Shown here: positions 1-64,000 of the stretch, in pieces | Position numbering within the stretch: the first letter of the stretch is position 1 | Layout of the letters: the number at the start of each line of letters is the position of its first letter | From: Bacteroidota bacterium | Lineage (GTDB): Bacteria; Bacteroidota; Bacteroidia; CAILMK01 | Length of the DNA stretch: 64,000 nt | Direction of reading: 5' to 3' | Assembly (NCBI GenBank): GCA_036846145.1 | Contig: DAIUCM010000001.1 | Coordinates: forward strand, 7,350 to 71,349 | Notes under the pieces: model-generated | Databases searched by the model: none | Told to the model about the DNA's origin: nothing | What the model saw: the letters and a program-made list of their open reading frames with translations, nothing else | Program-made: the position numbers and the translations under genes

Positions 1-2201
1 GCTTGGCGTTGTTACATTTGCTACAATAATATTATGCTCAGCAGAAAGATCTAAAAATCTCTCAATTCTACCGCTTGAGTGTTCCGGTCCTTGGCCTTCA
101 TAACCGTGCGGAAGCAGCATAATCAAGCCACTCATACGGTTCCATTTGCTTTCACCTGATGTAATGAACTGGTCGATAATTACCTGCGCACCGTTGGCGA
201 AGTCACCGAATTGTGCTTCCCAGATTGTCAAACCATCCGGGTGACCGATAGAATATCCATATTCAAAACCTAAAACAGCGTACTCGCTAAGGAATGAGTT
301 AAATATTCTGAACTTTCCTTGTTTTTCCTGAATGTGGCTGAGGTTTTTATAAACTTCGCCTGTTACTTCATCGGTAATACCGGCGTGCCTGTGGCTGAAT
401 GTTCCGCGAACAACATCCTGCCCGCTGAAACGAATATCCTCACCTTCTACTAAAATACTTCCGTAAGCCAGCAATTCACCCATAGCCCACGGTAATTTAT
501 TCTGCTCGAAAGCTGTTGCTCTTCGGCCTAATTCATCAACTGCTTTTTTGATCGGTTTAAAACCTTCCGGAATTACAGTTAATGCGCTCGTTATTCTTTT
601 GATTGTATCTAAATCTACAGCCGTTTCAGGAGAAGAATGGAAATCCTCCGGCATAGCTTTACGCAGGTTATCCCATATATGCTCCTGTGGCTGAATGGTA
701 TAAGGAAGCGGCTGCTGTTTCACAGAATTTAGTCGGTCCTGAAGCTGCGACTTAAACTCTTTCTCCATTTGCTTCGCCAGTTCCGCCTCAATCTGCCCGC
801 GCTGAATCAGCTTCTGCGTATAAACCTCTCGTGGATTAGCGTGCTTGGAAATGAGATTGTAAAGGCTTGGCTGTGTGTACTTTGGCTCATCGCTTTCGTT
901 ATGGCCGTGCTTACGGTAGCAAACCATATCAATGTACACATCTTTGTTAAATTCCTGGCGATATAATGTTGCCAGCTCCACCGCGAAAACCACTGCATCG
1001 GCATCGTCGCCGTTTACGTGAATTACCGGTGAGTTTGAAACATGTGCCACACCTGTTGAATACGTCGAAGTTCGTGCTTCATCCCAATCAGTAGTAAAAC
1101 CAATCTGGTTATTTATCACGAAATGAATTGTTCCACCGGTGTAATAGCCCGGCAGCTGGCTCATTTGCGCTATTTCATATACAATTCCCTGGCCGGCAAG
1201 CGCCGCATCACCATGAATTAAAATCGGTAAAATACGATCGTAATCTTCCTCGTAAAGCATGTTGGCCTTGCAACGCGCCAATCCTAAAACTACAGGATCA
1301 ACCGCCTCTAAGTGAGATGGATTTGGAACAAGTTTCAGGTAAACCTTCTTGCCGCTCTCGGTCTTGATTTCGCTGGAAAAACCCATGTGATATTTCACAT
1401 CGCCATCGCCCATGGTTTGGTCCGTCTGATGAATTCCTTCAAACTCGCTGAAAATATATTCATACGTTTTGCAAAGAATATTCGCCAATACGTTCAATCT
1501 ACCACGGTGCGCCATACCGATCAAAACTTCATCCACACCTAATTCTGCCGCTTTATTGATGATCGCATCCAGCGCAGGAATGGTAGTTTCGCCGCCTTCT
1601 AAGGAGAAACGTTTCTGGCCTACATATTTTGTGTGAAGGAAATTTTCGAAAACAACGGCCTCATTCAGCTTAGCTAAAATCCGCTTTTCCTTTTCTATCG
1701 GGTGTTTGATGTTAGCGGCCTGGCTTTCAAACTGTTGCTGAAACCAGCGACGCTCTTCCAGATTTTCGATATGCATATATTCCACACCCAAAGTGCGCGT
1801 GTAAATATTTGCAAGTCTTTCGATTACCTCGTATAATGTTGCGCCTGGCATATTGATATGCTCAGCCGCGGCAAATTTCTTGTTTAAATCTTCCTTCGTT
1901 AAGCCGAAATCTTCTAAAGTTAACTTCGGATGACGATCTTTGCGCTTACGGATCGGGTTGGTATCAGACAACAAATGTCCACGCTGCCTGTATGCGTTAA
2001 TGAGTTGGGCAACAGCAAATTCCTTAGAAACATCGCCGCCTTTAGCCATACCGGCATGGCCGTTTTGAGAAACCGCCAGGTCGTAACCTTCGAAGAACCT
2101 TCTCCAGCCGGCATCCACTGCATCCGGGTTGTTTTTATAGTCAGAATAAATAGATTCTATAAAACTACTGTGTGCATTATTTAAATACGAATAATCTTCC
2201 A
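1..2201 (-). CDS. sucA: 2-oxoglutarate dehydrogenase E1 component (partial; N-terminal ~733 codons, C-terminus beyond window start)
   Basis: Manual minus-strand translation from ATG (complement 2199-2201) reads MEDYSYLNNAHSSFIESIYSDYKNNPDAVDAGWRRFFEGYD...HGDAALAGQGIVYE...MVCYRKHGHNESDEP... with no stop down to position 1. The frame has no in-window stop, so it is absent from the ORF track. Only short spurious ORFs are listed here. Confidence 0.85.
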
Positions 2202-2322
2202 TACGTGAGAAATCTTCACAAATATTGTGCAAATATAGCATATTTGAAAAGGTTTTCAGGCTTAAAACGTACTAATTATAATACGTAAAAATCAGCAGCC
2301 CGTTTACACAGAAAATAACCTA

Positions 2323-3621
2323 ATGCGAGCCACCTTTACCATAGAAAACACATCCGTTTTTAAACGCAAACTACTCACTTTTTTGCAGCGCGAGCCGATT
2401 TATGCTTTATACAATTCCAACGATTTTTACAAGGATAAAGATTTGTCTTCGCGGCCATATTATCATTCCCACGATCTGCTTTGTGCTTTCGGTGTAAAAC
2501 GTGAAATTATAGCCGATAATGAAGCATTTTTCGACAAACTGATATATGCGCGCAAAACGCAAAGCTGGCTTTTCGGCTTTTTGGGTTACGATTTGAAAAA
2601 CGAAGTAGAAGACTTACAATCAAACAATTACGATGGCACCGAAATGCCGGATGCGTATTTTTTTGAGCCCGAAACGGTGTTGCTGTTGAATGAAAATCAA
2701 TTAACCATCTCAACTCAAAGCATTTTTTCACCAATTGATATATGGAAATCTATTTCTGAAGCTGATGAACTTGAAATTCAAGCCAATAAAAACCCTATAA
2801 AGCTCAAAAACCGCTTAAGCAAAGCAGAATATATTTCTAATGTAGAAAAGCTAAAAAATCATATTGTAGAAGGCGATATTTATGAAGTGAATTTTTGCCA
2901 GGAGTTTTATGCTGAAGATGCCGAAATTCATCCTGAACAATTATTTGCGCGAATCAACCAGCTTTCACCTCAGCCTTTTTCTGGCTTATTGAAATTGCAA
3001 GATAAATATGTGATCTGCGCCAGCATGGAGCGTTTCCTGAAAAAAGAAGGCAACAAACTCATTTCCCAACCTATTAAAGGAACCATCCGCCGCGGAAAAA
3101 CACCTGAAGAAGATTTAGAACTTCAAAAACAACTTGCCGAAGATGAAAAAGAGCGAGCTGAAAATATTATGATCGTGGATCTGGTTCGTAATGATCTCGC
3201 GCGTAGTTCACAATCCGGTTCTGTAAAAGTGGAAGAGCTTTGCGGTGTTTATGATTTCCCTTTGGTTCACCAGATGATCTCGACCGTTACATCTACTCTT
3301 CGCCCGGAAATTCCATATATAAATGCTATTAAAAATGCTTTTCCCATGGGTTCCATGACCGGCGCACCCAAAGTTCGAACCATGCAACTTATCGAGGAAT
3401 ATGAAAAAACTAAACGTGGCTTGTATTCCGGCGCTATCGGCTATTTCGCTCCAGATGATGATTTTGATTTTAATGTTGTGATTCGCTCTTTCATATATAA
3501 TCAAGCCAAAAAATACTTAAGCCTGCATGTTGGTTCTGCCATAACTTTTGATTCGGATGCGGAAAGGGAGTTTGAGGAATGCCAGATGAAGATTAGAGGG
3601 TTATTGCGGGCGTTGGAGTAA
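2323..3621 (+). CDS. pabB: chorismate-binding enzyme, aminodeoxychorismate/anthranilate synthase component I family
   Basis: 432-aa ORF with the chorismate-utilising C-terminal signature ...AFPMGSMTGAPKVRTMQLIEEYE...RGLYSGAIGYF... Confidence 0.75.
   Translation: MRATFTIENTSVFKRKLLTFLQREPIYALYNSNDFYKDKDLSSRPYYHSHDLLCAFGVKREIIADNEAFFDKLIYARKTQSWLFGFLGYDLKNEVEDLQSNNYDGTEMPDAYFFEPETVLLLNENQLTISTQSIFSPIDIWKSISEADELEIQANKNPIKLKNRLSKAEYISNVEKLKNHIVEGDIYEVNFCQEFYAEDAEIHPEQLFARINQLSPQPFSGLLKLQDKYVICASMERFLKKEGNKLISQPIKGTIRRGKTPEEDLELQKQLAEDEKERAENIMIVDLVRNDLARSSQSGSVKVEELCGVYDFPLVHQMISTVTSTLRPEIPYINAIKNAFPMGSMTGAPKVRTMQLIEEYEKTKRGLYSGAIGYFAPDDDFDFNVVIRSFIYNQAKKYLSLHVGSAITFDSDAEREFEECQMKIRGLLRALE
3491..3621 (+). 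repeat. direct repeat copy 1 (intact 3' end of pabB) matching 7651-7781
   Basis: Manual alignment of 3491-3621 against 7651-7781 gives 111/131 identities with no indels. Weaker similarity continues ~20 nt past the stop with an indel. Confidence 0.8.
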
Positions 3622-3708
3622 ATCGTATCTCAAAAATAATTTTTACAGCGTCATGGTTTGGCGTTGTGGTCGAATATTTTTGAAAGAAATTTTCGAAACT
3701 GATTTCCT

Positions 3709-3736
3709 CATATATGTTAGACCTAAAAAATGCTTT
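3709..3736 (+). repeat. bipartite motif copy CATATATG-N13-ATGCTTT, 32 nt upstream of the GmrSD-like gene
   Basis: ctCATATATGttagacctaaaaaATGCTTTaa. Confidence 0.7.
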
Positions 3737-3767
3737 AAATTGTGAAAAATAAATTATCAAAAACTAA

Positions 3768-5537
3768 ATGGAAACCCAATCAAACAACACATTCTCAATT
3801 AAGGCAAAAACTTGCACTTTAAAACTTAAAAGCCAAGAAGATGGCGACACAATTTTAGGCAAAAATGTCAAGTACGTTATTCCAATTTACCAACGACCTT
3901 ATTCATGGAAAGAAGAACAAATCAGGAAGTTCATCTCAGATATATTTAATTCTTTCTGGGGAACTGATGGCGATTCGGAATCTGAAGCTATGTTTATCGG
4001 AACAATGCAGTTGTCTGACGCGAAAGAGATTATTGATGGACAGCAAAGACTTACAACCTTTCTATTGCTTTTAAAAGTTTTAAAACAGAATTATCCAGAT
4101 TGCAGCCAATTAAAAGATATAACTTTAGATTGGTTGAATACCAAAGTGAACAGCGGAGAACAACAACTATATTTAAATGAAGTAATTTCAAGTAATTTAA
4201 CTTTAAATGATGAAACACTGAATCCGTATTTAAAAAATGCTTATTTAATTAATGAGCTGATTGAGGAAGAAATTAAAGACGAAGAAGGAAATTACTTAAA
4301 CTTTGATATTGATAAGTTTTCTAATCATTTACTGAGCAACATCTATTTCGTTGTAATTGAAACACGTGCCGGATTATCAAAAACGCTGCAAATCTTCAAT
4401 GCAATAAATACAACAGGTCTAGATTTAAACGGCGGAGATATTTTTAAAATAAGAATGTACGAATACCTGAAAGATAAAAAAGGTAAAGATGAAACGGCTT
4501 TTGAAGATATTAGCAGGCTTTATCAAAAAATTGACCAACTGAATGCGGAACTAAAAGATAATGTAACGGACATGCACGGCATTCTAAATATTTACCAGTA
4601 CATTTTGATAGCAAAATTTAATTTGCCTACTGTACTTTATAACTATGCTACTGATGTTTTCTTTGAACACTTATTTGATAGCATATTCAACATAAACCAG
4701 TGGAATCATTTCAGCAATGTGAAAAATGTTGAGCTTTCAATTAATGAAATAGACAGAATAATAGATGCCAGATTTGATTGGGAACGAAAATGGTATGCAA
4801 AAGCTGAAGACATGGGATGCTATAAATTAATGGCGACATCTCGATACGGCAAATATTGCGATGTTTTACCAACAATATTACTTTTTGCTGATAAAAATGC
4901 CGATAGATTCTATTTCACACGACAGTTAAGTAAAGTTTATGCAATTTACAGTATTCGCTTCTTAAAAGCTGTAAATGAAATTCATCGGTTTACATACTCT
5001 CTCATTAAAGATATTCTTAACAAGCCTTTTGAGGAAATAATGCGAACTATAAACCAAAAGATCGGTAAACCTGAAGATCATAATCAAGGATGGTACGATT
5101 TAAATTGGTTTTTGTCTGAGAACCTAACAGAAAATGATAAAAGAAAGAAACTGATTTGTCGCCTATCTGCATTACTAGAGGAAAACTATCAAACTGAAGA
5201 TCAGAAAGAAATTGAGAACCTAAAAGATAAACTTTTTCATAACGACATAGATATCGAACATATCCAATCTTATCACGACAGAGATGGCAACAAAAGAGAA
5301 GATGTTTGGAATGAATGGAAAGAGGCAATAAATTCAATTGGAAACTTAATGGTTTTAGAATCAAGATTAAATCGTTCAATCAGTAATAAACCATATAATG
5401 AAAAACTGGTAAGATACCCGGAAAGCGCATATAAAATTGCACGTAAACAGACAGAATTAGCGGAATGGAATCTGAAAAAATGTCTTGAACGCAAAGAAAA
5501 AGAAACAATGAAAATTGTAGTATATCTTTTCAGTTAA
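3768..5537 (+). CDS. GmrSD-family single-chain nuclease (N-terminal DUF262/ParB-like NTPase with DGQQR motif; C-terminal DUF1524 His-Me finger), putative type IV modification-dependent restriction/defence enzyme
   Basis: 589-aa ORF. N-terminal ...IPIYQRPYSWKEEQIRKFISDI...IIDGQQRLTTFLLLLKVL... matches DUF262. C-terminal ...DIDIEHIQSYHDRDGN...WNEWKEAINSIGNLMVLESRLNRSISNKPY... matches DUF1524/HNH-like. The gene is markedly more AT-rich than flanking housekeeping genes. Confidence 0.8.
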   Translation: METQSNNTFSIKAKTCTLKLKSQEDGDTILGKNVKYVIPIYQRPYSWKEEQIRKFISDIFNSFWGTDGDSESEAMFIGTMQLSDAKEIIDGQQRLTTFLLLLKVLKQNYPDCSQLKDITLDWLNTKVNSGEQQLYLNEVISSNLTLNDETLNPYLKNAYLINELIEEEIKDEEGNYLNFDIDKFSNHLLSNIYFVVIETRAGLSKTLQIFNAINTTGLDLNGGDIFKIRMYEYLKDKKGKDETAFEDISRLYQKIDQLNAELKDNVTDMHGILNIYQYILIAKFNLPTVLYNYATDVFFEHLFDSIFNINQWNHFSNVKNVELSINEIDRIIDARFDWERKWYAKAEDMGCYKLMATSRYGKYCDVLPTILLFADKNADRFYFTRQLSKVYAIYSIRFLKAVNEIHRFTYSLIKDILNKPFEEIMRTINQKIGKPEDHNQGWYDLNWFLSENLTENDKRKKLICRLSALLEENYQTEDQKEIENLKDKLFHNDIDIEHIQSYHDRDGNKREDVWNEWKEAINSIGNLMVLESRLNRSISNKPYNEKLVRYPESAYKIARKQTELAEWNLKKCLERKEKETMKIVVYLFS

Positions 5538-5558
5538 TCAACCATACATTTCACCAAC

Positions 5559-6974
5559 TTGTCTAAACGAGGCTACATATCCCGCTATTTGCTGATTCTG
5601 AAAAAGCTAAAAGCAAAAAAGTATTGTTCTTTCGAGGAGCTGCAAAGCTATATTACCGACCAGTTGCATTACCTGCAAATGCATGACGATTCACTGCACA
5701 TTGGTTTTTCACCGAGAACTTTACAGCGGGATATTGGTGAAATCAGCAAAACTTTCGGGATTTATATTGAATATTGTCGGAAGGCAAAAGGCTATTTCAT
5801 CAGTTCTACGCAGGCAGAAAACATGAATTTCATGCGGATGGTAGAAGCTTTCGATATGTTCAACACTTTAAAAACGGTAGAAGACCTTTCACCATATGTT
5901 CATTTCGAGAAGCGGAAACCGCAAGGCACTGAACATTTTGCACCGGCGCTGGAAGCCATTCAGAAACAAAAAGTTATAAACTTCCAGTATTTTAAATTCG
6001 AGGAAGAAGAAGCGCGGGAAAGAACAGTGAAGCCATTGCTGCTGAAAGAATTCAAAAGCCGCTGGTATATTGTGGCGCAGGAAATGGGCGTTAATAAGAT
6101 AAAAACTTTCGGGCTTGACAGAATTTCCGAGCTTGTATTAACGCAGGAATCTTTTGAAAAACCACAGGATTTTAACGCGGAAGCATTTTTTGCCAATTGT
6201 TTCGGCATCATTAATCAGCCCAATGCGTACCCTGAAAATATCATTCTCTCATTCACAAAACTCCAGGGACAATACATTAAAACTTTTCCGCTACACGAAA
6301 CCCAGCAAATTTTAACGGACAATGAATTCCAAATCAAGATAAAGCTGCGCTTACATATTACGCACGATTTACTGATGGAATTACTTTCTTTCGGAGAAAA
6401 TGTGGAAGTTATATCACCTTTCAGCCTGCAGCAAGAATTGTACAATATCCACCAGAAATGCCTGCGCAAATACGATGTTTTCAGTGATGCCAATATTCAA
6501 AAATCTAAAGCTGAAAATATTTTAAAAACACTAAACAGGTTATTTTACAGCACTTTACAAATCAGCGATTACGGCAGCGAGCGATTCAGATTAAATGCCA
6601 ACCGATTCCGCGAATTGATCAACGCAGCGCAAAACTACAATATGGTTTTCAAGGAAGCGCCGCTTGAAAATGTAATGGTTGATCTGAAAAATCTACCGCA
6701 AGCAGCAATAAAACTTCTAACGCAAATCAACGAAATAAAAGCAAATCGACTGGAAGCTGCGGAAACTAACGATTTTGAATTAGCTGCCAAATTGCGCGAC
6801 CGGGAAAAACCGCTGATGCAGAAGTTATTCACCGATTATTATAGCCAAGGCTTTAAATATTTCAATGCTTCGGCTTATAAACCCAATATTATCCGGTTTT
6901 CATATACCGGCCATCCATTAGATTATTTATTGTACAAAGCCATCCAACGGCAGCCGCAATTGCAGGATTTCTAA
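5559..6974 (+). CDS. wHTH-WYL-WCX transcriptional regulator (BrxR/CapW-like) with ~160-aa C-terminal extension containing a UVR (UvrB/UvrC-type) motif
   Basis: 471-aa ORF 21 nt downstream of the nuclease gene. N-terminal wHTH: ...YCSFEELQSYITDQ...SPRTLQRDIGEI... WYL core: ...YQYFKFEEEEARERTVKPLLLKEFKSRWYIVAQEMGVNKIKTFGLDRISEL... WCX-like segment: ...LLMELLSFGENVEVISPF... C-terminal UVR motif: ...NDFELAAKLRDREKPLMQK... Confidence 0.7.
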   Translation: MSKRGYISRYLLILKKLKAKKYCSFEELQSYITDQLHYLQMHDDSLHIGFSPRTLQRDIGEISKTFGIYIEYCRKAKGYFISSTQAENMNFMRMVEAFDMFNTLKTVEDLSPYVHFEKRKPQGTEHFAPALEAIQKQKVINFQYFKFEEEEARERTVKPLLLKEFKSRWYIVAQEMGVNKIKTFGLDRISELVLTQESFEKPQDFNAEAFFANCFGIINQPNAYPENIILSFTKLQGQYIKTFPLHETQQILTDNEFQIKIKLRLHITHDLLMELLSFGENVEVISPFSLQQELYNIHQKCLRKYDVFSDANIQKSKAENILKTLNRLFYSTLQISDYGSERFRLNANRFRELINAAQNYNMVFKEAPLENVMVDLKNLPQAAIKLLTQINEIKANRLEAAETNDFELAAKLRDREKPLMQKLFTDYYSQGFKYFNASAYKPNIIRFSYTGHPLDYLLYKAIQRQPQLQDF

Positions 6975-6998
6975 AACAAAGGTCACAACAGCTCTTCG

Positions 6999-7027
6999 CC
7001 ATATATGCCATTGATAAGAAATGCTTT
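6999..7027 (+). repeat. bipartite motif copy between WYL regulator and yefM
   Basis: cCATATATGccattgataagaaATGCTTTaa. Confidence 0.7.
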
Positions 7028-7089
7028 AAACGTTACACGAACCTTTCTGTACAATATTTCGTACATTTGAAAGTACAAGTTTGTAAATT

Positions 7090-7344
7090 ATGAAAGCAGT
7101 TACGATTTCATCGCTCAGGAATAAAATGAAAGAATACTTTGACGCAGTTAGCAAATCGCAGGAAGTAATTGTAGTTCCGAGAAATAGCAATGACGATGAT
7201 GCGGTTGTAATTATTTCAATAAAAGAATATAACTCGCTAATTGAAACGGAACATCTGCTTTCGACAAAATCAAACAGGCAAAGGCTGCAGGAATCTATAA
7301 ATCAAGCAAAAAGCGGCGAAACAGTTCCTTTTAATTTAGATTAA
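7090..7344 (+). CDS. yefM: type II antitoxin, Phd/YefM family
   Basis: 84-aa [73 protein letters not shown]... The fold and length are typical of YefM. It sits 9 nt upstream of a yoeB-like frame. Confidence 0.85.
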
Positions 7345-7353
7345 CGTATCGCC

Positions 7354-7631
7354 ATGAATATAGAATTCACTGCGCATGCATGGGAAGAGTTTATTTATTG
7401 GCTGGAAACAGATATAGAAATTGCGAATAAGATTAAAGAACTGCTGAGATCCATACGCCAAAGTCATTCCAGGGAATCGGGAAACCAGAACCATTAAAAT
7501 ATTATTTGAAAGGTTATTGGTCGAGAAGAATAACTGCAGAACACCGATTGGTTTATACTGTGATTGGCAAGAAAAGTGAAAATCAAAAGTGTCTCATCAT
7601 CCAATGCAAATACCATTATGACGATAAATAA
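7354..7631 (+). pseudogene. yoeB: YoeB-family toxin, frameshifted (single-base deletion near 7463)
   Basis: Frame A from ATG 7354 gives MNIEFTAHAWEEFIYWLETDIEIANKIKELLRSIRQS then runs out of frame to a stop at 7499-7501. The -1/+2 frame continues (S)FQGIGKPEPLKYYLKGYWSRRITAEHRLVYTVIGKKSENQKCLIIQCKYHYDDK to a stop at 7629-7631. Restoring one C in agtcattcc to agtccattcc yields a contiguous YoeB-like protein. Confidence 0.75.
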
Positions 7632-7650
7632 AAAAGCATATATTACTTCA

Positions 7651-7781
7651 TCATATATAATCAGCACAAAAAATACTTAAGCCTGAATGTTATTTCTGCC
7701 ATTACTTTTGATGCGAATGCAGAAAAGGAGTTTGAGGAATGCCAGGTGTAGATTAGAGGGCTATTGAGAACACTGGAATAA
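7651..7781 (+). repeat. direct repeat copy 2 (degenerate, non-coding remnant of pabB 3' end)
   Basis: 85% identical to 3491-3621 at a constant offset of 4160 nt. The pabB reading frame is interrupted here by stops (..aat act taa gcc tga..). Confidence 0.8.
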
Positions 7782-7819
7782 TAAATTTTGACGTCAATCG
7801 TTAAAGTTAAAACTACAGC

Positions 7820-8212
7820 ATGAATTTAAATCTATCAGAGTCTATAAAATCTCACCCATATTATAAATTTCTAGTAAAACTACTTTTTATAATTCAACTA
7901 ATTACCGGATTAGTATTACTAATAGCTGATTTGGTTTGGAGTTATTTTATAATAAAAGGTTTAAATTATTTAGGGCATTTACCGGAATATGGTGATACTG
8001 AAATAATTTCATTTGATGGTCTTGATAGAATAATACTTATTTACTCAACAGTCTTTATGGTTTGGGGGCTTATAATTTGGAGTATTGGTTTCACACTAAA
8101 CATTATTTTTAAATTATATCGCATTAATAAATTGATTTACGTTGGATTAATTGCTTTTGCTTTTAATCTGATCATTTTATTTAGTCCGTCTTTTGCGTGG
8201 GCTTTAGATTAA
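7820..8212 (+). CDS. hypothetical small integral membrane protein (3-4 predicted TM helices)
   Basis: 130-aa ORF with strongly hydrophobic segments (LLFIIQLITGLVLLIADLVW; VFMVWGLIIWSIGFTLNIIF; YVGLIAFAFNLIILF). AT-rich. No recognisable family. Confidence 0.45.
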   Translation: MNLNLSESIKSHPYYKFLVKLLFIIQLITGLVLLIADLVWSYFIIKGLNYLGHLPEYGDTEIISFDGLDRIILIYSTVFMVWGLIIWSIGFTLNIIFKLYRINKLIYVGLIAFAFNLIILFSPSFAWALD

Positions 8213-8275
8213 AACAAAAAGCACATACAACTTTCGCCATATGTGCCTTTGCTAAAAAATGCTTTATAGAGAAAT

Positions 8276-8560
8276 CTACTCTTCTACGATAAAAACTTCC
8301 TCGTTATCTTTCTTCATGAAATAACGCTCGCGGGCAAATTTTTCCAGGTTTTCTTCGTTGCTGAAAAGCTCATCGCGGCTTTTGGAAACTTCCTGGATTT
8401 TTTGCTCATAATACGCGCGTTCATCTTGCATTTTGTGCAGATCAACGGTATCTTTTATCCGGCGAATCACATTATACCTGTCGAAAAACCCGATCCACAC
8501 CACCATAATAGCAGTGAAGATCACATATTTGTTTTTTATCCAGTACAACACTTTTGCCAT
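8276..8560 (-). CDS. septum formation initiator family protein (FtsB/DivIC-like)
   Basis: 94-aa ORF with an N-terminal TM helix (VIFTAIMVVWIGFF) followed by a coiled-coil segment. Lies immediately downstream of eno, the usual eno-ftsB arrangement. Confidence 0.65.
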   Translation of the reverse strand: MAKVLYWIKNKYVIFTAIMVVWIGFFDRYNVIRRIKDTVDLHKMQDERAYYEQKIQEVSKSRDELFSNEENLEKFARERYFMKKDNEEVFIVEE

Positions 8561-8572
8561 ATCTCAAATATA

Positions 8573-9901
<1,329 letters not shown>

Positions 9902-9996
9902 TTATTAATGATTGAATGACTGAGGGATTGAATGATTGAATATTTAAGTCTTTATTTTCAATTCTCATATATCATTCGTTCGAAAAATGCTTTGAT

Positions 9997-11115
9997 TTAT
10001 GAATTGATCATCTTAATAAAATCATCGAAAAGATAACCTGCATCATGTGGGCCAGGAGCAGCTTCCGGGTGATATTGCACACTAAATGCTTTTTTAGTTT
10101 TATGCCTGATTCCTTCTACAGAATTATCATTCAGGTTGATATGCGTAACTTCCACATCAGGCGTATTGGCAACATCCTCTGCAATAACACCAAAACCATG
10201 ATTTTGAGAAGTGATCTCGCAATGGCCGGTGATTAAATTCTTAACAGGATGATTTAATCCCCTATGGCCATTATGCAATTTGTATGTTCCTATACCGAAA
10301 GTTTGTGCCAAAATCTGGTGACCAAGACAAATCCCAAATAAAGGCTGATCATCATCCACAACTTTCTTGGTCGTTTCTACAGCGTAAGGCATTGCTGCCG
10401 GATCGCCAGGACCATTTGAAATGAAATAACCATGCGGATTCCATGCTTTCATTTCCTCATATTTGGTATGCGCCGGAAATACCTTCAGGTAACAATCTCT
10501 TTGCAGGAAATTCTCAAGAATATTTTGCTTCACGCCTAGATCAAGAACTGCAACTCTGTATGTAGCATCCGGATTGCCCATAAAATATGGTTCTTGAGTA
10601 GATACATCCGTTGAAAGCTCCAACCCTTCCATAGATGGTGTTTGGTTGAGAATTTCTTTCAGCTTTTCAATATCTGTTTCCTCAGAAGAAATCACAGCAT
10701 TCATCGCACCTTTATCCCTAATATAATTCACTAATGCACGCGTATCAACATCCGCTATAGCAATTATATTGTTTTCAAGAAAAAAATCCTGCAGTGAAGA
10801 ATCAGCCATTTTCCTTGAATATCCATTATTGAAATTACGGCAAACCAAACCTGCAATTTTTACATCACCGCTCTGATTTTCGACTTTCCTGATACCATAG
10901 TTACCAATGTGAACATTAGTTGTTACCATGATTTGGCCAAAATAGCTTGGATCGGTAAATACTTCCTGGTAACCGGTCATTCCGGTATTAAAGCAAATCT
11001 CACCGGTAGTTGTACCTATTTTACCGGCTGCTTTACCGTGAAAAACTTTTCCATCTGCTAAAAGAAGGACTGCTGTTTTTTCTTCGAAAACTTTCATTGT
11101 GCAAAGATATTTCAA
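9997..11115 (-). CDS. carA: carbamoyl-phosphate synthase small subunit (glutamine amidotransferase)
   Basis: 372 aa. N-terminal CPSase small-chain domain plus class-I GATase with ...LFGICLGHQ... catalytic Cys. Confidence 0.9.
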   Translation of the reverse strand: MKYLCTMKVFEEKTAVLLLADGKVFHGKAAGKIGTTTGEICFNTGMTGYQEVFTDPSYFGQIMVTTNVHIGNYGIRKVENQSGDVKIAGLVCRNFNNGYSRKMADSSLQDFFLENNIIAIADVDTRALVNYIRDKGAMNAVISSEETDIEKLKEILNQTPSMEGLELSTDVSTQEPYFMGNPDATYRVAVLDLGVKQNILENFLQRDCYLKVFPAHTKYEEMKAWNPHGYFISNGPGDPAAMPYAVETTKKVVDDDQPLFGICLGHQILAQTFGIGTYKLHNGHRGLNHPVKNLITGHCEITSQNHGFGVIAEDVANTPDVEVTHINLNDNSVEGIRHKTKKAFSVQYHPEAAPGPHDAGYLFDDFIKMINS

Positions 11116-11118
11116 AAA

Positions 11119-11149
11119 AAAAGGATAAAGCTAAAAAGCTTTATCCTTT
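11119..11149 (-). terminator. intrinsic terminator downstream of rplQ (end of alpha operon)
   Basis: Perfect hairpin AAAGGATAAAGCT-aaaa-AGCTTTATCCTTT. On the minus strand it is followed by a run of 8-9 T (complement of A-run 11111-11120). Confidence 0.75.
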
Positions 11150-11172
11150 TCCATATATTGTATTAACAAAAA

Positions 11173-11748
11173 TTATTCTGCTTTATTTTCACCGTTGTTG
11201 TCATCATCCTTTTTAGATGTGCTTGATGTTTCAGGAGCAGAAACTTCTGCATCAGTTGCATCGGCCTTTGCATTATTCTTTGTAGCTGCAGAAGCAATAA
11301 CTTCAGTTGCATCTTCAGCGCCAGCTTTTTTACCACCTCTTCTACGACGGGTTTTACCTGCAGCTTTCTTAGTTCCTGTTGTGTACAATTCGTTGAAATC
11401 TACTAACTCCATGATACACATTTCTGCGTTATCACCTAAACGGTTACCAATTTTCAAAATTCTTGTATAACCACCTGGTCGGTCAGCAATTTTTGCTGCT
11501 ACTTCACCAAATAACTCTCTTACAGGATCTTTGTGCTTTAATGCCTTGAAAACCATCCTGCGTGAGTGCGTTGTATCAGTTTTTGCTTTTGTAATTAATG
11601 GCTCAACATACATACGAAGCATTTTAGCTTTCGCTACAGTAGTTTTAATTTTCTTGTGTAAGATAAGCGAAGAAGCCATATTAGCAATTAATGCTTTACG
11701 GTGACTTGCAGTTCTGCCTAAATGGTTTATTTTATTACCGTGATTCAT
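11173..11748 (-). CDS. rplQ: 50S ribosomal protein L17 with Lys/Ala-rich C-terminal extension
   Basis: [45 protein letters not shown]... then a ~70-aa basic/acidic low-complexity tail. Confidence 0.95.
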
Positions 11749-11821
11749 CTTCTTATATTATGGGTTGAAGCATTTTTCCGCAATATGATATATGGAAGCT
11801 CTCCAACAATTTTTGTACTTA

Positions 11822-12811
11822 TTATTCTTCGTCCAATCTGTATTTGTGAATGTCCATTCCGAATGTAAGATTTTTATCACGAACCAGATCCTCAAGTTCA
11901 GTTAACGATTTCTTACCAAAATTTCTGAATTTCAAAAGATCAGCAATATCATATTGTACAAGATCACCTAATGTTTTAATCTCAGCTGCACGTAAACAGT
12001 TGAAAGCTCTAACAGAAAGATCCAAATCAGTAAGCTGCGTTTTCAGAAGTTTTCTCATGTGCAGGAATTTCTCATCTACACGATTTTCTTCCTTCTTCAT
12101 TTCACTGTCAAGAGTCATATTCTTGTCAGAGAAAATTATAAGGTGCTGAATCATGATTTTAGCAGCTTCTTTTAATGCCTCCTCTGGATGAATTGAACCA
12201 TCAGTCGCCAACTCTAAAATTAATTTTTCATAATCCGTATTCTGGCCAACACGCGTATTTTCGATACTGTATTTAACCTTACGAATAGGAGTAAAAATTG
12301 AATCAATAGCAATATGACCAATTATTGATTCTTTTGGTTTATTATCTTCTGAAGAAAGATATCCCCTGCCTTTTTCAATAGTTAGCTCAAGCTCGAATTT
12401 AACAGAAGGCTCAAGGTGACAAATTACCAACTCCGGATTCAATACTTCAAAATAATTTGAAGCTTTACCTATATCACCAGCAGTAATTCTATCCTGACCA
12501 TTTATTGAAACAAATATTTTTTCCGAATCTTCATTCGAGATTCTACGAAACCTAACTTGTTTCAGATTCAGAATAATTTCAGTTACATCTTCTATAACAC
12601 CATTGATGGCAGAGAACTCATGATCAACACCGTTAATACGAATAGACGTAATAGCAAAACCTTCCAGTGATGATAGTAAAATCCTTCTAAGAGAATTTCC
12701 TATTGTTACGCCATATCCTTTTTCAAGAGGCGAAAACTCAAAAGTACCTTCAAAGTCTGATGCCTTTTGCATTACTACCTTCTCGGGCTTTTGAAATGCT
12801 ATAACTGCCAT
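11822..12811 (-). CDS. rpoA: DNA-directed RNA polymerase subunit alpha
   Basis: 329 aa. N-terminal assembly domain plus C-terminal CTD ...[20 protein letters not shown]... Confidence 0.97.
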
Positions 12812-12839
12812 ATATTGTTTAGATATTATTAATCAAAAA

Positions 12840-13445
12840 TTACTTAGAATAAAGCTCGACGATCAATTGCTCTTTAATATTTTCCGGTATTTGATCACGT
12901 TCCGGGAAATCAATAAAACGGCCAGATTTCGCAGTTGGATTAAATTCGATCCATGCAAATCCTCTTCCTCTGCGAGAAGTAGATTCAGCGATTACTTCTA
13001 GCGATTTTGACTTTTCTCTAACTGCAACTTCATCACCAGGACGAAGCGTGTAAGAAGGAATATTTACAACTTTTCCGTTTACAGTGATATGCTTATGCGT
13101 AACAAGCTGCCTTGCCGCAGGTCGAGAAGGAGCTATACCCATTCTGAAAACTGTATTATCAAGACGTGCTTCCAGAAATTTCAATAAGTTTTCGCCTGTA
13201 ATGCCTTTTTTCCTGGCAGCCTTATGAAACAAATTCTCAAACTGGCGCTCTAATAAACCATAAGTGTATTTTGCCTTTTGCTTCTCAGCTAATTGAACAG
13301 AATACTCAGATTGTTTAGAACGTTTCCTGTTCTGACCATGCTGTCCAGGAGGATAAGGTTTTTTATCAAAAGATCTGTCTGGACCATAAATTGCCTCTTT
13401 AAATTTACGTGCAATTTTAGTTTTCGGGCCTGTATATCTTGCCAT
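12840..13445 (-). CDS. rpsD: 30S ribosomal protein S4
   Basis: 201 aa, [15 protein letters not shown]... S4 domain. Confidence 0.97.
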
Positions 13446-13469
13446 TATTAACTACTTAAACTGTAAAAA

Positions 13470-13865
13470 TTATACTCTTCTTTTCTTAGGAGGACGACAA
13501 CCGTTATGCGGAATAGGTGTTACATCATGAATTGAAGTAATTTCTATACCCAAATTGCTTATTGTACGAATTGCAGCTTCACGTCCAGCGCCTGGTCCTT
13601 TGATCTGTACATCAGCTTTTCTCATACCAAGATCGTATGCAACCTTACCGCACTCGTTAGCAGCAGTCTGACCAGCGTATGGTGTATTCTTCTTAGAACC
13701 TTTAAAACCCATTTTACCAGCAGAAGACCATGCAATTACCTGACCCGTAGAATTCGTGATCGATACAATTATGTTATTGAAGGTAGCCTGAATGAAAACG
13801 CGGCCATATGCATCAACATTAACCTTCTTCTTCTTAACTACCGTTCTAGCTACTTTTTTTGCCAT
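13470..13865 (-). CDS. rpsK: 30S ribosomal protein S11
   Basis: 131 aa, ...[30 protein letters not shown]... Confidence 0.97.
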
Positions 13866-13876
13866 TAATCTACTTA

Positions 13877-14254
13877 TTATTTAGTAACCTTCTTTTTATT
13901 TGCAACCGTTTTCTTACGACCTTTTCTGGTCCTTGCATTTGTACGGGTTCTTTGTCCCCTTACTGGTAAACCTTTTCTATGCCTCTGCCCACGATAAGTT
14001 CCAATGTCCATAAGTCTCTTAATACTTAATTGCACTTCGGTTCTAAGCTCTCCTTCTGTTTTAATGTTCTCGGTGATTAAACGACGGATCTCATTGATCT
14101 GATCATCATTCCAGTCTTTAACCTTTATATTTACATCTACGTCTGCCTGAGTTAGAATTTCTTTAGCTGTAGAACGGCCTATACCATAAATATAGGTTAA
14201 GCCTATCTCGCCTCTTTTATCTTTCGGCAGATCGATACCTGATATACGAGCCAT
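13877..14254 (-). CDS. rpsM: 30S ribosomal protein S13
   Basis: 125 aa, [26 protein letters not shown]... Confidence 0.97.
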
Positions 14255-14256
14255 AA

Positions 14257-14373
14257 TTATCCTTGTCTTTGTTTAAAGCGTGGTTTCAACTTATTGATTA
14301 TATATAAGCGCCCCTTCCTGCGAACTATTTTGCAATCTGCGCTTCTCTTCTTTACTGATACTCGAACCTTCAT
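14257..14373 (-). CDS. rpmJ: 50S ribosomal protein L36
   Basis: Not in ORF track because it is too short. Manual translation of complement 14373..14257 gives [38 protein letters not shown] (38 aa), the canonical L36, in its conserved slot between infA and rpsM. Confidence 0.9.
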
Positions 14374-14374
14374 T

Positions 14375-14593
14375 TTATTTATATCTATAGGTTATTCTAC
14401 CTTTTGTTAAATCATACGGAGACATTTCAACTTTAATTTTGTCTCCAGGTAATATTCGTATATAATGCATACGCATTTTACCTGATATATGTGCCAATAT
14501 TTCGTGTCCGTTTTCTAACTTTACCCTGAACATTGCATTTGGCAAAGCTTCAGTGATGACACCATCTTGTAATATAGTTGATTGTTTGGCCAT
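14375..14593 (-). CDS. infA: translation initiation factor IF-1
   Basis: 72 aa, [72 protein letters not shown]. Confidence 0.97.
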
Positions 14594-14652
14594 TTAAAAA
14601 ATACTTGAATCGGCCTGCAAAGTTACTAATATTATTTTATAATCCAAATAGT

Positions 14653-16014
14653 TTAAGCAACACCGCCTAAAGTATTTCTTCCTTTAATTCTACCAGTTTT
14701 CATAAGCCCGTCGTAATGCCTCATCAACAAATGACTTTCCACCTGTTGCAAAGTATCAAGTACAACACCAACCATAATCAAAAGAGATGTTCCACCATAA
14801 AATTGCGCGAATTGGCTATTTACACCCATTCTTCCGGCAATAGCTGGAAAAATCGCAATGAATGCTAAAAAAACTGCTCCTGGAAGTGTAATTCTACTCA
14901 TTATTGTATCAATATAATCCGCAGTTGCAGCTCCAGGTTTAACTCCAGGAATAAAACCACCGTTCTTCTTTAATTCGTCAGAAATTTGAACAGGATTAAT
15001 TGTAACAGCAGTATAGAAATAAGTAAATAAAATAATTAAGAGTGCAAATACAATATTGTATAATACAGACTGATGATTTGTCAAAGCACCTCCAATTCCT
15101 TGCCAGGTGCTGGAATTTGGGAAAAACTGTCCAACCGTCGCTGGAATAAACATTAACGCTTGAGCAAAAATGATTGGCATAACACCGGCAGCATTAAGTT
15201 TTAATGGTAAAAACTGCCTTGCACCCCCTTCCTGGTATTTACCAACTACTCTTTTGGCATACTGCAATGGTATTCTTCTAGTGCCTTGAACTAAGGCTAT
15301 TACAGCAACAACAACCAGAAGCAATGAAACAATCTCAATTAAGAAAATCACAAGACCGCCACCGGCCTCATTCATTCTTGAATCTAATTCAGCTATTAAA
15401 GAAACCGGCAATCTGGCAATAATACCTATCATTATAATTAAAGATACGCCATTTCCAATTCCACGGTCAGTAATTTTTTCACCTAACCACATAACAAACA
15501 TTGTTCCTGTAGTTATAAGTATAATATTAACAAACATGAACATTCCCATTGACATTATTCCGGGATTAATTATCGGTGTTATTGCACCAGGCACCATATT
15601 TCTTAAATTAATCAAGAAGCTAGCAGCCTGAACAGCTGCAATAGCAATAGTTAACCAACGAGTCATCTGGTTAATTTTCTGACGTCCAGATTCACCTTCT
15701 TTCTGTAGTTTTTGGAAATACGGTACTGCAATTCCTAATAGCTGGATAACTATAGAAGCCGAAATGTAAGGCATTATACCTACAGCGAATATTGATGCGC
15801 GTGAAAATGCTCCTCCGGCAAACATATTAATTATGCCGAAAAGCCCTTCTGATGCTCTTGAACTATATGCCTGTAATGCGTTGGGATCTATACCCGGTAA
15901 TACAACATATGAGCCTAATCTATAGATTAATAATAAACCTAATGTAATTAAAATTCTTGAGCGAAGCTCTTCAATTTTAAAAATATTCTGAACTGTTTGT
16001 ATAAGACCTTTCAT
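14653..16014 (-). CDS. secY: preprotein translocase subunit SecY
   Basis: 453 aa, 10-TM profile, conserved position after rplO. Confidence 0.97.
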   Translation of the reverse strand: MKGLIQTVQNIFKIEELRSRILITLGLLLIYRLGSYVVLPGIDPNALQAYSSRASEGLFGIINMFAGGAFSRASIFAVGIMPYISASIVIQLLGIAVPYFQKLQKEGESGRQKINQMTRWLTIAIAAVQAASFLINLRNMVPGAITPIINPGIMSMGMFMFVNIILITTGTMFVMWLGEKITDRGIGNGVSLIIMIGIIARLPVSLIAELDSRMNEAGGGLVIFLIEIVSLLLVVVAVIALVQGTRRIPLQYAKRVVGKYQEGGARQFLPLKLNAAGVMPIIFAQALMFIPATVGQFFPNSSTWQGIGGALTNHQSVLYNIVFALLIILFTYFYTAVTINPVQISDELKKNGGFIPGVKPGAATADYIDTIMSRITLPGAVFLAFIAIFPAIAGRMGVNSQFAQFYGGTSLLIMVGVVLDTLQQVESHLLMRHYDGLMKTGRIKGRNTLGGVA

Positions 16015-16017
16015 ATC

Positions 16018-16464
16018 TTAAAGGTTTTCTGTCGATCCCCCAGCTTTTTCTATCGCTGCAATTGCACTTTTAGAGAAAGCATGTGCCTTAATGTTTACTT
16101 TTCCTGTTAATTCTCCTGAACCTAAAATTTTGAATTTCTGGTTTTTAGATATAATACCAAAATTAAATAATGTGATATTATCAATAGAATCTAAATTTTG
16201 TGTATCTATTAACTTTTGAATAGTCTCAAGGTTAACAGCTAAATATTCTATTCTATTTATATTTTTAAATCCATACTTAGGCACACGACGCTGAATTGGC
16301 ATTTGACCACCCTCAAATCCAGCTTTAGAACTATAACCTGATCTTGATCTGGCTCCTTTGTGACCACGTGTTGCAGTTCCACCTTTACCAGAACCCTGAC
16401 CTCTACCTACACGTTTTCCTTTTTTAACGGAACCTGGTGCCGGTGTTAAGCTATTTAAATTCAT
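16018..16464 (-). CDS. rplO: 50S ribosomal protein L15
   Basis: 148 aa, Gly/Arg-rich N-terminus MNLNSLTPAPGSVKKGKRVGRGQGSGKGGT... Confidence 0.95.
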   Translation of the reverse strand: MNLNSLTPAPGSVKKGKRVGRGQGSGKGGTATRGHKGARSRSGYSSKAGFEGGQMPIQRRVPKYGFKNINRIEYLAVNLETIQKLIDTQNLDSIDNITLFNFGIISKNQKFKILGSGELTGKVNIKAHAFSKSAIAAIEKAGGSTENL

Positions 16465-16466
16465 AA

Positions 16467-16646
16467 TTAAATCTGTTCAACTATTACTAAATGATTTACT
16501 TTACGTAGCATTCCTGCAATTTGTGGGGTATCCTCATGGATTACTCTATGCTGTACTTTCTTTAAACCCAGAGCTGCTATCGTCCTTTTTTGTCTTTCAG
16601 GTCTGTCAATTGTGCTTTTAACCTGTGTAATTTTAATTTGTGGCAT
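16467..16646 (-). CDS. rpmD: 50S ribosomal protein L30
   Basis: Not separately listed in ORF track. Manual translation of complement 16646..16467 gives MPQIKITQVKSTIDRPERQKRTIAALGLKKVQHRVIHEDTPQIAGMLRKVNHLVIVEQI* (59 aa). Confidence 0.9.
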   Translation of the reverse strand: MPQIKITQVKSTIDRPERQKRTIAALGLKKVQHRVIHEDTPQIAGMLRKVNHLVIVEQI

Positions 16647-16650
16647 ATGC

Positions 16651-17166
16651 TTAACCGTTAAATACCTGATTCAAATTAATTCCTCTTAACTTAGCGATGG
16701 TATATGGATCACGCATCTCAGATAAAGCTTTTATGGTCGCTTTAACAACATTGTGCGGATTAGACGAACCTTTAGATTTAGCCAAAACGTCTGTAATACC
16801 AGCGCTTTCTAAAACAGCACGCATCGCACCACCAGCTATTACACCAGTACCTGGCGCAGCAGGCTTAAGAAAAACCTGGGCACCACAAAACTTAATCTCC
16901 AGCTCATGTGGCACAGTTCCATTAATAACAGGAACTTTTATAAGTGTTTTTTTTGCGTCGTTAACACCTTTGGTAATTGCTTCAGTAACTTCACGAGCTT
17001 TACCCAAACCATGTCCAACCACACCATTACCATTACCTACTACTACTACTGCTGCAAAACTAAAAGTCCTACCACCTTTCGTAACCTTAGCAACTCGATT
17101 GATATTGACTACTTTTTCAGCAAGTTCAATTTCACTAGATTTGATTCGTTTTATATTCTTATCCAT
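16651..17166 (-). CDS. rpsE: 30S ribosomal protein S5
   Basis: 171 aa, ...[37 protein letters not shown]... Confidence 0.97.
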
Positions 17167-17178
17167 CTTAAACTTAAA

Positions 17179-17529
17179 TTATAAATTAAGACCAGCTTCG
17201 CGAGCACCTTCTGCAAGGGATTTGATCCTACCATGATACAGATATCCGTTCCTGTCAAATACTACAGAATCCACATTTGCTTCTTTTGCTCTTTTCGCAA
17301 TCTCACTACCTACCAGTCTCGCTTTTTCTACAGGAGTACCTTCTTTAGATATTCTGGAAGAAGCTGCAGCTAAAGTGAGGCCACTGGAATCATCTATGAT
17401 TTGGGCATAAATTTCAGAATTACTTCTGTAAACTGTTAATCTTGGTCTTTCTGCATTGCCACGGATTCTTTTACGCAATCCTTTCCTTATTTTATTTCTG
17501 CGGTGCAGTTTTTTCTTAATACGGTCCAT
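17179..17529 (-). CDS. rplR: 50S ribosomal protein L18
   Basis: 116 aa, ...[19 protein letters not shown]... Confidence 0.95.
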
Positions 17530-17536
17530 CTATAAA

Positions 17537-18091
17537 TTATTTACCAGCTGTTTTACCTGCCTTTCTACGAACTACTTCACCTACAAATCTTATACCTTTA
17601 CCTTTATACGGTTCTGGTTTGCGTAGCGACCTAATCTTGGCTGCTACCTGACCTAAAAGTTGCTTATCTGCACTTTGTAAAGTAATTATTGGATTCTTAC
17701 CTTTCTCAGTTAATGTTGAAACGGAAACTTCTGTCGGCAATTCCACCATTACTTCATGTGAATATCCGATCACCAAGTCTAATAACTGACCCTGATTTGT
17801 CGCTTTATATCCAATACCTACCAATTCCTGCTTAAGCTCGAAACCATCGGAAACTCCTTTAACCATGTTAAAGATAATTGAACGATATAAACCGTGCATT
17901 GCTTTGTGACGCTTCTGCTCAGATGGTCTTTCTACCAAAATTTCTGATCCTTCTACTTTTACTGCAATATCAGTATCAATCTTCTCTGATAAAGTACCTT
18001 TAGCCCCTTTCACAGTGATAATATTATTATCGGCAACTTCAACGCTTACGCCTGAAGGAATATTTATTGGTAATTTTCCGATACGTGACAT
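17537..18091 (-). CDS. rplF: 50S ribosomal protein L6
   Basis: 184 aa, MSRIGKLPINIPSGVSVEV... Confidence 0.97.
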   Translation of the reverse strand: MSRIGKLPINIPSGVSVEVADNNIITVKGAKGTLSEKIDTDIAVKVEGSEILVERPSEQKRHKAMHGLYRSIIFNMVKGVSDGFELKQELVGIGYKATNQGQLLDLVIGYSHEVMVELPTEVSVSTLTEKGKNPIITLQSADKQLLGQVAAKIRSLRKPEPYKGKGIRFVGEVVRRKAGKTAGK

Positions 18092-18105
18092 ATCTTAATT
18101 ATAAT

Positions 18106-18504
18106 TTATGAAATATAACAAAGTACTTCTCCACCAACATTTTCACGGCGTGCATCCTTCTCAGTCATAACGCCGCGTGAAGTAGAAATTATTGCAGTAC
18201 CTAAACCATTAATAACTCTTGGTAATTCTGCTGCAGGCTTATAGTGTCTTAAACCTGGCCTGCTTACTCTTTTTAAATTATTTATAGCAGAAATACCGCT
18301 TGTGCTATCGTATTTCAATGCTATTTTAATGGTTCCCTGCGGACCATTATCATTATCAAACCTGTAACTTAAAATATAACCTTGTTTATATAAAATTTCG
18401 GTTATAGCTTTTTTTAAGTTAGAAGCAGGTATTTCGACAACCCGGTGCTTTGCTTTAACAGCATTTCGCAGACGAGTTAGATAATCAGAAATTGGATCAG
18501 TCAT
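18106..18504 (-). CDS. rpsH: 30S ribosomal protein S8
   Basis: 132 aa, MTDPISDYLTRLRNA... Confidence 0.97.
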   Translation of the reverse strand: MTDPISDYLTRLRNAVKAKHRVVEIPASNLKKAITEILYKQGYILSYRFDNDNGPQGTIKIALKYDSTSGISAINNLKRVSRPGLRHYKPAAELPRVINGLGTAIISTSRGVMTEKDARRENVGGEVLCYIS

Positions 18505-18515
18505 TTTATAAATAT

Positions 18516-18785
18516 TTACCAGCTTGCTTTTTTAATACCGGGAATCTTACCATCATGTGCCATATCTCTAAATACATTTCTGGATATTCCGAACTTTCTA
18601 ATGAATCCTCTAGGTCTTCCAGTTAAAGCACACCTGTTACGTAAACGAACAGCTGATGAATTTTTGGGCAATTTATCTAAGGCTTCATAGTCGCCAGCCT
18701 CTTTTAATTCTTTCCTTTTAGCAGCATATTTTTCTACTAAAGCAGCACGTTTTTTATTTCTTACTACAACAGATAATCTTGCCAT
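18516..18785 (-). CDS. rpsN: 30S ribosomal protein S14
   Basis: 89 aa, [24 protein letters not shown]... C-terminal ...[18 protein letters not shown]. Confidence 0.95.
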
Positions 18786-18787
18786 AA

Positions 18788-19336
18788 TTATGCTTTGAAT
18801 GGTAAACCAAGTTCTTTTAAAAGTGTATATGCTTCTTTATCGGTTTTTGCTGATGTCACAAAAGTAATATCCATTCCCTGAATTCTAGATACTTTATCTA
18901 TATCAATTTCAGGAAATATGATTTGCTCTGTAATACCTAAGGTATAATTTCCTCTTCCGTCGAAACCTTTGTCATTAATACCCTGGAAATCTCTTACTCG
19001 AGGTAATGCCACCGCAATTAAACGCTCCAAAAATTCATACATTTTATCTCCTCTTAATGTTACTTTAACACCGATAGGCATTTGCTCCCTCAGTTTAAAA
19101 TTGGAGATAGCTTTTTTAGCTTTTGTTGCGACAGCTTTCTGACCAGCAATTATTGTCATTTCATCAGCAGCAACATCAACTATTTTTTTGTCAGATACTG
19201 CCGCACCTAAACCTTGATTCAGGCTAATTTTTTCAAGTCTTGGAATTTCCATGACATTCTTTTTGCCTAACTTTTCTTTTAAAGTATTAGCAATTTCAGT
19301 TCTGAATCTTTCTTTTAAAGAAGGAGTGTAATTCAT
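18788..19336 (-). CDS. rplE: 50S ribosomal protein L5
   Basis: 182 aa, ...[18 protein letters not shown]... Confidence 0.97.
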
Positions 19337-19338
19337 GA

Positions 19339-19677
19339 CTATATTTCTTCTTGAGATTTTTTAGAGTATCTCACTAATTTATTCTTATCATTTAATTTAC
19401 GACCTACTCTTGATGGCTCTGACTTTTTTGGATCGATAACCATTAATTTAGATACGTATAAAGGTGCAGGTTTTCTTATTCTGCCACCCTCAGGATTTTG
19501 TGCAGAAACTTTAGAATGGCGGGTTACAATATTAATGCCATCAACTATAGCTTTTCTTTCTTCTGGAAAAACCTCTAAAACTTTACCGGTTTTACCTTTA
19601 TCATCGCCAGATAATACTTTAACCATATCATCTTTCTTGATGTGAAGCTTCGGAATATTGTTATTTGCTCTTCTCAT
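19339..19677 (-). CDS. rplX: 50S ribosomal protein L24
   Basis: 112 aa, KOW motif ...[22 protein letters not shown]... Confidence 0.95.
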
Positions 19678-19679
19678 AA

Positions 19680-20048
19680 TTATAATACTTCTGGCGCTAA
19701 AGAAACGATTTTCATAAATTGTTTTTCACGAAGCTCTCGCGCTACAGGTCCAAAAATACGTGTTGCTCTTGGTTCATTTGCGGCGTTTAGCAAAACACAA
19801 GCATTTTCATCAAATCTTATATATGTGCCATCATGCCGGCGTACCTCTTTTCTAACACGCACTATCACTGCTTTCGAAACACTTCCTTTTTTAATACCGC
19901 CAGATGGTAAAGCATTCTTAACAGAAACAACTATTCTGTCTCCTAAAGAAGCATAGCGTTTTCTGGTACCGCCAAGTACTCTAATGCATAAAACCTCTTT
20001 GGCACCACTATTATCAGCGACTTTTAATCTGGATTCCTGCTGTATCAT
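19680..20048 (-). CDS. rplN: 50S ribosomal protein L14
   Basis: 122 aa, [27 protein letters not shown]... Confidence 0.97.
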
Positions 20049-20049
20049 T

Positions 20050-20304
20050 TTATTTAGCTTTCTCTAATATTTGAACCAAACGCCATCTTTTATTTTTGCT
20101 CAGCGGCCTAGTCTCCATTACCTGAACAATATCTCCAACATTGCACTCATTCTTTTCGTCATGAGCCATAAACGTGGAAGTCTTTTTAACAAACTTACCA
20201 TACATTGGGTGCTTAACTTTACGTTCAACGCCAATTACAATAGACTTATCCATTTTATTACGTAGAACCTTACCAATGATTTCTTTTCTAGTACCTCTTT
20301 CCAT
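20050..20304 (-). CDS. rpsQ: 30S ribosomal protein S17
   Basis: 84 aa, ...[36 protein letters not shown]... Confidence 0.95.
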
Positions 20305-20309
20305 GGTAA

Positions 20310-20513
20310 TTATTTTGCTAACTTATTTAGAAGACGCTTTCTTAATTCGGTATTTATACGAGCGATATTCTTCTTTGCTACTCTTAACCTCATAGGATTC
20401 TCTAAAGGCGTAATAGCGTGAGAAAGTTTCATTTTGGAAAAATTTATCCTTTCTGCGTTAAGATCTTCTCTTAACTGTTTGTCGGATAACTCTGTAATTG
20501 CTTTCTGTTTCAT
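20310..20513 (-). CDS. rpmC: 50S ribosomal protein L29
   Basis: 67 aa coiled-coil, [18 protein letters not shown]... Confidence 0.93.
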
Positions 20514-20523
20514 TTTAATCGCT

Positions 20524-20946
20524 TTATTCTGCTACATAGTCATTCCTGACTATAAATTTCATAACACCTGGTAGTTTTGCTGCACCTAATCTCAATGCCT
20601 CTTTAGCTACGTCCATAGAAACACCATCCAGCTCAAAAATGATACGTCCAGGCTCGCAAACTGCTACCCAATATTCCGGGTTACCTTTACCTTTACCCAT
20701 ACGCACTTCAGCTGGTTTCTTAGTTATAGGTTTATCAGGGAAAATACGAATCCATAGTTTTCCTTCTCTTTTCATATAGCGCGTTATCGCTATCCTCGCA
20801 GCTTCAATTTGTCTTGAAGTTATTAATTTAGGTTCAAGGCATTTTAGAGCGAAAGATCCGAAGGCAATCTGACTTCCTTTATGTGCGAATCCTTTAATTC
20901 TCCCTTTATGTACTTTCCTAAATTTTGTTTTCTTAGGTTGCAGCAT
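20524..20946 (-). CDS. rplP: 50S ribosomal protein L16
   Basis: 140 aa, [19 protein letters not shown]... Confidence 0.97.
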
Positions 20947-20970
20947 TATCTTAAAATTATATGCTTTTTA

Positions 20971-21780
20971 CTATTTTCTTTCTCTTCTGTCTGAACGTGG
21001 CCCGCGATCATTTCTATCACCACCTCTGTTTCCGCGTCTGTCATTTCTATCATTAGACTTGCGTCCTTCGTCGCCAGGTCTGCTATTCCTGCGAGGCATT
21101 TTATCCTGTCCGTCTTTATCCTTACCAATACCAAAGTTTAGTGATAAATCACGCTTACCAAAAACTTCACCTTTGCAAATCCAAACCTTTACACCTATTT
21201 TGCCATACACAGTTTGTGCCTCTGCCAGTGCATAGTCGATATCAGCTCTGAAAGTATGGAGAGGCGTTCTACCCTCTTTGTAACCTTCAGTACGAGCCAT
21301 CTCCGCACCGCCTAATCTTCCACTGCATTTAACTTTAATACCTTCGGCACCCATTCTCATAGTACTTGCAATAGCCATCTTCAAAGCTCTTCTGAAGGAA
21401 ATACGCGCTTCCAGCTGGCTAGCAATGTTCTCAGCAACTAACTTCGCATCAAGCTCAGGTCTTTTAATTTCAAAGATATTTATCTGAATATCTTTGCTAG
21501 TTATATTTTTAAGCTCCTCGCGTAACTTATCTACCTCTGTACCACCTTTACCGATAACTATACCAGGGCGTGATGTATGAATTGTTACAGTTATCCTTTT
21601 GAGAGTTCTTTCAATAACAATTTTGGAAATGCCACCACGTTGAATTCTGGCACTTATATATTTTCTTATTTTGTCATCTTCCAGCAGCTTCTCCGCATAG
21701 TCTTTCTCACCATACCAGTTTGACTCCCATCCACGAATATATCCTAATCTAAGGCCTGTAGGATTTACCTTTTGTCCCAT
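20971..21780 (-). CDS. rpsC: 30S ribosomal protein S3 with Arg/Asp/Gly-rich C-terminal tail
   Basis: 269 aa, [23 protein letters not shown]... KH domain, then ~45 aa [25 protein letters not shown] tail. Confidence 0.97.
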
Positions 21781-21795
21781 TTTCTTTAATATTTA

Positions 21796-22155
21796 TTAGT
21801 TTGTGGCTGCTGCTTGATTATCCAAAACGAGTATAATGTGATTAGATCTTTTTCGAACTCTATGAGCTCTTCCTTGTGGTGCAGGCTGTACTCTTTTCAA
21901 AACACGCCCACCGTTCACCTGTACACTTTTTATATAAAGATCAGAATCATCCCCTGTTGAATCAGAGTTTTTGTTTTTCCAGTCCGAAATTGCCGATAAA
22001 AGCAATTTCTCCATTTGCTTGGAATACATCCGTTTTTCATGCACTTTTAAAATGTAAAGTGCCTTATCAGCCCTCATACCCCGAATGAGATCTGCAATTA
22101 GCCTCATTTTCCTTGGTGAATACGTGGAATTATTTAATTTAGCAGCTGTTTCCAT
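21796..22155 (-). CDS. rplV: 50S ribosomal protein L22
   Basis: 119 aa, ...SPRKMRLIADLIRGMRADKALYIL... Confidence 0.93.
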   Translation of the reverse strand: METAAKLNNSTYSPRKMRLIADLIRGMRADKALYILKVHEKRMYSKQMEKLLLSAISDWKNKNSDSTGDDSDLYIKSVQVNGGRVLKRVQPAPQGRAHRVRKRSNHIILVLDNQAAATN

Positions 22156-22427
22156 TATTTCTTACCTTTTTTAGCCTGGTGACCTCTAAAAGTTCTTGTA
22201 GGCGCAAATTCACCTAATTTATGACCAACCATATTCTCTGTTACATAAACCGGAATAAATTTATTACCATTATGTACTGCCATTGTATGCCCTACAAAAT
22301 CCGGAGAAATCATACTCCTTCTACTCCAGGTTTTAATAACAGTTTTTTTACCTGACTCATTTTGTTGTTGAATCTTACGATCTAACTTATAGCTGATGTA
22401 AGGTCCTTTTTTTATAGAACGACTCAT
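22155..22427 (-). CDS. rpsS: 30S ribosomal protein S19
   Basis: 90 aa, [19 protein letters not shown]... Confidence 0.97.
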
Positions 22428-23257
22428 TATTTCTTATTCTTTCTACGTTCAATAATAAATTTGCTCGTCGGGTTTTTAGGTGCACGAGTCTTTTTACCTT
22501 TAGAATATAAGCCTTTTCTTGACCGAGGCTGTCCACCAGAAGCTCTTCCTTCACCGCCGCCCATTGGGTGATCTACAGGGTTCATTGCTACACCCCTAAC
22601 CCGTGGTCTCCGACCTAACCAACGTTTCTTTCCAGCTTTACCCTTCTTGATTAGTGAATGATCACCATTTGATACAGAACCAATAGTTGCAAAGCATGTA
22701 ATTAGCACCATTCTTGTCTCTCCTGAAGGCATTTTCAGAATGGCATACTTACCGTCTCTTGCTAATAACTGGGCATAAGTACCCGCACTTCTTGCTAAGC
22801 TTCCACCCTGTCCAGGCTGCAGCTCGATGTTATGTATTATAGTTCCAAGTGGTATAAACTGTAATTTTAAACAGTTACCAATCTCAGGTGCTACCTGTTC
22901 GCCGGAAACGATTGTTAAGCCTACTTTAATCCCTTCAGGAGCTATAATATACCTTTTCTCCCCATCGGCATAACTTATAAGTGCTATAAAGGCTGATCTG
23001 TTCGGATCGTATTCTATAGACTTCACTACGCCCGGGATATCAAATTTATCCCTTTTAAAATCAATAACCCTGTATTGTCTTTTATGACCGCCACCCATGT
23101 AGCGCATAGTCATCTTACCACCACTGTTCCTTCCGCCTGATTTCTTAATAGGTCTCAGTAAAGACTTTTCAGGTAAAGAAGTAGTAATTTCCTCGTAAGT
23201 GTTTACGACTGAAAATCTGCGGGTAGGTGTTGTTGGTTTTAATCTTTTAACAGCCAT
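22427..23257 (-). CDS. rplB: 50S ribosomal protein L2
   Basis: 276 aa, ...[17 protein letters not shown]... Confidence 0.97.
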
Positions 23258-23264
23258 TTTCTTA

Positions 23265-23555
23265 TTAGATATTACTGTAGAAATCTATCTGATCCCCTTC
23301 GTTTAATTTTACAATGGCTTTCTTAAAACCATTCTTTTTGCCATGTATAAAGTTCTTCTTAGAATATCTTGTAATACTTTTTCCAGCATATACCATTGTT
23401 CTAATTTCAGAAACTCTTACATCATATAATAATTCAATTTCTTTGCGGATTTCTTCTTTAGAAGCTCTTTTCTCCACAATAAAACCATATTGGTTATATT
23501 TGTCAGTAAGCGCCGAATATTTCTCCGTAATCAAAGGCCTTTTAAGAACACCCAT
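23265..23555 (-). CDS. rplW: 50S ribosomal protein L23
   Basis: 96 aa, S10 operon position between rplD and rplB. Confidence 0.93.
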
Positions 23556-23560
23556 ATATA

Positions 23561-24187
23561 TTATTTTAGTGTTTCATTTAATGTTGCAACTACACTTTCT
23601 GTTAACATTACAGCATTAGCATTAACCAAATTGTAAGTATTAATATCTGAAACTGTTATAACTTGCGAGTTTGTTAAATTCCTTGCGGATTTAATAATAT
23701 TATCCTGTTTGGAATTGATAACAAGCATGGATCTTGTGTCACTCAGATTAATAGCGCTAAGTATATTAACGAATTCCTTAGTTTTCGGAGTTTGTAAATC
23801 GAAATCTTCAATAATATAAAGTGAATTAGATTTCGCTTTGTATGAAAGAGCTGATTTGCGTGCCAAGGTACGTACTTTCTTATTCAACTTAAGATCATAT
23901 GTACGCGGTCTTGGTCCGAAAATGCGTCCACCACCTCGTAGTACAGGTGATTTTATACTACCAATTCGAGCGCCTCCACCACCTTTTTGTTTGCGAAGTT
24001 TACGGGTTGAACCAGCAACCTCATTTCTCTCTTTCGCTTTATGAGTACCCTGGCGCTGATTAATTAAATATCTCTTAACATCAAGATAAATAACGTGATC
24101 ATTAGGCTCGATATTAAATATATCATCTGACAATTCTACAGAACGCCCAGTCTTTTCACCTTTTATATTTATTATATCTAGCTTCAT
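23561..24187 (-). CDS. rplD: 50S ribosomal protein L4
   Basis: 208 aa, MKLDIINIKGEKTGRSVELSDDIF... Confidence 0.95.
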   Translation of the reverse strand: MKLDIINIKGEKTGRSVELSDDIFNIEPNDHVIYLDVKRYLINQRQGTHKAKERNEVAGSTRKLRKQKGGGGARIGSIKSPVLRGGGRIFGPRPRTYDLKLNKKVRTLARKSALSYKAKSNSLYIIEDFDLQTPKTKEFVNILSAINLSDTRSMLVINSKQDNIIKSARNLTNSQVITVSDINTYNLVNANAVMLTESVVATLNETLK

Positions 24188-24188
24188 A

Positions 24189-24806
24189 TTATTTCTCTAT
24201 AATAACTAACGAACCATTTTTACCAGGCACCGAACCTTTAACCAAGACAAGATTTTTATCAGCGATGATCCTAACAATTCTTAAATTCTGAACTTTAACT
24301 GATGCGTTACCCATCTGCCCTGCCATTCGCATACCTTTGAAAACTCGAGATGGAAAAGATGAAGCACCTAATGATCCAGGAGCACGTCCCCTGTTATGCT
24401 GACCATGCGTTTGTCCACCTACGCCACTAAACCCGTGTCTTTTAACTACGCCTTGAAAACCTTTACCTGCAGAAGTTCCGCTTACATCAACGAACTCGCC
24501 TTCTTCAAAAAGAGTACTTGTCAGCTCCTCGCCAAGAGTAAATTCACGATCAAACTCTTTAAATTCTGCTAATTTCAACTTAGGCGTTGTATTAGCTTTA
24601 GAGAAATGCCCTTTAAGTGCTTTGTTAGTTGACTTTTCTCTTTTTTCGCCATAGGCAAGCTGTATCGCAGAATAACCATCAGTTTCTTCTGTTTTTACTT
24701 GCGTAACTACACATGGTCCAGCTTCAATTACAGTACATGGAATCATCTTTCCATCTGCATCAAAAATGCTGGTCATTCCAATTTTTTTTCCTATTAAGCC
24801 TGACAT
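24189..24806 (-). CDS. rplC: 50S ribosomal protein L3
   Basis: 205 aa, [39 protein letters not shown]... Confidence 0.97.
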
Positions 24807-24808
24807 TT

Positions 24809-25114
24809 TTAAACTTTTATTTCGACATCAACGCCGCTTGGTAATTCTAATTTCATTAACGCATCTACAGTTTTTGTACTTGTGCTGTAAATATCAATTA
24901 GTCTTTTATGTGCACAAAGCTCAAACTGCTCACGAGCTTCCTTATTAACGTGTGGTGACCTTAAAACCGTGAAAATCTTTTTTTCAGTTGGCAATGGTAT
25001 TGGACCGCTTACTACCGCGCCTGTAGTTTTAACAGTCTTAACAATTTTTTCTGCAGATTTATCTACGAGATAGTGATCGTAAGACTTCAGTTTTATTCTA
25101 ATTTTTTGACTCAT
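24809..25114 (-). CDS. rpsJ: 30S ribosomal protein S10
   Basis: 101 aa, [33 protein letters not shown]... Confidence 0.97.
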
Positions 25115-25122
25115 GGCCGAAT

Positions 25123-27231
25123 TTATACTTTTTCTGCTTTACCTTTTACTTTTGCTAATATACCTTCTGCAATGTTTGCAGGAACTGTATCATAATGAGA
25201 TAATGTGATTGTAGAAACACCACGACCAGATGTAATGGTTCTTAATGATGTAACATATCCGAATAATTCAGATAAAGGCACTTTTGCTTTAATCACCTGG
25301 CCGTCACCTCTTGTGTCAATACCTTCCAATTGGCCACGTCTGCGGTTTAGGTCACCCATAACATCACCCATGTATTCTTCTGGAGTGATAACTTCAACAC
25401 TCATTATTGGCTCAAGTAAAACCGGCTTAGCTTTTTTAGCAGCTTCGCGGTAAGCCATTTTTGCCGCAAGTTCAAAAGATAATGAATCTGAATCAACTGC
25501 GTGGAATGAACCATCAAACAATCTCACTTTCATACTATCTAGAGGATAACCTGCAAGTACACCATTTGACATTGATGCTTCAAAACCTTTCTGTACAGCT
25601 GGAATAAACTCACGTGGTATTGCTCCACCTGTGATTTCATTAACGAACTCAAGTCCTTTCTTATCACTTGCACCCGGGCCTATTTCCACAGATATATCTG
25701 CAAATTTACCACGGCCACCGGATTGCTTCTTATAAACTTCCCTGTGTGTTACACTTGATGTAATTGCTTCTTTGTATGCAACTTGTGGTGCACCCTGGTT
25801 ACATTCTACCTTGAATTCTCTTTTCAAGCGGTCAACTATAATTTCGAGGTGTAGCTCACCCATACCGCTGATTACAGTTTGTCCTGTTTCTTCATCAGAT
25901 TTAACTCTAAAGGTTGGATCCTCTTCAGCAAGCTTAGCTAAAGATGTACCTAATTTATCTACATCCGCCTGAGTTTTGGGTTCTATTGCCAATCCAATTA
26001 CAGGTTCAGGGAAAGTCATGCTCTCAAGTGCAATAGGATGCTTTTCCTCGCAAAGCGTATCACCAGTTCTGATATCTTTAAATCCAACGCCTGCACCTAT
26101 ATCACCAGCCTGAATTTTATCGATTGGATTCTGCTTGTTTGCGTGCATCTGGAATATACGGCTAATTCTTTCTTTCTTACCGGTTCTTACATTAAGAACA
26201 TACGAACCTGCATCTAATGAACCACTATAAACCCTGAAGAATGCTAACCTACCTACAAATGGGTCTGTGGCAATTTTAAATGCCAGGGCTGTAAATGGCC
26301 CTTCTGTATCATGATTGCGAACTTCTTCTTCCTCAGTATCCGGGTTCATACCTACAACTGGCGGCATATCCTGTGGAGAAGGCAGGTACTCACATACTGC
26401 ATTTAGCATAGTTTGTACACCTTTGTTCTTAAAAGCAGAGCCACATAAAATCGGAGTAATCTTCATTGAGATAGTTCCTTTACGAATCGCTTCTTTCATT
26501 TCTGATTCCGTAATACTATCCGGATCATCAAAGAACTTCTCTAATAAAGAATCATCAAACTCAGCAACTGCTTCAACAAGCATCTGGCGACGTTCTGCAA
26601 CTTCGTCTTTCAGGTCTTCAGGAATTTCGATTACATCGTATTTCATTCCCTGGGATGCGTCGTCCCATATTATAGCCTGGTTTGTAATTAAATCAACTAC
26701 ACCGCGGAAATTATCTTCGTTGCCAATTGGAACCTGCAATGCAACAGGGTTACCATTGAGCATTCTTTTAATCTGATCAACAACATTGAAGAAGTCTGCT
26801 CCTGCACGGTCCATTTTATTAACGAAACCTAATCGAGGAACATTATACTTATTCATCTGGCGCCATACAGTTTCAGATTGTGGCTCAACACCATCAACCG
26901 CACTGAATAATGCAACCGCTCCATCAAGTACACGCAATGATCGTTCTACTTCAACTGTAAAGTCAACGTGACCTGGAGTATCAATTATATTAATGGTGTA
27001 GGGCTTATTTGCGTAAGTCCATGTACATTTAGTAGCAGCTGAAGTAATGGTAATTCCCCTCTCCTGCTCCTGAACCATCCAGTCCATTGTTGCAGCACCT
27101 TCATGCACCTCACCTATACGGTGTGTAATACCAGTATAGTATAAAATACGCTCGGTTGTTGTAGTTTTACCTGCATCAATGTGTGCGCTAATACCTATAT
27201 TTCTGGTAAAACTTAAATCTTTACTTGCCAT
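25123..27231 (-). CDS. fusA: elongation factor G
   Basis: 702 aa. G domain ...[20 protein letters not shown]... and full EF-G domain set. Confidence 0.97.
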
Positions 27232-27236
27232 TACTA

Positions 27237-27704
27237 TTAGAATCTAAAATGTGAAAATGCCTTGTTGGCTTCAGCCATACGGTGTGTATCTTCTTTCTTC
27301 TTTACTGCAGCTCCTTCGTTATTCGCTGCTGCCATAACTTCTGCGGCAAGCTTATCAGCCATGGTTTTACCATTACGCTTACGTGAATAAAGAATCAGCC
27401 ATTTCATGCCCATTGCTACTTTGCGCTCAGGACGAATTTCACTTGGTATCTGGAAAGTTGCACCACCAATACGGCGTGCAACAACTTCAACGGCAGGAGT
27501 AATATTACCTAATGCTCTTCTAAACACTTCGATACCGCTCTCCTTTGTACGTGCCTCAACTATATCTAAAGCTCCGTAAACAATATTAAATGCTGTACTT
27601 TTTTTACCATCGTACATGATGTTGTTTACGAACTTCGTTAATACTGTATCACCGTAACGCGGGTCCGGGAGTAAGTATCTCTTTTTTGGTTTAGTCTTCC
27701 TCAT
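27237..27704 (-). CDS. rpsG: 30S ribosomal protein S7
   Basis: 155 aa, [28 protein letters not shown]... Confidence 0.97.
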
Positions 27705-27722
27705 GGTATATTTCCTTAACCT

Positions 27723-28106
27723 TTACGATTTTTTAACTTTAGGACGTTTGGTTCCGTACTTAGACCTGCCTTGCTTCCTGTTCTCAACGCCTGCAGTATC
27801 TAACGCACCACGAATAATGTGATAACGTACACCTGGTAAATCTTTAACACGGCCACCCCTGATCAGCACAATTGAGTGCTCCTGCAGGTTATGACCCTCA
27901 CCCGGAATATAAACGTTTACTTCTTTTGTATTTGTAAGCCTAACCCTTGCAACTTTACGCATTGCTGAATTTGGTTTCTTAGGCGTTGTTGTATATACAC
28001 GAGTACAAACACCGCGTTTTTGCGGACATGCATCCAGCGCCGGCGATTTGCTCTTATTTTTAATATTCTGCCTGCCGTTTCTTACTAATTGTTGTATAGT
28101 TGGCAT
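27723..28106 (-). CDS. rpsL: 30S ribosomal protein S12
   Basis: 127 aa, [13 protein letters not shown]...[18 protein letters not shown]... Confidence 0.97.
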
Positions 28107-28334
28107 AATAAACTATGTTCCTCTTTTTATTTTTGGAAGTGCAAAGGTAGAGTATATTTTAATACCTACCAAAATTTTTTTTATTTTTACTAAACAATTT
28201 TGTTTTTTTTGATTCGAAGGTCTTAGTTAGCTTTTTGACACTATTAACTATCAGGATTTTAAGTATTTTTACGGAAAAGCATATATGAATATATTTTCTG
28301 CCATATTTATAACTTGAAAAAAATAGTTAAAAAA

Positions 28335-28358
28335 AAGGCTGCCAAAAATGGCAGCCTT
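28335..28358 (-). terminator. intrinsic terminator downstream of the DUF3467 gene
   Basis: Perfect 9-bp stem AAGGCTGCC-aaaaat-GGCAGCCTT. On the minus strand it is followed by a T-run (complement of A-run 28326-28336). Confidence 0.75.
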
Positions 28359-28378
28359 ATAAAAGTTTTTAATACTTA

Positions 28379-28711
28379 CTAAGCCTCAGCAGTTGGGCCA
28401 CCGAATTGGATCGGGAATCCTTCCATACTGTTACCTTCTTCTATTTTTCCGTTTGATGCTTCAAACTTCGCAATGTTATCGGTTAAAGCTTTTTGCAGCC
28501 TTTTAGCATGCTGTGGAGTTAGCAGTATCCTGGCTTTTACGCGAGCCTGTGGCATTCCTGGCATTATGCGTATAAAGTCTATCACAAATTCAGTATTTGA
28601 ATGTGTAATAATAGCCAGATTAGAATACGTGCCTTCTGCAACATCCTGTGGCAGCTCTATGTTAAGCTGATTAGCATTTTTGTTATCATCATCATCATTT
28701 TCAATAGCCAT
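28379..28711 (-). CDS. DUF3467 domain-containing protein
   Basis: 110 aa with acidic N-terminus MAIENDDDDNKNANQLNIELPQDVAEGTYSNLAIITHSNTEFVIDFIRIMPG... This small gene is conserved between rpoC and rpsL in Bacteroidota. Confidence 0.75.
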   Translation of the reverse strand: MAIENDDDDNKNANQLNIELPQDVAEGTYSNLAIITHSNTEFVIDFIRIMPGMPQARVKARILLTPQHAKRLQKALTDNIAKFEASNGKIEEGNSMEGFPIQFGGPTAEA

Positions 28712-28722
28712 AGCAATAAAAA

Positions 28723-31700
28723 TTAAATTTTGTTATTTACAAGGCTATCGTATTCTTCCTGCGATCCAACAATAATGTTTTCGAACTTGCGTAAGCCGGT
28801 ACCTGCCGGTATTCGATGACCCACAATTACATTTTCTTTCAGTCCCATTAAAGTATCAACCTTACCGCCAATTGCAGCTTCGTTTAGCACTTTGGTGGTT
28901 TCCTGGAAGGATGCCGCAGAAAGGAAGCTATGCGTACCCAAGCTCGCGCGTGTAATACCCTGAAGTATTGGACTGGTTGTGGCGGCAATAGCATCGCGCG
29001 CCTCTACCAGCTTTCTGTCTTTTCGTTTCAGGATAGAATTTTCCTCACGCAGTTGCCTTGTTGTGATAATTTGTCCGGCTTTGAAGTTAGCAGAATCACC
29101 TGGTTCTGTAACGATTTTTTTATCGTACATCTCATTATTTTCTGCATCTACCTCAAACTTATCTACCGGCTCACCTTCAAGGAACCTTGTATCTCCTGGA
29201 TTATCTATAAGTACTTTCTGCATCATCTGGCGCACAATTACTTCTATGTGCTTATCATTGATCTTAACACCCTGCAAACGATATACTTCCTGAATACCAT
29301 TCAAAATATATTGCTGCACAGCGAAAGGACCTTTGATCTTAAGAATATCTGCAGGCGTGATTGCACCATCGGATAACGGATCACCAGCACGTACGAAGTC
29401 GTTTTCCTGAACAAGGATGTGCTTGGAAAGCGGCACAAGGTACTTTTTAGTTTCACCATCTTTCGAAGTGATCATGATTTCGCGGTTACCACGCTTAATG
29501 CCTCCGAACGATACTGTTCCGTCAATCTCGGAAATTACAGCCGGGTTTGATGGGTTACGCGCTTCGAAAAGCTCTGTTACCCTTGGAAGACCACCTGTGA
29601 TATCTCGTGTTTTTGATGTCGCACGCGGAATTTTAACAATTACCTGTCCACCAACAACTTCAGAATTATCTTCTACGATTATATGCGCACCAACCGGTAA
29701 GTTATACTCGCGTAGCTGCTCTCCAGCCGCATTAAGGATCTTAACTGTCGCTATCTTTGTCTTATCACGTGTTTCGGTAATTACCTTTTCCCTGTGGCCG
29801 GTTTGCTCATCCACCTCTTCGCGATATGTTACGCCTTCAATAATATTCTCATATTTTGTTACACCCGGGAATTCAGAAAGAATTACAGCATTGTAAGGAT
29901 CCCATGCACAAATACGGTCACCTTTGCTTACTGCCTGCCCTGGTTGTACAAATAACTGTGAGCCATAAGGAATGTTGTTCGTTACAAGGTAAGCATTTGT
30001 ATTCTTATCCAGAATACGTATCTCACCTGATCGGCCAATCACTACATCAACCATTCCTTCTTCTGTCTGGTATGGTACAGTAGTAATTCCCTCAAACTCA
30101 AGTACACCTTCAAATTTGGCTATAATCTGGCTTTCAGATGCAATCTTGGAAGCCGTACCACCCACGTGGAAAGTACGAAGTGTAAGCTGTGTACCTGGTT
30201 CACCGATTGATTGTGCCGCAATTACACCAACAGCTTCGCCCTGCTGAACCATACGGCCGCTTGCAAGGTTACGCCCGTAACATTTTTCGCAGGTACCGTG
30301 GCGGGTTTCGCAGGTTAAAACAGATCTGATCTCAACATTCTCAATCGGGCTTTCGTCAATGCGCGTTGCAATAGCTTCATCAAGCTGGGTACCGGCAACA
30401 GCCAATAATTCGCCTGTTAACGGATGATAGATATCATGAAGACAGGTACGACCTAAAATACGCTCGAATAATGTTTCAACAACTTCCTCATTATCTTTTA
30501 AAGCCGTAATAACCAATCCTCTTAATGTACCGCAGTCTCTTTCACGTACAACTACATCTTGCGCCACATCATGTAAACGACGAGTAAGGTAACCCGCATC
30601 CGCAGTTTTAAGAGCCGTATCCGCAAGACCTTTACGCGCACCGTGTGTAGATATAAAGTACTCAAGTACCGATAATCCTTCTTTGAAATTCGCGATAATC
30701 GGGTTCTCAATAATTTCACCTGCACCGCCACCGCCAATGTGTTTACGCGGTTTCGCCATCAAGCCTCTCATTCCGCCAAGCTGACGAATCTGCTCCTTAG
30801 AACCACGCGCGCCTGAATCAAGCATCATATAAACCGAGTTAAATCCTTGATCATCACTTGATAAATGCCTCAATAACTGCTCGGTTACGCGATTGGTAAT
30901 ACGTGTCCAGATGTCAATTACCTGGTTGTAACGCTCATTGTTTGTTATGAAACCGTTGTTATAGTTCTCGGTAATTTCATCTACTTCTTCCTGCGCTTCT
31001 GCAATCAGCCTGTCTTTTTCAGCAGGAACAGCAACATCAGATAAGTTAAATGATAAACCGCCTTTAAACGCGTAGTGGAATCCAAGATCTTTAATATCAT
31101 CAAGAAATCTTGCAGCACGTGCCACACCGGTTACTGTATAGATCTGGGTAATTACATCACGTAAAGCTTTTTTAGAAAGCAACTCGTTGATGAAGCCCAT
31201 TTCTTCCGGTACAACCTGGTTGAATATTACGCGGCCAACTGTTGTATCTAACAATACCGATGATAATTCTCCGGTTTCATTGTTCCGTATCCTTGTTTTA
31301 ACTTTAACAAAAGTATGCAGGTCCACTTGTTTCTGATCATAGGCGATCAGCACTTCTTCCGCACTGTAGAAGGTAAGCCCTTCGCCTTTAACCGGTTTTT
31401 CTGCAGTGCCTCTGCGGCCTTTTGTCATATAATATAATCCCAAAACCATGTCCTGAGACGGAACCGAAATCGGGTTACCGTTGGCTGGGTTAAGAATGTT
31501 ATGCGATGCAAGCATCAATAACTGGGCTTCCAGCACGGCAGCGTTACCAAGCGGAACGTGAATCGCCATCTGGTCACCGTCAAAGTCGGCGTTGAAACCC
31601 TGGCAAACCAACGGGTGAAGCTGAATTGCTTTACCTTCTACCAGTTTCGGCTGGAAGGCCTGGATACCTAACCTGTGGAGTGTTGGGGCACGGTTGAGGA

Positions 31701-33009
31701 GAACAGGATGTCCTTTCAATACATACTCCAGAATCTCCCAGATTACAGGATCCTTACGGTCAACTATTTTCTTCGCAGATTTTACTGTTTTTACAATACC
31801 TCTTTCTATAAGCTTGCGGATGATAAACGGCTTGAATAACTCGGCAGCCATATTTTTAGGCAAACCGCACTCATGCATTTTCAGCCATGGACCTACCACA
31901 ATAACCGAACGACCGGAATAGTCAACACGCTTACCTAATAAGTTCTGACGGAAACGGCCCTGCTTACCTTTAAGCATATCACTTAAAGATTTCAAAGGAC
32001 GATTACCTTCTGTTTTTACCGCGTTCGCCTTACGTGAGTTATCAAATAATGAATCCACCGCTTCCTGGAGCATACGCTTTTCATTACGTAAAATTACTTC
32101 AGGCGCTTTTATTTCTATAAGTCTTTTCAGACGGTTGTTACGGATAATTACCCTTCTGTAAAGGTCGTTAAGATCCGAAGATGCAAAACGGCCGCCATCA
32201 AGCGGAACCAATGGACGCAATTCCGGGGGAATAACTGGAAGAACTTTGATGATCATCCACTCAGGCTTATTCTCAAAACGTGTATTGGCACCACGGAAAC
32301 TTTCAATTACTTTAAGCCTCTTAAGTGCTTCATTTTTACGTTGCTGAGAAGTTTCGTGATAAGCCTGGTTACGCAATGCGTAAGAAAGATCATCAAGATT
32401 CAAACGTCCTAAAAGATCGATCAATGCATCACCGCCCATTTTAGCGATGAATTTGTTTGGATCTGTATCATCCAGCATCTGGTTTTCCTTCGGAAGCGAT
32501 TCCAGGATATCCAGGTACTCTTCTTCAGTTAAGAAATCCAGGTATGAAACGCCATCTTCTGATTTTACACCCGGCTGAACAACTATATATCGCTCATAAT
32601 AAACGATAAGCTCTAGTTTTTTGGCAGGTAAACCTAGAAGATAACCAATTTTATTCGGTAAAGATTTAAAATACCAAATGTGCGCTACCGGTACAACAAG
32701 ATTTACGTGGCCTAATCTTTCACGACGTACACGTTTCTCTGTAACTTCAACACCACAACGGTCGCAAACAATACCTTTGTAACGGATACGCTTGTACTTT
32801 CCGCAATGGCATTCGTAGTCCTTTACCGGACCAAAAATACGTTCGCAGAAAAGTCCGCCCATCTCGGGCTTGAACGTACGGTAATTTATAGTTTCCGGTT
32901 TTGTAACCTCGCCATTGGACCACTCTAACATGATCTCCGGAGAAGCCAAACCAATAGAAACCTGTTTGAAATCGCTTTGCAGCTTAGTTTTTTCCTTCTT
33001 TAAAGCCAT
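28723..33009 (-). CDS. rpoC: DNA-directed RNA polymerase subunit beta'
   Basis: 1428 aa. Zn-finger ...[23 protein letters not shown]... and catalytic ...[15 protein letters not shown]... Confidence 0.98.
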
Positions 33010-33047
33010 AATTAATTTATGAATTTGGAAATATTATAATGAAGCTG

Positions 33048-33075
33048 CATATATGGTTTTGCTGAAAAATGCTTT
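33048..33075 (+). repeat. bipartite motif copy 39 nt upstream of rpoC
   Basis: gCATATATGgttttgctgaaaaATGCTTTtg. Confidence 0.7.
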
Positions 33076-33085
33076 TGTTCAGTTT

Positions 33086-33162
33086 GAAAGTTGTAAGGTT
33101 GCAAGGTTGTAAAGTTGCCGCGATGCGCAGAAACCTTTCAACCTTGCAACTTTTCAACTTTC
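33086..33162. repeat. imperfect 24-bp inverted repeat (hairpin) in rpoB-rpoC spacer
   Basis: Arms GAAAGTTGTAAGGTTGCAAGGTTG (33086-33109) and CAACCTTGCAACTTTTCAACTTTC (33139-33162) are separated by 29 nt. Flanked by two copies of the CATATATG...ATGCTTT motif. Confidence 0.7.
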
Positions 33163-33173
33163 TAAACCAATTC

Positions 33174-33201
33174 CATATATGCAACCTCAAAAAAATGCTT
33201 T
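33174..33201 (+). repeat. bipartite motif copy overlapping the rpoB stop codon
   Basis: cCATATATGcaacctcaaaaaaATGCTTTag. The rpoB stop (complement) is at 33200-33202. Confidence 0.7.
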
Positions 33202-36200
33202 AGTCTAGTTTAATGTCAAGTGCCAAACCTTTCAGCTCATTCAGCAATACGTTGAAGGACTCCGGAATGCCAGGCTCAGGAAGATTATCTCCCTTAACAA
33301 TGGCTTCGTAAGTCTTCGCACGGCCGATGATATCATCAGATTTGATCGTTAACATTTCCTGGAGTATGTTGGATGCACCAAATGCTTCGAGTGCCCAAAC
33401 CTCCATCTCACCAAAACGCTGGCCACCGAACTGTGATTTACCACCAAGCGGCTGCTGTGTAATTAATGAGTATGGACCTATTGAACGTGCGTGCATCTTA
33501 TCATCCACCATGTGGCTCAGCTTCAGAATGTAAATAACACCTACTGTGGTTGGCTGATCGAAACGCTCGCCGGTTAAACCATCAAACAAATAAGTTTTAC
33601 CGTTTTTAGGTAAGCCTGCCTCGCTGATATAATGATCTATTTCGCCTTCAGTAGCACCATCAAAAATAGGCGTTGCGAATTTCAAACCTAACTTTAAGCC
33701 AGCCCAGCCAAGTACAGTTTCGTATATCTGTCCAAGGTTCATACGCGATGGTACACCAAGCGGGTTCAATACGATATCTACCGGAGTTCCATCCTCAAGG
33801 AATGGCATATCTGCCGAAGGTACAATTTTGGCAACAACACCTTTGTTACCGTGGCGGCCTGCCATTTTATCACCAACTTTAAGCTTACGTTTTTCTGCAA
33901 CATAAACTTTAGCCAGCTTAAGTACGCCGGTTGGTAACTCATCACCAATGGTTAAAGCAAACTGCTCACGCTTGTAACGTGCAATTTCTTCATTTACCTT
34001 AGTTTTGTAATTCTGGATGATACCTTTTACGAGCTGGTTCTTGTCATTATCATTGGTCCAGTTGTTCGGCTCAATCTCGTTGAACTCAAGCTTCGCCAGC
34101 GTTTTCTGGTTGAATCTTGTACCTTTCGGCAACAACTCCTCGTTGAAAACATTGGTTACACTGTTTGATGTTTTGCCATCAATAACAACCAGTAATTTAT
34201 TAATTAACTGCTCTTTAATATCGCCCAGGTTTTTCCTGTGCTCAGTATCAAGCTTTGTAAACAGCGCTTTATCCTTTTCTTTAGAGCCTTTTTCCTTTTT
34301 AGCTCTTTCGAAAAGTTTTTTACTGATTACAATTCCGCCGCCGCTTGGTGGAATACGAAGCGATACATCTTTTACGTCACCAGCTTTTTCACCAAATATT
34401 GCACGGAGAAGTTTTTCTTCAGGCGAAGGCTCAGACTCACCTTTTGGTGTAATTTTACCAATAAGAATATCGCCTTCTTTAACTTCAGCACCAATACGTA
34501 TCAAGCCATTTTCATCCAGGTTACGGGTAGCTTCTTCGCTTACGTTAGGAATATCGTTTGTAAACTCCTCCATACCGCGCTTCGTATCGCGTACATCCAT
34601 TTCATATTCTGTAATATGTATAGATGTAAACCAGTCATCACGTACAGCATTCTCAGAAATTACAATCGCATCCTCAAAGTTGTAACCTTGCCACGGCATG
34701 AACGCAACAGTCATGTTACGGCCCAGTGCCAGCTCGCCTTTTTCAGTAGCGAAACCATCGCAAAGTACTTCTCCTTTTTTCACCTTCTGGCCTTTTTTAA
34801 CAATTGGCTTCAGGTTTACGCATGAGTTCTGGTTTGTTCTTCTGTATTTTACCAGATTGTAAGTACGCACATCTGTATCGAAATCGAGCAAACGAGTTGT
34901 CTCATCACGATCATAACGCACTACAATTTTAAATCCATCTACATAATCAATAACGCCATCATTTTCTGCAATAATCAGCGCTCTCGAATCTTCAGCAATA
35001 CGACCTTCGATACCTGTTCCAACAATCGGCGCCTGCGGACGCAATAAAGGAACCGCCTGGCGCTGCATGTTCGAGCCCATGAGCGCACGGTTGGCATCAT
35101 CATGCTCAAGGAAAGGAATTAAGGATGCAGCAATTGATACGATCTGGTTTGGCGAGACATCCATGTATCCAAGGTCATTCGGATCCACGATGTTGAAGTC
35201 ACCACTCTGGCGCGCTTTAACTTTATCATTAACAAAATTGCCACTCGAATCGAATTTGGCATTTGCCTGCGCAATTACCTTATCATCTTCTTCCTCTGCA
35301 CTTAAATACTCAACAGGAGCATTTAATTGAATTTTACCTTCTTCTACTCTGCGGTATGGCGTTTCTATAAAGCCCATGCTATTTATTTTAGCATAAACTG
35401 AAAGAGAAGAAATCAAACCGATATTCGGACCTTCAGGCGTTTCGATAGTACATAAACGGCCATAATGTGTATAGTGAACGTCACGAACCTCGAAACCAGC
35501 TCTTTCGCGAGAAAGACCACCAGGGCCAAGTGCAGACATTCTTCGCTTATGCGTAATCTCAGCAAGCGGATTGGTTTGATCCATGAACTGAGATAGCTGG
35601 TTTGTACCGAAGAATGAGTTTATAACGGAAGAAAGTGTTCTTGAGTTAATCAGATCCGTTGCAGTAAAAACCTCGTTATCACGTACGTTCATACGCTCAC
35701 GAATGGTACGCGCCATACGTGCAAGACCCACACCAAACTGTGCGTATAATTGCTCACCAACTGTACGTACACGCCTGTTACTCAAGTGGTCAATATCATC
35801 CACATCTGCCTTACTGTTACTTAACTCAATAAGATATTTAATGATGGAGATAATATCATCATGCGTTAATACCCTAACATCAGATGATGAGTTAAGCCCC
35901 AGCTTCTTGTTGATCCTGTAACGGCCAACTTCACCCAGGTCATAACGTTTGTCTGAGAAGAACAAACGCTCGATAATGCCACGCGCAGTTTCTTCATCAG
36001 GTGGATCTGCGTTACGCAACTGGCGATAGATGTGCTCCAATGCCTCTTTGCCAGAGTTCGATGGATCCTTTTGTAAAGTATTATAAATGATCTCAAAGTC
36101 ATTCGCATCCATATCTTCACGATGAAGAATAATGCTTTTAACATTGGCATTTATTATTAAATCAATATGATCATCTCTTAAAATCGTATCACGCTCAAGT

Positions 36201-37009
36201 ATTATCTCATTTCTTTCGATAGAGACAACTTCACCTGTATCTTCGTCAACGAAATCTTCAATCCATTTACGTAAAACGCGTGCAGCAAGCTTACGATCAA
36301 CGAGTGTTTTTAATTTCGCTTTTGATACTTTAACCTCTTCAGCCAGGCCGAATATCTGTAAAATATCTTTGTCAGACTCGAAGCCGATTGCGCGCAAAAG
36401 TGTGGTTACTGGGAATTTCTTTCTACGGTCGATGTAAGCGAACATTACGTTGTTTACATCCGTAGCAAACTCCATCCATGAACCTTTAAAAGGAATAACA
36501 CGTGCGGAATATAAACGTGTACCATTGGTATGGAAGGTCTGGCTGAAGAAAACACCAGGTGAACGATGTAACTGAGAAACGATGATACGTTCTGCGCCGT
36601 TTATAACAAAGGTTCCACGCGGAGTCATGTAAGGTATTGTACCTAAATAAACATCCTGAACCATAGGCTCAAAATCTTCATGTTCGGCATCGGTACAGTA
36701 CAAACGCAGCTTTGCTTTTAAGGCAAGGCTATATGTTAAGCCACGCTCAATACACTCATCAATGCTGTATTTTGGCGGGTCAACAAAATAATCAAGAAAT
36801 TCTAAAACGAAAAGGCCCCTGGCATCTGTAATTGGGAAGTTTTCAGCAAATACCTTGAATAATCCTTCGTTTTTTCTACCTTCAGCTGATGTTTCAAGCT
36901 GAAAGAAATCAACGAATGACTGTAATTGAACTTCCAGGAAATCAGGATAATCGAGAGGATTTTCTATCTTGGCAAAATTGATTCTGCCGTTCTTATTTGT
37001 TTTAATCAA
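33200..37009 (-). CDS. rpoB: DNA-directed RNA polymerase subunit beta
   Basis: 1269 aa, [32 protein letters not shown]... and rif-cluster region ...[34 protein letters not shown]... Confidence 0.98.
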
Positions 37010-37051
37010 GGAAGTATTTTTTAATTAAACAATATATGGAAGTATATAAAT

Positions 37052-37093
37052 GGGAATAGACCTGGTCCCAATTACTTTGGGATCAGGTCTTCC
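37052..37093 (-). promoter_or_regulatory. rplL-rpoB intergenic hairpin (putative attenuator/partial terminator)
   Basis: Imperfect ~15-bp stem GGAATAGACCTGGTCCC-aattacttt-GGGATCAGGTCTTCC downstream of rplL and upstream of rpoB. This is the classic position of the L10 operon attenuator. Confidence 0.45.
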
Positions 37094-37120
37094 TATGCTG
37101 CTGGGCTGTTAAAATGCAGA

Positions 37121-37501
37121 TTACCGCAACTCAACTTCAGCACCGGCTTCTTCCAACTTAGCTTTGATGCTCTCAGCCTCGTCTTTAGAGATGCCTTCTT
37201 TCACTGGTTTAGGAGCAGTATCTACCAGGTCTTTAGCTTCTTTCAAGCCTAAGCCGGTAAGATCTTTTACCAATTTAACCACATTAAGTTTAGCGCCGCC
37301 TGGTGCTTTTAAAATTACATCGAACTCAGTTTTTTCAGCTGGTGCAGCTTCTGCAGCTCCACCACCGCCACCAGCCATCATAACTGCTGGAGCAGCTGCA
37401 GGCTCAATGCCATATTCATCTTTAAGGATTTGGGCTAACTCGTTTACTTCTTTTACAGTAAGGTTTACAAGTTGTTCAGCAATTGCTTTAACGTCTGCCA
37501 T
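37121..37501 (-). CDS. rplL: 50S ribosomal protein L7/L12
   Basis: 126 aa, [62 protein letters not shown]... Confidence 0.97.
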
Positions 37502-37555
37502 TTTAAAAAAATTTTAAGAGATATTTAGATACAAAGGATTTAACAAAAAATTATA

Positions 37556-38080
37556 TTATGCTTCAGTCTTTTCAGACAAGGTTTTTAAGATACCTGCAAT
37601 CTTGTTTCCGCCTGATTTCAGGCCGCTAACAACATTTTTGATTGGTGATTGCAATATTGCAACAACATCAGCAATAAGTTCTTCGCGAGATTTCAGAGTG
37701 ATTAACATGTCAAGATTCTCATCACCAACATATAAAGATTCCTCAATATAAGCAGCCTTTAAAACAGGTTTCGGATGGCTTGCACGGAACTCTTTTATAA
37801 GTTTTGCAGGCGATTTTGAATTATCCGCAAACATTACTGATGAAGGACCTTTTAATGTTTCCACTAAACCATCGGCCTGTATGTTTGCTTTTTCGAGCGC
37901 TTTTTCAATCAGCGTATTTTTTACTACCTGTAATGTAACACCACGCTCAAAGCATAACCTGCGTAATGCGTTTGTCTGGTTTACCGATAAAGTAGAGATA
38001 TCTGCTACGTAAAAATTCTTTGAGGCGGTAAATGCTTCACTTAAAGCATTTACTATTTCTTCTTTATTTTCTCGTCTCAT
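37556..38080 (-). CDS. rplJ: 50S ribosomal protein L10
   Basis: 174 aa, position between rplA and rplL. Confidence 0.93.
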   Translation of the reverse strand: MRRENKEEIVNALSEAFTASKNFYVADISTLSVNQTNALRRLCFERGVTLQVVKNTLIEKALEKANIQADGLVETLKGPSSVMFADNSKSPAKLIKEFRASHPKPVLKAAYIEESLYVGDENLDMLITLKSREELIADVVAILQSPIKNVVSGLKSGGNKIAGILKTLSEKTEA

Positions 38081-38087
38081 AATTTTA

Positions 38088-38786
38088 TTATAAACCCGCT
38101 ATTGATTTTGAATCAACCGCTACACCGGGACTCATTGTGCTTGAAAGTGTAATGCTTTTAAAGTAAGCGCCTTTTGCAGCGGCCGGCTTTAAACGGCTTA
38201 CTGTATTAATAATTTCGCTCGCGTTCTCAATGATCTGCTGTGGAGTAAAACTTACACGGCCGATTGAAGCATGGATAATACCGTATTTATCAACTTTGAA
38301 GTCAATTTTACCTGCTTTAACTTCTCTTACAGCCTTACCAACCTCGGTTGTTACAGTACCTGCTTTAGGGTTTGGCATTAAACCGCGTGGACCTAAAACC
38401 CTGCCTAAACGGCCAAGCTTCGGCATAACATCTGGCGTAGTAATAATTACATCAATATCGGTCCAGCCGCCTTCTATCTGTTTCAGATAATCGTCCAATC
38501 CAGCGAAATCTGCTCCTGCTTCCAATGCCTCAGCTTCACGATCGGATGCAACAAGTGCAAGTACACGTAGCGAACGGCCAGTACCATGCGGCAACGCCAC
38601 TGTACCACGAACCATTTGATTTGCTTTACGAGGATCAACACCTAAACGGATATCGATATCAACTGAAGCATCAAATTTTGTAAAAGTAAGATCCTTTACC
38701 AGGGAAGCTGCCTCAACAAGGGTATAATTCCTCGTTGGATCCAGCTTACTTATAATTGCTTTTCTGTTTTTTGTCAGCTTACTCAC
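38088..38786 (-). CDS. rplA: 50S ribosomal protein L1 (probable GTG start)
   Basis: The ORF track extends to a TTG at 38808-38810 that overlaps the rplK stop. A GTG at complement 38784-38786 gives (M)[30 protein letters not shown]... This aligns with the canonical L1 N-terminus MAKLTKR.... The end at 38088 is secure. Confidence 0.9.
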
Positions 38787-38797
38787 TTCTTTTATTT

Positions 38798-39241
38798 TTA
38801 TTCGTTCCAAGGTGCGTTTCCGGAAACTGTAATTCCCATGCTTCTTGCAGTACCTGCAACCATGCGCATTGCAGATTCTACTGTAAATGCGTTGAGATCG
38901 GGCATTTTATCTTCAGCAATAGCTCTTACCTGTTCCCAGTTTACAGAGCCTACTTTATTACGGTTTGGCTGTGCAGAACCACCTTTAATTTTTGATACTT
39001 CCAGCAACTGTACTGCAACCGGTGGAGTTTTAATGATAAACTCGAAAGATTTATCGCTGTAAACTGTAATTACTACAGGCAAAACTTTACCTGCACGGTC
39101 TTGAGTCCTGGCATTGAATTGCTTGCAGAACTCCATGATGTTTACACCTTTTGAACCAAGCGCAGGACCAATTGGCGGCGAAGGGTTGGCTGCTGCACCT
39201 TTAACCTGTAGCCTGATAAAACCTGTTACTTCTTTAGCCAT
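38798..39241 (-). CDS. rplK: 50S ribosomal protein L11
   Basis: 147 aa, [40 protein letters not shown]... Confidence 0.97.
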
Positions 39242-39328
39242 TTTTGTTTTTAGTTTGACAACTGCCTGCCTACTGTAAAGTATTTTTTAACAATACTATA
39301 TATGTTAAGCGTGCAGCAATTTATATAA

Positions 39329-39865
39329 TTACTCTTTTTCTACCTGTATATAATTCAGCTCAAGCGGCGTTCTACGGCCAAATATTTTAACTATAACCTT
39401 AAGCTTCTTTTTCTCTTCGTTAATCTCCTCAATAACCCCGCTGAAGCCGTTGAACGGTCCATCGATAACTTTTACAGGTTCACCAACCAGGTAAGGCACT
39501 TCTATATTGTCGCCCGATTCGTTAAGCGCATCAACACGGCCTAACATTCTGTTGATCTCCGAAGTTCTCAATGGTTCCGGGTTGTCTTTTGAGCCTAAAA
39601 AGCCTACTACACCCAGTACATTTTTAATAATGTGAACCATTTCGCCTTCGAGATTCGCCTCTATCATAATATAACCGGGATAGTAATTTCTCTCCTTGGT
39701 TATTTTTTTTCCGTTCTTAAGCTGAACAACTTTTTCCATAGGGATAAGTATCTGGCTTACATTCTCTTCCAGGCCTTCCCTTTTCAGTTCAGATTCAATG
39801 TATGCTTTAATTTTTTTTTCCTGGCCGGAAATTACGCGTACAACATACCATTTAAATTCGCCCAT
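39329..39865 (-). CDS. nusG: transcription termination/antitermination factor NusG
   Basis: 178 aa. NGN domain MGEFKWYVVRVISGQEKK... and C-terminal KOW. Confidence 0.95.
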   Translation of the reverse strand: MGEFKWYVVRVISGQEKKIKAYIESELKREGLEENVSQILIPMEKVVQLKNGKKITKERNYYPGYIMIEANLEGEMVHIIKNVLGVVGFLGSKDNPEPLRTSEINRMLGRVDALNESGDNIEVPYLVGEPVKVIDGPFNGFSGVIEEINEEKKKLKVIVKIFGRRTPLELNYIQVEKE

Positions 39866-39876
39866 GTGTTAAAACC

Positions 39877-40074
39877 TTATTGTGTAATTTGATAGAAATA
39901 CTCAAACAGGGTTTCAAATCCGGAATCAACCAGAAACACCAGCAAAGCAATTATCAGCGAGGCCACTAATACAACTATTGCGCTACTTTGTAATTCATCC
40001 CAGGTAGGCCAGGTTACTTTATTCACCAGTTCCTCGGTTGTCAGTTGCAGCGAATTTCTAATTTTTTCCAGCAT
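39877..40074 (-). CDS. secE: preprotein translocase subunit SecE
   Basis: 65 aa with a single C-terminal TM helix. Conserved slot between tRNA-Trp and nusG. Confidence 0.85.
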   Translation of the reverse strand: MLEKIRNSLQLTTEELVNKVTWPTWDELQSSAIVVLVASLIIALLVFLVDSGFETLFEYFYQITQ

Positions 40075-40091
40075 TGGCTTTCAAATTTATG

Positions 40092-40162
40092 CAGGGGTGG
40101 AGAGATTCGAACTCCCATCAACGGTTTTGGAGACCGCTATTCTACCCTTGAACTACACCCCT
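40092..40162 (-). tRNA. tRNA-Trp (anticodon CCA)
   Basis: Minus-strand sequence AGGGGTGTAGTTCAAGGGTAGAATAGCGGTCTCCAAAACCGTTGATGGGAGTTCGAATCTCTCCACCCCTG has a cloverleaf with anticodon loop CUCCAAA. Ends are approximate to +/-2 nt. Confidence 0.85.
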
Positions 40163-40167
40163 AAATA

Positions 40168-40198
40168 ACTGAATGGCCGGTTTTAGCAGCCATTCAGT
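40168..40198 (-). terminator. hairpin downstream of tuf
   Basis: Perfect 10-bp stem ACTGAATGGC-cggttttagca-GCCATTCAGT, followed on the minus strand by TTATTTA. Confidence 0.5.
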
Positions 40199-40215
40199 AT
40201 AATATTAAAATAAAA

Positions 40216-41403
<1,188 letters not shown>

Positions 41404-41452
41404 GACGTTTAAAAATTAAAAGATTGTGTTAAGGTTGTTAAATTTTTATCTG

Positions 41453-41525
41453 AGCCAATGACGGGACTTGAACCCGTGACCCCGTCCTTACCAAGGACGT
41501 ACTCTACCAGCTGAGCTACATCGGC
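41453..41525 (-). tRNA. tRNA-Thr (anticodon GGT)
   Basis: GCCGATGTAGCTCAGCTGGTAGAGTACGTCCTTGGTAAGGACGGGGTCACGGGTTCAAGTCCCGTCATTGGCT on minus strand. Anticodon loop CTTGGTAAG. Confidence 0.85.
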
Positions 41526-41615
41526 TTTATGTGTTTTAAGATCGGCTGGCATATGCCCAACAGCGTAAAAATACCTAAAGCTTGAATCACTCACTGGTTC
41601 ATCCTGGCCTTTATG

Positions 41616-41688
41616 AGCGGGAGACGAGACTCGAACCCGCGACCCTCAGCTTGGAAGGCTGATGCTCTACCAACTGAGCTACTCCCGC
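41616..41688 (-). tRNA. tRNA-Gly (anticodon TCC)
   Basis: GCGGGAGTAGCTCAGTTGGTAGAGCATCAGCCTTCCAAGCTGAGGGTCGCGGGTTCGAGTCTCGTCTCCCGCT on minus strand. Anticodon stem-loop TCAGC-CTTCCAA-GCTGA. Confidence 0.85.
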
Positions 41689-41857
41689 TTTTTGTATTCT
41701 ATATATTTTACCTGCTGTAAATGATTTCTCACATTCATTTACTTCAGTTAAGTTGCTAACTGTTGTTTTATAATCCTGTTTTGAGTTTGGAAGGAAGCTT
41801 ACATTGTACTGTAACAGATTGTACAATGCTCAAAACCTATTATAAAAAACCTACGTG

Positions 41858-41938
41858 TGGGGAGAGAAAGATTCGAACTTTCGAAGCTTGCGCAACGGAT
41901 TTACAGTCCGTCCCATTTGGCCACTCTGGTATCTCCCC
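41858..41938 (-). tRNA. tRNA-Tyr (anticodon GTA), long variable arm
   Basis: GGGGAGATACCAGAGTGGCCAAATGGGACGGACTGTAAATCCGTTGCGCAAGCTTCGAAAGTTCGAATCTTTCTCTCCCCA on minus strand. Confidence 0.85.
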
Positions 41939-41957
41939 AGTTTCCTTTAAAAAAGAG

Positions 41958-42031
41958 AGCCGATGGACGGATTCGAACCGCCGACCCGCTGATTACAAAT
42001 CAGCCGCTCTGGCCAGCTGAGCTACACCGGC
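41958..42031 (-). tRNA. tRNA-Thr (anticodon TGT)
   Basis: GCCGGTGTAGCTCAGCTGGCCAGAGCGGCTGATTTGTAATCAGCGGGTCGGCGGTTCGAATCCGTCCATCGGCT on minus strand. Confidence 0.85.
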
Positions 42032-42147
42032 TTCTATACTTTTTATACAGAATTAATTCAGTATTTAAAGAGCTATTCTCTCGTTCCTTCGTTAAAGGAC
42101 TGCAAAGTTAAATTTAAATATTTTAAATGTGAAATATTTTTTCGAAA

Positions 42148-42435
42148 TTATTTTTGCAGCGTTGTTTCCTTGTATTTTTTTATCTGGCGCTTCATGGTAT
42201 CTACAGCTACATCCAATGCCGCCTGGAAAGTTTCGCCGCTTTCGCGCACAAATAAAGTATCGTTACGTACTATAAGTTTTATTTCCAGCTCTTTATGCGT
42301 TACGCCATCATGCAGGTATATTATTGCATCTACTATATTTTCATAATAATGTTCCAGCTTGCCTACTTTTGCTTTAATGGAATCCTGGAGCTGCGCGCTT
42401 GTTTCTACATTGTTGGTTTGTATGCTGATTCTCAT
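42148..42435 (-). CDS. hpf: ribosome hibernation promoting factor / RaiA (YfiA) family
   Basis: 95 aa, MRISIQTNNVETSAQLQDSIKAKVGKLEHYYENIVDAIIYLHD... typical S30AE fold. Confidence 0.85.
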   Translation of the reverse strand: MRISIQTNNVETSAQLQDSIKAKVGKLEHYYENIVDAIIYLHDGVTHKELEIKLIVRNDTLFVRESGETFQAALDVAVDTMKRQIKKYKETTLQK

Positions 42436-42448
42436 AAAAATGTAAGTT

Positions 42449-43336
42449 TTAACCCTTGGGATGGGCTTGTTTGTAAATAGTTTTTAATCTTTCTATTGAG
42501 TTGTGGGTATAAATTTGCGTGGCGGCAAGGTTAGCATGGCCGAGCAATTCTTTAATAGCATTAATTTCCGCGCCATTGTTCAGCAGGTGCGTAGCGTATG
42601 TATGGCGCAAAACATGCGGACTGTTTTTTTGAATGCTGCTTACCATGCTTATGTATTTTTTTACTGCACGGTTCACAAACATGGGGTAAAGCGGCTGACC
42701 TTTATCGGTTACCAGTAATGTTGTACTGGTAAATCCATAAAGCATTTTTTGCTGCAGGTATATATGAATTGCCTCGGCAGTTTGCGCGGGAACAGGTATA
42801 ATGCGCTCTTTATTACGCTTTCCTGTAACTTTAATACATGATTCGGCCAGATTTATATTTTTCTCTTGCAATGATATTAGCTCGCTCAAACGCATCCCCG
42901 TACCATATAGCAGCTCGAGGATAAGCTTATCCCGTTGACCATAAAAATCGTCGGGGAATTCTATATATTCATTATCGAATAAATGGTTTGTTTCTGTTTC
43001 TGTAAGCCATTGAAAAAGCCTTTTCTCTGTTTTAACACTTTGTATTGCAGCCATTGGGTTTATTGCTACAGCTCCGCTCCTGAGCAGGAACTTATAAAAA
43101 GTATTAAGCGCAACCAGTTTACGGTTAATGCTGCGGGCGCTGAGCTTTTGCTGGGTTTGCTCGTAGATCCACGATTTTACCATAGCAGGTTTTACAACCG
43201 ATTCATCCGCTACGGAGTACTGAACTTGCAGAAATGCAAAAAACTGCGCTACGTCATTAACATAGGCAGTTCCTGTATGCTTCGAATATCTTCTCTCGTT
43301 TTGTAGGTAATCTGCAAATTGCGCAAGCTTACTCAT
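42449..43336 (-). CDS. tyrosine-type site-specific recombinase, XerC/XerD family
   Basis: 295 aa with catalytic ...RHTYATHLLNNGAEINAIKELLGHANLAATQIYTH... Sits between rpsU and hpf, a conserved chromosomal arrangement in Bacteroidota, so it is more likely a chromosome-dimer-resolution Xer than a mobile-element integrase. Confidence 0.8.
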   Translation of the reverse strand: MSKLAQFADYLQNERRYSKHTGTAYVNDVAQFFAFLQVQYSVADESVVKPAMVKSWIYEQTQQKLSARSINRKLVALNTFYKFLLRSGAVAINPMAAIQSVKTEKRLFQWLTETETNHLFDNEYIEFPDDFYGQRDKLILELLYGTGMRLSELISLQEKNINLAESCIKVTGKRNKERIIPVPAQTAEAIHIYLQQKMLYGFTSTTLLVTDKGQPLYPMFVNRAVKKYISMVSSIQKNSPHVLRHTYATHLLNNGAEINAIKELLGHANLAATQIYTHNSIERLKTIYKQAHPKG

Positions 43337-43375
43337 TACGAGAAAAGTATTTACAATATTAAAAGGCTTTAAAAT

Positions 43376-43567
43376 CTATTCCTGGTTATCAGCAAAGGTC
43401 TGCTTGTACTTTGCTTTACCGATCTGGTTACGTCTTGTTACCGAATCTTTAGTAAAATACTGGCGGTTACGATACTCTTTTAAAGTGCCGGTCTTCTCCA
43501 TCTTCTTCTTAAAACGCTTCAGTGCCTTGTCTATAGATTCGTTTTCTTTTACAGTAACTTTAATCAT
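43376..43567 (-). CDS. rpsU: 30S ribosomal protein S21
   Basis: 63 aa, MIKVTVKENESIDKALKRFKKKMEKTGTLKEYRNRQYFTK... Confidence 0.93.
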   Translation of the reverse strand: MIKVTVKENESIDKALKRFKKKMEKTGTLKEYRNRQYFTKDSVTRRNQIGKAKYKQTFADNQE

Positions 43568-43645
43568 ATCCGTTGGGAAATCTTTTTAGTATTTAGTTTA
43601 ATTTTAGCTTGCAAATATACGTAATTCTTATAAAAAATGTTTCTT

Positions 43646-44785
43646 TTATCTTAAAATTTCCCTGGCAATTACCAGTTTCTGTATTTCGCTGGTGCCCTCT
43701 CCTATTGTACAAAGCTTGCTGTCGCGGTAAAATTTCTCTACCGGGAAATCTTTTGTATAACCGTAGCCGCCAAAGATCTGCACGGCATCTGTAGAAACGC
43801 GTACACAAACTTCAGAAGCATAATACTTCGCCATGGCCGATTCCTTGGTTACTTTTTCGCCACGGTTCTTCAGATCAGCTGCCTGCATAATTAATAATTC
43901 AGATGCGTCAATCTCCGTAGCCATATCCGCCAGTTTAAAGGAAATACCCTGGAAATTAGCAATTGGCTGGTTGAACTGGTGACGCTCCTGCGCATATTTA
44001 ACAGATGCCAGGTAAGCACCGCGTGCAATTCCTAAACTTAAAGCTGCAATAGAAATTCTTCCGCCATCAAGTACTTTCATCGCCTGTATAAAACCATCAC
44101 CTTCTTTACCAAGCATATTGGCGTTTGGTATCCGGCAATTGTCAAAGATCATTTCGGTGGTTTCTGACGCACGCATGCCCAGCTTATTTTCTTTGCGGCC
44201 TGCGTTAAAGCCCGGTGTTCCGCGTTCAACAACAAAAGCTGTCATGCCATGGCTGTCGCCTTTTTCGCCGGTACGTACTATTACAACTGCAACATCGCCG
44301 CTTTTACCGTGCGTTATCCAGCATTTTGCGCCGTTAATTATCCAGTCGTCACCGTCTCTGTGTGCAACAGTTTGCATATTTCCTGCATCGCTGCCGGTGT
44401 TCGGCTCGGTTAATCCCCATGCGCCAATCCATTCGGCGGTAGCCAGTTTAGGCAGCCATTTACGTTTTTGCTCCTCGTTACCAAATTGCATAATATGGCC
44501 CGTGCAAAGTGAGTTGTGCGCCGCAACGGACAAACCAATGCTCGGATCTATCCTGGAAATTTCATCAATTACTGTAACATATTCAAAGTAACCCAAACCA
44601 CTACCGCCATATTCTTCAGGAACCAAAACACCCATCATGCCCAGTTTGCCAAGTTCTTTAAAAAGGTCAACAGGAAAATGCTGTGTTTCATCCCATTCCA
44701 TCATATTCGGGCGGATGTGCTTGTCGCCAAAATCGCGGATGGTTTCGGCAATCATTTTCTGGTTCTCGTTATATTCGAAATGCAT
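43646..44785 (-). CDS. acyl-CoA dehydrogenase family protein
   Basis: 379 aa with N-terminal, middle beta-barrel and C-terminal ACAD domains (...GSDAGNMQT...YGGYGYTKDFPVEKFYRDSKLCTIGEGTSEIQ...). Confidence 0.9.
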   Translation of the reverse strand: MHFEYNENQKMIAETIRDFGDKHIRPNMMEWDETQHFPVDLFKELGKLGMMGVLVPEEYGGSGLGYFEYVTVIDEISRIDPSIGLSVAAHNSLCTGHIMQFGNEEQKRKWLPKLATAEWIGAWGLTEPNTGSDAGNMQTVAHRDGDDWIINGAKCWITHGKSGDVAVVIVRTGEKGDSHGMTAFVVERGTPGFNAGRKENKLGMRASETTEMIFDNCRIPNANMLGKEGDGFIQAMKVLDGGRISIAALSLGIARGAYLASVKYAQERHQFNQPIANFQGISFKLADMATEIDASELLIMQAADLKNRGEKVTKESAMAKYYASEVCVRVSTDAVQIFGGYGYTKDFPVEKFYRDSKLCTIGEGTSEIQKLVIAREILR

Positions 44786-45069
44786 ACGTTATTGTGAAAT
44801 TTAGTACAAAAGTAAGGGTTTTAGGCGGAAAACCGGGAATCGGCATAAGGTCAATTTAAATATCCTGCCGCAGTCTAAAATTAAAATATTATTAAAAATA
44901 ATTACAAAAACCCTTCCTGCATCAAATAAACAGATATTTTATAAGCTACAAACTCCTTAGAAGCCTAAACCATAAGAATATCAAAGCTTTATGATAAAAA
45001 TTACTTAAATTTATACACTGAAAATTAAATGGATAGAACAATTAATTTTATTCTTTAAAAATTAAAAGA

Positions 45070-45543
45070 ATGTGTTTTTTGCGTAAAAACCTGGTTGTAT
45101 ATTTTGCAGCTATTACGCTGCTTATTATGCTATCGTGCGCTTTTACGGCCGACAGGCGGTTAAGATTCAGGAAATACAGCTGGATAGATATTGGAAGATC
45201 TGCCAGGTCTCAAAACAAGATGATTTTTGTACTGGTAACCGGCAAATACTGCCCAACCAGCAAAAAAATGAATCGTGTGGTATCTGAACCAAAAGTGTGT
45301 GAGTTCTACAACAATAATTTTGTAAGCACAACTTTTGATGCGCAAAACCCAACACAATATTACAGAGCCAGCAATTGGGGCGTTTCCAGTATCCCAGCCT
45401 TGGTTTTTTTAACTAAAAACAGGGAAGTAGTTTATATTTCTCAAGGTTACCAGGATGCTAACGGTATGATTAGCGAAGCTAAAACAGCCCTGGAAATGAA
45501 TAATCCAGCCAAGGCAAAGCAGAAATCCAATGGCGCTGAATAG
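45070..45543 (+). CDS. secreted thioredoxin-fold protein, paralog 1 (CPTS variant of CXXC)
   Basis: 157 aa. Signal peptide, then ...KMIFVLVTGKYCPTSKKMNRVV...FYNNNFVSTTFDAQNPTQYYRASNWGVSSIPALVFL... This pattern is alignable position-by-position with ORFs at 46468 and 47126. Confidence 0.7.
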   Translation: MCFLRKNLVVYFAAITLLIMLSCAFTADRRLRFRKYSWIDIGRSARSQNKMIFVLVTGKYCPTSKKMNRVVSEPKVCEFYNNNFVSTTFDAQNPTQYYRASNWGVSSIPALVFLTKNREVVYISQGYQDANGMISEAKTALEMNNPAKAKQKSNGAE

Positions 45544-45867
45544 CAATGTATATTCCTGTATTATTTAAGCCGGCCTTTTAATAAATTTCCTAATTGCCAT
45601 TCTGGTATTTACCAATACCCATATAGAATTGCTGTAAAATGCTTCGCTGTAAGCTTAAATGCTGCTCATTCTTTTTTATGAAATCTATAAAACTATAATT
45701 ATGGCAGCTTTCTTGGAGAAACTATTAGTTTGCCAAAGCATTTTTAGTGGATTATATATATGATGCCTTATTAAAATGAATCTCAAGATTTTAAACAAAG
45801 ACTTCGCCAGATTAACTTTTGGCCTTTACTGGTTATTGTAATTTTACTTCCGCTTGGATTATCCAAG

Positions 45868-46110
45868 TTGAAGTATGGATCTGATGAATTTCTTAAGCGT
45901 ATGCCAGATGGTCATTCTAATGTTGGGATTGTAATATCGGCGTGCTCTATAATAGAAGTAATTCTGATAGTTATAACATTTATTGCTTATTTGTTAAAAG
46001 AACAAATCGTCCACAATCAACTTATTCATTTTATAGCGCTATTGCTTTTGTTTATAATCGGAGTTGTTCCAGGTTTGTTAGTACTTTGGACAGTGTGGTT
46101 CAGGATTTAA
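45868..46110 (+). CDS. hypothetical small membrane protein (doubtful)
   Basis: 80-aa ORF with two hydrophobic stretches in an otherwise gene-free 0.9-kb AT-rich spacer. No family recognised. Confidence 0.25.
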   Translation: MKYGSDEFLKRMPDGHSNVGIVISACSIIEVILIVITFIAYLLKEQIVHNQLIHFIALLLLFIIGVVPGLLVLWTVWFRI

Positions 46111-46467
46111 TCAGCTTTCACGCTAGTAAAGCATTTTTTCAGGCTTGTATATATGGATTTCATAAATTAGTCGCCTTTACTGGCTTTGCAATTTGCCCAT
46201 TTGTGCCGCTCATTCAGGGTTTTGCAATATATTCCGCAAATGCTTAAGCTTACTATAATCGTCAATTATTCGTAATAATCCTATTGGTGCATTTAACTTT
46301 TAGCGACAGGAATATTCTCCGGTTAAATCAGTATTTGGATTTTTTTTCACCCTTCCCCAACCAATAATAATATTATCACATCATTGCTTTTGTAAAGTGA
46401 AAATTGCAATATCACAAACTAACCATTTAACTATTAATTAATTACAATACCTAAATTTAATATTATT

Positions 46468-46884
46468 ATGTCAAAGATATTTTTTGCACTATTATTAAGC
46501 ACAGCATTTTTGTTCCAGTCTTTTACAAGCGATAAGAAAATAAAATTCAGAGAAAACGGATGGAGCGAGATTGGCAAAGCCGCCAAAACGGAAGATAAAA
46601 TGATATTTGTACTCGTAACCGGCGATTACTGCTCCGCCAGCAGAAAGATGAAGCGAGTGCTGCAGGATGGTAAAGTGGGTGAGTTTTACAATAAGAACTT
46701 TGTCAGTACAAATTTCGACGCTGAAAACTTTATACAGCACTACCGCGCAAGCAACTGGGGTGTTACCAGTGTACCAGCTATGGTTTTCCTGGATAAGAAC
46801 CGTAAAGTGATTCATAAAAAAGAGGGCTTTTTAAATGCAGAAGGCATGCTGAAAGAAGCGCAGGAAGCCATGGCAAAACAATAA
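46468..46884 (+). CDS. secreted thioredoxin-fold protein, paralog 2 (CSAS variant of CXXC)
   Basis: 138 aa, ...KMIFVLVTGDYCSASRKMKRVL...FYNKNFVSTNFDAENFIQHYRASNWGVTSVPAMVFLD... Confidence 0.7.
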   Translation: MSKIFFALLLSTAFLFQSFTSDKKIKFRENGWSEIGKAAKTEDKMIFVLVTGDYCSASRKMKRVLQDGKVGEFYNKNFVSTNFDAENFIQHYRASNWGVTSVPAMVFLDKNRKVIHKKEGFLNAEGMLKEAQEAMAKQ

Positions 46885-47125
46885 CCTTCCAATTACAGTA
46901 TTACAGAAACCTTACCTGACAGAAAAGCCAACAAATGTACCGATCTAAACAAAAAGCATCCACAAAAAATCTCATAGACAACATATTATATGCACCGGGC
47001 TTTGTTTTTATATGTTAAAAACTAAACTTTGCAGCAAAATATTACATGCGTAAGCACCTACCCAAAATTGCGCATCAGTTAAGGTAATTATCCGTATCTT
47101 TATATTACATTAAATAACCTCTATT

Positions 47126-47683
47126 ATGGTTTTGGGTAAGTGGCCTTTAAGGCTTGTATTAATTGGATTGGCATTTACGTTACAGGCGTATACCGTTGGA
47201 AATGAGAAACAACAGAAAATAAAATTCAACGAGCTGGCCTGGCGTTACATTTGCAAAGAGGCTACCGCAAAAGAAAAACTTATTTTTATTTACGTTGGCG
47301 CGGATTATTGCAGCGCCTGCCGGCGGATGGAAACCAGTTTGCGCAGCCCTAAACTTGGCGGTTTTTACAACAATGCGTTTGTAAATGTACGTTTTGATGC
47401 AAAAGATTTCATTCAGCACCAGCGGGCAACAAGCTGGGGCGTTACAAGCGTGCCAACCATGGTTTATTTAAATGAAAAGAGAGAGGTAGTACACATGGTT
47501 ACAGGCTTTCGTGATGCGGAAGGCATGATGCGTGAAGCCCAGATAGCGATGGAAAAAAGCGGCAAATCCATTCATATACCTATAGAAATTGCTGATGAAG
47601 TTGAGGAAATTGAAACCGGCAACCCTTGTGATGAAGACAAAACTGAAATGAAACCTGTAGAAACGCCCGAAGAAACCAAATAG
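47126..47683 (+). CDS. secreted thioredoxin-fold protein, paralog 3 (intact CSAC motif) with acidic C-terminal tail
   Basis: 185 aa, ...KLIFIYVGADYCSACRRMETSL...FYNNAFVNVRFDAKDFIQHQRATSWGVTSVPTMVYLN... plus ...IEIADEVEEIETGNPCDEDKTEMKPVETPEETK. Confidence 0.7.
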   Translation: MVLGKWPLRLVLIGLAFTLQAYTVGNEKQQKIKFNELAWRYICKEATAKEKLIFIYVGADYCSACRRMETSLRSPKLGGFYNNAFVNVRFDAKDFIQHQRATSWGVTSVPTMVYLNEKREVVHMVTGFRDAEGMMREAQIAMEKSGKSIHIPIEIADEVEEIETGNPCDEDKTEMKPVETPEETK

Positions 47684-47685
47684 CG

Positions 47686-47755
47686 CATATATATTATAGC
47701 CTTAAAATGCTTTGTGTATTAAAACGCAAAGCATTTTTTGGTTAAGGCATATATG
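47686..47755. repeat. two motif copies in inverted orientation (47686-47713 forward, 47728-47755 reverse)
   Basis: gCATATATAttatagccttaaaATGCTTTgtgtattaaaacgcAAAGCATtttttggttaaggCATATATGt. Confidence 0.75.
47704..47739 (+). terminator. intrinsic terminator after thioredoxin-fold paralog 3, built from two inverted copies of the ATGCTTT half-motif
   Basis: AAAATGCTTTGTGT-attaaa-ACGCAAAGCATTTT then TTGG. The 14-bp stem has one G.U, and the T-run is partly within and partly after the stem. Confidence 0.6.
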
Positions 47756-47941
47756 TAAATTCAATATCATTTTGTTAAGGATTTTCTTGTCAAATTTCTG
47801 TAATAATTTCGGTGCGGATTGCGTGAAGATTTGATTCGTGTCTATTAGCAAATACTAAAAGTTGGCGTTAGTGGACTGACACATTTCATAAGCCCCAAGG
47901 CATTACTCTAATAACAAATTACAAAACCTTTCGAAAAGAAA

Positions 47942-47974
47942 AAAAGGAGCAATCAAATTAATGATTACTCCTTT
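47942..47974 (-). terminator. intrinsic terminator downstream of the lipoprotein/beta-barrel gene pair
   Basis: AAAGGAG-N19-CTCCTTT hairpin. On the minus strand it is followed by a T-run (complement of gaaaagaaaaaaa 47931-47943). Confidence 0.5.
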
Positions 47975-48158
47975 ATTATACAATCAGCTCAATAAAAGTA
48001 ACAATTGCAGATGGCCTGATTAAATATATTAAATTATAATCTAGTAGACTGGCCTTGAATTATGCACTGTAACATTAATTACAGCAATGTAAATTATGCG
48101 CTAATATAAAATAGAAACGTTGCGTGTGCGAAGCTATTTTTTAACCAGCCAATGTTAA

Positions 48159-48926
48159 TTATTGCCTGCAAATAAGCCTGCCGCTGCCGGTTAGCGTAAA
48201 ATCGCCGTAAAACTTCATATCGCAGAAAGTAGCCACCAAATTTCCGTTCTCAATGGTTACGTTTACACGGCCTTTTTCCTCAGATGAAGGGTAATACCAC
48301 CTGCCGCCAAGCAGTACGCGTATCATAACTTCATCGGCTCCCATAAAGGATAAGCTTTTGCTTGATATAGGATAAGACCTGGCTGAGGTTGGCCTTGTGG
48401 CAGTTCCAAAAAACAGCTCAAAATCGCTTTGGCTGTTGCCGCCTGAAATTGAAAATTTATTATCGTTACTATGGCTTCCGCCGCAATACGTATTGTTGTA
48501 CTTTAAGTCGTAACCCAGGCCGTTAAACCTTATAACATTATCGGGTATGGTACATTTTACAGCTGGCGGCGTTACTTTAACCAATACTTCGGCGGCCTCG
48601 CTTCTGCAATAGTTGCGTGTATTATATATCTTATAGATGCCGGCTTTTTCCTGCGTTGCATTGTAAACGGTAGCATTTTCGGAGTAGTAAGAAACATCAA
48701 CATCTTTTGGCCCAACTATAGTAACAGTTGTGTTATCATCGGGCCTGCGTGGCATGGGTATTAAAATGGTTTCGCCTTCCTGCACTTCTACAACGGTTTG
48801 CGTTAATACCGGCTTTTTTACTGTTTCACAGCCGGGAGGCGCACTCTCATCATAGCAGCTGCTTAGCGAAAATATTATTGTAAGCGGCAAAAGCATTCTG
48901 CCTAAACTATTTTTTAGCGTATTCAT
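48159..48926 (-). CDS. hypothetical lipoprotein
   Basis: 255 aa. Signal peptide with lipobox ...IIFSLSSC-YDES. No recognised domain. Confidence 0.55.
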   Translation of the reverse strand: MNTLKNSLGRMLLPLTIIFSLSSCYDESAPPGCETVKKPVLTQTVVEVQEGETILIPMPRRPDDNTTVTIVGPKDVDVSYYSENATVYNATQEKAGIYKIYNTRNYCRSEAAEVLVKVTPPAVKCTIPDNVIRFNGLGYDLKYNNTYCGGSHSNDNKFSISGGNSQSDFELFFGTATRPTSARSYPISSKSLSFMGADEVMIRVLLGGRWYYPSSEEKGRVNVTIENGNLVATFCDMKFYGDFTLTGSGRLICRQ

Positions 48927-48963
48927 ATATGTAAGCGGTTAATTATTTGTGTTGATTTTTATA

Positions 48964-50004
48964 TTAAAGTTTAGCGTTTAAACTTACTGCAATGCGTACG
49001 TTTAAATAAATAAGGTTCAAAGCGCTGCTGCCTGGCCCTGGACGTAAACCACCCTCAATTCCATAATTAAGGCCAACAACCGAGGTTGAATAAGTATTGT
49101 AACCGGCACGTATGCCAAAGCGCGACCTTGCTGTGCTGTCGTTTACATTGGCTGTAATTATCTCATTCGAACCACTTGAGTTAGAGCCTTGTATAAGCAT
49201 ATCGGAATATACAATTGCAGGGGCGTATAAAAGGTCTAAATAAACTTCAGATTTTCCTTTTGATTCTCTTTCGCCAATATCTGTAACATCAATTAATATA
49301 TCGGTTACAGTTGTTCGCGAAACACCAAGGTTTATCATGTTCATACCCATCATGGTACTGTAATTTCCATAGTCGTAAACACGGTTTGGGCTTCCATCTT
49401 TAGGTATGGCAACAAAACCAACCGTATTGCCCGAGCCGGCGCTAATGTTCGACCTTAAAGAATGAAATCCCAGGCGCGCGCCATACATGGTTAGCTCATC
49501 TGCCGGTACAGGTATATAATAATTTGTGGTTACTCTGCCGCTCGATTCGCTTTTAACGGTTATGTTCTCGGTTACCGATTTCAATTGGCTGAAAAAGAAA
49601 TAAGTACCGCCAAACTGTATATTGCGGAAAGGCGAATTTCCAGATGCTGACACACCGGTATTGCTTGTGTATGAGTTTATTACATTTTCACTCCCGTTAT
49701 CGTAATACAGGGCATACTGGTAAGCGCCATGCACCGCAAACTTATTGTTGAAATTATAATATGCGCCTAAATCGGCACCGGCAGCGCCATTAAACACGGA
49801 AAGATCGAAGAAGAACGGCGATACGGTAACGTGCAGGTTTTTAGCGCCTTCCGGGTCATTTCTTATAAGTTTGTAAAGTTCTTTATCCTTACCGGTACCT
49901 TTTTTTGAACCTTTTTTTTGAGCAAGTGCGGCATGCGGTGCAGCAAAAACGGCAAAAGCCATTGCAGCGGCAAAACCTGCCGATTTAAACGTTTTCAGTT
50001 TCAT
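48964..50004 (-). CDS. hypothetical outer-membrane beta-barrel protein
   Basis: 346 aa. Signal peptide MKLKTFKSAGFAAAMAFAVFAAPHAALA, abundant alternating aromatic/Gly beta-strand pattern, C-terminal ...LNVRIAVSLNAKL. Confidence 0.55.
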   Translation of the reverse strand: MKLKTFKSAGFAAAMAFAVFAAPHAALAQKKGSKKGTGKDKELYKLIRNDPEGAKNLHVTVSPFFFDLSVFNGAAGADLGAYYNFNNKFAVHGAYQYALYYDNGSENVINSYTSNTGVSASGNSPFRNIQFGGTYFFFSQLKSVTENITVKSESSGRVTTNYYIPVPADELTMYGARLGFHSLRSNISAGSGNTVGFVAIPKDGSPNRVYDYGNYSTMMGMNMINLGVSRTTVTDILIDVTDIGERESKGKSEVYLDLLYAPAIVYSDMLIQGSNSSGSNEIITANVNDSTARSRFGIRAGYNTYSTSVVGLNYGIEGGLRPGPGSSALNLIYLNVRIAVSLNAKL

Positions 50005-50202
50005 GTTATAGTGAGGTTTGTTTGTATATGCGGATTAATTATTGCGAAAATAAACTTTTTCCATATTTTAATATCATAAAATTACATCTTTAGTAATAAT
50101 AATCCTGGTTGCCTATATATTGGGTTTCTGAAAAATGCTTTGGCCACTGCATTAATGGTTTGTATATCGAAAATTAAACACGTGCAAATCTGTTATAAAG
50201 AC

Positions 50203-50290
50203 ACGCGTAAAAATGCGCGCCAGCGGAGTTACTGTATTTAGATTTTGCTGTACTTATGCTGAGTTGAGCTGGCGCGCGTTTTTACGCGTG
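50203..50290. repeat. GC-rich 22-bp inverted repeat with 43-nt loop in divergent intergenic region
   Basis: Arm 1 ACGCGTAAAAATGCGCGCCAGC (50203-50224) pairs with arm 2 GCTGGCGCGCGTTTTTACGCGTG (50268-50290) with a single T/C mismatch. Confidence 0.75.
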
Positions 50291-50424
50291 CCAAAAATAG
50301 TATATTCCGACAATCAGGTTATACCAGTTTATAACGCAGCAATTATTATTATGAAATATTGAGGTTTTAATACTTTTATGGAGAATTGTACGTTAAACTG
50401 GTTTTCGCTATCAATTAAAAACTA

Positions 50425-50793
50425 TTGTTTAAAATGAAAAAACTATACTTTTTTTACCTGCTGGTTGCACTTTTTGCTGTTAGTGCGTGTACAGATGAAA
50501 AAAAAGCCGAAGCAGATAAATTTTTACATGAAGGCGAACAGAAAATAATTGCGCAGGATTTTACCGGCGCGGAAGAAAGTTTCAGCAAAGCTATAACACT
50601 TGACCCTGAACGTTATACACCTTACCATGGCCGTGGAGAAGTACGCATACTAATTGGTAAAAAAGAGGAAGGCTTACAGGACCTGGCAAAAGCAATGAAG
50701 CTGATGGAGGAAAACCACAACCTTAACGACCCGCAATATAAAGCCGCTTTTGAGGGCATAAAACTAAAGTACGAACGCACGGGCGGAAAATAA
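50425..50793 (+). CDS. tetratricopeptide-repeat lipoprotein
   Basis: 122 aa, lipobox ...LFAVSAC-TDEKK, TPR-like ...AEESFSKAITLDPERYTPYHGRGEVRILIGKKEEGLQDLAKA... Confidence 0.6.
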   Translation: MFKMKKLYFFYLLVALFAVSACTDEKKAEADKFLHEGEQKIIAQDFTGAEESFSKAITLDPERYTPYHGRGEVRILIGKKEEGLQDLAKAMKLMEENHNLNDPQYKAAFEGIKLKYERTGGK

Positions 50794-50838
50794 GATGTAA
50801 CGCATATAGCGGCAAGCCAGAAAATACCTTGACAATAA

Positions 50839-51588
50839 TTATTGTATGTTTAGCTTGTGCGTAAATACTGCCTTGCCCTGCTGCACCCGTACAATATAAA
50901 GGCCGCTTTTTAGTTGCGATACGTCAACAGCAGCCCGGCCTGTTTGCGTATAATTCCGGTTGATTAATGTTTGCCCCTGCAGACTGGTTATCATTACATT
51001 GAACCCTTTATTATCTGCCGAAGCAATATTTACGCTGCCTGAAGCCGGATTAGGATAGCAACTAAACTGCGCCATGTTATTACCAGAAAATTCTGTAATA
51101 CCGGTGGGGCTCCTGTAGGTTATATCATAGTAAAGGTTAGCTATATCAGCAGAATCTTTTGTGTTGATTACTTTATAATGTATTTTGCTTTTGCCGTTAA
51201 TATCATGGCTCTCAACATGGAAAGCAATAAAACATGTAGTATCATTTATACCGAAATCAGCTATAAAGCGGCCATAATCCGATAAAAAATTCACGCACTC
51301 GCCATTAAAGCATGATGTTACAAGCCAATCCGGATGTATAGAGTCGGAAACTTTTTCGTATCTATAATCTGATGATTTATACTTCCCTGTGTTGAAAAAA
51401 ATACGGGTTTCATCATAAGCCACATCAACATTAATAATGGTATCAACTACATTACTTTTGGGGAATGAAATCTGTGCATTTACCGTACAAGCGCCAGTAA
51501 GCAGCATTAAAATGCATATAAACGAAGCTGCATACTTGTAAATAAGCGGTAATTTATATTGGCAATACGAAATTAAAGAGGAAAACAT
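50839..51588 (-). CDS. T9SS type A sorting domain-containing secreted protein
   Basis: 249 aa. C-terminal ~70 aa ...NPASGSVNIASADNKGFNVMITSLQGQTLINRNYTQTGRAAVDVSQLKSGLYIVRVQQGKAVFTHKLNIQ matches the Por secretion C-terminal sorting domain. Confidence 0.7.
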   Translation of the reverse strand: MFSSLISYCQYKLPLIYKYAASFICILMLLTGACTVNAQISFPKSNVVDTIINVDVAYDETRIFFNTGKYKSSDYRYEKVSDSIHPDWLVTSCFNGECVNFLSDYGRFIADFGINDTTCFIAFHVESHDINGKSKIHYKVINTKDSADIANLYYDITYRSPTGITEFSGNNMAQFSCYPNPASGSVNIASADNKGFNVMITSLQGQTLINRNYTQTGRAAVDVSQLKSGLYIVRVQQGKAVFTHKLNIQ

Positions 51589-51627
51589 TCAAAAAGCCTG
51601 AATATTATGTTGCAAAATACAACAAAG

Positions 51628-52218
51628 CTATTTTGAGCTGTAATTATATTTCCGCATCGTATAAGCATCTAAAGAATCATGCGCCGCTTTATTGTTCGGA
51701 TTTTTGAAAGCTTCAATCTTTAGCCTTGCCAGCTCCGGATCATCATGATGCTGCAAATTAAGCAGAGTGCTTAAAGGCGTTATGTATAAAACAACTACTG
51801 CAAGCCCGAGTACAATGGTTCTCTTCAGCATATTATTATAATACGTTTGCAGGTTATCTTTGGTTTTGTTAGACAAAACAGTGATAATAAGCACAATAAA
51901 TGCGCAAATAATGCCAGTTACCAGCATTACTTCCGCACCTCCCCAATACAACAGTTTAAACAAAATGGCAATAGGTAGAATGGATAATAAAATACCAGCG
52001 GTAATGCTGAATGGAATATTTTGCCTGCCCAAAGCTTTATCGGAAAACAAATAAAACCCGAATCCAAAATAAAGCAGGCTTAGGATTAGCATAGCGAGCA
52101 GGATTATATGGTTTGCTCCTTTCCAGTGAAGGTATTTAAAAACAAGCCCGATTATAAACAGTAACGCAAGGAGCTTTTCGGTACGCATAAAATAATTAAT
52201 AAAAGCAAACTTACACAA
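51628..52218 (-). CDS. hypothetical integral membrane protein (4-5 TM)
   Basis: 196 aa, highly hydrophobic. No recognised family. Confidence 0.5.
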   Translation of the reverse strand: MCKFAFINYFMRTEKLLALLFIIGLVFKYLHWKGANHIILLAMLILSLLYFGFGFYLFSDKALGRQNIPFSITAGILLSILPIAILFKLLYWGGAEVMLVTGIICAFIVLIITVLSNKTKDNLQTYYNNMLKRTIVLGLAVVVLYITPLSTLLNLQHHDDPELARLKIEAFKNPNNKAAHDSLDAYTMRKYNYSSK

Positions 52219-52332
52219 TTAAACCGCATATAGCAATAACCTGTAAAATACTTTATTATATGCTTACCAATTATCATTATTATGCTTCAGCCAGGTTGGT
52301 TGCGAACTAAAGACTCGTGTTAATAAATCGAT

Positions 52333-53088
52333 TTACAGAAACTTAGGGCATTTATGGTATTGCCTGTAAAAAGTACAGGCCTCGTACTCACCTTTGTTAT
52401 TAAGACAGCAGATAACTGTTTTGTATAAACTTACCGGCAGCCTGTACTGTATGGTGAGGATAGCCTCAACAGCGCCCACGCTTTTCCAGCGGCCAACGCC
52501 CGGCTGATAAGATATTTCCGCAGGAACCGGGTAGCTTTTACGGTCTTTCAAAAAAGTGTATTGCGCCCCGGCATTAATTGTAATATTACGCGCCGGACGA
52601 TAACTTATACCGGTTTGCAATGCGGCGAAACTATTGAAATTATCATAACTTTTAACTTCTGCATTTCCGAATTCCCGGTAATCTTCTGCAATATCTGAAC
52701 CTATATAATAAAGCCCGGAAAATACATCTAACCTGCTTGGGAAAAACGAGTTAAGCAGATAATTTCTTACACCCAGCTTAATAAATGTTCCGCTTGATTT
52801 ATAATTATCAGCTTTTACGGGAGAAGCGCTGCTACGCGTAAAACCATTTGTAAAACAAATACTTGCAAACCTGTTCGGCCTGAATTCTGCAGCTAATTCA
52901 CCTGCGCCGCCAAATATAAACGAAGCTGTATTAACGCCAACACTAATACTTTCCAGTAATTGTGTAGGCCCGTCATATGAATAATACAACCTATCTTTAA
53001 GCTTATGATACAGCGCTTGTTCTTGTGCGGACAAAGTATTGAAACAAAGTACTGCTATAAGGCATATAATAAGTTTTGCGGCACTCAT
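52333..53088 (-). CDS. hypothetical secreted/outer-membrane protein with Cys-rich C-terminus
   Basis: 251 aa. Signal peptide MSAAKLIICLIAVLCFNTLSA-QEQ. C-terminal ...VICCLNNKGEYEACTFYRQYHKCPKFL. Confidence 0.5.
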   Translation of the reverse strand: MSAAKLIICLIAVLCFNTLSAQEQALYHKLKDRLYYSYDGPTQLLESISVGVNTASFIFGGAGELAAEFRPNRFASICFTNGFTRSSASPVKADNYKSSGTFIKLGVRNYLLNSFFPSRLDVFSGLYYIGSDIAEDYREFGNAEVKSYDNFNSFAALQTGISYRPARNITINAGAQYTFLKDRKSYPVPAEISYQPGVGRWKSVGAVEAILTIQYRLPVSLYKTVICCLNNKGEYEACTFYRQYHKCPKFL

Positions 53089-53252
53089 AACCGAAGCTTT
53101 AATAGTAGTAACTCTTACAAAAAGCTAAATAGTATTTATGGTACAAAATTTTGTACATACAGCTTCAGTAAAATATCGGAGTAAACTTTCAGATTACGCA
53201 CCTTATTAAGAAGATAACCGATTACAGCAATTTTTCATCAGCATTCCATATC

Positions 53253-53762
53253 TTACACTTCGTAAAAATGCTTTTGCAGGTAAACGGTATCCAGCAATCT
53301 GCCGAATTTAAATCCCATTTTTTTGAAATGCGCACACTGTGAAAAGCCGTTTTTCTCGAACATTTTTATGCTGGCTGTATTTTCCGCTGTGCATCCGGCC
53401 ACAAGTGTTCTAATGTCATTCTGTATAGCCATGTTTTCAAGGTATTTTACCGCTGCGCTGCCAATACCTTTAGCCGTAAATTCTGGTTTTAAATAAATGG
53501 TTACTTCTGCCGTATGCCTGTAAGCTTGCTGTTTTTTCCAAAGCATCAGCGAACAATAGCCTGCAACTTCATTTTCATCTTTAATTAAAAAAGTACCATA
53601 TATAGGATTGCTGAAAAATACTTTTTCGCGCATATCTTCCGCACTTAATATTTCTGTGTGGAATGTGGCGGTGGAATTGCGAACATAATTGTTTAGTATT
53701 TCTGCAAGCAGCGGTAAATGAGCTTCCTTTACTGCCTCGAACCGGTAAGATCTTGAATTCAC
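53253..53762 (-). CDS. GNAT family N-acetyltransferase (phosphinothricin/amino-acid acetyltransferase-like)
   Basis: 169 aa, ...TAEVTIYLKPEFTAKGIGSAAVKYLENMAIQNDIRTLVAGCTAENTASIKMFEKNGF... acetyl-CoA binding motif. Confidence 0.8.
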   Translation of the reverse strand: MNSRSYRFEAVKEAHLPLLAEILNNYVRNSTATFHTEILSAEDMREKVFFSNPIYGTFLIKDENEVAGYCSLMLWKKQQAYRHTAEVTIYLKPEFTAKGIGSAAVKYLENMAIQNDIRTLVAGCTAENTASIKMFEKNGFSQCAHFKKMGFKFGRLLDTVYLQKHFYEV

Positions 53763-53911
53763 ATGTTTGGTATTTGAAACATCAAAACTAAGAATTTTAC
53801 ATATAGGCTGAAATGAAAAAATACTTCACAGCAATTAATATTACAATTGTAATTTGGCGCAAACCAGGAAAAGAATAGTGGTATGCTTCCTGGGAAAAAG
53901 TACTGAACTAA

Positions 53912-54391
53912 TTAAAACTTTAATTGCAGCCCGATATTAGTTGGCGTTATGTTAAAGTGAAGAGAACTGCTTGTAGTGCCTGAGTTCCTGGATCTATTAT
54001 ATGTGGAAATAGCCTGGGCCACATAAAATTTACGCTGGTTGCTGAAATAATGCGATGCAATTAAACCAGCTATGCCCGCCCCGGCTACCGGCAGATTCAG
54101 CGGCTCGCCGGAAGCCAGCGCACCCAAGGAATAGCCGGCCAAAAAGCCTCCGGCCGCACCTGCACTTACGCTAAGATAATAGTTATTCAAAGCTTTTTTC
54201 ATATGTTCGTTCGCCTCAGCATTTGAGCTTACTATTTTCTTTAACTTAGCCATACCAATCACATTTTTACCATTATGATGGTAACGGTACACCAACGCAT
54301 TGCTTCTGTCTTCGATAGAATCTTTTCCGGCATCCTGGGCGTAAATATTGCCGCAGATACACAATAATGCCAATAAAAAAATGTGTTTCAT
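53912..54391 (-). CDS. hypothetical secreted protein
   Basis: 159 aa. Signal peptide MKHIFLLALLCICGNIYA-QDAG. Gly/Ala-rich central hydrophobic segment. Confidence 0.45.
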   Translation of the reverse strand: MKHIFLLALLCICGNIYAQDAGKDSIEDRSNALVYRYHHNGKNVIGMAKLKKIVSSNAEANEHMKKALNNYYLSVSAGAAGGFLAGYSLGALASGEPLNLPVAGAGIAGLIASHYFSNQRKFYVAQAISTYNRSRNSGTTSSSLHFNITPTNIGLQLKF

Positions 54392-54430
54392 GTTGAGATG
54401 CTAGTAAAAGCGAAAACTACAAAATACAGC

Positions 54431-54778
54431 TTATTTATTACTATAATTTATTTTTTTCTTTACTTTGGGTTTGGCGGCATATGTATATGCCAGTTCCAGC
54501 GCATTGTAAATAATAACTTTATCGGCATTTTGCAGCGCAAATGTAGTTACTCCTTTTTCGCCCCATTTGTTGTTTACCGGGTAAGCCGAAGCTCCATCTA
54601 AAGCGCAGAATTCTCGTTGATCTTCTACGGAAAGCATTAGGTTTGCGGTTTGGCTTTCTTCGTGTAAAGTGGCGAAAATTTTCCGGCCAATTACTTTAAA
54701 TGCGGTTCTGTCGAAATGCGGTGCTGAAGTTGTGTTGGGGAAAGAAAGCGCGATTTTACAGAATTCGTCAATGGTCAT
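54431..54778 (-). CDS. MmcQ/YjbR family DNA-binding protein
   Basis: 115 aa, MTIDEFCKIALSFPNTTSAPHFDRTAFKVIGRKIFATL... typical of YjbR. Confidence 0.75.
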   Translation of the reverse strand: MTIDEFCKIALSFPNTTSAPHFDRTAFKVIGRKIFATLHEESQTANLMLSVEDQREFCALDGASAYPVNNKWGEKGVTTFALQNADKVIIYNALELAYTYAAKPKVKKKINYSNK

Positions 54779-54783
54779 TTTTG

Positions 54784-54811
54784 CATATATACGTTGGCGG
54801 AAAAATGCTTT
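54784..54811 (+). repeat. bipartite motif copy 6 nt from the MmcQ/YjbR start codon (opposite strand)
   Basis: gCATATATAcgttggcggaaaaATGCTTTag. Confidence 0.7.
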
Positions 54812-54864
54812 AGTTTGATCTTTTATAATTTAACTGAAACGTACAGGTTTGGAAAGCCGCATCG

Positions 54865-56157
54865 TTACGGGCAATTCTCCATGCATTTACCTTCTTTTGT
54901 AAAGGTCGATTTTTTATTGTCTTTATAGGTGACAAACTGATCATTTCCGGCTTTTTCTATCCTGTCATAAATATGCGGAAGAATTTCATTTCCTTTATTA
55001 TCGGTTACGCCCCAGAGTTTATCCTTCCTCGTTTTTATGAGGTCGCCGTTCAGGCTTTCTACTTTGTTGAATATATAACCGCCGATTAGCTTCATGCTTT
55101 CGTAGTCAACCAAAGCGTATTTGCCGCCTACTTGTACAGCGAAACAACCAAAAGCCAGGTACATCTGTATGGCATCGTATTTTATATCCAGCACCTGCTT
55201 CCCGGTTTTATCAATTAGCCCAACTTTGCCGCCAATAAACACGTACAGCAATTCCTCGTTGTGGGCTTTTATGCCTTCATATTTCAAGGGAGTCATTTCC
55301 TTGCCCGTGTAGGCGTCAATAAGCAACATTTTGCCTTCGCGTTCACCTATAACGTGGTCGTAACCGCCAATGCGCAGATTATCGTAAATGGGCGGTATTA
55401 TTTCCTCGCATTCCCTGTTCAGTGCGCCCATTTTACCATTCAGCTTTATGGCCGCAAGCCTAGTATTTCCCACACGGCGGAACGATGTACTGATTTCGGA
55501 ATAGTTTCTTTTGGTAAGTACCTGCCCGGTTTCGGTATCCAGTATCATCCACATCTTGTTTTGCCTGGCAAGTACACCCAAGCTGTGAATAATGAGGCTG
55601 TCATAAGCTACGGGTATGCGAGTCCTGCCTTCTTTATCTATGAATCCCCATTTGTTTTTGCTTTTTACAAAGGCTGCATCTGTAGAGAGATAATTAACCG
55701 CATCGTACTGTTCCGCCACTTCATGCAGGGTGTTTGATTTGGCCTGGGTATGATCTGTCAGGAATGACATGCCTACAATCTCCCAATCGGCTTTATTGCA
55801 ATTCGCGTTGGAGAGGTTTTTGACTTTTTTTAGCCGTACCTGGTAGTACATTTTTATATTGATGAGCTTATCGTTATAGCCATAAGATTTCGCATCTGCA
55901 TAAGACCCGATTGTATAGAAATCGCCGATCCTTTTAAAGTCGATCTGTGGATGAAATTTCGTGCTGTCGGGATGTACAATCTGTTTTTTTATTGTTTGCA
56001 GGAAAACATCGTAAGCGCATTTGTCCTGGCCCGTTAAATCCGCAATCCTGGTTTGCTGGTTTAATTCAGCTTGTGCAAAGGCTGTGAAACCGACGTGTAA
56101 GAAAATAAACAGGCACAAATACTTCATTCCAATATTTTGATCCCGTAAATCTACCAA
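54865..56157 (-). CDS. WG-repeat-containing protein
   Basis: 430 aa. Signal peptide plus repeated ...KWGFIDKEGRTRIP..., ...KMWMILDTETGQVL..., ...KLWGVTDNKGNEILP... units. Confidence 0.7.
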   Translation of the reverse strand: MVDLRDQNIGMKYLCLFIFLHVGFTAFAQAELNQQTRIADLTGQDKCAYDVFLQTIKKQIVHPDSTKFHPQIDFKRIGDFYTIGSYADAKSYGYNDKLINIKMYYQVRLKKVKNLSNANCNKADWEIVGMSFLTDHTQAKSNTLHEVAEQYDAVNYLSTDAAFVKSKNKWGFIDKEGRTRIPVAYDSLIIHSLGVLARQNKMWMILDTETGQVLTKRNYSEISTSFRRVGNTRLAAIKLNGKMGALNRECEEIIPPIYDNLRIGGYDHVIGEREGKMLLIDAYTGKEMTPLKYEGIKAHNEELLYVFIGGKVGLIDKTGKQVLDIKYDAIQMYLAFGCFAVQVGGKYALVDYESMKLIGGYIFNKVESLNGDLIKTRKDKLWGVTDNKGNEILPHIYDRIEKAGNDQFVTYKDNKKSTFTKEGKCMENCP

Positions 56158-56282
56158 ATTATAGTACTACAACCAAAAATGACTTGTTATTCTGGCATTA
56201 AATGTTGCGGATAGTAAAGGCTGTTTCCATATATGATTTGGCTGTAAAATATGTTGCTTTGACTTATTAAGATTTAAAATTC

Positions 56283-56945
56283 TCACCACTTAAATGACCT
56301 GTACTTTTTTGAACTGTTTATATCAGAGAGTGAAAAACCATTTTTCATTAAGTTAATAAGTTTAAGGACTCTGATTACCTCCTCTGATTTTACATACGCA
56401 TGTTCAGGGTTGCTCCAATAAATAAACTTATAAGTGTCCGGAGTAGAAATTTCAATGCTATATTGAAGTCCATCTTCAAGGTTAAAAAAATAAAGTCCAT
56501 CTTTAATGAAAAAATTATGCACGCAATCAACCTCTTGTTGATCTTTTAGCTTTAATATGTCAATTTCGTCAAGTATCTTCTGTATAGAATCCCAAGTGTT
56601 TACCGGAGATAAATTAAATACGCCAAAATCCTTGATATATAAATCGTTTGGTGAAAAATTAACCGGAACAACTTTATATTTCCAGTCAATACTTCTTGCT
56701 TTCCACTTTTTATTCGAATATTTTAATTCATACGTAGTAGATGTTGGCGAAACAGATGCATGTGCGTAAAACCTAATAAAGATTGAATCACTATTTGTAC
56801 GTAAATCAATTAATGAATCATGCAAATTTGATTTTATAGTTGAATTAAATTGAACCGTGTCATAATAGATTATCCTCTTACCTATTTGTGCATTTGTACG
56901 CTGTGCAAGCAGAAATGCCCAAAAGAATATTATGCAGAAACGCAT
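56283..56945 (-). CDS. hypothetical secreted protein
   Basis: 220 aa, signal peptide MRFCIIFFWAFLLAQRTNA. Confidence 0.45.
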   Translation of the reverse strand: MRFCIIFFWAFLLAQRTNAQIGKRIIYYDTVQFNSTIKSNLHDSLIDLRTNSDSIFIRFYAHASVSPTSTTYELKYSNKKWKARSIDWKYKVVPVNFSPNDLYIKDFGVFNLSPVNTWDSIQKILDEIDILKLKDQQEVDCVHNFFIKDGLYFFNLEDGLQYSIEISTPDTYKFIYWSNPEHAYVKSEEVIRVLKLINLMKNGFSLSDINSSKKYRSFKW

Positions 56946-57076
56946 TATTAAAGCAATTTAGTAAAAGTCATATTCATTTGAAAATTGACCGCGTAACCGC
57001 CAACAACAAGAAATTCTACACCAGATTTTTGAAGCGCAACAAGAACCTCAGAAGTGTACGCATCAAGAATATTCAT

Positions 57077-57265
57077 TTAAGATTGTGAGATGATTTTGAT
57101 GAAATGTTTTTTCGGCAGGTTTTCCGGATCGTAACCATGCATTCCATAAGCCAGGTTTATACTTTTGCGTAAATGCATTAATCTTTCAACGGGCGTTAAA
57201 GATAAACTGTAAGCTCTTTCTGCTTCTTCCTGCTCTTCGAATGATTTGTATATCTTTAATTTCAT
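57077..57265 (-). CDS. hypothetical small protein
   Basis: ORF-track entry 57077..57340 trimmed to the internal ATG (complement 57263-57265) so that it abuts, rather than overlaps, the upstream 57270..57530 ORF. MKLKIYKSFEEQEEAERAYSLSLTPVERLMHLRK... Confidence 0.35.
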   Translation of the reverse strand: MKLKIYKSFEEQEEAERAYSLSLTPVERLMHLRKSINLAYGMHGYDPENLPKKHFIKIISQS

Positions 57266-57269
57266 AAAC

Positions 57270-57530
57270 TTAGCTTGCCTGCCTGAAAACGGTTTGCTCA
57301 AGCTTGCGGATACGTTCTTCGAAATTGGTGAATTTTTCAAACTGATCTGATAACTTCATAACGGATTGGCGAAGTTCACCAATCGCGAGGTTGGTTTTGG
57401 ATTGCTGATCTACTATTTTGTCTAATCTTTCATCCGTTCTTTCCTGAGATCCTGCCATATCATTTCTCAACCCACGCAATTCGTGAAGCAAATCAGCCAT
57501 TAATTCTACCAATCTGTCATCTTTGCCCAT
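57270..57530 (-). CDS. hypothetical coiled-coil protein
   Basis: 86 aa. Heptad-like ...LVELMADLLHELRGLRNDMAGSQERTDERLDKIVDQQSKTNLAIGELRQSVMKLSDQFEKF... Confidence 0.4.
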   Translation of the reverse strand: MGKDDRLVELMADLLHELRGLRNDMAGSQERTDERLDKIVDQQSKTNLAIGELRQSVMKLSDQFEKFTNFEERIRKLEQTVFRQAS

Positions 57531-57551
57531 AACTCATCAGCGCTTTAAAAC

Positions 57552-58076
57552 TTAAAACAAATATAAAGATAAAAGTTTCTGTTTGAAATTGTGGTTTCCA
57601 TATGTGGTTTGGCTGGAAAATGCTTTCGTAATTTGTTGGCATTTGCTGGCGCGAGCTTGTAGCTCGTGCATCGTTCTATTGTAGTTGGCACGAGCTACAA
57701 GCTCGCGCCAGCGATTGGGCTCATTTAACCTAAGCGATCTTTTATTAATTTTAAATGTATCAAAGGCCAGGTTCAGAGTTAAATCCAATTTTTTAGCCCT
57801 ATTAATTATGCTATCAACTTGTATTGAATTACTTTTCAAAAAGGTTAAATTATTTCTTATTTCTCCATATAGTATTTTGTAAATCTTTTGGTTTTCTACT
57901 GGCATGAAGTACTCCGGATGTGAAAAATACTCTAATTGGCTGGTATTCAAGTTTTGTGTATATTCCGAAGAAATGCTGTCTGCAATTAGATTGAAATTAT
58001 TTCCGGAATTAGGATTTTTACAGCTCAGATTTGTAATTAGCACCAACAACAAGAATATTGAGAAAGATACTTTCAT
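57552..58076 (-). CDS. hypothetical lipoprotein whose 3' end runs through a repeat element
   Basis: Taken from the internal ATG (complement 58074-58076): MKVSFSIFLLLVLITNLSC-KNPN lipobox. The track's 58160 start is a TTG. The last ~55 codons are encoded by a CATATGTG...ATGCTTT motif copy plus a perfect 25-bp inverted repeat. Confidence 0.5.
   Translation of the reverse strand: MKVSFSIFLLLVLITNLSCKNPNSGNNFNLIADSISSEYTQNLNTSQLEYFSHPEYFMPVENQKIYKILYGEIRNNLTFLKSNSIQVDSIINRAKKLDLTLNLAFDTFKINKRSLRLNEPNRWRELVARANYNRTMHELQARASKCQQITKAFSSQTTYGNHNFKQKLLSLYLF
57645..57712. repeat. perfect 25-bp GC-rich inverted repeat with 18-nt loop
   Basis: GCTGGCGCGAGCTTGTAGCTCGTGC (57645-57669) / GCACGAGCTACAAGCTCGCGCCAGC (57688-57712). 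Exact reverse complements. Confidence 0.85.
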
Positions 58077-58191
58077 TAAGTAATAACGATTTTTCGGCAA
58101 GATAATATATGTAACAATAAAAATGCCCCAACGCTTTTGCGTTGAGGCATTTTCAATCAATGTTATATATGCGTACGGAGCGTGGATGATA

Positions 58192-59847
<1,656 letters not shown>

Positions 59848-59877
59848 TTAAGATTTTGTGGTTGAATTGGACTGGAA

Positions 59878-60159
59878 TTACTTGTTAACAACAGCTAAAA
59901 TGTCGCTCTCGCGCATAATAAGGTAATCTGCACCATCTACGCTGATCTCGGTCCCTGCATATTTGCCATAAAGAACCTCGTCGCCCGCTTTTACACTGGT
60001 AGGCTCGTCTTTTTTGCCGGGACCTGCCGCTACAACTGTACCGCGCATTGGTTTTTCTTTGGCAGTATCAGGAATAATAATTCCGCTTGCTGTTTTTTCT
60101 TCAGCTGCCGCTGGTTTTACCAGAACTCTGTCTGCTAATGGTTTTACACTTACTTCCAT
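59878..60159 (-). CDS. groS: co-chaperonin GroES
   Basis: 93 aa, ...[33 protein letters not shown]... Confidence 0.95.
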
Positions 60160-60332
60160 TTTTATAAAAGTTTTTAGGTTTTAAATTTATTTACTCCGGC
60201 TTACTCTAAAGTTGTGCCAAAGGATTTTTAAGACATTTTTGCAAAGGATTGTGGAACTTTTGTCAGGTGGAACAATGAAAGAATGTAAGATTGAATGAAT
60301 GTAAGAATAAAATGACTGAATTTGCTTTCGCG

Positions 60333-60360
60333 CATATAAAGGGCGGCTTGAAAATGCTTT
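60333..60360 (+). repeat. bipartite motif copy upstream of groES
   Basis: gCATATAAAgggcggcttgaaaATGCTTTtt. Confidence 0.6.
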
Positions 60361-60663
60361 TTGTCTGAAATGTAATTTTTTTGATTTTGGTGGTTGATAT
60401 GATTTTTAAGTAATTAATGGGATATAAAATTGAAATTCGATAAAGGTTAGACCTGCAACTTCTTGAAAAAGTGGCAGGCCTGCGCGCTGAACTATTAGCT
60501 ACATACAAGTTATTTCATTTATAATCCCAATGCATTTTTCATCATTAATATATATGTAAACGAAATCAAACGAATATCAAAATCAAATAAAATCAAAGTT
60601 CTGACATGTATTTAAACCAGAATTAAAAAATTTGCGTTAGGCAAAAAGAAGGAGATAAAGATT

Positions 60664-61383
60664 ATGAGACTGAAAGAGAGCTGGCTTACGGATGGAATTA
60701 TAGATTTTGAATATAAAAAATACTTGTTGCTTGGTTATTTACAATCGGTAGAAAAAGATTTTACCAGCAACAAATTGTACCCAAGTTTAGGTGAGCTCAT
60801 TGCGCATTACCAGAATTTACAAACATTTATACAATGCAAGGAAGCAACAGAAAAAGCATTTCCGAAAGACCTGAAACAAATAGATCTGCAGAATTTCTTT
60901 TTGCGCTACCAGAAGGTTGTAGAAGACGATGAAGTAATGGCAGAAATTGAAAAGATACTCAACTTCAGCGTACCAAAAATAAAGCAAAGCCTGGAAGAAG
61001 GCCGCGAAATTTACGACTGGATTGAAGAACGTTTGAGTTTATGGCCTTTGGGTATTGTGCCATTACAGCAACAGGCAGGTTATCTTTTCATCCGCAATGG
61101 CGAGAAAGATAAAGAAACCAAAGTTTACGAATATCAATTAAGTTTTCTGCAGCAGGCCAATGATACTTATCGCGCCATACAAACACAATTTGTGAGTACA
61201 TATAGCACATCAATCATAAATACTTATGAAAGTATAAAATCTCAGGTTATAAAAACACAAAAGCTGCTTATTGCGCCTGCGGTTTATGTAGTTGAAAGTG
61301 AGCTGCAACTGCCTTTAACAGAAACCCTGTTACCTATCGCAAGACGAGCTTTGGTAAGGCATTTGACTACGAATGGGTTCTAA
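60664..61383 (+). CDS. hypothetical protein
   Basis: 239-aa ORF with good coding texture and no recognisable domain. Ends at a bidirectional terminator shared with secG. Confidence 0.5.
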   Translation: MRLKESWLTDGIIDFEYKKYLLLGYLQSVEKDFTSNKLYPSLGELIAHYQNLQTFIQCKEATEKAFPKDLKQIDLQNFFLRYQKVVEDDEVMAEIEKILNFSVPKIKQSLEEGREIYDWIEERLSLWPLGIVPLQQQAGYLFIRNGEKDKETKVYEYQLSFLQQANDTYRAIQTQFVSTYSTSIINTYESIKSQVIKTQKLLIAPAVYVVESELQLPLTETLLPIARRALVRHLTTNGF

Positions 61384-61427
61384 AGCATTTTTCGGCATTG
61401 CCATATATGCACAAAATAAATAAATAT

Positions 61428-61456
61428 AAAAAGCCGGGCTTAAAACCCGGCTTTAT
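61428..61456. terminator. bidirectional intrinsic terminator between convergent genes
   Basis: AAAAAGCCGGGCTTAAAACCCGGCTTTATTTT. GC stem AGCCGGG/CCCGGCT with A-run on one side and T-run on the other. Confidence 0.75.
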
Positions 61457-61482
61457 TTTATGTACAATTGTAAATCTCAGTT

Positions 61483-61839
61483 TTATCCCGCTGGTTGCTG
61501 GTCCGGAGCCGGAGTGTTACCGCCCGCTGGCAGCTGCTGACCTGCTGGAGGAGCGCTTACAGGAGCATTAAAATCTACACCTTCAGTTTTAAACCTTGTG
61601 CCGCCTTCTCCGTCAGGATCGGTAGTTAGGAAGTAGGTAAAAATAACTACCGCTAAAATACCGATGCCAAAATACCAGGTCGATTTCTCAAGAAAATCTG
61701 CCGTTTGGCGAGCGCCAAGGAACTGGGAAGCACCCGCACCCATATTACTTAATCCGCCGCCTTTTGGGTTTTGCGCAAGAATAATAATTACTAAAAGTGC
61801 ACAGGCAATAATAATTAGAATAAGTAAAAGTGTAAGCAT
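61483..61839 (-). CDS. secG: preprotein translocase subunit SecG
   Basis: 118 aa, MLTLLLILIIIACALLVIIILAQNPKGGGLSNMGAGASQFLGARQTADFLEK... plus Pro/Gln-rich tail. Confidence 0.85.
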   Translation of the reverse strand: MLTLLLILIIIACALLVIIILAQNPKGGGLSNMGAGASQFLGARQTADFLEKSTWYFGIGILAVVIFTYFLTTDPDGEGGTRFKTEGVDFNAPVSAPPAGQQLPAGGNTPAPDQQPAG

Positions 61840-61841
61840 GG

Positions 61842-63458
61842 CTAGGGCTTGGTGTTTATCTCGTTTATTTTAACTGCAAAGTAATTACTTTTTTGCGGAT
61901 ATTTACGCATTAACTGCTGAAAAATTTCTACAGCTTTTTCGTTCAGGCCCTGTTTGAGATAAATATTGGCTAAAGTTTCCGTTACCAGCGTTGTATCTTC
62001 CTCAGCGCTTCGTTCAGCAACATCCTGCGGGGTAAAGAATTTTGCAGGCTTGGGTTTTATCCTCGGTTCAGCCTGTATAAATTTTGAAATGATATTGTCA
62101 ACCTCATTGGGTTTCGGCTTACGTACAGGTTTCGGTTCCGGCTTTAGCAAGTCAATGGGTACAATGTTAGCAGGTTCTTTAACAGCAACTTCGGCAGTTT
62201 CAGCACTAACTGTATTTGCATCCTGCTGAGAAAGTGATTTCAGCCAATCGCCGAATTTTAATGGTGTTTTACCGGACTGTGTTTTGTTATCTGTTTCTAC
62301 TTTAAAACCGTTATGCTGAACTGGCTCAACAATAGTTGCTTCAGGCTCAGGTATAGTTACTGGATCTTGCAAAGGCGCTTTAACAGGCTTAAATTTCTCC
62401 TGGAAAGCAAAATAATCGTAAGCAGCAAGTGGTGGCAGATCTAATAAATCACTTTCTTTTCTTACTGATGATGATTTTTTGTCCTGGCAAACCTCTGCAT
62501 CCTCTGCTACAAACTGCTCGCCAATTTCATCAATATTTTGTTTTGCCTGGTCTTCTTCCGCTGGTTTACCCTCTGTTTCAAGTAATTCCAAAGTGCCAGG
62601 TTGTAACTCTTCAATATTCTCTTCCTCTGCAGGAATATTATTTTCTTCACCAGCTATTTGTTGAAACGCCTGGCCTTTGTGTTCTGCTTGCGTTTCAGCA
62701 TTATTTTCAATATTTAAAATACCTTCGGCTTCCTTATTTGTTTCTGCAACAGCCTCGTTAATATCAACCGCATTGTCTTCGGTTACAGCTTCCGATTCAG
62801 TAATTATCTCGTTTTCAGTAGCTTTCGTTTCTTCCCCCACTCCATCTGCTCCCGTTTTATATTCTTCTTTTACTAAAGATTCTGTATCAGCCCCAGAGCG
62901 TTCTTCTGAAATAGATGAACCAGAAACTATTTTTTCATTTTGAACAGCTTGGGTATCAGGTTCAGCTACATTTACAGTTTCTGCTACATTAATAACTGTT
63001 TCAGCTGCAGCATCATTTAAAATTACCTGTTCTTCGAATTCATCTTGTTCTTCAGGCAATGTTGGTTGATGTGATTCCAACGCAACTATTTTTTCAGGAA
63101 CATTTATATGGGCAAGCCCGGCAATTGATTCATTATCAGCCGGTTTATAAATTATTTCCTCTTGAAAACTTCCTGTTTGCTTATTACTTACCGCTGTTTC
63201 AGAAACGTTGTCAGCAATGGATAATGGCGTGTGAATAAAATTATAAAGCACTTCCCTATCGCCAATATAACCCGCGCTTAGCTTCAGGTACTTATCAAAA
63301 TAAATACTTTTCTGCTCAGATAACAGCTTGGTTAACAATACATATGGTGCTGAGAAATAGGGAAATTCCTCAATAAGCTCCTTAATTAGTGGAAGATCTT
63401 TCTCATGCTCCATGCGCAGCGGCTCACGAATAATATTTAATACGCGCTGCCTGTTCAT
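61842..63458 (-). CDS. hypothetical protein, acidic low-complexity middle, TPR-like C-terminus
   Basis: 538 aa. Conserved-looking N-terminal ~80 aa and C-terminal ...ETLANIYLKQGLNEKAVEIFQQLMRKYPQKSNYFAVKINEI... flank a long Glu-rich disordered region. Confidence 0.55.
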   Translation of the reverse strand: MNRQRVLNIIREPLRMEHEKDLPLIKELIEEFPYFSAPYVLLTKLLSEQKSIYFDKYLKLSAGYIGDREVLYNFIHTPLSIADNVSETAVSNKQTGSFQEEIIYKPADNESIAGLAHINVPEKIVALESHQPTLPEEQDEFEEQVILNDAAAETVINVAETVNVAEPDTQAVQNEKIVSGSSISEERSGADTESLVKEEYKTGADGVGEETKATENEIITESEAVTEDNAVDINEAVAETNKEAEGILNIENNAETQAEHKGQAFQQIAGEENNIPAEEENIEELQPGTLELLETEGKPAEEDQAKQNIDEIGEQFVAEDAEVCQDKKSSSVRKESDLLDLPPLAAYDYFAFQEKFKPVKAPLQDPVTIPEPEATIVEPVQHNGFKVETDNKTQSGKTPLKFGDWLKSLSQQDANTVSAETAEVAVKEPANIVPIDLLKPEPKPVRKPKPNEVDNIISKFIQAEPRIKPKPAKFFTPQDVAERSAEEDTTLVTETLANIYLKQGLNEKAVEIFQQLMRKYPQKSNYFAVKINEINTKP

Positions 63459-63970
63459 TACCAGTTATTTACAGATCGGTTAAAAATTTCCTGTATCAAT
63501 TTATCGCTAATCTCATCAATCAGCTGCGCTTCAACCTGCGATACCGAAACGGATGCATCAAAATCCGCGAACTGGCTGAAATCCTGCTCGAAATTCGCTT
63601 TAGGATCGAGCTTGTTTTCGAACCGCACATTTACAGTTATAGTAAGCCTGTTTAGCGTGGTTTGCGCATTGCCTTGTACCGCAGCCGGCGAAACTACATA
63701 ATTGGAGATAAAACCTGTATAATACAACTCGCCATCTGTTTGAACTTGCGTTAACCTTGTTTGTCTCAGGAACTTATCTCTGAGCTTCTCGGTAAAAACC
63801 TGGCTTAGTGTTGGATTAATTATGCTTGCCTTGTTGGGAAAATAATCGATTGTAACGGTTTTTGCGGTTATGGGGTTGGTGCCGGTAAACGAGTACGAGC
63901 AGCAGCCGGAAAAGCCCGTAACCAGTAAAATCCATATAAGGATACGCAGAAAAATGCTTCGGTTTTGCAT
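63458..63970 (-). CDS. LptE-like lipoprotein (putative LPS-assembly lipoprotein)
   Basis: 170 aa, lipobox ...LLVTGFSGC-CSYS. Position upstream of the secG neighbourhood is as in other Bacteroidota. Family assignment is tentative. Confidence 0.5.
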   Translation of the reverse strand: MQNRSIFLRILIWILLVTGFSGCCSYSFTGTNPITAKTVTIDYFPNKASIINPTLSQVFTEKLRDKFLRQTRLTQVQTDGELYYTGFISNYVVSPAAVQGNAQTTLNRLTITVNVRFENKLDPKANFEQDFSQFADFDASVSVSQVEAQLIDEISDKLIQEIFNRSVNNW

Positions 63971-64000
63971 CAGGCTTCTTCTAAATTATATTCTTTAATT

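Follow-up and report, generated by a model that had tools for sequence, protein, structure and literature searches.

This locus raises the question of how the last 131 nucleotides of pabB came to be present twice, once in the intact gene and once further downstream, beyond a group of defence genes. The window, that is, the whole 64,000-nt stretch analysed, comes from a metagenome-derived contig of a Bacteroidota bacterium whose genome falls in an uncultured Bacteroidia genus. Its pabB (2323..3621, + strand) is intact and encodes a 432-aa aminodeoxychorismate synthase component I-like protein (Chorismate_bind, 1.2e-83; Anth_synt_I_N) with 88% amino acid identity to PabB of the relatives L081 and L175. 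The final 43 codons and the stop form copy C1 (3491..3621, +), the functional 3' end, which shares 91-92% identity with the corresponding gene end in five relatives. Copy C2 (7651..7785, +), recognized by repeat search and by comparison with relatives, is a displaced pabB 3' end, now a pseudogene fragment, and includes a clade-typical TAAA after the stop. The initial annotation had reported this repeat, and both the repeat search and our own count agreed with it: 3491-3621 and 7651-7781 are identical at 111/131 positions (85%), ungapped, with a spacing of 4160. Within the window, the second-best ungapped match of C1 reaches 57/131; with background matches averaging 33.6 (sd 5.0), the repeat has a z of ~15. 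The weaker similarity proposed for ~20 nt past the stop was not significant in a shuffle test. C2 is indeed non-coding, as had been noted: read in the pabB frame, it keeps the terminal TAA and contains one internal stop (AAG to TAG). The mismatches between the copies are distributed 11/3/6 over codon positions 1/2/3 and so do not look like purifying selection. Ten substitutions are private to C2 and, together with the internal stop, are consistent with the decay of a displaced pabB end.

The locus was compared among seven lineages with flanks that are 84-91% identical in nucleotide sequence: the window, L177/L178, L081/L181, L084, L086, L175/L176 and L082, the last on a contig that stops before pabB, so that presence of the repeat cannot be judged there. 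The right boundary, T (8210..8268), is conserved, and sequence from it onward is near-identical in L081, L082, L084, L175 and L177. A terminator scan placed the intrinsic terminator hairpin of ftsB within T (8250-8217, minus strand); ftsB/DivIC itself follows (8276..8560, - strand; 94 aa, DivIC domain), with a product identical across L081-L084, and then eno (8573-9865; Enolase domain). Between the pabB stop and T, seven different contents were found in the seven lineages, in line with the polymorphism that the initial annotation anticipated. In this Bacteroidia genus, pabB and ftsB, which are convergent, flank a hypervariable hotspot, with cargos of 0.2-4.6 kb, one to five genes and 26-34% GC, versus 39%.

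In the window, the variable block is 3622-8209. Homology to close relatives ends at 3621 and returns at 8208-8211, indicating that the predicted membrane ORF at 7820..8212 (+), which had been taken as flank, is itself variable cargo. This 130-aa orphan is not present at the loci of L081, L084, L175 and L177, has no Pfam or PADLOC match and found one partial homologue among 5.8 billion proteins. Nor does any relative show the empty site that had been predicted, with the pabB stop followed directly by 7782 onward; an empty junction, with pabB and ftsB ~15 nt apart, occurs in the distant Sphingobacteriales MAGs L001 and L016. The description of an AT-rich block between the repeats holds for the nuclease gene (31.8% GC) and phd (35%), but not for the WYL regulator gene (39.4%; window mean 39%), and the lowest value (26.5%) belongs to the membrane ORF, which lies beyond the repeats. 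Recognizable defence genes are confined to the cargos of the window and L175, the others consisting of orphan, membrane or secreted proteins. The L177 cargo includes a 568-aa segment. The hotspot resembles core-gene-flanked sites such as the core defence hotspots of Pseudomonas aeruginosa (PMC10250203) in its conserved flanks, pabB and ftsB-eno, and in an AT-rich cargo that differs by lineage and lacks mobile-element genes. Unlike these, it is tiny and its cargo is mostly not recognizable as defensive.

Judged from the sequence comparison, the window appears to hold two complete hotspot alleles in tandem, joined by a phd-yoeB segment. Unit 1 (3491-7030) comprises the pabB end, a spacer, a GmrSD-family nuclease, a WYL/WCX/UVR regulator and T' (6972..7030, +), a copy of the ftsB terminator/boundary element that has decayed and is not followed by ftsB. 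Over its whole length, unit 1 is collinear with the L175 allele, which has a single cargo and consists solely of pabB, spacer, GmrSD, a WYL/UVR gene of 471 aa, T and ftsB. Within the spacer (3622..3767, +), positions 3633-3690 are homologous to the L175 spacer, the score of the local alignment being reached by 0/300 shuffles; a copy of a 34-nt motif found genome-wide lies at 3704-3737. The nucleases share 52% amino acid identity over their full length and the regulators 80%, and 5309-7030 aligns with L175 3477-5199 at 78.6% nucleotide identity. This alignment includes T', which also aligns with T of all relatives and, in a comparison of 17 motif copies, belongs to the pair with the highest score (26 versus a mean of 1.6, sd 6.4). 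T' has derived states in common with the T of L175, and the window's own T matches that of its closest relatives.

Unit 2 (7651-8268) begins with the displaced, older pabB end, continues with the membrane ORF and closes with T, the working terminator of ftsB. C2 ends in TAATAAA and is followed, ~35 nt on, by a cargo ORF that finishes at T, as in any single allele.

Linker B (7031..7650, +; 620 nt) borders both novel junctions, 7030/7031 and 7650/7651, and convincing microhomology was seen at neither. It contains phd/yefM (7090-7344; PhdYeFM_antitox, 5.1e-18), a GTAC-rich stretch at 7050-7080 upstream, its putative operator by analogy with E. coli yefM-yoeB, and yoeB (7354-7631). The gene content given by the initial annotation was confirmed by domains for GmrSD, WYL and phd/yefM; in yoeB, 1 nt proved to have been deleted near 7465, which shifts the frame. 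YoeB_toxin was matched (1.6e-32) solely after the two frames were joined, and the joined protein aligns over its full length with plasmid YoeB toxins. The toxin is probably inactive while the antitoxin persists. No homology of linker B to the locus of any relative was found.

We considered how these alleles came to be stacked. The reading we favour, at a probability of roughly 55%, is that a chromosomal allele entered by displacement insertion anchored in homology, with no element-encoded integrase. The incoming DNA would derive from another genome's version of the pabB-ftsB locus, an L175-like allele with a toxin-antitoxin module fused to it, and homology would have let it pair with the resident pabB. 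The join would lie 131 nt ahead of the resident stop codon and could have arisen from a circular intermediate through one Campbell-type crossover, or by homology-facilitated illegitimate recombination. The outcome would be an intact pabB with a new end, the previous end and previous cargo being displaced downstream, where the former would subsequently decay. This agrees with the earlier proposal that the insertion supplied a replacement gene end, since the GmrSD, WYL and phd/yoeB genes have an intact pabB end on one side and, on the other, a displaced copy in decay. The order of events could also be the reverse of unit 1 entering a resident unit 2 through C, namely unit 2 plus linker entering a resident unit 1 through T. 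A domain search found no recombinase in 3622-8209 and, as had been stated, no integrase, excisionase or transposase between the repeats.

For T6SS, Rhs and CDI loci, it has been proposed that incoming modules displace the 3' ends of genes by way of anchored recombination (PMC5361080). As in those 'orphan' arrays, a new 3' end arrives, the old end is retained with its downstream partner gene, and the proposed mechanism is homology-anchored and partly illegitimate. Here, unlike there, the target is a housekeeping biosynthetic enzyme, the peptide encoded by the new end is essentially unchanged, so that the gene has not diversified in function, and there is a single layer with a displaced end of just 131 nt. 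Core-gene-flanked defence hotspots free of mobile-element scars are known (PMC10250203); whereas such sites are usually scar-free, the scar in the window (C2 and T') records how cargo was added, and the pabB-ftsB locus illustrates gene gain at such spots without a visible mobile-element enzyme.

Some observations weigh against displacement insertion. The origin of the phd-yoeB linker and its two junctions are left unexplained by it, and the identity profiles of pabB show no crossover breakpoint. Another comes from L177/L178, two separate MAG assemblies with the same architecture, which also carry a displaced pabB end (130 nt), but with cargo unrelated to that of the window. Both remnants run to just past the stop, terminate in TAATAAA and start at the same position within ~1 nt, a coincidence with a chance of ~1-5% under random illegitimate joining in a 1.3-kb gene.

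The shared boundary needs no site specificity if one ancient duplication, by a single insertion in the common ancestor, produced the order pabB, slot 1, displaced end, slot 2 and T, with the cargo of each slot later exchanged by homologous recombination anchored in pabB, the remnant and T/ftsB. Remnant-free lineages would then reflect loss by recombination between the repeats or replacement of the whole locus. The common TAATAAA fits this history, as do the private changes (10 and 20 in the two remnants), which are of the order of between-lineage divergence and imply that the event or events are old; moreover, a recombination event in the window that joined T' to T would produce exactly the L175 allele, and one between C1 and C2 a single unit-2 allele. 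Yet the two remnants have one exclusive derived substitution in common, which does not exceed what randomly paired functional copies share. Independent losses would be required in four or five of seven lineages, both slots must have been replaced in both lineages, and T' still demands import of an L175-type single allele into slot 1. We regard this history as possible but unlikely.

The lack of a joint pseudogene history of the remnants fits a site-specific integrative cassette with its attachment site in the pabB 3' end at about -131, the repeats being attL and attR. Integrase-less cassettes with the last 131 nt of pabB as attP would be mobilized in trans by a helper element or a host Xer-type recombinase, which would bind or cleave in the TTTCATATATAATC region of pabB. 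A repeat that extends from a fixed crossover core as far as the gene end would explain the same left boundary with unrelated cargo in two lineages, the part of the initial annotation's site-specific idea that stands, and an Xer-like tyrosine recombinase (42449-43336) is, as it had stated, the only one in the window. As in integrase islands at tRNA, tmRNA or protein gene 3' ends, the repeats correspond to the target's 3' end and the gene stays intact through an element-supplied end. Unlike in those islands, both cargos lack integrase and excisionase, and the repeat copies, 85% identical with differences throughout, have no obvious identical core. Unit 1 also does not look like a self-contained element, since it carries the chromosomal T' and matches the ordinary chromosomal allele of L175. 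Cargo was changed with no repeat left in 4/5 other related lineages (L081/L181, L084, L086, L175/L176), no downstream duplicate was found at 160+ other pabB loci, and the islet was found neither next to another pabB nor at any other site. We consider such a cassette improbable.

Strain mixtures with different alleles are plausible for a metagenome-derived contig with so variable a hotspot, but a chance repeat, or a mis-assembly joining alleles of two strains, can practically be dismissed given the z of ~15, the 15% divergence between copies, which precludes collapse or mis-joining, the architecture of L177/L178, and the recurrence of both novel junctions in an independent assembly, that of run SRR3961739 by Logan (L083 and L085, 100% identity; L083 matches 6545-9742 throughout, with T'|phd and yoeB|C2 inside unique sequence).

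The defence genes of unit 1 form a pair. The nuclease (3768..5537, +; 589 aa) is a GmrSD-family (DUF262/DUF1524) type IV restriction enzyme (GmrSD_N 3.9e-29, GmrSD_C 2.6e-15) that matches the PADLOC models Orf5, HEC-06 and SspE, its DGQQR and IEH...GNL...N motifs lining up with SspE. The BrxR-like WYL-WCX regulator (5559..6974, +; 471 aa, TTG start; WYL 2.5e-14, WCX 7.9e-07, UVR 1.4e-05) is matched by the PADLOC WYL model over residues 8-288 and by WYL proteins in the PDB. From their families and domains, the nuclease would cleave modified phage DNA and the WYL protein would repress or induce the operon. The order GmrSD-WYL is conserved as a gene pair elsewhere in the Bacteroidota, where relatives of the pair occupy unrelated genomic contexts. 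BrxR-family regulators are often found with type IV restriction enzymes (PMC9122601), and, as in pairs of BrxR/CapW with GmrSD-family BrxU (PMC9122601, PMC8565348), a DUF262 plus DUF1524 nuclease adjoins a WYL-WCX regulator and the pairing is kept in homologous modules. Here, unlike in those pairs, the regulator lies downstream of the nuclease and BREX genes are absent; it also bears a ~160-aa C-terminal UVR tail, which the 305-307-aa proteins paired with the nearest GmrSD homologues lack.

The final 43 codons and the stop codon of pabB, which encodes an intact chorismate-binding enzyme of 432 residues, occupy positions 3491-3621 (copy C1) and recur at 7651-7781 (copy C2). A repeat search aligned the two copies without gaps over 131 nt, at 85% identity and with a spacing of 4160 nt, and our own count found 111 of the 131 positions to be identical. 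The runner-up ungapped placement of C1 in the whole 64-kb window reached 57/131 (background mean 33.6, SD 5.0; z of about 15 for the C1/C2 match). The direct repeat of the pabB terminus described in the initial annotation is thus real; the extra similarity described past the stop codon was not significant. Read in the frame of C1, C2 contained one internal stop and kept its terminal TAA. Its differences from C1 were concentrated at codon positions 1 and 2, which fits a fragment released from selection. Sliding identity against five relatives disclosed no recombination breakpoint in pabB.

Between the copies lie the GmrSD, WYL and Phd/YefM genes, as had been listed. The description of this block as AT-rich held for GmrSD (31.8% GC) but not for the WYL gene (39.4%, equal to the window mean), and the most AT-rich gene, encoding a 130-aa membrane protein (7820-8212; 26.5% GC), is outside the repeats. 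The GmrSD protein (3768-5537) combines GmrSD_N (DUF262, a ParB-like NTPase; 3.9e-29, residues 30-227), in which the motif IIDGQQRLTT aligned with the DGQQR motif of SspE, with GmrSD_C (DUF1524, a His-Me/HNH-like nuclease; 2.6e-15, residues 451-577), in which DIEH...GNLMVL...N was also aligned with SspE. Its family membership suggests that it may cleave modified DNA (hmC, glucosyl-hmC etc.).

The next gene (5559-6974), 21 nt downstream, encodes a protein with WYL (2.5e-14, residues 125-192), WCX (7.9e-07, residues 226-300) and UVR domains. WYL proteins of the PDB matched residues 133-292 and the PADLOC WYL model PDLC01457 covered residues 8-288; no N-terminal HTH was matched in Pfam at E<0.01. 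Type IV restriction enzymes are commonly accompanied by BrxR-family WYL regulators (PMC9122601). Regulators of that family are encoded at the head of the defence genes, whereas the WYL gene is here downstream of the nuclease. The nuclease-first order is also found in homologous modules, GmrSD homologues of other Bacteroidota (62-64% identity) being directly followed by a WYL-WCX gene. The UvrB/UvrC (UVR) motif is in a C-terminal extension of about 160 aa (residues ~310-471), which is kept in the homologue of a relative (contig L175, 3725-5140) but not in the WYL proteins of 305-307 aa that accompany the nearest GmrSD homologues; it may serve as an additional module for protein interaction or sensing. 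The closest GmrSD-WYL modules elsewhere (contigs L168, 649-4595; L171, 6042-10720; and L173) are preceded by a conserved AAA ATPase of 381-382 aa and, in L171, additionally by an RNase_T-like exonuclease. These genes may together make up a larger defence module, with just two of its members kept in the window.

The antitoxin gene phd (7090-7344; PhdYeFM_antitox, 5.1e-18) is preceded by GTAC repeats, which we take to be typical of yefM operators, and is directly followed by yoeB (7354-7631). The latter has lost one nucleotide near 7465, which shifts its frame: the initial frame ends after 47 codons, the remaining part of the YoeB domain continues in the +2 frame, and YoeB_toxin was matched in full (1.6e-32) only with the frames joined. 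The frameshift and the 47-aa call recurred in a Logan assembly made independently from the same run (SRR3961739). Judging from its reading frames, yoeB is a pseudogene with a most probably inactivated toxin, and the intact phd an orphan antitoxin beside a defence operon. A plasmid search with the phd-yoeB segment returned generic YoeB similarity only.

Close relatives of this pabB were almost absent from the GTDB representatives and from the metagenomes of JGI (best about 51% identical), with the exception of a 1.4-kb metagenome fragment (L086) at 90%. Six related lineages, with flanks 84-91% identical at the nucleotide level, were obtained by matching exact proteins and by a protein search with pabB. 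They are represented by contigs L081/L181, L082, L084, L086, L175/L176 and L177/L178; exact matching of ribosomal protein S11, IF-1 and Phd yielded no further alleles. In every relative spanning the junction, homology to the window ended with the pabB stop codon (3621) or up to 4 nt later and restarted at 8208-8211, past the membrane ORF. All share this sharply defined right boundary (TAAAACAAAAAGCAC...), at which the ftsB intrinsic terminator begins (T, 8210-8268, with its minus-strand hairpin at 8250-8217). Between the pabB stop and T, L081/L181 carried a 343-aa membrane-like ORF, L084 a 161-aa ORF, L086 small ORFs, L175 GmrSD-WYL, L177/L178 a 568-aa T9SS-secreted repeat protein and a 144-aa ORF, L082 something else, and the window five genes. 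Seven lineages thus had seven contents, with cargo in common only between the window and L175. All cargo was AT-rich (26-34% GC), and that of L081 and L084 had no defence annotation.

These conserved flanks, sharp shared boundaries and lineage-specific, unrelated cargoes identify the pabB-ftsB locus as a small hypervariable hotspot, the variable block of the window being 3622-8209. Rfam and tRNA scans near the locus gave no matches. A true empty site is present in two distant Sphingobacteriales MAGs (L001 and L016), which keep the pabB/ftsB/eno synteny and have the two stop codons about 15 nt apart. It was found only in such relatives, whose pabB is about 50% identical; close relatives carry other cargo instead. 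The initial annotation had proposed a stranded integrative islet bounded by the two repeats, and an empty site in which the pabB stop would be followed by the sequence from 7782. Its idea that an insertion brought a replacement gene end stands, but the boundaries, the empty site and the stranded element are not what the relatives show.

The allele of L175 (NCBI GCA_004295775.1) reads pabB, a 65-nt spacer, GmrSD, a 471-aa WYL/UVR gene, T, ftsB and eno, with no toxin-antitoxin pair, pabB remnant or membrane ORF. The left part of the variable block is collinear with it: the spacer at 3633-3690 is homologous to that of L175 (score reached by none of 300 shuffles), GmrSD aligned over its full length (52% aa identity), and the WYL protein is of equal length (80%). 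After the WYL stop codon comes a degenerate copy of T (T', 6972-7030) carrying states specific to the T of L175 (CAGCT, one extra base, TTTAAA); the working T of the window matches that of its closest relatives. Positions 5309-7030 of the window and 3477-5199 of L175 formed a single continuous alignment (78.6%) that includes T'.

We considered the possibility that T' was merely one more copy of a motif, CATATATG-N10-AAAAATGCTTT, that occurs genome-wide. This was rejected because T and T' were by far the most similar of the pairs formed by 17 motif copies (score 26; mean 1.6, SD 6.4), because their similarity sets in as early as the stop codon, which the generic motif does not include, and because T' belongs to the long alignment with L175. 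The spacer after C1 resembled that of L177 suggestively by eye, but not significantly. GmrSD itself (window 3768-5537; L175 1862-3706) is a mosaic: its N-terminal two-thirds are about 65% identical at the nucleotide level or unalignable, its last 230 nt and the WYL gene are 78.6% identical, and the flanking core genes 84-91%. The pattern points to diversifying selection, or to swapped domains, in the part concerned with recognition.

C2 terminates in the clade-typical TAATAAA and is followed, some 35 nt on, by a single ORF ending exactly at T, as is normal for an allele with a single cargo. The window therefore consists of two complete units in tandem, each made of a pabB end, cargo and a terminator: an L175-like unit 1 (3491-7030; C1, spacer, GmrSD, WYL, T') and unit 2 (7651-8268; C2, membrane ORF, T), separated by the 620-nt phd-yoeB linker (7031-7650) with a novel junction at each end. 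The membrane ORF is an orphan, its sole detectable homologue among 5.8 billion proteins being an 83-aa fragment (L174, 53% identity) on a 533-nt ENA contig without useful context, so that an allele with unit 2 alone was not found.

A second displaced pabB end was present in L177/L178, two separate MAGs whose pabB is 80% identical to that of the window at the amino acid level. Their order is pabB, the 568-aa ORF, a displaced pabB end, the 144-aa ORF, T and ftsB, and both cargo genes are unrelated to those of the window. The remnant aligned with the final 130 nt of their own pabB, placing its left boundary at that of the window within about one nucleotide. No duplicate was found downstream of pabB in the other 160+ pabB loci fetched. 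A mis-assembly was rejected, since the linker junctions were reproduced in the Logan assembly and the L177/L178 architecture in two MAGs. Private changes numbered 10 in the remnant of the window and 20 in that of L177, which has also lost 4 nt, indicating that the event or events are old. A search for shared decay disclosed one exclusive common state, a number not above that seen in random pairs of functional ends. The pabB of L177/L178 (L177 2691-4121; 476 aa) is also longer than that of the window, with about 44 aa inserted internally at the place that corresponds to window positions 3294-3325.

Starting from the demonstrated stacked structure, the collinearity with a relative's chromosomal allele, the hotspot behaviour and the decay of C2, T' and yoeB, we propose that incoming DNA derived from an L175-type copy of the same locus, fused to a phd-yoeB module, would have recombined with the resident locus. 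Homology in pabB would have served as the anchor, with the joining point 131 nt ahead of the resident stop, and joining may have been a single crossover of a circular intermediate or homology-facilitated illegitimate recombination. An equally good route to the same layout would be a resident L175-type allele whose T was the crossover point for a circle that contained the linker, C2, the membrane ORF and another T. We slightly prefer the crossover on the pabB side, because T' has L175-type states at both its ends and because L177 duplicates the pabB end without duplication of T. Recombination between C1 and C2 of the composite can yield an allele with the membrane ORF only, and recombination between T' and T exactly the L175 allele; the composite could thus be a plausible intermediate of allele exchange.

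The main fact poorly explained by this homology-anchored recombination is the remnant boundary common to the window and L177/L178, which keeps two alternatives alive: a site-specific mechanism acting in trans, and a single ancient duplication followed by turnover of cargo in two slots. No recombinase was found among all ORFs scanned in 3622-8209, nor in L177. It is improbable, in our estimation, that the last ~131 nt of pabB serve an uncultured genus of Bacteroidia as a dedicated landing site for small integrase-less cassettes, each bringing a replacement pabB end and moved in and out by a trans-acting recombinase or through RecA at the repeats; in that case the 3' end of a housekeeping gene would work much like an integron, with defence and other accessory genes piled up and reshuffled within it.

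The locus resembles an integrase-mediated island at a gene 3' end in that direct repeats of the 3' part of the target gene (131 nt, 85%, with a boundary common to L177/L178) flank the insert. It differs in that the insert has no integrase or recombinase gene and that the same element was not found at the same site in other genomes, the nearest GmrSD outside the genus being 64% identical and in other contexts. Among described processes, the nearest is that of effector, Rhs and CdiA loci, where a 3' end is displaced and the old end, with its partner gene, is retained downstream of the new one (PMC5361080). The order C1, cargo, C2, old cargo is indeed that of the window and L177/L178. In those arrays, however, the replaced end is a polymorphic toxin with an immunity gene, whereas here the pabB C-termini are near-identical and the downstream genes are unrelated orphans, not cognate immunity genes. 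In the pabB case a process of this type would involve a housekeeping gene, and the hotspot, flanked by core genes, is of a kind already described (PMC10250203). How small core-flanked defence hotspots gain or swap cargo without visible mobile-element genes has been stated as an open question (PMC10250203). There is nothing unusual in the gene content (GmrSD, a WYL regulator and a toxin-antitoxin pair in decay); the pabB-ftsB locus keeps a readable scar of one cargo-gain event, in which the incoming cargo would be a copy of the same chromosomal locus from another lineage, with the end of the neighbouring gene and the terminator, stacked onto the resident allele and not replacing it. The second lineage with the same boundary makes the involvement of a specific site or enzyme testable.

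The motif of ~30-34 nt mentioned for T' (yCATATATG-N9/10-AAAAATGCTTT) is scattered through the window, where its 11-mer AAAAATGCTTT occurs 16 times (0.44 expected). Copies were found, among others, at 3704-3737, 6995-7028, 8233-8266, 9864-9897, 9963-9993, 33046-33075, 33172-33201, 45735-45764, 46128-46157, 47728-47757, 50112-50141, 54782-54811 and 61382-61411. The motif did not resemble the Bacteroidetes -33/-7 promoter consensus and had no match in Rfam. Most copies are intergenic, and they often lie a short way ahead of the start of a minus-strand gene (eno, rpoB/rpoC-like ORFs) or beside a terminator. Some copies of the AAAAATGCTTT motif lie between three tandem thioredoxin-like ORFs (Thioredoxin_2/7; 45070-47683), which adjoin the region of an Xer-like recombinase and a tRNA cluster.

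Follow-up and report, generated by a model that had tools for sequence, protein, structure and literature searches.

A two-part DNA word confined to one narrow clade of uncultured Bacteroidota, with an apparent mode of evolution like that of uptake signals

A two-part word, TTCCATATAT followed by ten free bases and AAAAATGCTTT, recurs about once per 2 kb in the DNA of an uncultured Bacteroidota bacterium, of which a stretch of 64 kb was analysed here (the window). We tentatively read it as a protein-recognized DNA signal that may, like uptake signals, owe its build-up to biased transmission; judged from its sequence, it appears to evolve in the manner of the uptake signals of Haemophilus and Neisseria, and not in that of a promoter, a terminator or a jumping element. 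Besides the window, the material comprised ~35 kb of loci from motif-bearing relatives (L205–L208) and short metagenome contigs.

Geometry and abundance of the word

A logo of 103 copies refines the consensus to tTC-CATATAT-R-N9-AAAAATGCTTT. The conserved blocks are CATATAT (positions 1–7), preceded by tTC, and (R)AAAAATGCTTT (positions 17–28), with a weak G-C at positions 14–15; information is confined to positions −2 to 30, nothing being conserved beyond, and the word is asymmetric and 31–33 bp in size. The rigid spacing claimed in a first-pass annotation of this DNA is borne out: CATAT...AAAATGCTT pairs lie at one single distance in 21 of 23 cases in the window and at that same distance in 15 of 15 in L206, and 21 of the window's 27 AAAATGCTT words have a partner at exactly this distance. 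The boundaries drawn at the time have to be moved, however, because the A-run, then counted with the spacer, belongs in the logo to the right block, so that the free spacer is ~10 nt and not 13. That the word is read as DNA by a protein and not as an RNA structure, as was also proposed, agrees with the rigid spacing, with the absence of a folding signal or hairpin in the copies (mean MFE −2.8 kcal/mol, z +0.2) and with an Rfam search that returned tRNAs only and no family matching the motif.

The motif is real when set against shuffled sequence. CATATRTG-N13-ATGCTTY has eight exact matches in the window and none in 100 shuffles, and CATATATG-N13-ATGCTTT with up to two mismatches has 32, against a shuffle mean of 0.38 (maximum 3). 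Scanning the 64 kb with a position weight matrix (PWM) gave 27 strong copies (score of at least 27; 16 on the + and 11 on the − strand) and ~12 weak ones (Table 1). All 21 copies listed earlier as good were recovered within 1–2 nt; five of six listed as degenerate score weak or moderate, whereas 11152–11179 has the left half only, and at 45620–45645 the left half is shifted, as had been noted. Seven strong copies (2521(−), 2717(−), 3314(+), 28260(−), 39277(−), 42739(−) and 53597(+)) and a weaker one, 37011(−), are additions to that list.

Owing to the central palindrome, a single centre can serve two words, and the result is a 48-bp two-armed site; full dyads of this kind lie at L129:502–549, L200:978–1025 and L115:1380–1427. 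Single-armed copies stop exactly at the palindrome and not at random truncation points.

Table 1. Copies of the word in the window, with PWM scores, settings and counterparts in relatives
Position	Strand	PWM	Setting	Remarks
2521..2548	−	32.5	Inside pabB-like ORF (2323..3621), which matches PabB structures	Strong
2717..2744	−	34.5	Inside pabB-like ORF	Strong; counterpart at the corresponding site of relative L131 (86% nt identity)
3314..3341	+	30.9	Inside pabB-like ORF	Strong; encodes IPYINAIKNAF; conserved in L131
3709..3736	+	30.8	Intergenic, 31 nt before GmrSD-like gene start	Strong; exact match
7000..7027	+	32.1	Intergenic, 25 nt after WYL-domain gene stop	Strong; exact match
8238..8265	+	35.5	Between convergent genes
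8218..8245	−		Degenerate second arm sharing central palindrome of 8238..8265	2 mismatches; whole site 8218..8265
9869..9896	+	34.0	CATATAT end 3 nt from opposite-strand enolase start codon	Strong
9966..9993	+	29.7	GCTTT end 3 nt from carA stop codon	Strong
11767..11794	−	36.0	Between rpoA and rplQ, within operon	Strong
28260..28287	−	27.9	Between DUF3467 gene and rpsL
about 28302..28329			Beside 28260..28287	Decayed second copy (L205 alignment)
33048..33075	+	40.0	rpoB–rpoC spacer, 38 nt from rpoC start	Window's best copy; orthologous copy in L205
33174..33201	+	33.5	Overlapping rpoB stop codon (TAAAGCAT)	Orthologous copy in L205
37011..37038	−	24.6	Ending 1 nt before rpoB TTG start	Weak
39277..39304	−	29.2	Between nusG and rplK
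42739..42766	−	29.0	Inside xerC/D-like recombinase gene (IHIYLQQKML)	Strong
42962..42989	+	17.0	Inside xerC/D-like gene	Weak; conserved in L206
45618..45645	+	20.9		Degenerate; left block shifted
45735..45762	−	27.6	Intergenic	Strong
46128..46155	−	33.1	Long gene-poor spacer	Strong; surrounding ORF 45942..46247 doubtful, without Pfam match
47686..47713	+	29.2	Weak hairpin 2 nt after gene stop	Inverted pair with next copy (inverted repeat I17, 47686..47755); GCTTT ends face each other
47728..47755	−	32.3	As above	As above
48904..48931	−	24.3	Overlapping start codon	Weak; may be chance
50114..50141	+	29.4	Divergent intergenic region	Strong
52227..52254	+	17.9	Overlapping canonical TTG-N..-TAAGTTTG promoter-like site on opposite strand	Weak
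53247..53274	+	28.4	Straddling GNAT gene stop	Falls on L206 copy 18390–18417 by blastn coordinates
53597..53624	+	34.4	Inside GNAT acetyltransferase gene (Pfam GNAT domain)	Strong; falls on L206 copy 18041–18068 by blastn coordinates
54784..54811	+	38.0	5 nt from opposite-strand YjbR-family gene start	Strong
56228..56255	+	20.3		Weak
57599..57626	+	35.2		Strong; matching L206 12751–12778 outside called genes
58144..58171	−	23.5	20 nt after groEL; right block (AAAATGCCTC) is 5' stem of hairpin ending in T-run	Same variant conserved in L206, L207
60333..60360	+	27.3	groES/239-aa-gene divergent region	Orthologue L206 9469
60529..60556	−	27.0	groES/239-aa-gene divergent region	Orthologue L206 9095
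61382..61409	−	37.7	Between convergent genes; overlaps one stop codon, abuts secG terminator hairpin (61430..61454)	Strong; exact match
63933..63960	+	30.3	First codons of LptE ORF	Conserved in L206 5230–5257

Placement and orientation relative to genes

Copies are 18 times denser between genes than within them (2.4 versus 0.13 per kb), in line with the intergenic bias described earlier; the accompanying claim of their near-absence from coding DNA was too strong, 7 of the 27 strong copies (about 26%) lying inside ORFs. About two thirds of the intergenic regions of at least 50 nt carry a copy, as do all four convergent regions, one of them by a very weak match only. The 1.3-kb pabB gene contains three strong copies; the 16-kb ribosomal-protein cluster has a single weak match (19798, PWM 18.6), and the PWM scan found none in the interiors of rpoB and rpoC and no strong copy across the 8 kb of rpoBC. 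What the distribution tracks is tolerance, not need: the copies occupy every kind of spacer between genes and, within genes, the parts under weak constraint.

Orientation relative to genes, described in the first-pass annotation as not fixed, is random: tandem intergenic regions hold 9 forward and 11 reverse copies and coding regions 6 and 8, with a further 10 counted in convergent and 9 in divergent regions. Such randomness rules out promoters, terminators and RNA elements, and we accord next to no probability to a promoter, perhaps of leaderless mRNAs, for an alternative sigma factor peculiar to the lineage, or to another strand-specific transcription signal such as a terminator or processing site. 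Copies are about as numerous as transcription units, some of them adjoin start codons, AAAAATG occurs in the right block and the logo bears at positions 7–15 a weak resemblance to the Bacteroidota −7 box (T-R-n-n-T-T-T-G-C), all of which would suit a promoter; yet this −7-like part is the least conserved of the word, copies also separate convergent genes, follow directly on stop codons and sit inside tight operons, and the start codons found 1–5 nt away are approached in both orientations. Moreover, a canonical Bacteroidota sigma-A promoter (TTG-N20-TACCTTTG) occurs separately from the motif at 28142–28172, upstream of rpsL, sigma-70-like sites are at chance level (62 found, 61 expected) and a sigma-54 site would need one more base between GG and GC. 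The earlier dismissal of sigma-A, sigma-70 and a classical terminator is upheld, while the leaderless alternative-sigma promoter entertained alongside is not. An ATG-CTT-stop mini-ORF was also considered and rejected, since the codon that follows is TGG as often as TAG.

Origin, turnover and phylogenetic range of the copies

Alignments with relatives show that copies originate in place by point substitution, not by copy and paste. In a codon alignment of the window, L206, L204 and L201, the copy at 42739 in the xerC/D-like gene arose by substitution without an indel: the window and L206 read ATTCATATATACCTGCAGCAAAAAATGCTTTAT and ATACATATATATAAAGAGCAAAAAATGCTTTCG where ATAGAAATGTACATGGCTGAAAAAAGTAGAATG stands in L204 and ATAGAAAGATACTTTGAATTCAGGGAGAAGTCC in L201, both of them motif-free, with the length unchanged and the amino acids altered. 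The pabB copy at 3314 falls within the conserved AFPMGSMTGAPK region and involves no indel relative to PDB 3h9m. The rplL–rpoB spacer has a nearly constant length (102–116 nt) in five genomes, including four motif-free relatives, and in its copy at 37011 the right arm is the ancestral A-rich leader, the left block CATATAT being newly gained in the window. Mismatches between species number 6 of 216 in the blocks and 40 of 120 in the spacers, a comparison biased by the choice of pairs as copies present in both genomes. Even close relatives differ in which individual sites they have; in the DUF3467–rpsL spacer, alignment of the window with L205 reveals both gain and decay.

A transposase-spread short mobile repeat (REP, REPIN or MITE type) or solo transposon end is largely refuted, and we regard it as very improbable. 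Pure substitution does not explain the growth of intergenic spacers: that between rpoB and rpoC, 18–62 nt long in relatives, measures 101 nt in L205 and has reached 190 nt in the window (an enlargement from ~20 nt to 101–190 nt) and holds two copies. Same-orientation tandem copies ~90–125 nt apart in several contigs, the inverted ends of the 48-bp palindromes and the presence in the clade of unrelated palindromic insertions (for example, 33076–33173) would also fit mobility. Nevertheless, ancestral sequence is replaced by the genic copies with no change in length and by the rplL–rpoB copy with nearly none, single-armed copies end at the palindrome and the copies form no hairpin. Their spacers vary freely and do not fall into families (11 near-identical pairs versus 6.5 expected; shuffle maximum 15), and the 103-copy logo has no flanking repeats, conserved flanks, target-site duplications or GTAG/CGTC tag; the element is therefore not REP- or MITE-like, the combination of terminal inverted repeats and target-site duplications that the first-pass annotation had named as the mark of a MITE being absent from logo and spacer comparison alike.

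Besides the window, L205, L206, L207/L208 and many contigs from a single metagenome carry the motif. They form a narrow clade of uncultured, Sphingobacteriales-like Bacteroidota (RpoC at least 96% and GroEL at least 95% identical), and the motif is confined to these closest relatives: it was found neither in relatives at 87–90% RpoC and 87% GroEL identity nor in 1.65 Mb from 80 other Bacteroidota loci.

Candidate readers of the word

Many of the patterns expected from drive would also result if the sites were selected for what the binding protein does in the cell. In the main rival reading, which we consider somewhat unlikely, such selection keeps the sites for an architectural or nucleoid-associated protein that is abundant and peculiar to the clade (an IHF-like bender, a domain-boundary or insulator protein, or a transcription roadblock), with a dimer sitting on the CATATATG dyad and contacting one or two AAAAATGCTTT arms. 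The palindromic centre and full dyad sites, the occupancy of most intergenic and all convergent regions, the conservation of blocks at orthologous sites where spacers diverge, and the independence of orientation would all suit a role at the DNA level, and the word's A5–6 tract adjoins a flexible TATATA segment, an arrangement typical of bent-DNA sites. However, the sites track tolerance and not spacing, as the 16 kb of ribosomal-protein operons and 8 kb of rpoBC without a strong copy and the three copies in the small pabB illustrate; genic sites cost amino-acid changes that are hard to justify; and sites turn over between close relatives. Sister lineages at 87–90% RpoC identity manage without any copy, so that no conserved cellular need is apparent.

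Less probable still is another transmission- or repair-biased signal. It might be a site at which a conjugative element or a domesticated phage-like particle initiates transfer or packaging, or it might serve a repair or defence nuclease as a Chi-like self-marker or as a recombination signal. DNA with such a signal would be transferred or spared in preference to other DNA, which would let the signal accumulate and leave the signature expected of an uptake signal (in-place origin, both orientations, a tolerance limit and clade specificity); the sequence itself does not identify an uptake apparatus as the reader. Chi and KOPS-type words are 5–8 nt long and polarized with replication, unlike the present word, whose strands are split 16:11 in the window and, as a local bias only, 17:6 in L206. 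No phage or viral contig with multiple copies was found, nor were relaxase, terminase or nuclease candidates within the 64 kb.

For accumulation as an uptake-like signal, we propose that one clade-specific, sequence-specific DNA-binding protein or complex reads the word as double-stranded DNA. The force would be molecular drive, a bias in transmission like that behind the uptake signal sequences of Pasteurellaceae and Neisseriaceae: fragments with the word would pass preferentially between cells of the clade, by uptake or some other transfer, and recombine there, and mutations improving a match would spread unless harmful to a gene. To our knowledge, uptake specificity has been shown only in two proteobacterial families and in none of the competent Bacteroidota studied so far. 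Next to the L206 locus lies a gene for a membrane-anchored protein that has three HhH repeats of the ComEA type; this ComEA-like gene is also present in the motif-free L209 and therefore explains nothing specific.

The first-pass annotation had remarked on a likeness to uptake sequences, one of three options among which it made no choice. As a candidate function, this has gained real support from the in-place origin of copies (in genes as well), both orientations, under-representation in ORFs, dyads and restriction to one clade; of the wider interpretation, a DNA-level signal that is neither a sigma-A promoter nor a MITE stands, the leaderless promoter does not, and the near-absence from coding DNA was overstated. 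Known uptake sequences occur in both orientations, are under-represented in ORFs (34.5–65% of copies), form intergenic dyad pairs and accumulate by drive against coding constraint (PMC2817400); the first three of these properties are common to the present motif. It is clade-specific, like a DUS dialect, but its share of copies in ORFs (~26%) lies below that of any known uptake sequence, and the 30-bit word is longer than DUS.

A rigidly spaced word without strand logic

The window, which carries the S10-spc-alpha ribosomal-protein operons, rpoBC, rplKAJL, nusG, tuf, five tRNAs, groESL, eno and carA, is punctuated by a single bipartite word. The first-pass annotation had described CATATRTG-N13-ATGCTTY as a high-density motif, and the counts bear this out, with 8 exact matches against 0 in 100 shuffles and, when up to two mismatches are allowed, 32 matches in the window where shuffles average 0.38. 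A position weight matrix (PWM) trained on the good copies in that annotation returned 42 window sites scoring above 12 (0-3 in shuffled sequence), 27 of which score at least 27 over the 64 kb and are termed strong copies here. Every copy listed there as good was recovered, but eight had been missed (2521, 2717, 3314, 28260, 37011, 39277, 42739 and 53597; copies are named by their first coordinate). At about one copy per 1-2 kb, the word thus exceeds expectation by orders of magnitude, as do the uptake sequences USS and DUS. About 7-9% of the intergenic DNA here consists of this one repeated word, a caution for annotators.

A logo of 103 copies from the window and related contigs reads tTC-CATATAT-R-N9-AAAAATGCTTT-(r)(g), with a weak G-C at positions 14-15 and information confined to positions -2 to 30. 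Spacing is rigid: one distance accounts for 21/23 CATAT...AAAATGCTT combinations in the window and 15/15 in one relative, and 21 of the 27 AAAATGCTT words have a partner at that distance. The word CATATATG is a palindrome, and three metagenome contigs (L129, L200 and L115) contain two-armed sites, AAAGCATTTTTT-N9-CATATATG-N9-AAAAAATGCTTT, whose arms share one centre. The window has one facing pair, forming a weak stem, and one degenerate two-armed site (Table); most copies are single.

The strong copies lie mainly between genes (19 intergenic, 7 within ORFs and 1 across a stop codon), giving densities of 2.4/kb in non-coding versus 0.13/kb in coding DNA, an 18-fold intergenic bias. Those in ORFs fall in a pabB-like gene (three), an xerC/D-like gene, a GNAT gene, an LptE ORF and an unknown ORF, with none inside the rpoBC genes and a single weak match (19798, PWM 18.6) in the 16-kb ribosomal-protein cluster. 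Copies overlap stop codons or follow them by 3 nt (rpoB, carA and a 239-aa gene), lie within 1-5 nt of a start codon, whichever way they point (eno, a YjbR-family gene and rpoB), and occur within tight operons (rpoA-rplQ, nusG-rplK, rplL-rpoB and rpoB-rpoC). The distribution of copies tracks tolerance, not need.

As in USS and DUS, both orientations are used without gene polarity. In the window and L206, a motif-bearing relative's locus, 9 copies in co-directional intergenic regions point with transcription and 11 against, and ORF-internal copies run 6 with and 8 against their genes; a further 10 lie in convergent and 9 in divergent intergenic regions. Strand use is 16 (+) to 11 (-) across the window. 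L206 is locally skewed (17:6) and the orthologous part of the window leans likewise, so that a weak replichore or gene-strand polarity of the word is conceivable. Short 'gattgaatga'-type direct repeats, which perhaps form a further small family of repeats in this genome, adjoin copies upstream of eno and groES, and a GC-rich hairpin lies beside another copy (Table).

Like the Bacteroidota sigma-A promoter (TTG-N19-21-TAnnTTTG), the word is intergenic, occurs about once per transcription unit and has a weak T-R-n-n-T-T-T-G-C in its spacer. Unlike that promoter, it keeps no fixed orientation or distance to genes, with copies after stop codons and between convergent genes; a canonical promoter stands apart from the copies upstream of rpsL (Table), and -7 boxes of TAnnTTTG type occur upstream of other genes. 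Random orientation and positions, the separate canonical promoter and sigma-70-like sites at or below chance largely refute a housekeeping or alternative-sigma promoter, which we regard as scarcely credible. A sigma-54 promoter (GG-N10-GC; TGGCAC-N5-TTGC) does not fit, since TGGC occurs only in a subset of copies and the GG-GC spacing is one base short. At carA, a -7 box 4 nt before the start codon suggests a leaderless mRNA (Table).

Terminator-like matches are likewise at or below chance (13 sites versus 18 in shuffles, 44.5-64 kb); only one such site adjoins a copy, and the right block of one copy is part of a hairpin ending in a T-run (Table). Folding of 40-nt segments gave no structure (mean MFE -2.8 kcal/mol, z +0.2, 0/54 folds below -2), and a search of the window against Rfam 15 at the gathering threshold returned only the five tRNAs. 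A mini-ORF, ATG-CTT-stop, in the right block fails because the next codon is a stop in only 36/103 copies, with TGG (16) as frequent as TAG (16). The random orientation and positions, the lack of fold and RNA family and the failed mini-ORF exclude, within the reach of sequence analysis, a strand-specific role as a promoter, terminator, RNA or peptide. The geometry of the word is rigid and bipartite, with no structure and no strand logic.

Restriction of the word to one clade

Besides the 64-kb window, the analysis covered ~35 kb of loci from four motif-bearing relatives (L205-L208), ~92 kb of five motif-free ones and short metagenome contigs belonging to the clade; the relatives form a graded series gathered by protein search. 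The motif-bearing loci are L205 (GCA_004210945.1; RpoC 96%, 84% nucleotide identity; 4 copies in 5.3 kb), L206 (ENA ERZ25038114, NODE_55; GroEL 99%; 23 copies in 21.6 kb) and L207 and L208 (GCA_054315415.1 and GCA_054315395.1; GroEL 95%). No copy was found in L203, L204, L201 or L202 (RpoC 90, 89, 88 and 87%) or in L209 (GroEL 87%); the sources of these motif-free sisters are JGI 3300034853, 3300034883, 3300075630 and 3300034855 and ENA ERZ19026217. Among the matches listed, the closest GTDB representatives reach at most 75% RpoC identity (Sphingobacteriaceae), and 80 rpoC loci of other Bacteroidota (1.65 Mb in total) held zero copies. The word is strictly limited to one clade, shared at RpoC identities of at least 96% and GroEL identities of at least 95% and absent at 87-90% and 87%, respectively, as dialects of USS and DUS are shared within clades and absent from sisters. 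K-mer counting in the sister lineages, for which the rpoBC neighbourhood is a poor sample, gave nothing comparable as a 'dialect' word.

An exact-word scan of metagenome contigs returned many short contigs from one JGI sample (Ga0157371) and a few other multi-copy contigs. Contig L131 is 86% identical to the pabB-like gene of the window, and both in-gene copies within the shared stretch have counterparts at matching places. Viral contigs (IMG/VR) gave only single, chance-level matches, which argues against a phage association. The word is a sharp marker for metagenome binning and classification of this clade.

G+C content is 43-50% in all five motif-free relatives versus 38-40% in the motif-bearing lineage, whose intergenic spacers also hold several unrelated palindromic insertions. 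Together, the lower G+C and the insertions suggest a recent change in the genome dynamics of the clade. In another word-bearing contig, an ORF with C-terminal SecA domains lies upstream of one starting with SecA N-terminal domains, with three motif copies and a GC-rich palindrome between them (Table); a tandem secA, a rearranged locus or an assembly error could account for this order.

Birth of copies by substitution

Copies arise by substitution, even at the expense of the encoded protein. At the site in the xerC/D-like gene, two motif-free relatives read ATA GAA ATG TAC ATG GCT GAA AAA AGT AGA ATG (IEMYMAEKSRM) and ATA GAA AGA TAC TTT GAA TTC AGG GAG AAG TCC, whereas the window reads ATT CAT ATA TAC CTG CAG CAA AAA ATG CTT TAT (IHIYLQQKMLY) and L206 reads ATA CAT ATA TAT AAA GAG CAA AAA ATG CTT TCG. 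In this codon alignment the length is equal in all, both blocks are built by amino-acid changes, and the two species that bear the motif differ in their spacer codons. The pabB copy 3314 lies within a conserved ...AFPMGSMTGAPK region that aligns without gaps to a solved PabB. Like USS and DUS, the word is under-represented in ORFs, yet present there and accommodated by substitution, not insertion. Between rplL and rpoB, where the spacer measures 102-116 nt in all five genomes, the right arm of the weak copy 37011 is an ancestral invariant leader (AAAA..ACTTCCTTG) to which TTCCATATAT has been added by substitution.

That leader and an upstream hairpin (AGACCTG...CAGGTCT) are kept in all five relatives compared, including L201-L204, an arrangement typical of a putative rpoB attenuator. 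The rpoB gene apparently starts at TTG (Table).

Only the blocks persist. In 12 syntenic copy pairs (11 window copies versus L205, L206, L207 or L131), mismatches affect 6/216 block positions versus 40/120 spacer positions, a contrast inflated because the pairs were picked as copies in both genomes. Close relatives also differ by the decay or gain of single sites, as seen downstream of the DUF3467 gene and around secG and groES. Within a genome, similarity among spacers barely exceeds that in column-shuffled controls, which means that no master element has recently given rise to the copies.

Insertions or duplications also occur, as seen from the growth of the rpoB-rpoC spacer from 18-62 nt in motif-free relatives to 101 nt in L205 and 190 nt in the window; its first copy can still be aligned to the ancestral TTTGGAGGTTA spacer. 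In two motif-free relatives, this spacer (18-21 nt) includes a Shine-Dalgarno-like GGAGG (Table); in the motif-bearing lineage this stretch now forms the spacer within a motif copy (TTTGAGGTTG), with the rpoC start ~80-170 nt further on. An imperfect palindrome between both rpoB-rpoC copies of the window (Table) is missing in L205 (96% RpoC) and is therefore a distinct, hairpin-type element that recently entered the rpoBC operon.

The same evidence weighs on a mobile element. Like the REP, BIME and REPIN elements of Proteobacteria, which bind architectural proteins (IHF and gyrase) in E. coli, the word is highly repeated, mostly extragenic, found inside operons and at 3' ends, and clustered. 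According to PMC3733652 and PMC2817692, REPs are G+C-rich imperfect hairpin palindromes with a GTAG/CGTC tag, moved by RAYT transposases. Single copies of the word, in contrast, do not fold, the 103-copy logo has no such tag, spacers vary, and copies are born by substitution within genes. No transposase was found among the window ORFs scanned, the RAYT search covering the DNA analysed here. The first-pass annotation had named a MITE with terminal inverted repeats and target-site duplications as one finding that would overturn its account; there are no conserved flanks, target-site duplications or spacer families, and birth leaves length unchanged. Segments between tandem copies are unrelated, which rules out a larger repeat unit of ~100 nt. 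A mobile REP- or MITE-like origin is thus largely refuted and very improbable.

Near the pabB-like gene, a 131-nt stretch of its 3' end is repeated downstream, and the two repeats flank a low-GC segment with the appearance of a defence island whose integration duplicated the target (Table).

Coordinates of features discussed in the text (window positions unless a locus is named)
Feature	Location	Description
Degenerate two-armed site	8218-8265	
Facing pair	47686-47755	Weak A/U-rich stem/hairpin just 3' of a gene
'gattgaatga'-type repeats	9897-9965; 60290-60330	eno and groES upstream regions
GC-rich hairpin	57640-57717	30-nt arms, 93% complementary, 18-nt loop; beside copy 57599
Strand-skewed locus	L206:1-21638	17/23 copies on one strand
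Canonical promoter	28142-28172	TTG-N20-TACCTTTG
carA upstream region	11098-11172	Past rplQ terminator hairpin; -7 box TATCTTTG
Terminator-like site	61430-61454	Adjoins a copy
Copy with hairpin in right block	58144	
Split SecA-domain ORFs	L132:1-4518	MWWI01001127.1
rpoB start (TTG)	37009	
GGAGG in rpoB-rpoC spacer	L203:8025-8060; L204:9975-10005	
rpoB-rpoC palindrome	33076-33173	91-98 nt; arms 33083-33122 and 33126-33165, 83% complementary; octamers AAGGTTGN-like
pabB-like 3' end and its repeat	3491-3621; 7651-7781	4160 nt apart, 85% identity
GmrSD-type restriction enzyme	3768-5537	In low-GC segment (33-36%)
WYL/WCX/UVR-domain protein	5559-6974	In low-GC segment (33-36%)
Strong copies in putative defence island	3709; 7000	
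ComEA-like protein gene	L206:713-1645; L209:19700-20530	Beside miaB

Comparison with known repeated words

The rigid geometry, birth by substitution, persistence of the blocks, tolerance-driven distribution and clade limit together indicate sequence-specific DNA binding and a directional force at work across the genome; we infer both recognition by a protein and the drive itself. To our knowledge, no well-studied process other than biased DNA uptake, a molecular drive, inscribes long words in genomes like this. Because of this precedent and the properties shared with USS and DUS, we favor, tentatively, a mechanism akin to that of an uptake or transfer signal over the other explanations.

The DUS of Neisseriaceae, which exist in dialects, are short contiguous words of 10-12 bp read by the minor pilin ComP. 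The word resembles them in its marked preference for intergenic DNA (ORFs contain 34.5% of DUS) and its sharp dialect boundary, and perhaps also in having inverted pairs close to the ends of genes, which are frequent among DUS, but it is bipartite, 28-33 bp long and worth ~30 bits. Closer in architecture is the USS of Pasteurellaceae, with a 9-bp core and two helically phased AT tracts over ~29-32 bp: both are long asymmetric words with a conserved core, AT-rich flexible segments and fixed spacing, found at ~1 copy per 1-2 kb in both orientations, of substitution origin and clade-specific. USS and DUS occur in both orientations, are under-represented in ORFs (34.5-65% in ORFs), form intergenic dyad pairs and are accommodated in proteins (PMC2817400). 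The word, too, is scarcer yet present in ORFs, through codon and amino-acid changes, and its facing pair and two-armed sites may be counterparts of the dyad pairs, which often act as terminators. It differs from USS in its unrelated sequence and phylum, its ORF share (~26% versus 49-65%) and its palindromic block, which permits centre-sharing two-armed sites.

HIP1 (GCGATCGC), the highly iterated cyanobacterial palindrome, is lineage-specific and far above chance in coding and non-coding DNA, presumably kept by some selective or repair-linked force. It is a perfect 8-bp palindrome with no intergenic bias, whereas the present word is long, asymmetric, bipartite and 18-fold biased toward intergenic DNA. 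Another transmission- or repair-biased signal is, in our estimate, quite improbable. The main rival reading, selection for an architectural or roadblock protein site, would fit the dyad sites and the bendable A-tract/TATATA composition but not the tolerance-driven distribution or the sister lineages that manage without the word, and we consider it unlikely. Were the word an architectural-protein site, it would be an unusually specific, abundant and recently arisen bacterial chromatin site.

Under the uptake- or transfer-signal reading, a sequence-specific DNA import or transfer receptor would have been acquired by a young clade of uncultured Sphingobacteriales-like Bacteroidota, and molecular drive would since have filled its genome with this 30-bit bipartite word, to ~2,000 copies if the window density is extrapolated. 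This spread would fall within the divergence span of 90-96% RpoC identity. That it represents a third independent invention of genome-wide uptake (or transfer) signals, and the first outside Proteobacteria, is possible but doubtful. The searchable literature yielded no account of this word or of any uptake sequence in Bacteroidota, and nothing relevant on competence in Bacteroidota/Sphingobacteriia or on REP/RAYT in Sphingobacteriia.

Should the word prove to be an uptake or transfer signal, gene exchange with a sequence bias would have an independent origin in Bacteroidota, seen here at a young stage. Since sisters at 87-90% RpoC identity keep the motif-free ancestral state, the origin of an uptake sequence, a long-standing question, could then be traced one site at a time. 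Differences in gene content between motif-bearing lineages and their motif-free sisters could guide a search for the receptor, and the word itself is a ready-made pull-down oligonucleotide (TTCCATATATGGTTTGGCTGAAAAATGCTTT).

One competence-related gene was seen, encoding a ComEA-like membrane-anchored triple-HhH protein (Table). Its presence in motif-free L209 as well as in motif-bearing L206 makes it uninformative as a clade-specific receptor. The two proteins share 41% identity at a GroEL identity of ~87%, so the ComEA-like protein evolves fast.

What the first reader, a model, noticed from the sequence alone, without database searches (positions are those of the whole stretch)
3768..6974. 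Single-chain GmrSD-like nuclease followed, not preceded, by a BrxR-like WYL regulator with a C-terminal UVR-motif extension
The 589-aa protein joins a DUF262 ParB-like NTPase (DGQQR motif) to a DUF1524 His-Me finger nuclease. This is the architecture of GmrSD/BrxU-type type IV restriction enzymes, which cut modified phage DNA.

Twenty-one nt downstream, in the same orientation, is a 471-aa wHTH-WYL-WCX protein. WYL regulators of the BrxR/CapW class normally sit upstream of the defence system they repress and are ~300 aa. This one is distal to the nuclease. It also carries an extra ~160-residue C-terminal region with a clear UVR motif (NDFELAAKLRDREKPLMQK), as found in UvrB/UvrC/McsA.

A WYL ligand-sensing regulator fused to a UVR interaction module suggests a DNA-damage- or infection-coupled switch for a type IV nuclease. 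I do not recognise this exact pairing as a described system.
Basis: partly seen in the sequence, partly recalled or inferred. Interest (0 to 1): 0.75.

Follow-up and report, generated by a model that had tools for sequence, protein, structure and literature searches.

The report
Self-regulated GmrSD restriction cassette, WYL-UVR fusion
A Flavobacterium-like chromosome carries a small anti-phage unit (a conserved promoter/operator, a GmrSD-type nuclease and a DNA-damage-sensor-like WYL regulator as last gene) that belongs to a large, apparently undescribed Bacteroidota family of such cassettes, and its regulator is unusual only in being fused to a small UVR-motif protein that a related lineage encodes as a separate gene.

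Summary
All five stated domains are confirmed: a 589-aa GmrSD-like nuclease (3768-5537), then 21 nt, then a 471-aa wHTH-WYL-WCX protein with a 166-residue tail carrying a Pfam-significant UVR motif.

- A distal WYL is the rule for this family. More than 535 metagenomic loci have a ~305-aa WYL as last gene of a same-strand cassette, and about half of the adjacent genes are GmrSD-like.
- Each cassette starts with a conserved dyad abutting a Bacteroidota -7 promoter box. The window has it once (CGTC-N7-GGCG, 3649-3663), and it matches the published DriD box.
- By sequence the WYL part is nearer DriD/PafBC than BrxR.
- The UVR tail occurs only here and in one syntenic Flavobacterium MAG, has no other detectable relative, and is under purifying selection.
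- In another lineage a separate 126-130-aa UVR-motif protein always directly follows a 298-aa WYL, so the window protein looks like a fusion of a regulator and its accessory.
- Nothing ties the UVR motif to UvrB/UvrC.

Verdict: a new variant of a known kind (WYL-controlled type IV restriction), moderately interesting. Whether the regulator activates or represses, what its ligand is and what the UVR module does are all inferred.

The parts
3630..3683 (+). Promoter/operator region. An outer A/T-rich inverted repeat (TCAAAAATA / TATTTTTGA) is concentric with the inner dyad.
   Evidence: The same concentric outer repeat is present in the orthologous locus L001 and absent from the main-group cassettes L012 and L048.
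3647..3665 (+). Predicted WYL operator AGCGTCATGGTTTGGCGTT, with core dyad CGTC-N7-GGCG at 3649-3663.
   Evidence: Unique in the 64-kb window (expected 0.04). The same box occurs once, on the + strand, at the head of the cassette in 35 of 89 related loci. It is a perfect palindrome in L054 and L086. It matches the DriD motif CGXC(X)7GXCG and the didA site ATACGTCCGTTTCTGGCGCA.
3675..3682 (+). Sigma-A -7 box TATTTTTG (Bacteroidota consensus TAnnTTTG). It implies a transcription start near 3687 and a dyad at about -38 to -24.
   Evidence: Conserved 11 nt downstream of the dyad in all cassettes. The -7 box lies at -12 to -5 in Flavobacterium (PMC9723704). The transcription start is inferred, not measured.
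3768..5537 (+). GmrSD-family type IV restriction-like nuclease, 589 aa. DUF262/ParB-like NTPase domain at about 3855-4448 (DGQQR at residue 90); DUF1524 His-Me finger at about 5118-5498.
   Evidence: Pfam. PADLOC Orf5, HEC-06 and SspE models. Catalytic motifs align with SspE and 9jfl. GC is 31.8% against about 39-40% for the flanks.
5559..6473 (+). WYL regulator core, residues 1-305: wHTH (about 5559-5813), WYL (5931-6134), WCX (6234-6458).
   Evidence: Pfam and PADLOC. It is 57% identical to a family of more than 1,600 proteins of about 305 aa. Nearest solved proteins are PafBC and DriD.
6474..6974 (+). C-terminal extension, residues 306-471, fused in frame. Predicted helical, with a UVR helical hairpin (Pfam UVR at 6723-6809; helices 381-402 and 406-428).
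   Evidence: Pfam UVR scores 27.1 bits on the tail alone. There is no relative outside its own cluster in 1.84 billion representatives. dN/dS is about 0.05-0.13. AF2 pLDDT is 63-70 for the hairpin and below 50 for most of the rest of the tail.
7090..7631 (+). Neighbour, not part of the cassette: a Phd/YefM antitoxin (7090-7344) and a frameshifted YoeB-like toxin (7354-7631).
   Evidence: Pfam PhdYeFM 5.1e-18. The YoeB reading frame switches near 7460. The module is absent from the syntenic locus L001.

Best explanation
The region 3630-6974 is a complete, minimal, self-regulated type IV restriction cassette of a Bacteroidota-wide family.

One sigma-A promoter (-7 box TATTTTTG) is overlapped at about -38 to -24 by a DriD-type dyad (CGTC-N7-GGCG). 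It drives an operon of a GmrSD-like nuclease followed by its WYL regulator.

Proposed mechanism:
1. A dimer of the WYL protein binds the dyad through its wHTH.
2. A nucleic-acid-derived ligand, most likely ssDNA or DNA breakdown products made during infection or DNA damage, binds the WYL/WCX pocket.
3. Binding switches the regulator, so nuclease and regulator expression rise together. Because the regulator is the last gene of the operon it controls, this forms a feedback loop.
4. The nuclease then cuts modified phage DNA, using NTP hydrolysis by its DUF262 domain and its His-Me finger.

The extra 166 residues are an accessory module containing a UVR helical hairpin, fused to the regulator. In another lineage a comparable UVR-motif protein is a separate gene directly after the WYL gene. 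The fusion therefore implies that the two act together physically, probably by changing the regulator's oligomeric state or docking a partner.

Shown here: domains, gene order, the family-wide layout, the conserved dyad and promoter, the selection on the tail, and the split and fused forms.

Inferred: DNA binding at the dyad, the ligand, the direction of regulation (activator or repressor), the nuclease's substrate, and the role of the UVR module.
For: - Domains and motifs.
- Family layout. All close homologues are about 305 aa. In every long context read, the WYL gene is the last gene of a same-strand cassette. 535 of 600 metagenomic candidate stretches encode a relative.
- Adjacent genes. 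Of 49 genes directly upstream of the WYL gene, 24 carry GmrSD_N and 16 carry GmrSD_C. Others carry PDDEXK_4 (4), Metallophos (2), Mrr_cat (1), nSTAND3 (1) or UDG (1).
- Operator. The box is unique in the window, and 35 loci carry exactly one, at the cassette head. The composite dyad plus -7 box occurs 46 times on the + strand upstream of WYL, against 1 downstream and 2 on the opposite strand. It is present in 34 of 47 loci that have at least 2.5 kb of upstream sequence. It is a perfect palindrome in L054 and L086.
- DriD match. The dyad fits the DriD consensus and has the same half-site cores and spacing as the didA site.
- Similarity of the protein. The WYL-WCX part is closest to PafBC and DriD. 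Five DriD ssDNA-contact positions map onto residues that are invariant in the family: Y144, R155, Y170, K182 and F184.
- Modular swapping. The window nuclease is 64-65% identical to nucleases of distant cassettes (L012, L048) but only 54% to the syntenic one in L001. The WYL part shows the reverse, 83% against 57%.
- UVR module. Pfam UVR passes the cut-off in the window, in L001 and in the free-standing P0121. The 126-130-aa protein follows WYL298 directly in five different cassette contexts. The order of secondary-structure elements is similar in both forms. The tail is under purifying selection.
Against: - There are no expression, binding or phage data.
- A dyad centred near -31 fits either a repressor or a PafBC-like activator, so the direction is unresolved.
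- The window's dyad is imperfect (CGTC/GGCG) and its left half differs by one base from the family consensus (AGCGTCA against AGCGACA).
- Five DriD ssDNA-contact positions are not conserved (Y240 to I218, R207 to A185, R288 to H269, S172 to W148, R176 to S153), so the ligand may differ.
- Homology between the fused tail and the free-standing UVR protein is detectable only over the 32-column UVR motif (hhalign probability 53%, E 1.3e-4; hmmsearch E 0.03).
- The fused and split clades are not sisters in a rough NJ tree, so the two UVR modules may have been acquired independently.
- The AF2 model of the 471-aa protein is poor (mean pLDDT 55.7).
- About a third of related cassettes showed no exact box.
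Confidence: 0.6

Rival explanations
1. The WYL protein is a BrxR/CapW-style repressor. It keeps the potentially toxic nuclease low until a phage-derived ligand releases it from the dyad. This is a sub-variant of the main model that differs only in direction.
For: The dyad spans about -38 to -24, directly over the place where a -33 element would sit, which is a classic occlusion position. Defence-associated WYL regulators characterised so far (BrxR) are repressors that bind inverted repeats next to the promoter (PMC9122601).
Against: Sequence similarity to BrxR is weak (E 0.018 for the single sequence, 2.4e-4 for the profile) compared with the activators DriD and PafBC. The operator has DriD half-sites. 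I could see no TTG at about 19 nt upstream of the -7 box; that spacing rule is from memory. If it holds, the promoter may need an activator.
Confidence: 0.4
2. The WYL protein is not mainly a transcription factor. It is instead a sensor or accessory subunit of the nuclease, as WYL1 is for Cas13d, and that is why it is co-translated from the same operon.
For: The genes are tightly coupled (a 21-nt gap here, and often overlapping or abutting in relatives). The WYL gene is conserved next to changing effectors.
Against: The same near-identical WYL sits next to unrelated effectors (GmrSD, PDDEXK_4, Metallophos, Mrr_cat, nSTAND3), which argues against a specific protein-protein partnership. A conserved dyad at the promoter co-varies with the presence of the WYL gene. 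The recognition-helix motif R53-T54-x-Q56-R57 is invariant.
Confidence: 0.12
3. The UVR motif docks the regulator onto the nucleotide-excision-repair proteins UvrB or UvrC, or onto another UVR-bearing host protein, so that repair activity gates the nuclease.
For: There is a genuine Pfam UVR hit above the cut-off in the window, L001 and P0121. From established knowledge, the UVR hairpins of UvrB and UvrC bind each other.
Against: There is no similarity to UvrB or UvrC beyond the roughly 30-residue motif. The rest of the tail is an orphan. The best, non-significant fold matches of the free-standing form are ClpC M-domain hairpins. UVR hairpins occur in many unrelated proteins as self-association modules. 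No uvr genes are linked to any cassette seen.
Confidence: 0.08
4. The tail is a non-functional extension created by loss of the stop codon after Y305, or by an assembly error.
For: It is found in only two sequences and has no other relatives. Most of it has low AF2 confidence.
Against: The same ORF occurs in two independent assemblies at 76% amino-acid identity with saturated synonymous change, and dN/dS is about 0.05-0.13. The UVR hit is significant in both.
Confidence: 0.03

Closest known systems
GmrSD / BrxU / SspE family type IV restriction enzymes (DUF262 + DUF1524)
   Same: Single-chain architecture with an N-terminal DUF262 ParB-like NTPase carrying DGQQR and a C-terminal DUF1524 His-Me finger with the EH...N...N residues. 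Best PADLOC matches are the GmrSD-like models Orf5, HEC-06 and SspE.
   Different: Only distant sequence similarity to solved members (E about 1e-8, mostly in the first 110 residues). Substrate is untested. It is embedded in a cassette with its own dedicated operator and distal regulator. The gene is swapped between cassettes.
DriD (Caulobacter) and PafBC (Actinobacteria): ssDNA-activated WYL transcription activators of the DNA-damage response
   Same: wHTH-linker-WYL-WCX layout of about 300 aa. They are the nearest solved sequences. The predicted operator has the DriD motif CGXC-N7-GXCG with an A/T-rich spacer, and its cores are identical to those of the didA site. The family is predicted to autoregulate; DriD also binds its own promoter. 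Five ssDNA-contact positions are conserved.
   Different: It controls a defence nuclease operon and not repair or division genes. It is encoded as the last gene of the target operon. The intercalating Tyr240 and four other ligand contacts are not conserved. It carries, or is followed by, a UVR-motif module that DriD and PafBC lack. The phylum is different.
BrxR / CapW class of defence-island WYL repressors
   Same: A WYL regulator genetically linked to phage defence, including type IV restriction (17.6% of BrxR-associated systems). It binds, or is predicted to bind, an inverted repeat at the promoter.
   Different: BrxR and CapW lie upstream of what they control, whereas here the regulator is the last gene. 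Sequence similarity to BrxR is marginal. A more distant relative on a Hymenobacter plasmid does sit upstream of two DUF262 genes (L095), so gene order is not fixed in the wider clade.
TgvAB / GrwAB two-protein GmrSD-like systems of Vibrio cholerae
   Same: Some sister cassettes (L002, L004/L005, L024, L030, L047, L055, L096) carry two tandem DUF262 genes, one of them without a DUF1524 hit, as in TgvAB.
   Different: The window has a single-chain enzyme. The Vibrio systems are embedded in type I R-M or VSP-II islands and have no dedicated WYL gene.
UVR motif of UvrB/UvrC, McsA and the ClpC M-domain
   Same: Pfam UVR is above the cut-off, and a predicted antiparallel helical hairpin spans residues 381-428. 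The free-standing homologue's model best resembles ClpC M-domain hairpins, though weakly.
   Different: No other part of those proteins is present. The flanking sequence is an orphan. The context, the C-terminus of a WYL regulator, was not found in the literature searched.

Membership tests
[quoted passage not shown] | N-terminal DUF262 (ParB/Srx-like NTPase) domain with the DGQQR motif | tested here: met
   Pfam GmrSD_N 3.9e-29, residues 30-227; DGQQR at residue 90.
[quoted passage not shown] | C-terminal DUF1524 His-Me finger nuclease with catalytic His and Asn residues | tested here: met
   Pfam GmrSD_C 2.6e-15, residues 451-577. DIEHI...IGNLMVLESRLNRSISNK aligns with the SspE and 9jfl motifs.
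[quoted passage not shown] | Cleaves DNA carrying modified bases and protects against phages with modified genomes | not testable with these tools
   Needs enzymology and plaque assays.
BrxR/CapW-class defence WYL regulator | wHTH-WYL-WCX architecture of about 300 aa | tested here: met
   WYL and WCX by Pfam. PADLOC model PDLC01457 covers residues 8-288, including the HTH. No separate Pfam HTH hit. There is an additional 166-aa tail.
BrxR/CapW-class defence WYL regulator | Encoded upstream of, and repressing, the defence operon | tested here: not met
   The gene is the last in the operon here, in L001 and in all main-family loci read. Repression was not tested.
BrxR/CapW-class defence WYL regulator | Close sequence relationship to BrxR | tested here: not met
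   phmmer E 0.018 to 7qfz, against 5.6e-13 for PafBC and about 1e-10 for DriD. With the family profile the values are 2.4e-4 against 7e-14 and 7e-11.
DriD-like ssDNA-responsive WYL regulator | Binds a CGXC(X)7GXCG dyad with an A/T-rich spacer in target and own promoters | tested here: inconclusive
   The motif is present, unique, positioned at the promoter and conserved across the family. Physical binding was not tested.
DriD-like ssDNA-responsive WYL regulator | ssDNA-binding pocket between the WYL and WCX domains | tested here: inconclusive
   Five of ten mapped contact positions are conserved and invariant in the family; five are not, including Tyr240.
DriD-like ssDNA-responsive WYL regulator | Activates transcription on ssDNA binding | not testable with these tools
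   Needs in vitro transcription, reporter assays and DNA-damage induction.
UVR (UvrB/UvrC) motif | Sequence match to Pfam PF02151 above the gathering cut-off, and a helical hairpin | tested here: met
   25.1 bits in the full protein, 27.1 bits in the tail alone and 28.3 bits in L001, against a cut-off of 21.5. Predicted helices 381-402 and 406-428 have pLDDT 63-70.
UVR (UvrB/UvrC) motif | Mediates interaction with UvrB, UvrC or another UVR-bearing partner | not testable with these tools
   No genomic linkage to uvr genes was seen. Needs interaction assays.

The most novel reading that the evidence does not exclude
The WYL regulator and the UVR-hairpin protein form a previously unrecognised two-component switch that terminates defence cassettes across Bacteroidota. 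The window's fusion would then be the 'Rosetta stone' showing that the two bind each other. In this reading the UVR protein is a co-sensor or anti-regulator, for example holding WYL dimers in an inactive higher-order state or coupling them to a host UVR-bearing machine such as UvrB/UvrC or ClpC/McsA. The cassette frame of DriD-type operator, swappable effector and WYL (with or without UVR) would be a general, portable induction device for toxic effectors.
Probability: 0.15. Interest if true: 0.75.

Novelty: new variant of a known kind. Interest (0 to 1): 0.5.

Why it matters
WYL regulators are emerging as the link between DNA-damage or infection signals and the expression of bacterial immune systems, but work has centred on Proteobacteria and Actinobacteria and on regulators placed upstream of their targets.

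This locus opens onto a very abundant Bacteroidota family with hundreds of loci. In it, a near-invariant regulator and a near-invariant DriD-type operator frame a slot where nucleases are exchanged. That gives three things:
- a concrete, testable operator sequence;
- a way to find new effectors, namely whatever lies between the box and the WYL gene;
- a natural fusion suggesting that a small UVR-motif protein is a physical partner of the regulator.

Tried and rejected
1. An exhaustive phmmer search of the 166-aa tail against 1.84 billion representatives found only its own cluster, so no origin could be traced by sequence.

2. tblastn of the tail against all fetched loci and the rest of the window gave only the L001 orthologue plus one weak hit (E 0.05). 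That hit led to the free-standing UVR protein in L089.

3. ORFs just downstream of WYL were surveyed in 67 loci. Apart from L089, the 120-220-aa ORFs compared by BLASTP are unrelated to the tail.

4. Homology of the tail to the p130 family beyond the motif was not demonstrable (hhalign 53%, hmmsearch E 0.03).

5. The AF2 model of the 471-aa protein was too poor (pLDDT 55.7) for a fold search. The confident p130 model found no significant PDB fold match, and the afdb50 library was unavailable.

Occupancy of the pabB-ftsB slot across Flavobacterium genomes therefore could not be surveyed.

7. Exact-sequence look-ups of the window's own proteins found no record and cluster look-ups gave no names. 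The organism is therefore inferred only from 85-90% nucleotide identity of the flanks to a Flavobacterium sp. MAG.

8. The AAA, p99 and DEDDh genes of sister cassettes have no trace in the window.

9. The sigma-70 promoter and terminator scan was uninformative for a Bacteroidota promoter.

10. phmmer of the N-terminal 100 residues against the PDB gave nothing. The correspondence of the recognition helix to DriD Arg37/Glu40/Arg41 therefore rests on the motif pattern R-T-x-Q-R alone, which is generic to this HTH class.

11. No plasmid or phage record carries a WYL-UVR fusion.


Full report
**Observation**

ORF 3768-5537 (+, 589 aa) and ORF 5559-6974 (+, TTG start, 471 aa) are separated by 21 nt.

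Every domain call holds above Pfam's curated cut-offs:
- First protein: GmrSD_N/DUF262 (3.9e-29) and GmrSD_C/DUF1524 (2.6e-15).
- Second protein: WYL (2.5e-14), WCX (7.9e-7) and UVR (1.4e-5; 25.1 bits against a cut-off of 21.5; residues 389-417).

PADLOC's best models for the nuclease are the GmrSD-like Orf5, HEC-06 and SspE. For the second protein they are the WYL models, one of which spans residues 8-288 and so includes the HTH. DGQQR lies at residue 90, and the His-Me finger residues align with those of SspE and of the DUF262 protein 9jfl.

The TTG start is right. The N-terminus MSKRGYISRYLLILKKLK is almost invariant in 24 homologues, and those homologues all stop at the residue equivalent to Y305. 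Residues 306-471 are therefore a clean C-terminal addition.

**Setting**

The flanks are housekeeping genes: pabB upstream, and ftsB/divIC, enolase, carA, rplQ, rpoA and rpsD downstream on the other strand.

A Flavobacterium sp. MAG (L001) has the same arrangement, pabB, GmrSD (614 aa), WYL-UVR (471 aa), ftsB, eno, with flanks 85-90% identical in nucleotides. The window is therefore a Flavobacterium-like chromosome.

The window additionally carries a Phd/YefM antitoxin, a frameshifted YoeB toxin and an unannotatable 130-aa membrane protein between the WYL gene and ftsB. L001 lacks these.

**The regulator's family, and why 'followed, not preceded' is not an anomaly**

A search of 5.8 billion proteins found 1,622 relatives. 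Only two clusters have the long form, the window's own protein and the L001 protein. All other listed hits are about 305-aa WYL-WCX proteins, 54-59% identical over residues 1-305, from many Bacteroidota lineages.

In every long context I read, the WYL gene is the last gene of a same-strand, tightly packed cassette. Typically this is an AAA ATPase (about 380 aa), a 99-aa protein, a DEDDh exonuclease (about 160 aa), one or two GmrSD-like genes, and then WYL.

A profile-guided scan of metagenomes confirmed 535 of 600 candidate stretches, and 80 loci were kept. The WYL ORF was about 305 aa in essentially all of them.

Of 49 genes lying directly upstream of the WYL gene, 24 carry GmrSD_N and 16 carry GmrSD_C. 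Others carry PDDEXK_4 (4), Metallophos (2), Mrr_cat (1), nSTAND3 (1) or UDG (1), and the rest had no Pfam hit.

The AAA/p99/DEDDh genes occur in roughly two thirds of loci with enough upstream sequence. They have no counterpart anywhere in the window. The window therefore holds a minimal two-gene version.

A more distant relative (42% identity) on a Hymenobacter plasmid sits upstream of two DUF262 genes. The WYL-GmrSD association thus outlasts changes in gene order.

**A conserved operator**

Aligning the DNA upstream of the first cassette gene exposed a strongly conserved element: tTTT.a.AGCGACAyryTTTGGCGTT, then N9, then TAnnTTTG, followed about 27 nt later by the start codon.

The window has this element once, at 3647-3665 (AGCGTCATGGTTTGGCGTT), followed by TATTTTTG at 3675-3682. 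The pattern is unique in the 64 kb, with 0.04 matches expected by chance.

Thirty-five of the 89 loci then held carry exactly one copy. In 34 of them it lies on the WYL strand at the head of the cassette, including cassettes that lack the AAA gene.

A looser composite, CGNC-N7-GNCG followed after 8-14 nt by TAnnTTTG, occurs 46 times on the + strand upstream of WYL. It occurs once downstream and twice on the opposite strand, across similar or larger amounts of sequence. It is present in 34 of 47 loci with at least 2.5 kb of upstream sequence.

TAnnTTTG is the Bacteroidota sigma-A -7 box, which lies at -12 to -5 (PMC9723704). This implies a transcription start near 3687 and places the dyad at about -38 to -24.

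The element is a dyad. In divergent members it is a perfect palindrome (L054 AACGACA-N5-TGTCGTT; L086 GCGACA-N5-TGTCGC).

Its core, CGXC-N7-GXCG with an A/T-rich spacer, is the motif published for the Caulobacter WYL activator DriD (consensus ATACGAC(X)7GTCGTAT). The original didA site, ATACGTCCGTTTCTGGCGCA, has the same CGTC...GGCG cores and the same spacing as the window.

In the sub-lineage with the free-standing UVR gene, and in L054 and L086, the dyad and -7 box lie directly upstream of the WYL gene itself.

**What kind of WYL protein is it?**

Against all PDB sequences the best matches are PafBC (5.6e-13) and several DriD entries (about 1e-10 to 1e-11). BrxR (7qfz) reaches only 0.018, or 2.4e-4 with the family profile.

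I mapped DriD's published ssDNA contacts through the HMMER alignment:
- Conserved, falling on invariant family residues: Tyr168, Arg178, Tyr192, Arg204 and Trp206 correspond to Y144, R155, Y170, K182 and F184.
- Not conserved: Ser172, Arg176, Arg207, the intercalating Tyr240 and Arg288.

A phosphate- or nucleic-acid-binding pocket is therefore plausible, but the exact ligand may differ.

The invariant R53-T54-L55-Q56-R57 in the recognition helix has the same pattern as DriD's base-reading Arg37-Thr38-x-Glu40-Arg41. This pattern is common to the HTH class, and I could not align the N-termini directly.

**The nuclease is the mobile part**

Between the window and L001, amino-acid identities are:

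| Protein | Identity |
|---|---|
| pabB | 88% |
| WYL core | 83% |
| Tail | 76% |
| Enolase | 98% |
| Nuclease | 54% |

The nuclease has dN 0.39, and its synonymous sites are saturated.

The window nuclease is closer (64-65%) to nucleases of cassettes whose WYL is only 57% identical (L012, L048). Its GC content is 31.8%, against 39.9% for the WYL core. The cassette frame is conserved while the effector is exchanged.

**The UVR tail**

An exhaustive HMMER search of the tail against 1.84 billion cluster representatives found only its own cluster. No plasmid or phage record has a WYL protein that extends past about residue 305.

The tail is nevertheless under purifying selection. dN/dS is about 0.05 by NG86 and about 0.13 by YN00, and the UVR segment is 90% identical between the two orthologues. 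This, together with its presence in two independent assemblies, rules out read-through junk or an assembly artefact.

In the AF2 model of the whole protein (poor overall, pLDDT 55.7), the tail is helical. A hairpin at 381-402/406-428 is the only moderately confident part, at pLDDT 63-70.

One weak tblastn hit led to L089. There, a 298-aa WYL gene is followed, with its stop codon abutting the next ATG, by a 130-aa ORF containing QNFEWAASWRDKEKKILKYIE.

- This small protein defines a family of 18 clusters of mostly 126-130 aa.
- Its representative passes the Pfam UVR cut-off at 22.3 bits.
- It lies directly after WYL298 in five different cassette contexts: DEDDh-GmrSD; PDDEXK genes; GmrSD-GmrSD-AAA; an unknown 370-aa gene; and a type I HsdR.
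- Its AF2 model is confident (pLDDT 91.6). Its order of elements, helix-helix-strand, UVR hairpin, strand-strand-helix, parallels that predicted for the window's tail, which has one extra helix.
- It has no significant fold match in the PDB. The best, weak matches are ClpC M-domain hairpins.

Sequence homology between the tail and this family is detectable only across the 32-column UVR motif (hhalign probability 53%, E 1.3e-4; hmmsearch E 0.03 as top hit among 404 window ORFs). The fused and split clades are not sisters in a rough NJ tree.

I therefore regard 'a WYL regulator plus a UVR-hairpin accessory, split in one lineage and fused in another' as established. 'The same accessory gene, fused' I regard as likely but unproven, at about 60%.

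**Mechanism**

The best-supported reading is a self-regulated operon.

1. The WYL dimer binds the dyad that overlaps the -33 region of the single promoter.
2. A nucleic-acid ligand switches the regulator.
3. The nuclease and the regulator are induced together.

The direction is open. The position fits occlusion by a repressor, as with BrxR. It fits equally a PafBC-like activator that stands in for a missing -33 element. The sequence and operator affinities point to the activator class.

I put the overall model at 0.6. Within it, I rate activator and repressor about evenly.

The UVR module most likely adds a protein-protein interface, either higher-order assembly or partner docking. One observation fits a dimer-of-dimers idea: only the two fused-form loci have an outer A/T-rich inverted repeat concentric with the dyad. 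However, those two loci are orthologous, and the right arm of the repeat is the -7 box itself, so I record this as unexplained.

Nothing supports a specific link to UvrB or UvrC.

**Comparison with known systems and novelty**

The nuclease is an ordinary member of the GmrSD family by architecture. WYL control of defence, including type IV restriction, is known (PMC9122601).

As far as the searched literature shows, three things are new:
- the Bacteroidota-wide cassette frame of DriD-type operator, exchangeable effector and distal WYL;
- the frequent AAA/p99/DEDDh companions, which PADLOC does not recognise as a system;
- the UVR-motif accessory, in its split and fused forms.

This makes the finding a new variant of a known kind. 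It is of moderate interest, mainly because it yields directly testable predictions and a handle for discovering effectors.

Noticed in passing
window 7090-7631: A type II toxin-antitoxin pair lies directly after the cassette: an intact Phd/YefM antitoxin (7090-7344) and a YoeB-like toxin whose reading frame shifts near 7460. It is a pseudogene or a sequencing error. The pair is absent from the syntenic locus L001.
   Followed up: partly
window 3768-5537 compared with L001 1917-3706, L012 6207-8000 and L048 6171-8000: The nuclease gene is far more diverged between the two syntenic loci (54% aa, dN 0.39) than its neighbours (83-98% aa). It has much lower GC (31.8% against about 39-40% for the neighbouring pabB and WYL core). 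It is closer (64-65%) to nucleases of distantly related cassettes. The effector appears to have been swapped inside a conserved frame.
   Followed up: partly
L002 1594-3658, L004 2855-4742, L006 4310-6308 and many other loci: A conserved trio of AAA ATPase (about 380 aa), a 99-aa protein with no family and a DEDDh/RNase T-like exonuclease (about 160 aa) heads about two thirds of related cassettes. Members from different lineages are up to 95-100% identical. PADLOC does not recognise the trio as a system. It is absent from the window.
   Followed up: partly
window 3630-3638 / 3675-3683 and L001 1849-1858 / 1890-1899: An outer 9-10-nt A/T-rich inverted repeat is concentric with the dyad operator. 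Its right arm is the -7 box, so a mirrored -7 box faces the other way. It is seen only in the two loci whose WYL carries the fused UVR tail, and not in L012 or L048.
   Followed up: partly
L054 7934 and 9125; L017 10711-10727 (minus strand): L054 has two operator-like dyads, one just upstream and one just downstream of the WYL gene. L017 has its only exact box on the opposite strand downstream of WYL. This suggests divergent or additional regulated units.
   Followed up: no
L095 (Hymenobacter cellulosilyticus plasmid NZ_CP095048.1, 68730-74145): A 42%-identical WYL gene lies upstream of two tandem DUF262 genes, on a plasmid that also carries another DUF262 gene, a HEPN gene and an integrase. 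Gene order relative to the nuclease is therefore reversed in this more distant branch.
   Followed up: no
L090 2411-14393: The cassette with the split WYL298 and UVR protein sits next to a tyrosine integrase. It is followed by NfeD/Band_7 genes and a run of five TerD genes plus a VWA gene, which looks like an integrated stress or defence island.
   Followed up: no
window 7820-8212: A 130-aa ORF predicted to be a multi-pass membrane protein has no Pfam match. It lies between the toxin-antitoxin pair and ftsB and is absent from L001.
   Followed up: no

Follow-up and report, generated by a model that had tools for sequence, protein, structure and literature searches.

In Escherichia coli, an intercistronic attenuator and an RNase III site between rplL and rpoB uncouple the expression of ribosomal proteins from that of the RNA polymerase subunits. 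Lineage-specific sequence words, including the USS of Haemophilus, the DUS of Neisseria and HIP1 of cyanobacteria, are present at about one copy per 1–2 kb, in both orientations and in coding as well as non-coding DNA, and are made by substitution. REP and BIME elements are barriers to exonucleases and also hinder ribosomes if they lie no more than 15 nt from a stop codon (PMC12306157, PMC2817692). Arrays of heptamer repeats, inverted ones included, are frequent between genes and differ among close relatives; examples are the GGGAATC units of Xanthomonas, the GGGGAYT units of Nostoc and the heptamers of Calothrix (PMC4692102). In the cip-cel operon, mRNA processing and subunit stoichiometry are set by stem-loops (PMC10311766).

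Here, we describe the rpoB–rpoC spacer of a species from an uncultured Sphingobacteriales-like genus, contained in a 64-kb stretch of DNA that was analysed as a whole (the window). As with the REP and BIME elements of enterobacteria and pseudomonads, which lie within operons or between convergent genes, the spacer holds an imperfect extragenic palindrome near the 3′ end of a gene and just after its stop codon, forming a hairpin without a U-tract whose presence varies between relatives. Unlike REP and BIME elements, which have a fixed consensus of 20–40 nt, its arms are arrays of an 8-nt unit; furthermore, no GTAG head is seen at the base of the hairpin arms, the window contains a single copy of the palindrome, and there is no RAYT gene or Y1 transposase among the proteins scanned in these 64 kb. 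The hairpin resembles the heptamer and octamer repeats in its tandem intergenic units of 7–8 nt, which in those repeats too are sometimes inverted into stem-loop arrays, and in a length and sequence that differ among close relatives (PMC4692102). It departs from them in its unit sequence, which does not form G-quadruplexes, in having the inverted arrangement as the rule, and in its location within the loop of an older, conserved stem. Like the rplL-rpoB element of E. coli, the whole element is a structured RNA between cistrons of this operon family, but it occupies a different spacer, is non-homologous and, unlike that element, which terminates transcription, lacks a U-tract.

Two layers of the rpoB–rpoC spacer

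Both genes are on the minus strand, and 190 nt separate the rpoB stop codon (TAA, 33202–33200) from the rpoC start codon (ATG, 33009–33007), as had been stated in an earlier note on this DNA. In relatives, the orthologous ORFs contain the Pfam domains Rpb2 and Rpb1. The two direct motif copies described in that note are real. Copy 1, AAAGCATTTTT-TTGAGGTTGC-ATATATG (33201–33174), starts inside the stop codon, the last two bases of which are its first two A's, and this overlap is identical in the three congeneric species L082, L249 and L250; copy 2, AAAGCATTTTT-CAGCAAAACC-ATATATG, occupies positions 33075–33048. Both copies are kept in the three congeners, with a variable 10-nt spacer in copy 1. 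The A/U-rich leader of rpoC (33040–33010, minus strand) is near-invariant across the four species and unpaired in every fold.

Because CATATATG is palindromic, the two motif copies also pair with each other. In the MFE structure, the copies and their flanks form an outer stem of 17 bp, overlooked in the earlier note, with UGAGGUUGCAUAUAUGG (33189–33173) as 5′ strand and CCAUAUAUGCAGCUUCA (33057–33041) as 3′ strand; it begins 10 nt past the rpoB stop and encloses a 91-nt hairpin. The CATATATG cores together with 7–9 complementary flanking bases make up a stem of 15–17 bp, and in the relatives a small inner hairpin holds the AAAGCAUUUUU of copy 2. This genus-conserved intercistronic stem-loop, made from two tandem copies of one word, constitutes the first layer of the spacer.

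The second layer, found only in the species of the window, is a near-perfect palindrome of GTTGNAAG units in the loop of this stem (33170–33080, minus strand). Its arms (33083–33122 and 33126–33165) are 40 nt each and 83% complementary, and both are composed of repeated 8-nt units (GTTGNAAG and its complement). In the RNA, a 5′ arm of (GUUGNAAG)n and a 3′ arm of (CUUNCAAC)n enclose an AUC loop centred on 33124 and form 40 bp, including four G-U pairs; a second pairing register, offset by 8 nt, is also available to the arms. The octamer pattern has six matches against 0.03 expected. The shorter inverted repeat noticed earlier (33086–33109 and 33139–33162) is genuine and has the same centre, but its supposed central segment of 29 nt is mostly paired, since the arms of the longer repeat leave only 3 nt between them.

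Folding of the minus-strand transcript, which had been proposed as a check, gives −71 kcal/mol for the whole spacer in mRNA sense (z −9.5; none of 200 shuffles is as stable) against −60.8 kcal/mol for the antisense strand. With the palindrome, the element becomes a rod of about 150 nt; the 91-nt hairpin alone folds at −46.1 kcal/mol on the mRNA strand (z −8.9). The spacers of the three relatives fold with z scores of −7.8, −5.0 and −3.3, and in all three the score is lower, that is better, for the mRNA than for the antisense strand. The complete structure has six G-U pairs on the sense strand, and within the 91-nt hairpin the wobble bias towards this strand is weak (four G-U vs one A-C). Across the window and 16 related loci, nothing but tRNAs reaches the gathering threshold of Rfam 15, and a permissive search of the spacer yields sub-threshold microRNA-precursor matches only, as any long hairpin would.

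L082, L249 and L250 were found through protein search and cluster look-ups, and in a scan of genome contigs no relative exceeded 83%. Their rpoC genes are 85–87% identical to that of the window in nucleotide and 96–97% in amino acid sequence, and their spacers of 101–103 nt align over the full length except for window positions 33170–33080, exactly the 91 nt. Of the four congeners, the one in the window is the furthest removed from the rest, and the difference is an indel, either insertion or deletion, with the same limits as the hairpin. A target-site duplication around it is unconvincing (at most GAA at both junctions), and no clear terminal inverted repeats separate from the hairpin arms were seen at the insert.

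The four species have in common a smaller stem-loop with two levels, in the same position 10 nt past the rpoB stop, in which compensatory changes have occurred. Its conserved stem comprises 24 pairs, with 87.5% of cells paired against 27–50% when the 3′ partner is slid by 1–3 columns. Five pairs have changed on both sides, a number reached by only 2 of 500 shuffles; this signal of covariation is drawn from four sequences, with a single lineage (L250) behind most of the double changes, which may reflect few events. Relatives at 85–90% RpoC identity have spacers of 18–134 nt without hairpin or motif. L083, L084 and L086 (RpoC 87–90%) have spacers of 18–21 nt and no structure, and hence no structure is needed for rpoBC expression.

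To judge from these alignments, the genus conserves an intercistronic stem-loop, and the 91-nt hairpin is an indel in its loop that can be dispensed with. The suggestion in the earlier note that the large hairpin is an inserted repeat unit was therefore right, as three congeners are without precisely these 91 nt. Its other reading, a structured RNA element, fails for the large hairpin as a conserved regulator but lives on, modified, in the smaller stem-loop. Absence from close relatives, which was held to count against such an element, applies to the large hairpin, the flanking motifs instead being retained. These motifs belong neither to the insert nor to a target duplication; they are instances of a genome-wide word that occurs 39 times in these 64 kb. 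Two short ORFs across the spacer (33017–33190, minus strand; 33069–33203, plus strand) were rejected because they need the insert, which the relatives lack, and a 12-codon frame from the ATG of motif copy 2 because it is shifted in L082.

Periodic palindromes abutting stop codons

A scan of metagenomes for octamer arrays returned at least 120 stretches. Those that form hairpins have a stop codon at a distance of 0–30 nt and in many cases separate two convergent genes, and the G-rich arm comes first at 21 loci and second at none; 7 of 80 metagenomic contigs carry several copies of such palindromes. The 91-nt palindrome is one member of this class of periodic palindromes, which is widespread and in many bacteria directly adjoins stop codons. 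Environmental genomes often contain palindromes of GTTGNAAG repeats, and neither chance nor simple slippage explains the 21-to-0 rule for their arms; the hairpin of this spacer is itself a minor matter. Elsewhere in the window, 8-nt arrays are also present at 9907–9941 and 60274–60312, in both cases without an inverted partner.

A 28-base word iterated across the window

The sequence on either side of the palindrome is a 28-base word, AAAGCATTTTT-N10-ATATATG, with fixed spacing between its halves and a free sequence in the 10-nt spacer. Allowing two mismatches, the window holds 39 copies where 0.59 would be expected, a density of about one per 1.6 kb, and five exact matches where none would be. 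With no more than one mismatch there are 14 copies on the plus and 18 on the minus strand; 23 of these 32 are intergenic, in the 16% of the sequence between genes, and nine lie inside crude ORFs. The word is present at matching sites in the three congeners, even within rplN and xerD, and is absent from all more distant relatives. In a 24-kb ribosomal-protein region, six of seven sites are kept in L249 and L250, two of them intragenic. Only one intragenic site, in xerD, has an orthologous gene beyond the genus; there, the word arose by substitution, without an indel. Purifying selection on the word is clear. One inverted pair of words (47686–47755) forms a terminator-like hairpin.

In its density, its over-representation on both strands, its spread over coding and non-coding DNA and its origin by substitution, the word resembles USS, DUS and HIP1; unlike these, it consists of two parts separated by a free 10-nt spacer and favours intergenic DNA much more. 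In this uncultured Sphingobacteriales-like genus, a word of 28 bp is as dense as a DNA uptake sequence. There are no competence genes among the proteins scanned in the 64-kb window, a literature search found no paper on an uptake signal in Bacteroidota, and nothing in the libraries and literature searched accounts for the word. In neither orientation does it fit the housekeeping promoter of Bacteroidota (−33 TTTG/−7 TAnnTTTG). A phage origin is unsupported, as 2.9 million viral contigs gave 41 single matches and no contig with more than one, which by rough estimate is about what chance would give. The sequence pattern tentatively raises the doubtful prospect of an undescribed, genus-specific and hyper-iterated bipartite word, either an uptake-like signal or a site recognised by an abundant DNA-binding protein or sigma factor specific to the genus, with the rpoB–rpoC stem-loop having been built from two of its copies. 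If true, this would be the first such word system in Bacteroidota.

Possible roles of the spacer

It is quite plausible, we would say evenly balanced, that the two-layer spacer acts at the RNA level within the rplKAJL-rpoBC transcript, where its most likely role would be that of a REP-like RNA barrier or processing site and not of a canonical terminator. We infer each functional step of such a mechanism. The stem-loop would block 3′-to-5′ exonucleases in the manner of REP and other intercistronic stem-loops or, alternatively, be a processing site for a double-strand-specific enzyme of the RNase III type, and helices of 40 bp and 17 bp do have the geometry of an RNase III substrate. The rpoB and rpoC segments would thereby decay separately. 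A ribosome ending at the rpoB stop would have to melt the base of the stem, and REPs lying at most 15 nt from a stop codon cause ribosomes to stall, according to the summary in PMC12306157. The 91-nt insert is dispensable and would at most reinforce an element that existed before it.

Strong termination is argued against by the absence of a recognisable promoter belonging to rpoC. A weaker form, in which the hairpin acts as attenuator or partial terminator, halting some polymerases behind rpoB and thereby giving beta and beta' unequal rates of synthesis, was raised in the earlier note and is improbable, even with a very stable hairpin directly 3′ of rpoB, an attenuator in the neighbouring rplL-rpoB spacer of E. 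coli and unrelated hairpins recurring at this place across the phylum. A scan of the spacer for intrinsic terminators finds none, and neither stem is followed by a T-run (the sequences there are CUGAACAAAAG... and AUUAUAAUAUUUCC), although the same genome has classical hairpin-plus-T8 terminators. To restore rpoC transcription, no promoter is visible in the spacer, which matches neither a sigma-70 scan nor TTG-N18–21-TAnnTTTG; rpsL and the tRNA operon do have canonical TAnnTTTG boxes, and the strict Bacteroidota promoter pattern, with 6 matches in the window vs 4.6 in shuffles, is too rare as a general test. In addition, beta and beta' are required in equal amounts, and the big hairpin is missing altogether from the congeners.

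The stem is itself built from a DNA word that perhaps acts at the DNA level, and its pairing could be a by-product of adjacent sites. The two tandem copies would then be functional as sites of an abundant genus-specific DNA-binding protein, as promoters of an alternative sigma factor or as uptake-like signals, and stem and palindrome would be incidental. This is possible but rather unlikely. It would account for the excess of the word over expectation (39 against 0.59), for its fixed spacing around a variable spacer, for its retention in the ribosomal-protein region and for its creation by substitution in xerD; in all four species, moreover, copy 2 is 38–40 nt upstream of the rpoC ATG, and by our own reading the geometry AAAGCA-N16-TATATG fits a promoter of the sigma-70 family. 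However, pairing does not stop at the palindromic cores but continues for another 7–9 bp, where variable-spacer bases of copy 1 meet bases downstream of copy 2, and compensatory changes in this extended pairing are not predicted by independent protein sites. The promoter version further conflicts with the lack of any preferred orientation (of the intergenic copies, 11 are directed towards a downstream gene and 12 are not, and three of these 12 lie between convergent genes), with the antisense orientation of six of the eight copies in ribosomal-protein operons, and with the use of the canonical TAnnTTTG box by rpsL and the tRNA operon. Also unlikely is that the 91-nt palindrome is functionless, an insertion by slippage, template switching or a MITE-like mobile element into a tolerant loop. 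Its presence in one of four congeners would suit this, as would its simple 8-nt repeats of the polymerase-slippage type (PMC4692102), the arrays without inverted partner in the window (9907–9941, 60274–60312) and the several such arrays on some metagenomic contigs. Neutrality is largely compatible with the RNA-level element, in which the insert is dispensable as well, but it leaves unexplained why such palindromes are placed so close to stop codons and why the G-rich arm comes first; nor does the insert show clear terminal inverted repeats beyond its arms or a duplication longer than GAA.

As regards the RNA-level element, rpoB–rpoC spacers were compared across the phylum, as had been proposed, and significantly stable structures recur in 25 of 75 spacers from Bacteroidota and allied groups, usually starting 0–11 nt past the rpoB stop. 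Large hairpins in this spacer, described earlier as unusual for bacteria, are hence not rare in this group; those in the 25 spacers are unrelated, and several have arms with a 7-nt period. The spacer between two essential polymerase genes thus tolerates, and repeatedly gains, large unrelated hairpins after the rpoB stop across Bacteroidota, which suggests that what is shared is the need for an RNA barrier or processing point, not a conserved regulator. Three Flavobacterium species have unrelated hairpins at the same position after rpoB.

The rpoB-rpoC spacer and its hairpin

The spacer between the rpoB stop codon (TAA, 33202-33200, minus strand) and the rpoC start codon (ATG, 33009, minus strand) is 190 nt long, as the earlier note had it; the orthologous reading frames of relatives carry Rpb2 and Rpb1 Pfam domains. 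In mRNA orientation it comprises a first copy of a bipartite 28-base motif, here termed the word (AAAGCATTTTT-TTGAGGTTGC-ATATATG, 33201..33174), which overlaps the rpoB stop codon, a long hairpin (33170..33080), a second copy (AAAGCATTTTT-CAGCAAAACC-ATATATG, 33075..33048) and an A/U-rich leader of 38 nt. A direct motif copy therefore does lie on each side of the hairpin, as described previously. The inverted repeat reported there is real but extends further, to arms of 40 nt that are 83% complementary and leave a loop of 3 nt. These arms are built from tandem 8-nt units (GTTGNAAG in one arm and its complement in the other), so that the arms could also pair in registers displaced by 8 nt. The hairpin has 40 base pairs, four of them G-U, and on its own folds at -46.1 kcal/mol (z -8.9). 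Since CATATATG is a palindrome, there is pairing between the two motif copies as well, which together with their flanks form a 17-bp outer stem. Folding the minus-strand transcript, as had been proposed, yields -71 kcal/mol for the whole spacer (z -9.5), and a weaker fold of -60.8 kcal/mol for the antisense strand.

The closest RpoC proteins were collected by protein search and cluster look-ups. Three loci derive from congeners, namely L082 (a MAG labelled Pedobacter sp., GCA_004210945.1), L249 (a MAG labelled Bacteroidia, GCA_054315415.1) and L250 (ENA ERZ25038114), with rpoC 85-87% identical to the window in nucleotide and 96-97% in protein sequence. Their spacers, at 101-103 nt, align to the window over the full length apart from 33170..33080, a gap whose limits coincide exactly with those of the folded hairpin. 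The earlier note would have taken the absence of hairpin and flanking motifs from close relatives with otherwise identical rpoBC as a refutation; the hairpin is missing from all three congeners, and both motif copies are kept in all three. Because the window diverges most among the four, parsimony does not discriminate between an insertion in the window and a deletion in the common ancestor of the three congeners. Among more distant relatives, the spacers of L083, L084 and L086 (90%, 89% and 87% RpoC identity) lie within 18-21 nt, and those of L085 (88%; 62 nt) and L087 (85%; 134 nt) contain unrelated hairpins.

A stem-loop conserved across the genus

The same two-level fold is found in all four species. 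The outer stem joins the final part of copy 1 (its spacer and CATATATGG) to CCATATATG of copy 2 and the following 7-8 nt, and AAAGCAUUUUU of copy 2 is enclosed by a small inner hairpin. The conserved stem starts 10 nt past the rpoB stop codon, and its loop is where the window carries the 91-nt palindrome. Pairing outside the palindromic core is maintained by compensatory changes, both in the outer stem (GATCTG/CAGATC in L250, GAGGTTG/CAGCTTC in the window, GAAGATG/CAGTTTC in L249) and in the inner hairpin (for example GCUGAA/UUCAGC, GCCAAA/UUUGGC and CGAAA/UUUCG). Across the alignment of the four species, 87.5% of cells are paired; displacing the 3′ partner by 1-3 columns lowers this to 27-50%, and the five pairs changed on both sides were reached by 2 of 500 shuffles. 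With four sequences this covariation is suggestive, short of proof. The relatives' spacers give z values of -7.8, -5.0 and -3.3 on the mRNA strand and of -6.2, -3.7 and -2.4 on the other strand.

Within the polycistronic mRNA, the structure is inferred to serve as a REP-like barrier or as a double-strand-specific processing site, and to present an obstacle near the terminating ribosome. On the main rival explanation, both words would act as DNA and the stem would be incidental; the compensatory changes outside the conserved blocks make this less likely. The spacer structure is probably not a terminator, since neither stem is followed by a T-run and no promoter for rpoC is visible in the spacer. 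The hairpin is dispensable at the species level and hence no conserved regulator of the beta:beta′ ratio. The element is of an ordinary kind, an extragenic palindrome in an operon spacer, although its composite form is unusual. Precedents exist in REPs that lie no more than 15 nt from a stop codon (PMC12306157), in stem-loops between cistrons that determine processing and stoichiometry (PMC10311766), and in intergenic heptamer arrays that vary among close relatives and are sometimes inverted repeats (PMC4692102).

The genome-wide word and its conservation

The motif is not restricted to the spacer. AAGCATTTTT occurs 21 times in the window versus 1.3 expected, and AGCATTTT-N11-ATATATG, with up to two mismatches, 39 times versus 0.59 expected. 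The 32 best sites give the logo aAAGCATTTTT-nnGCAAnnnn-ATATATG, with invariant spacing and a largely free 10-nt spacer; an A precedes AGC in all 32, though it lies outside the search pattern. The word, AAAGCATTTTT-N10-ATATATG with a variant AAAGTATTTTT, is present in both orientations and mostly between genes (for example at 2523-2548, 9869-9894, 28262-28287, 37013-37038, 39279-39304, 42741-42766 and 61384-61409). On a rough ORF annotation, the non-coding 16% of the window contains 23 of the 32 sites and ORFs the other nine, among them four in a chorismate-binding-enzyme gene (see below), one in an rplN and one in a xerD homologue. The 23 intergenic copies have no orientation preference: by our count 11 point toward a downstream gene and 12 do not, three of the latter lying between convergent genes. 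In the minus-strand ribosomal-protein operons, six of eight copies are antisense.

The organism uses housekeeping promoters of the normal Bacteroidota type (TTTG-N20-TAccTTTG before rpsL, TAacTTTG before a tRNA operon) and classical hairpin-plus-T-run terminators; the word is therefore neither a standard promoter nor a terminator. Neisseria and Haemophilus have paired uptake sequences that double as terminators, and similarly a head-to-head word pair (47686-47755) forms a hairpin followed by a T-run just 3′ of a thioredoxin-like gene (47126-47683).

The word is kept at matching sites in all three congeners. Over 24 kb common to the window, L249 and L250, six of seven window sites are matched in both relatives, two of the six inside genes. 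Pairwise divergence at matched sites is 1.9% in the two blocks versus 34% in the spacer, a comparison biased by the sites having been found by their blocks. Even so, going by the observed spacer divergence, we estimate that neutrally evolving blocks of 15 nt would seldom be retained in place in two species at six of the seven sites, and these comparisons indicate selection on the word within the genus. The xerD copy is an equal-length replacement of the corresponding stretch in the L084 orthologue, so substitution rather than insertion created the word at that site; at one place in the DUF3467-rpsL spacer, the copy is perfect in one species and decayed in another. The word is absent from all five relatives with at most 90% RpoC identity (L083 to L087), and no match with up to one mismatch occurs in 465 kb of 80 other Bacteroidota rpoBC loci or in 482 kb of metagenomic contigs. 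The 41 single matches in 2.9 million viral contigs are, by our estimate, about the chance level.

Four word copies, two sense and two antisense, lie in a genuine chorismate-binding-enzyme gene (region 2323-6974), which adjoins genes for a GmrSD-type restriction endonuclease and a WYL/WCX-domain regulator; the three genes may make up a small defence island. The E. coli rplL-rpoB spacer houses the rpoBC attenuator and an RNase III site, and the same spacer in the window holds a hairpin (GGAAGACCTGATCCCAAAGTAATTGGGACCAGGTCT, 37045-37095). The reversed word copy abutting the rpoB start (37013-37038) is found in the window only.

Periodic palindromes at stop codons

Large hairpins had been thought unusual between rpoB and rpoC. 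This does not apply to Bacteroidota and allied phyla, where the comparison proposed earlier covered 75 spacers: 25 are shorter than 40 nt, and 25 of the 50 measuring 40-400 nt fold at z <= -3. These stable hairpins usually start 0-11 nt after the stop codon and are mutually unrelated in sequence. Arms with a 7-nt period occur in a Mucilaginibacter sp. and in one MAG each of Cyclobacteriaceae, Sphingobacteriales, Chitinophagaceae and Pyrinomonadaceae, and a similar heptamer period is seen by eye in Flavobacterium (L035) and a Daejeonella MAG (L004). Three Flavobacterium species have three unrelated hairpins at the same spot, beside a conserved core. Their spacers (L035:2157-2458, L038:2172-2458, L043:2177-2452) measure 275-301 nt; the common core of ~110 nt (AAGATTTATACCCGTAACCCGTTCCGATTTTTTAT...TTTGAAGTTTAGAGAAGTAACCCGAGGTAG), flanked by the species-specific hairpins, appears to hold covarying helices and matches no Rfam family.

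When metagenomes were scanned for the octamer array, at least 120 stretches came up, and the contigs bearing them range from 32-69% G+C; 7 of 80 contigs have two or more separate arrays. Hairpin-forming GTTGNAAG palindromes (loci L088-L167, for example L149:2206-2273, L156:2614-2675 and L096:5567-5688) lie 0-30 nt from stop codons, and where genes converge they often abut a stop codon at either end. The G-rich arm comes first in 21 of 21 hairpin-forming loci and the C-rich arm in none, a polarity that simple slippage fails to explain. This polarity rule and the genus-specific word are the main points of interest.

All three period-8 arrays in the window (TRF score >=40) lie within ~30 nt of a word copy. 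Two of them, besides that of the rpoB-rpoC spacer, adjoin a word copy in their own regions, CAATCATT x4.4 in the carA-eno spacer (9907-9941; region 9869-9991) and AATGAAAG x4.9 upstream of groES (60274-60312, plus strand; region 60274-60358); both are C-rich and nearly G-free on the transcribed strand, and by composition look like Rho-loading sites. Two long G+C-rich palindromes (57640-57717 and 50202-50290), in a window of 39% G+C, have GCTGGCGCG in common; their arms measure 30 nt (93% complementary) and 23 nt (96%), respectively. A word copy is found 15-62 nt away from each, and they may represent a second, REP-like repeat family.
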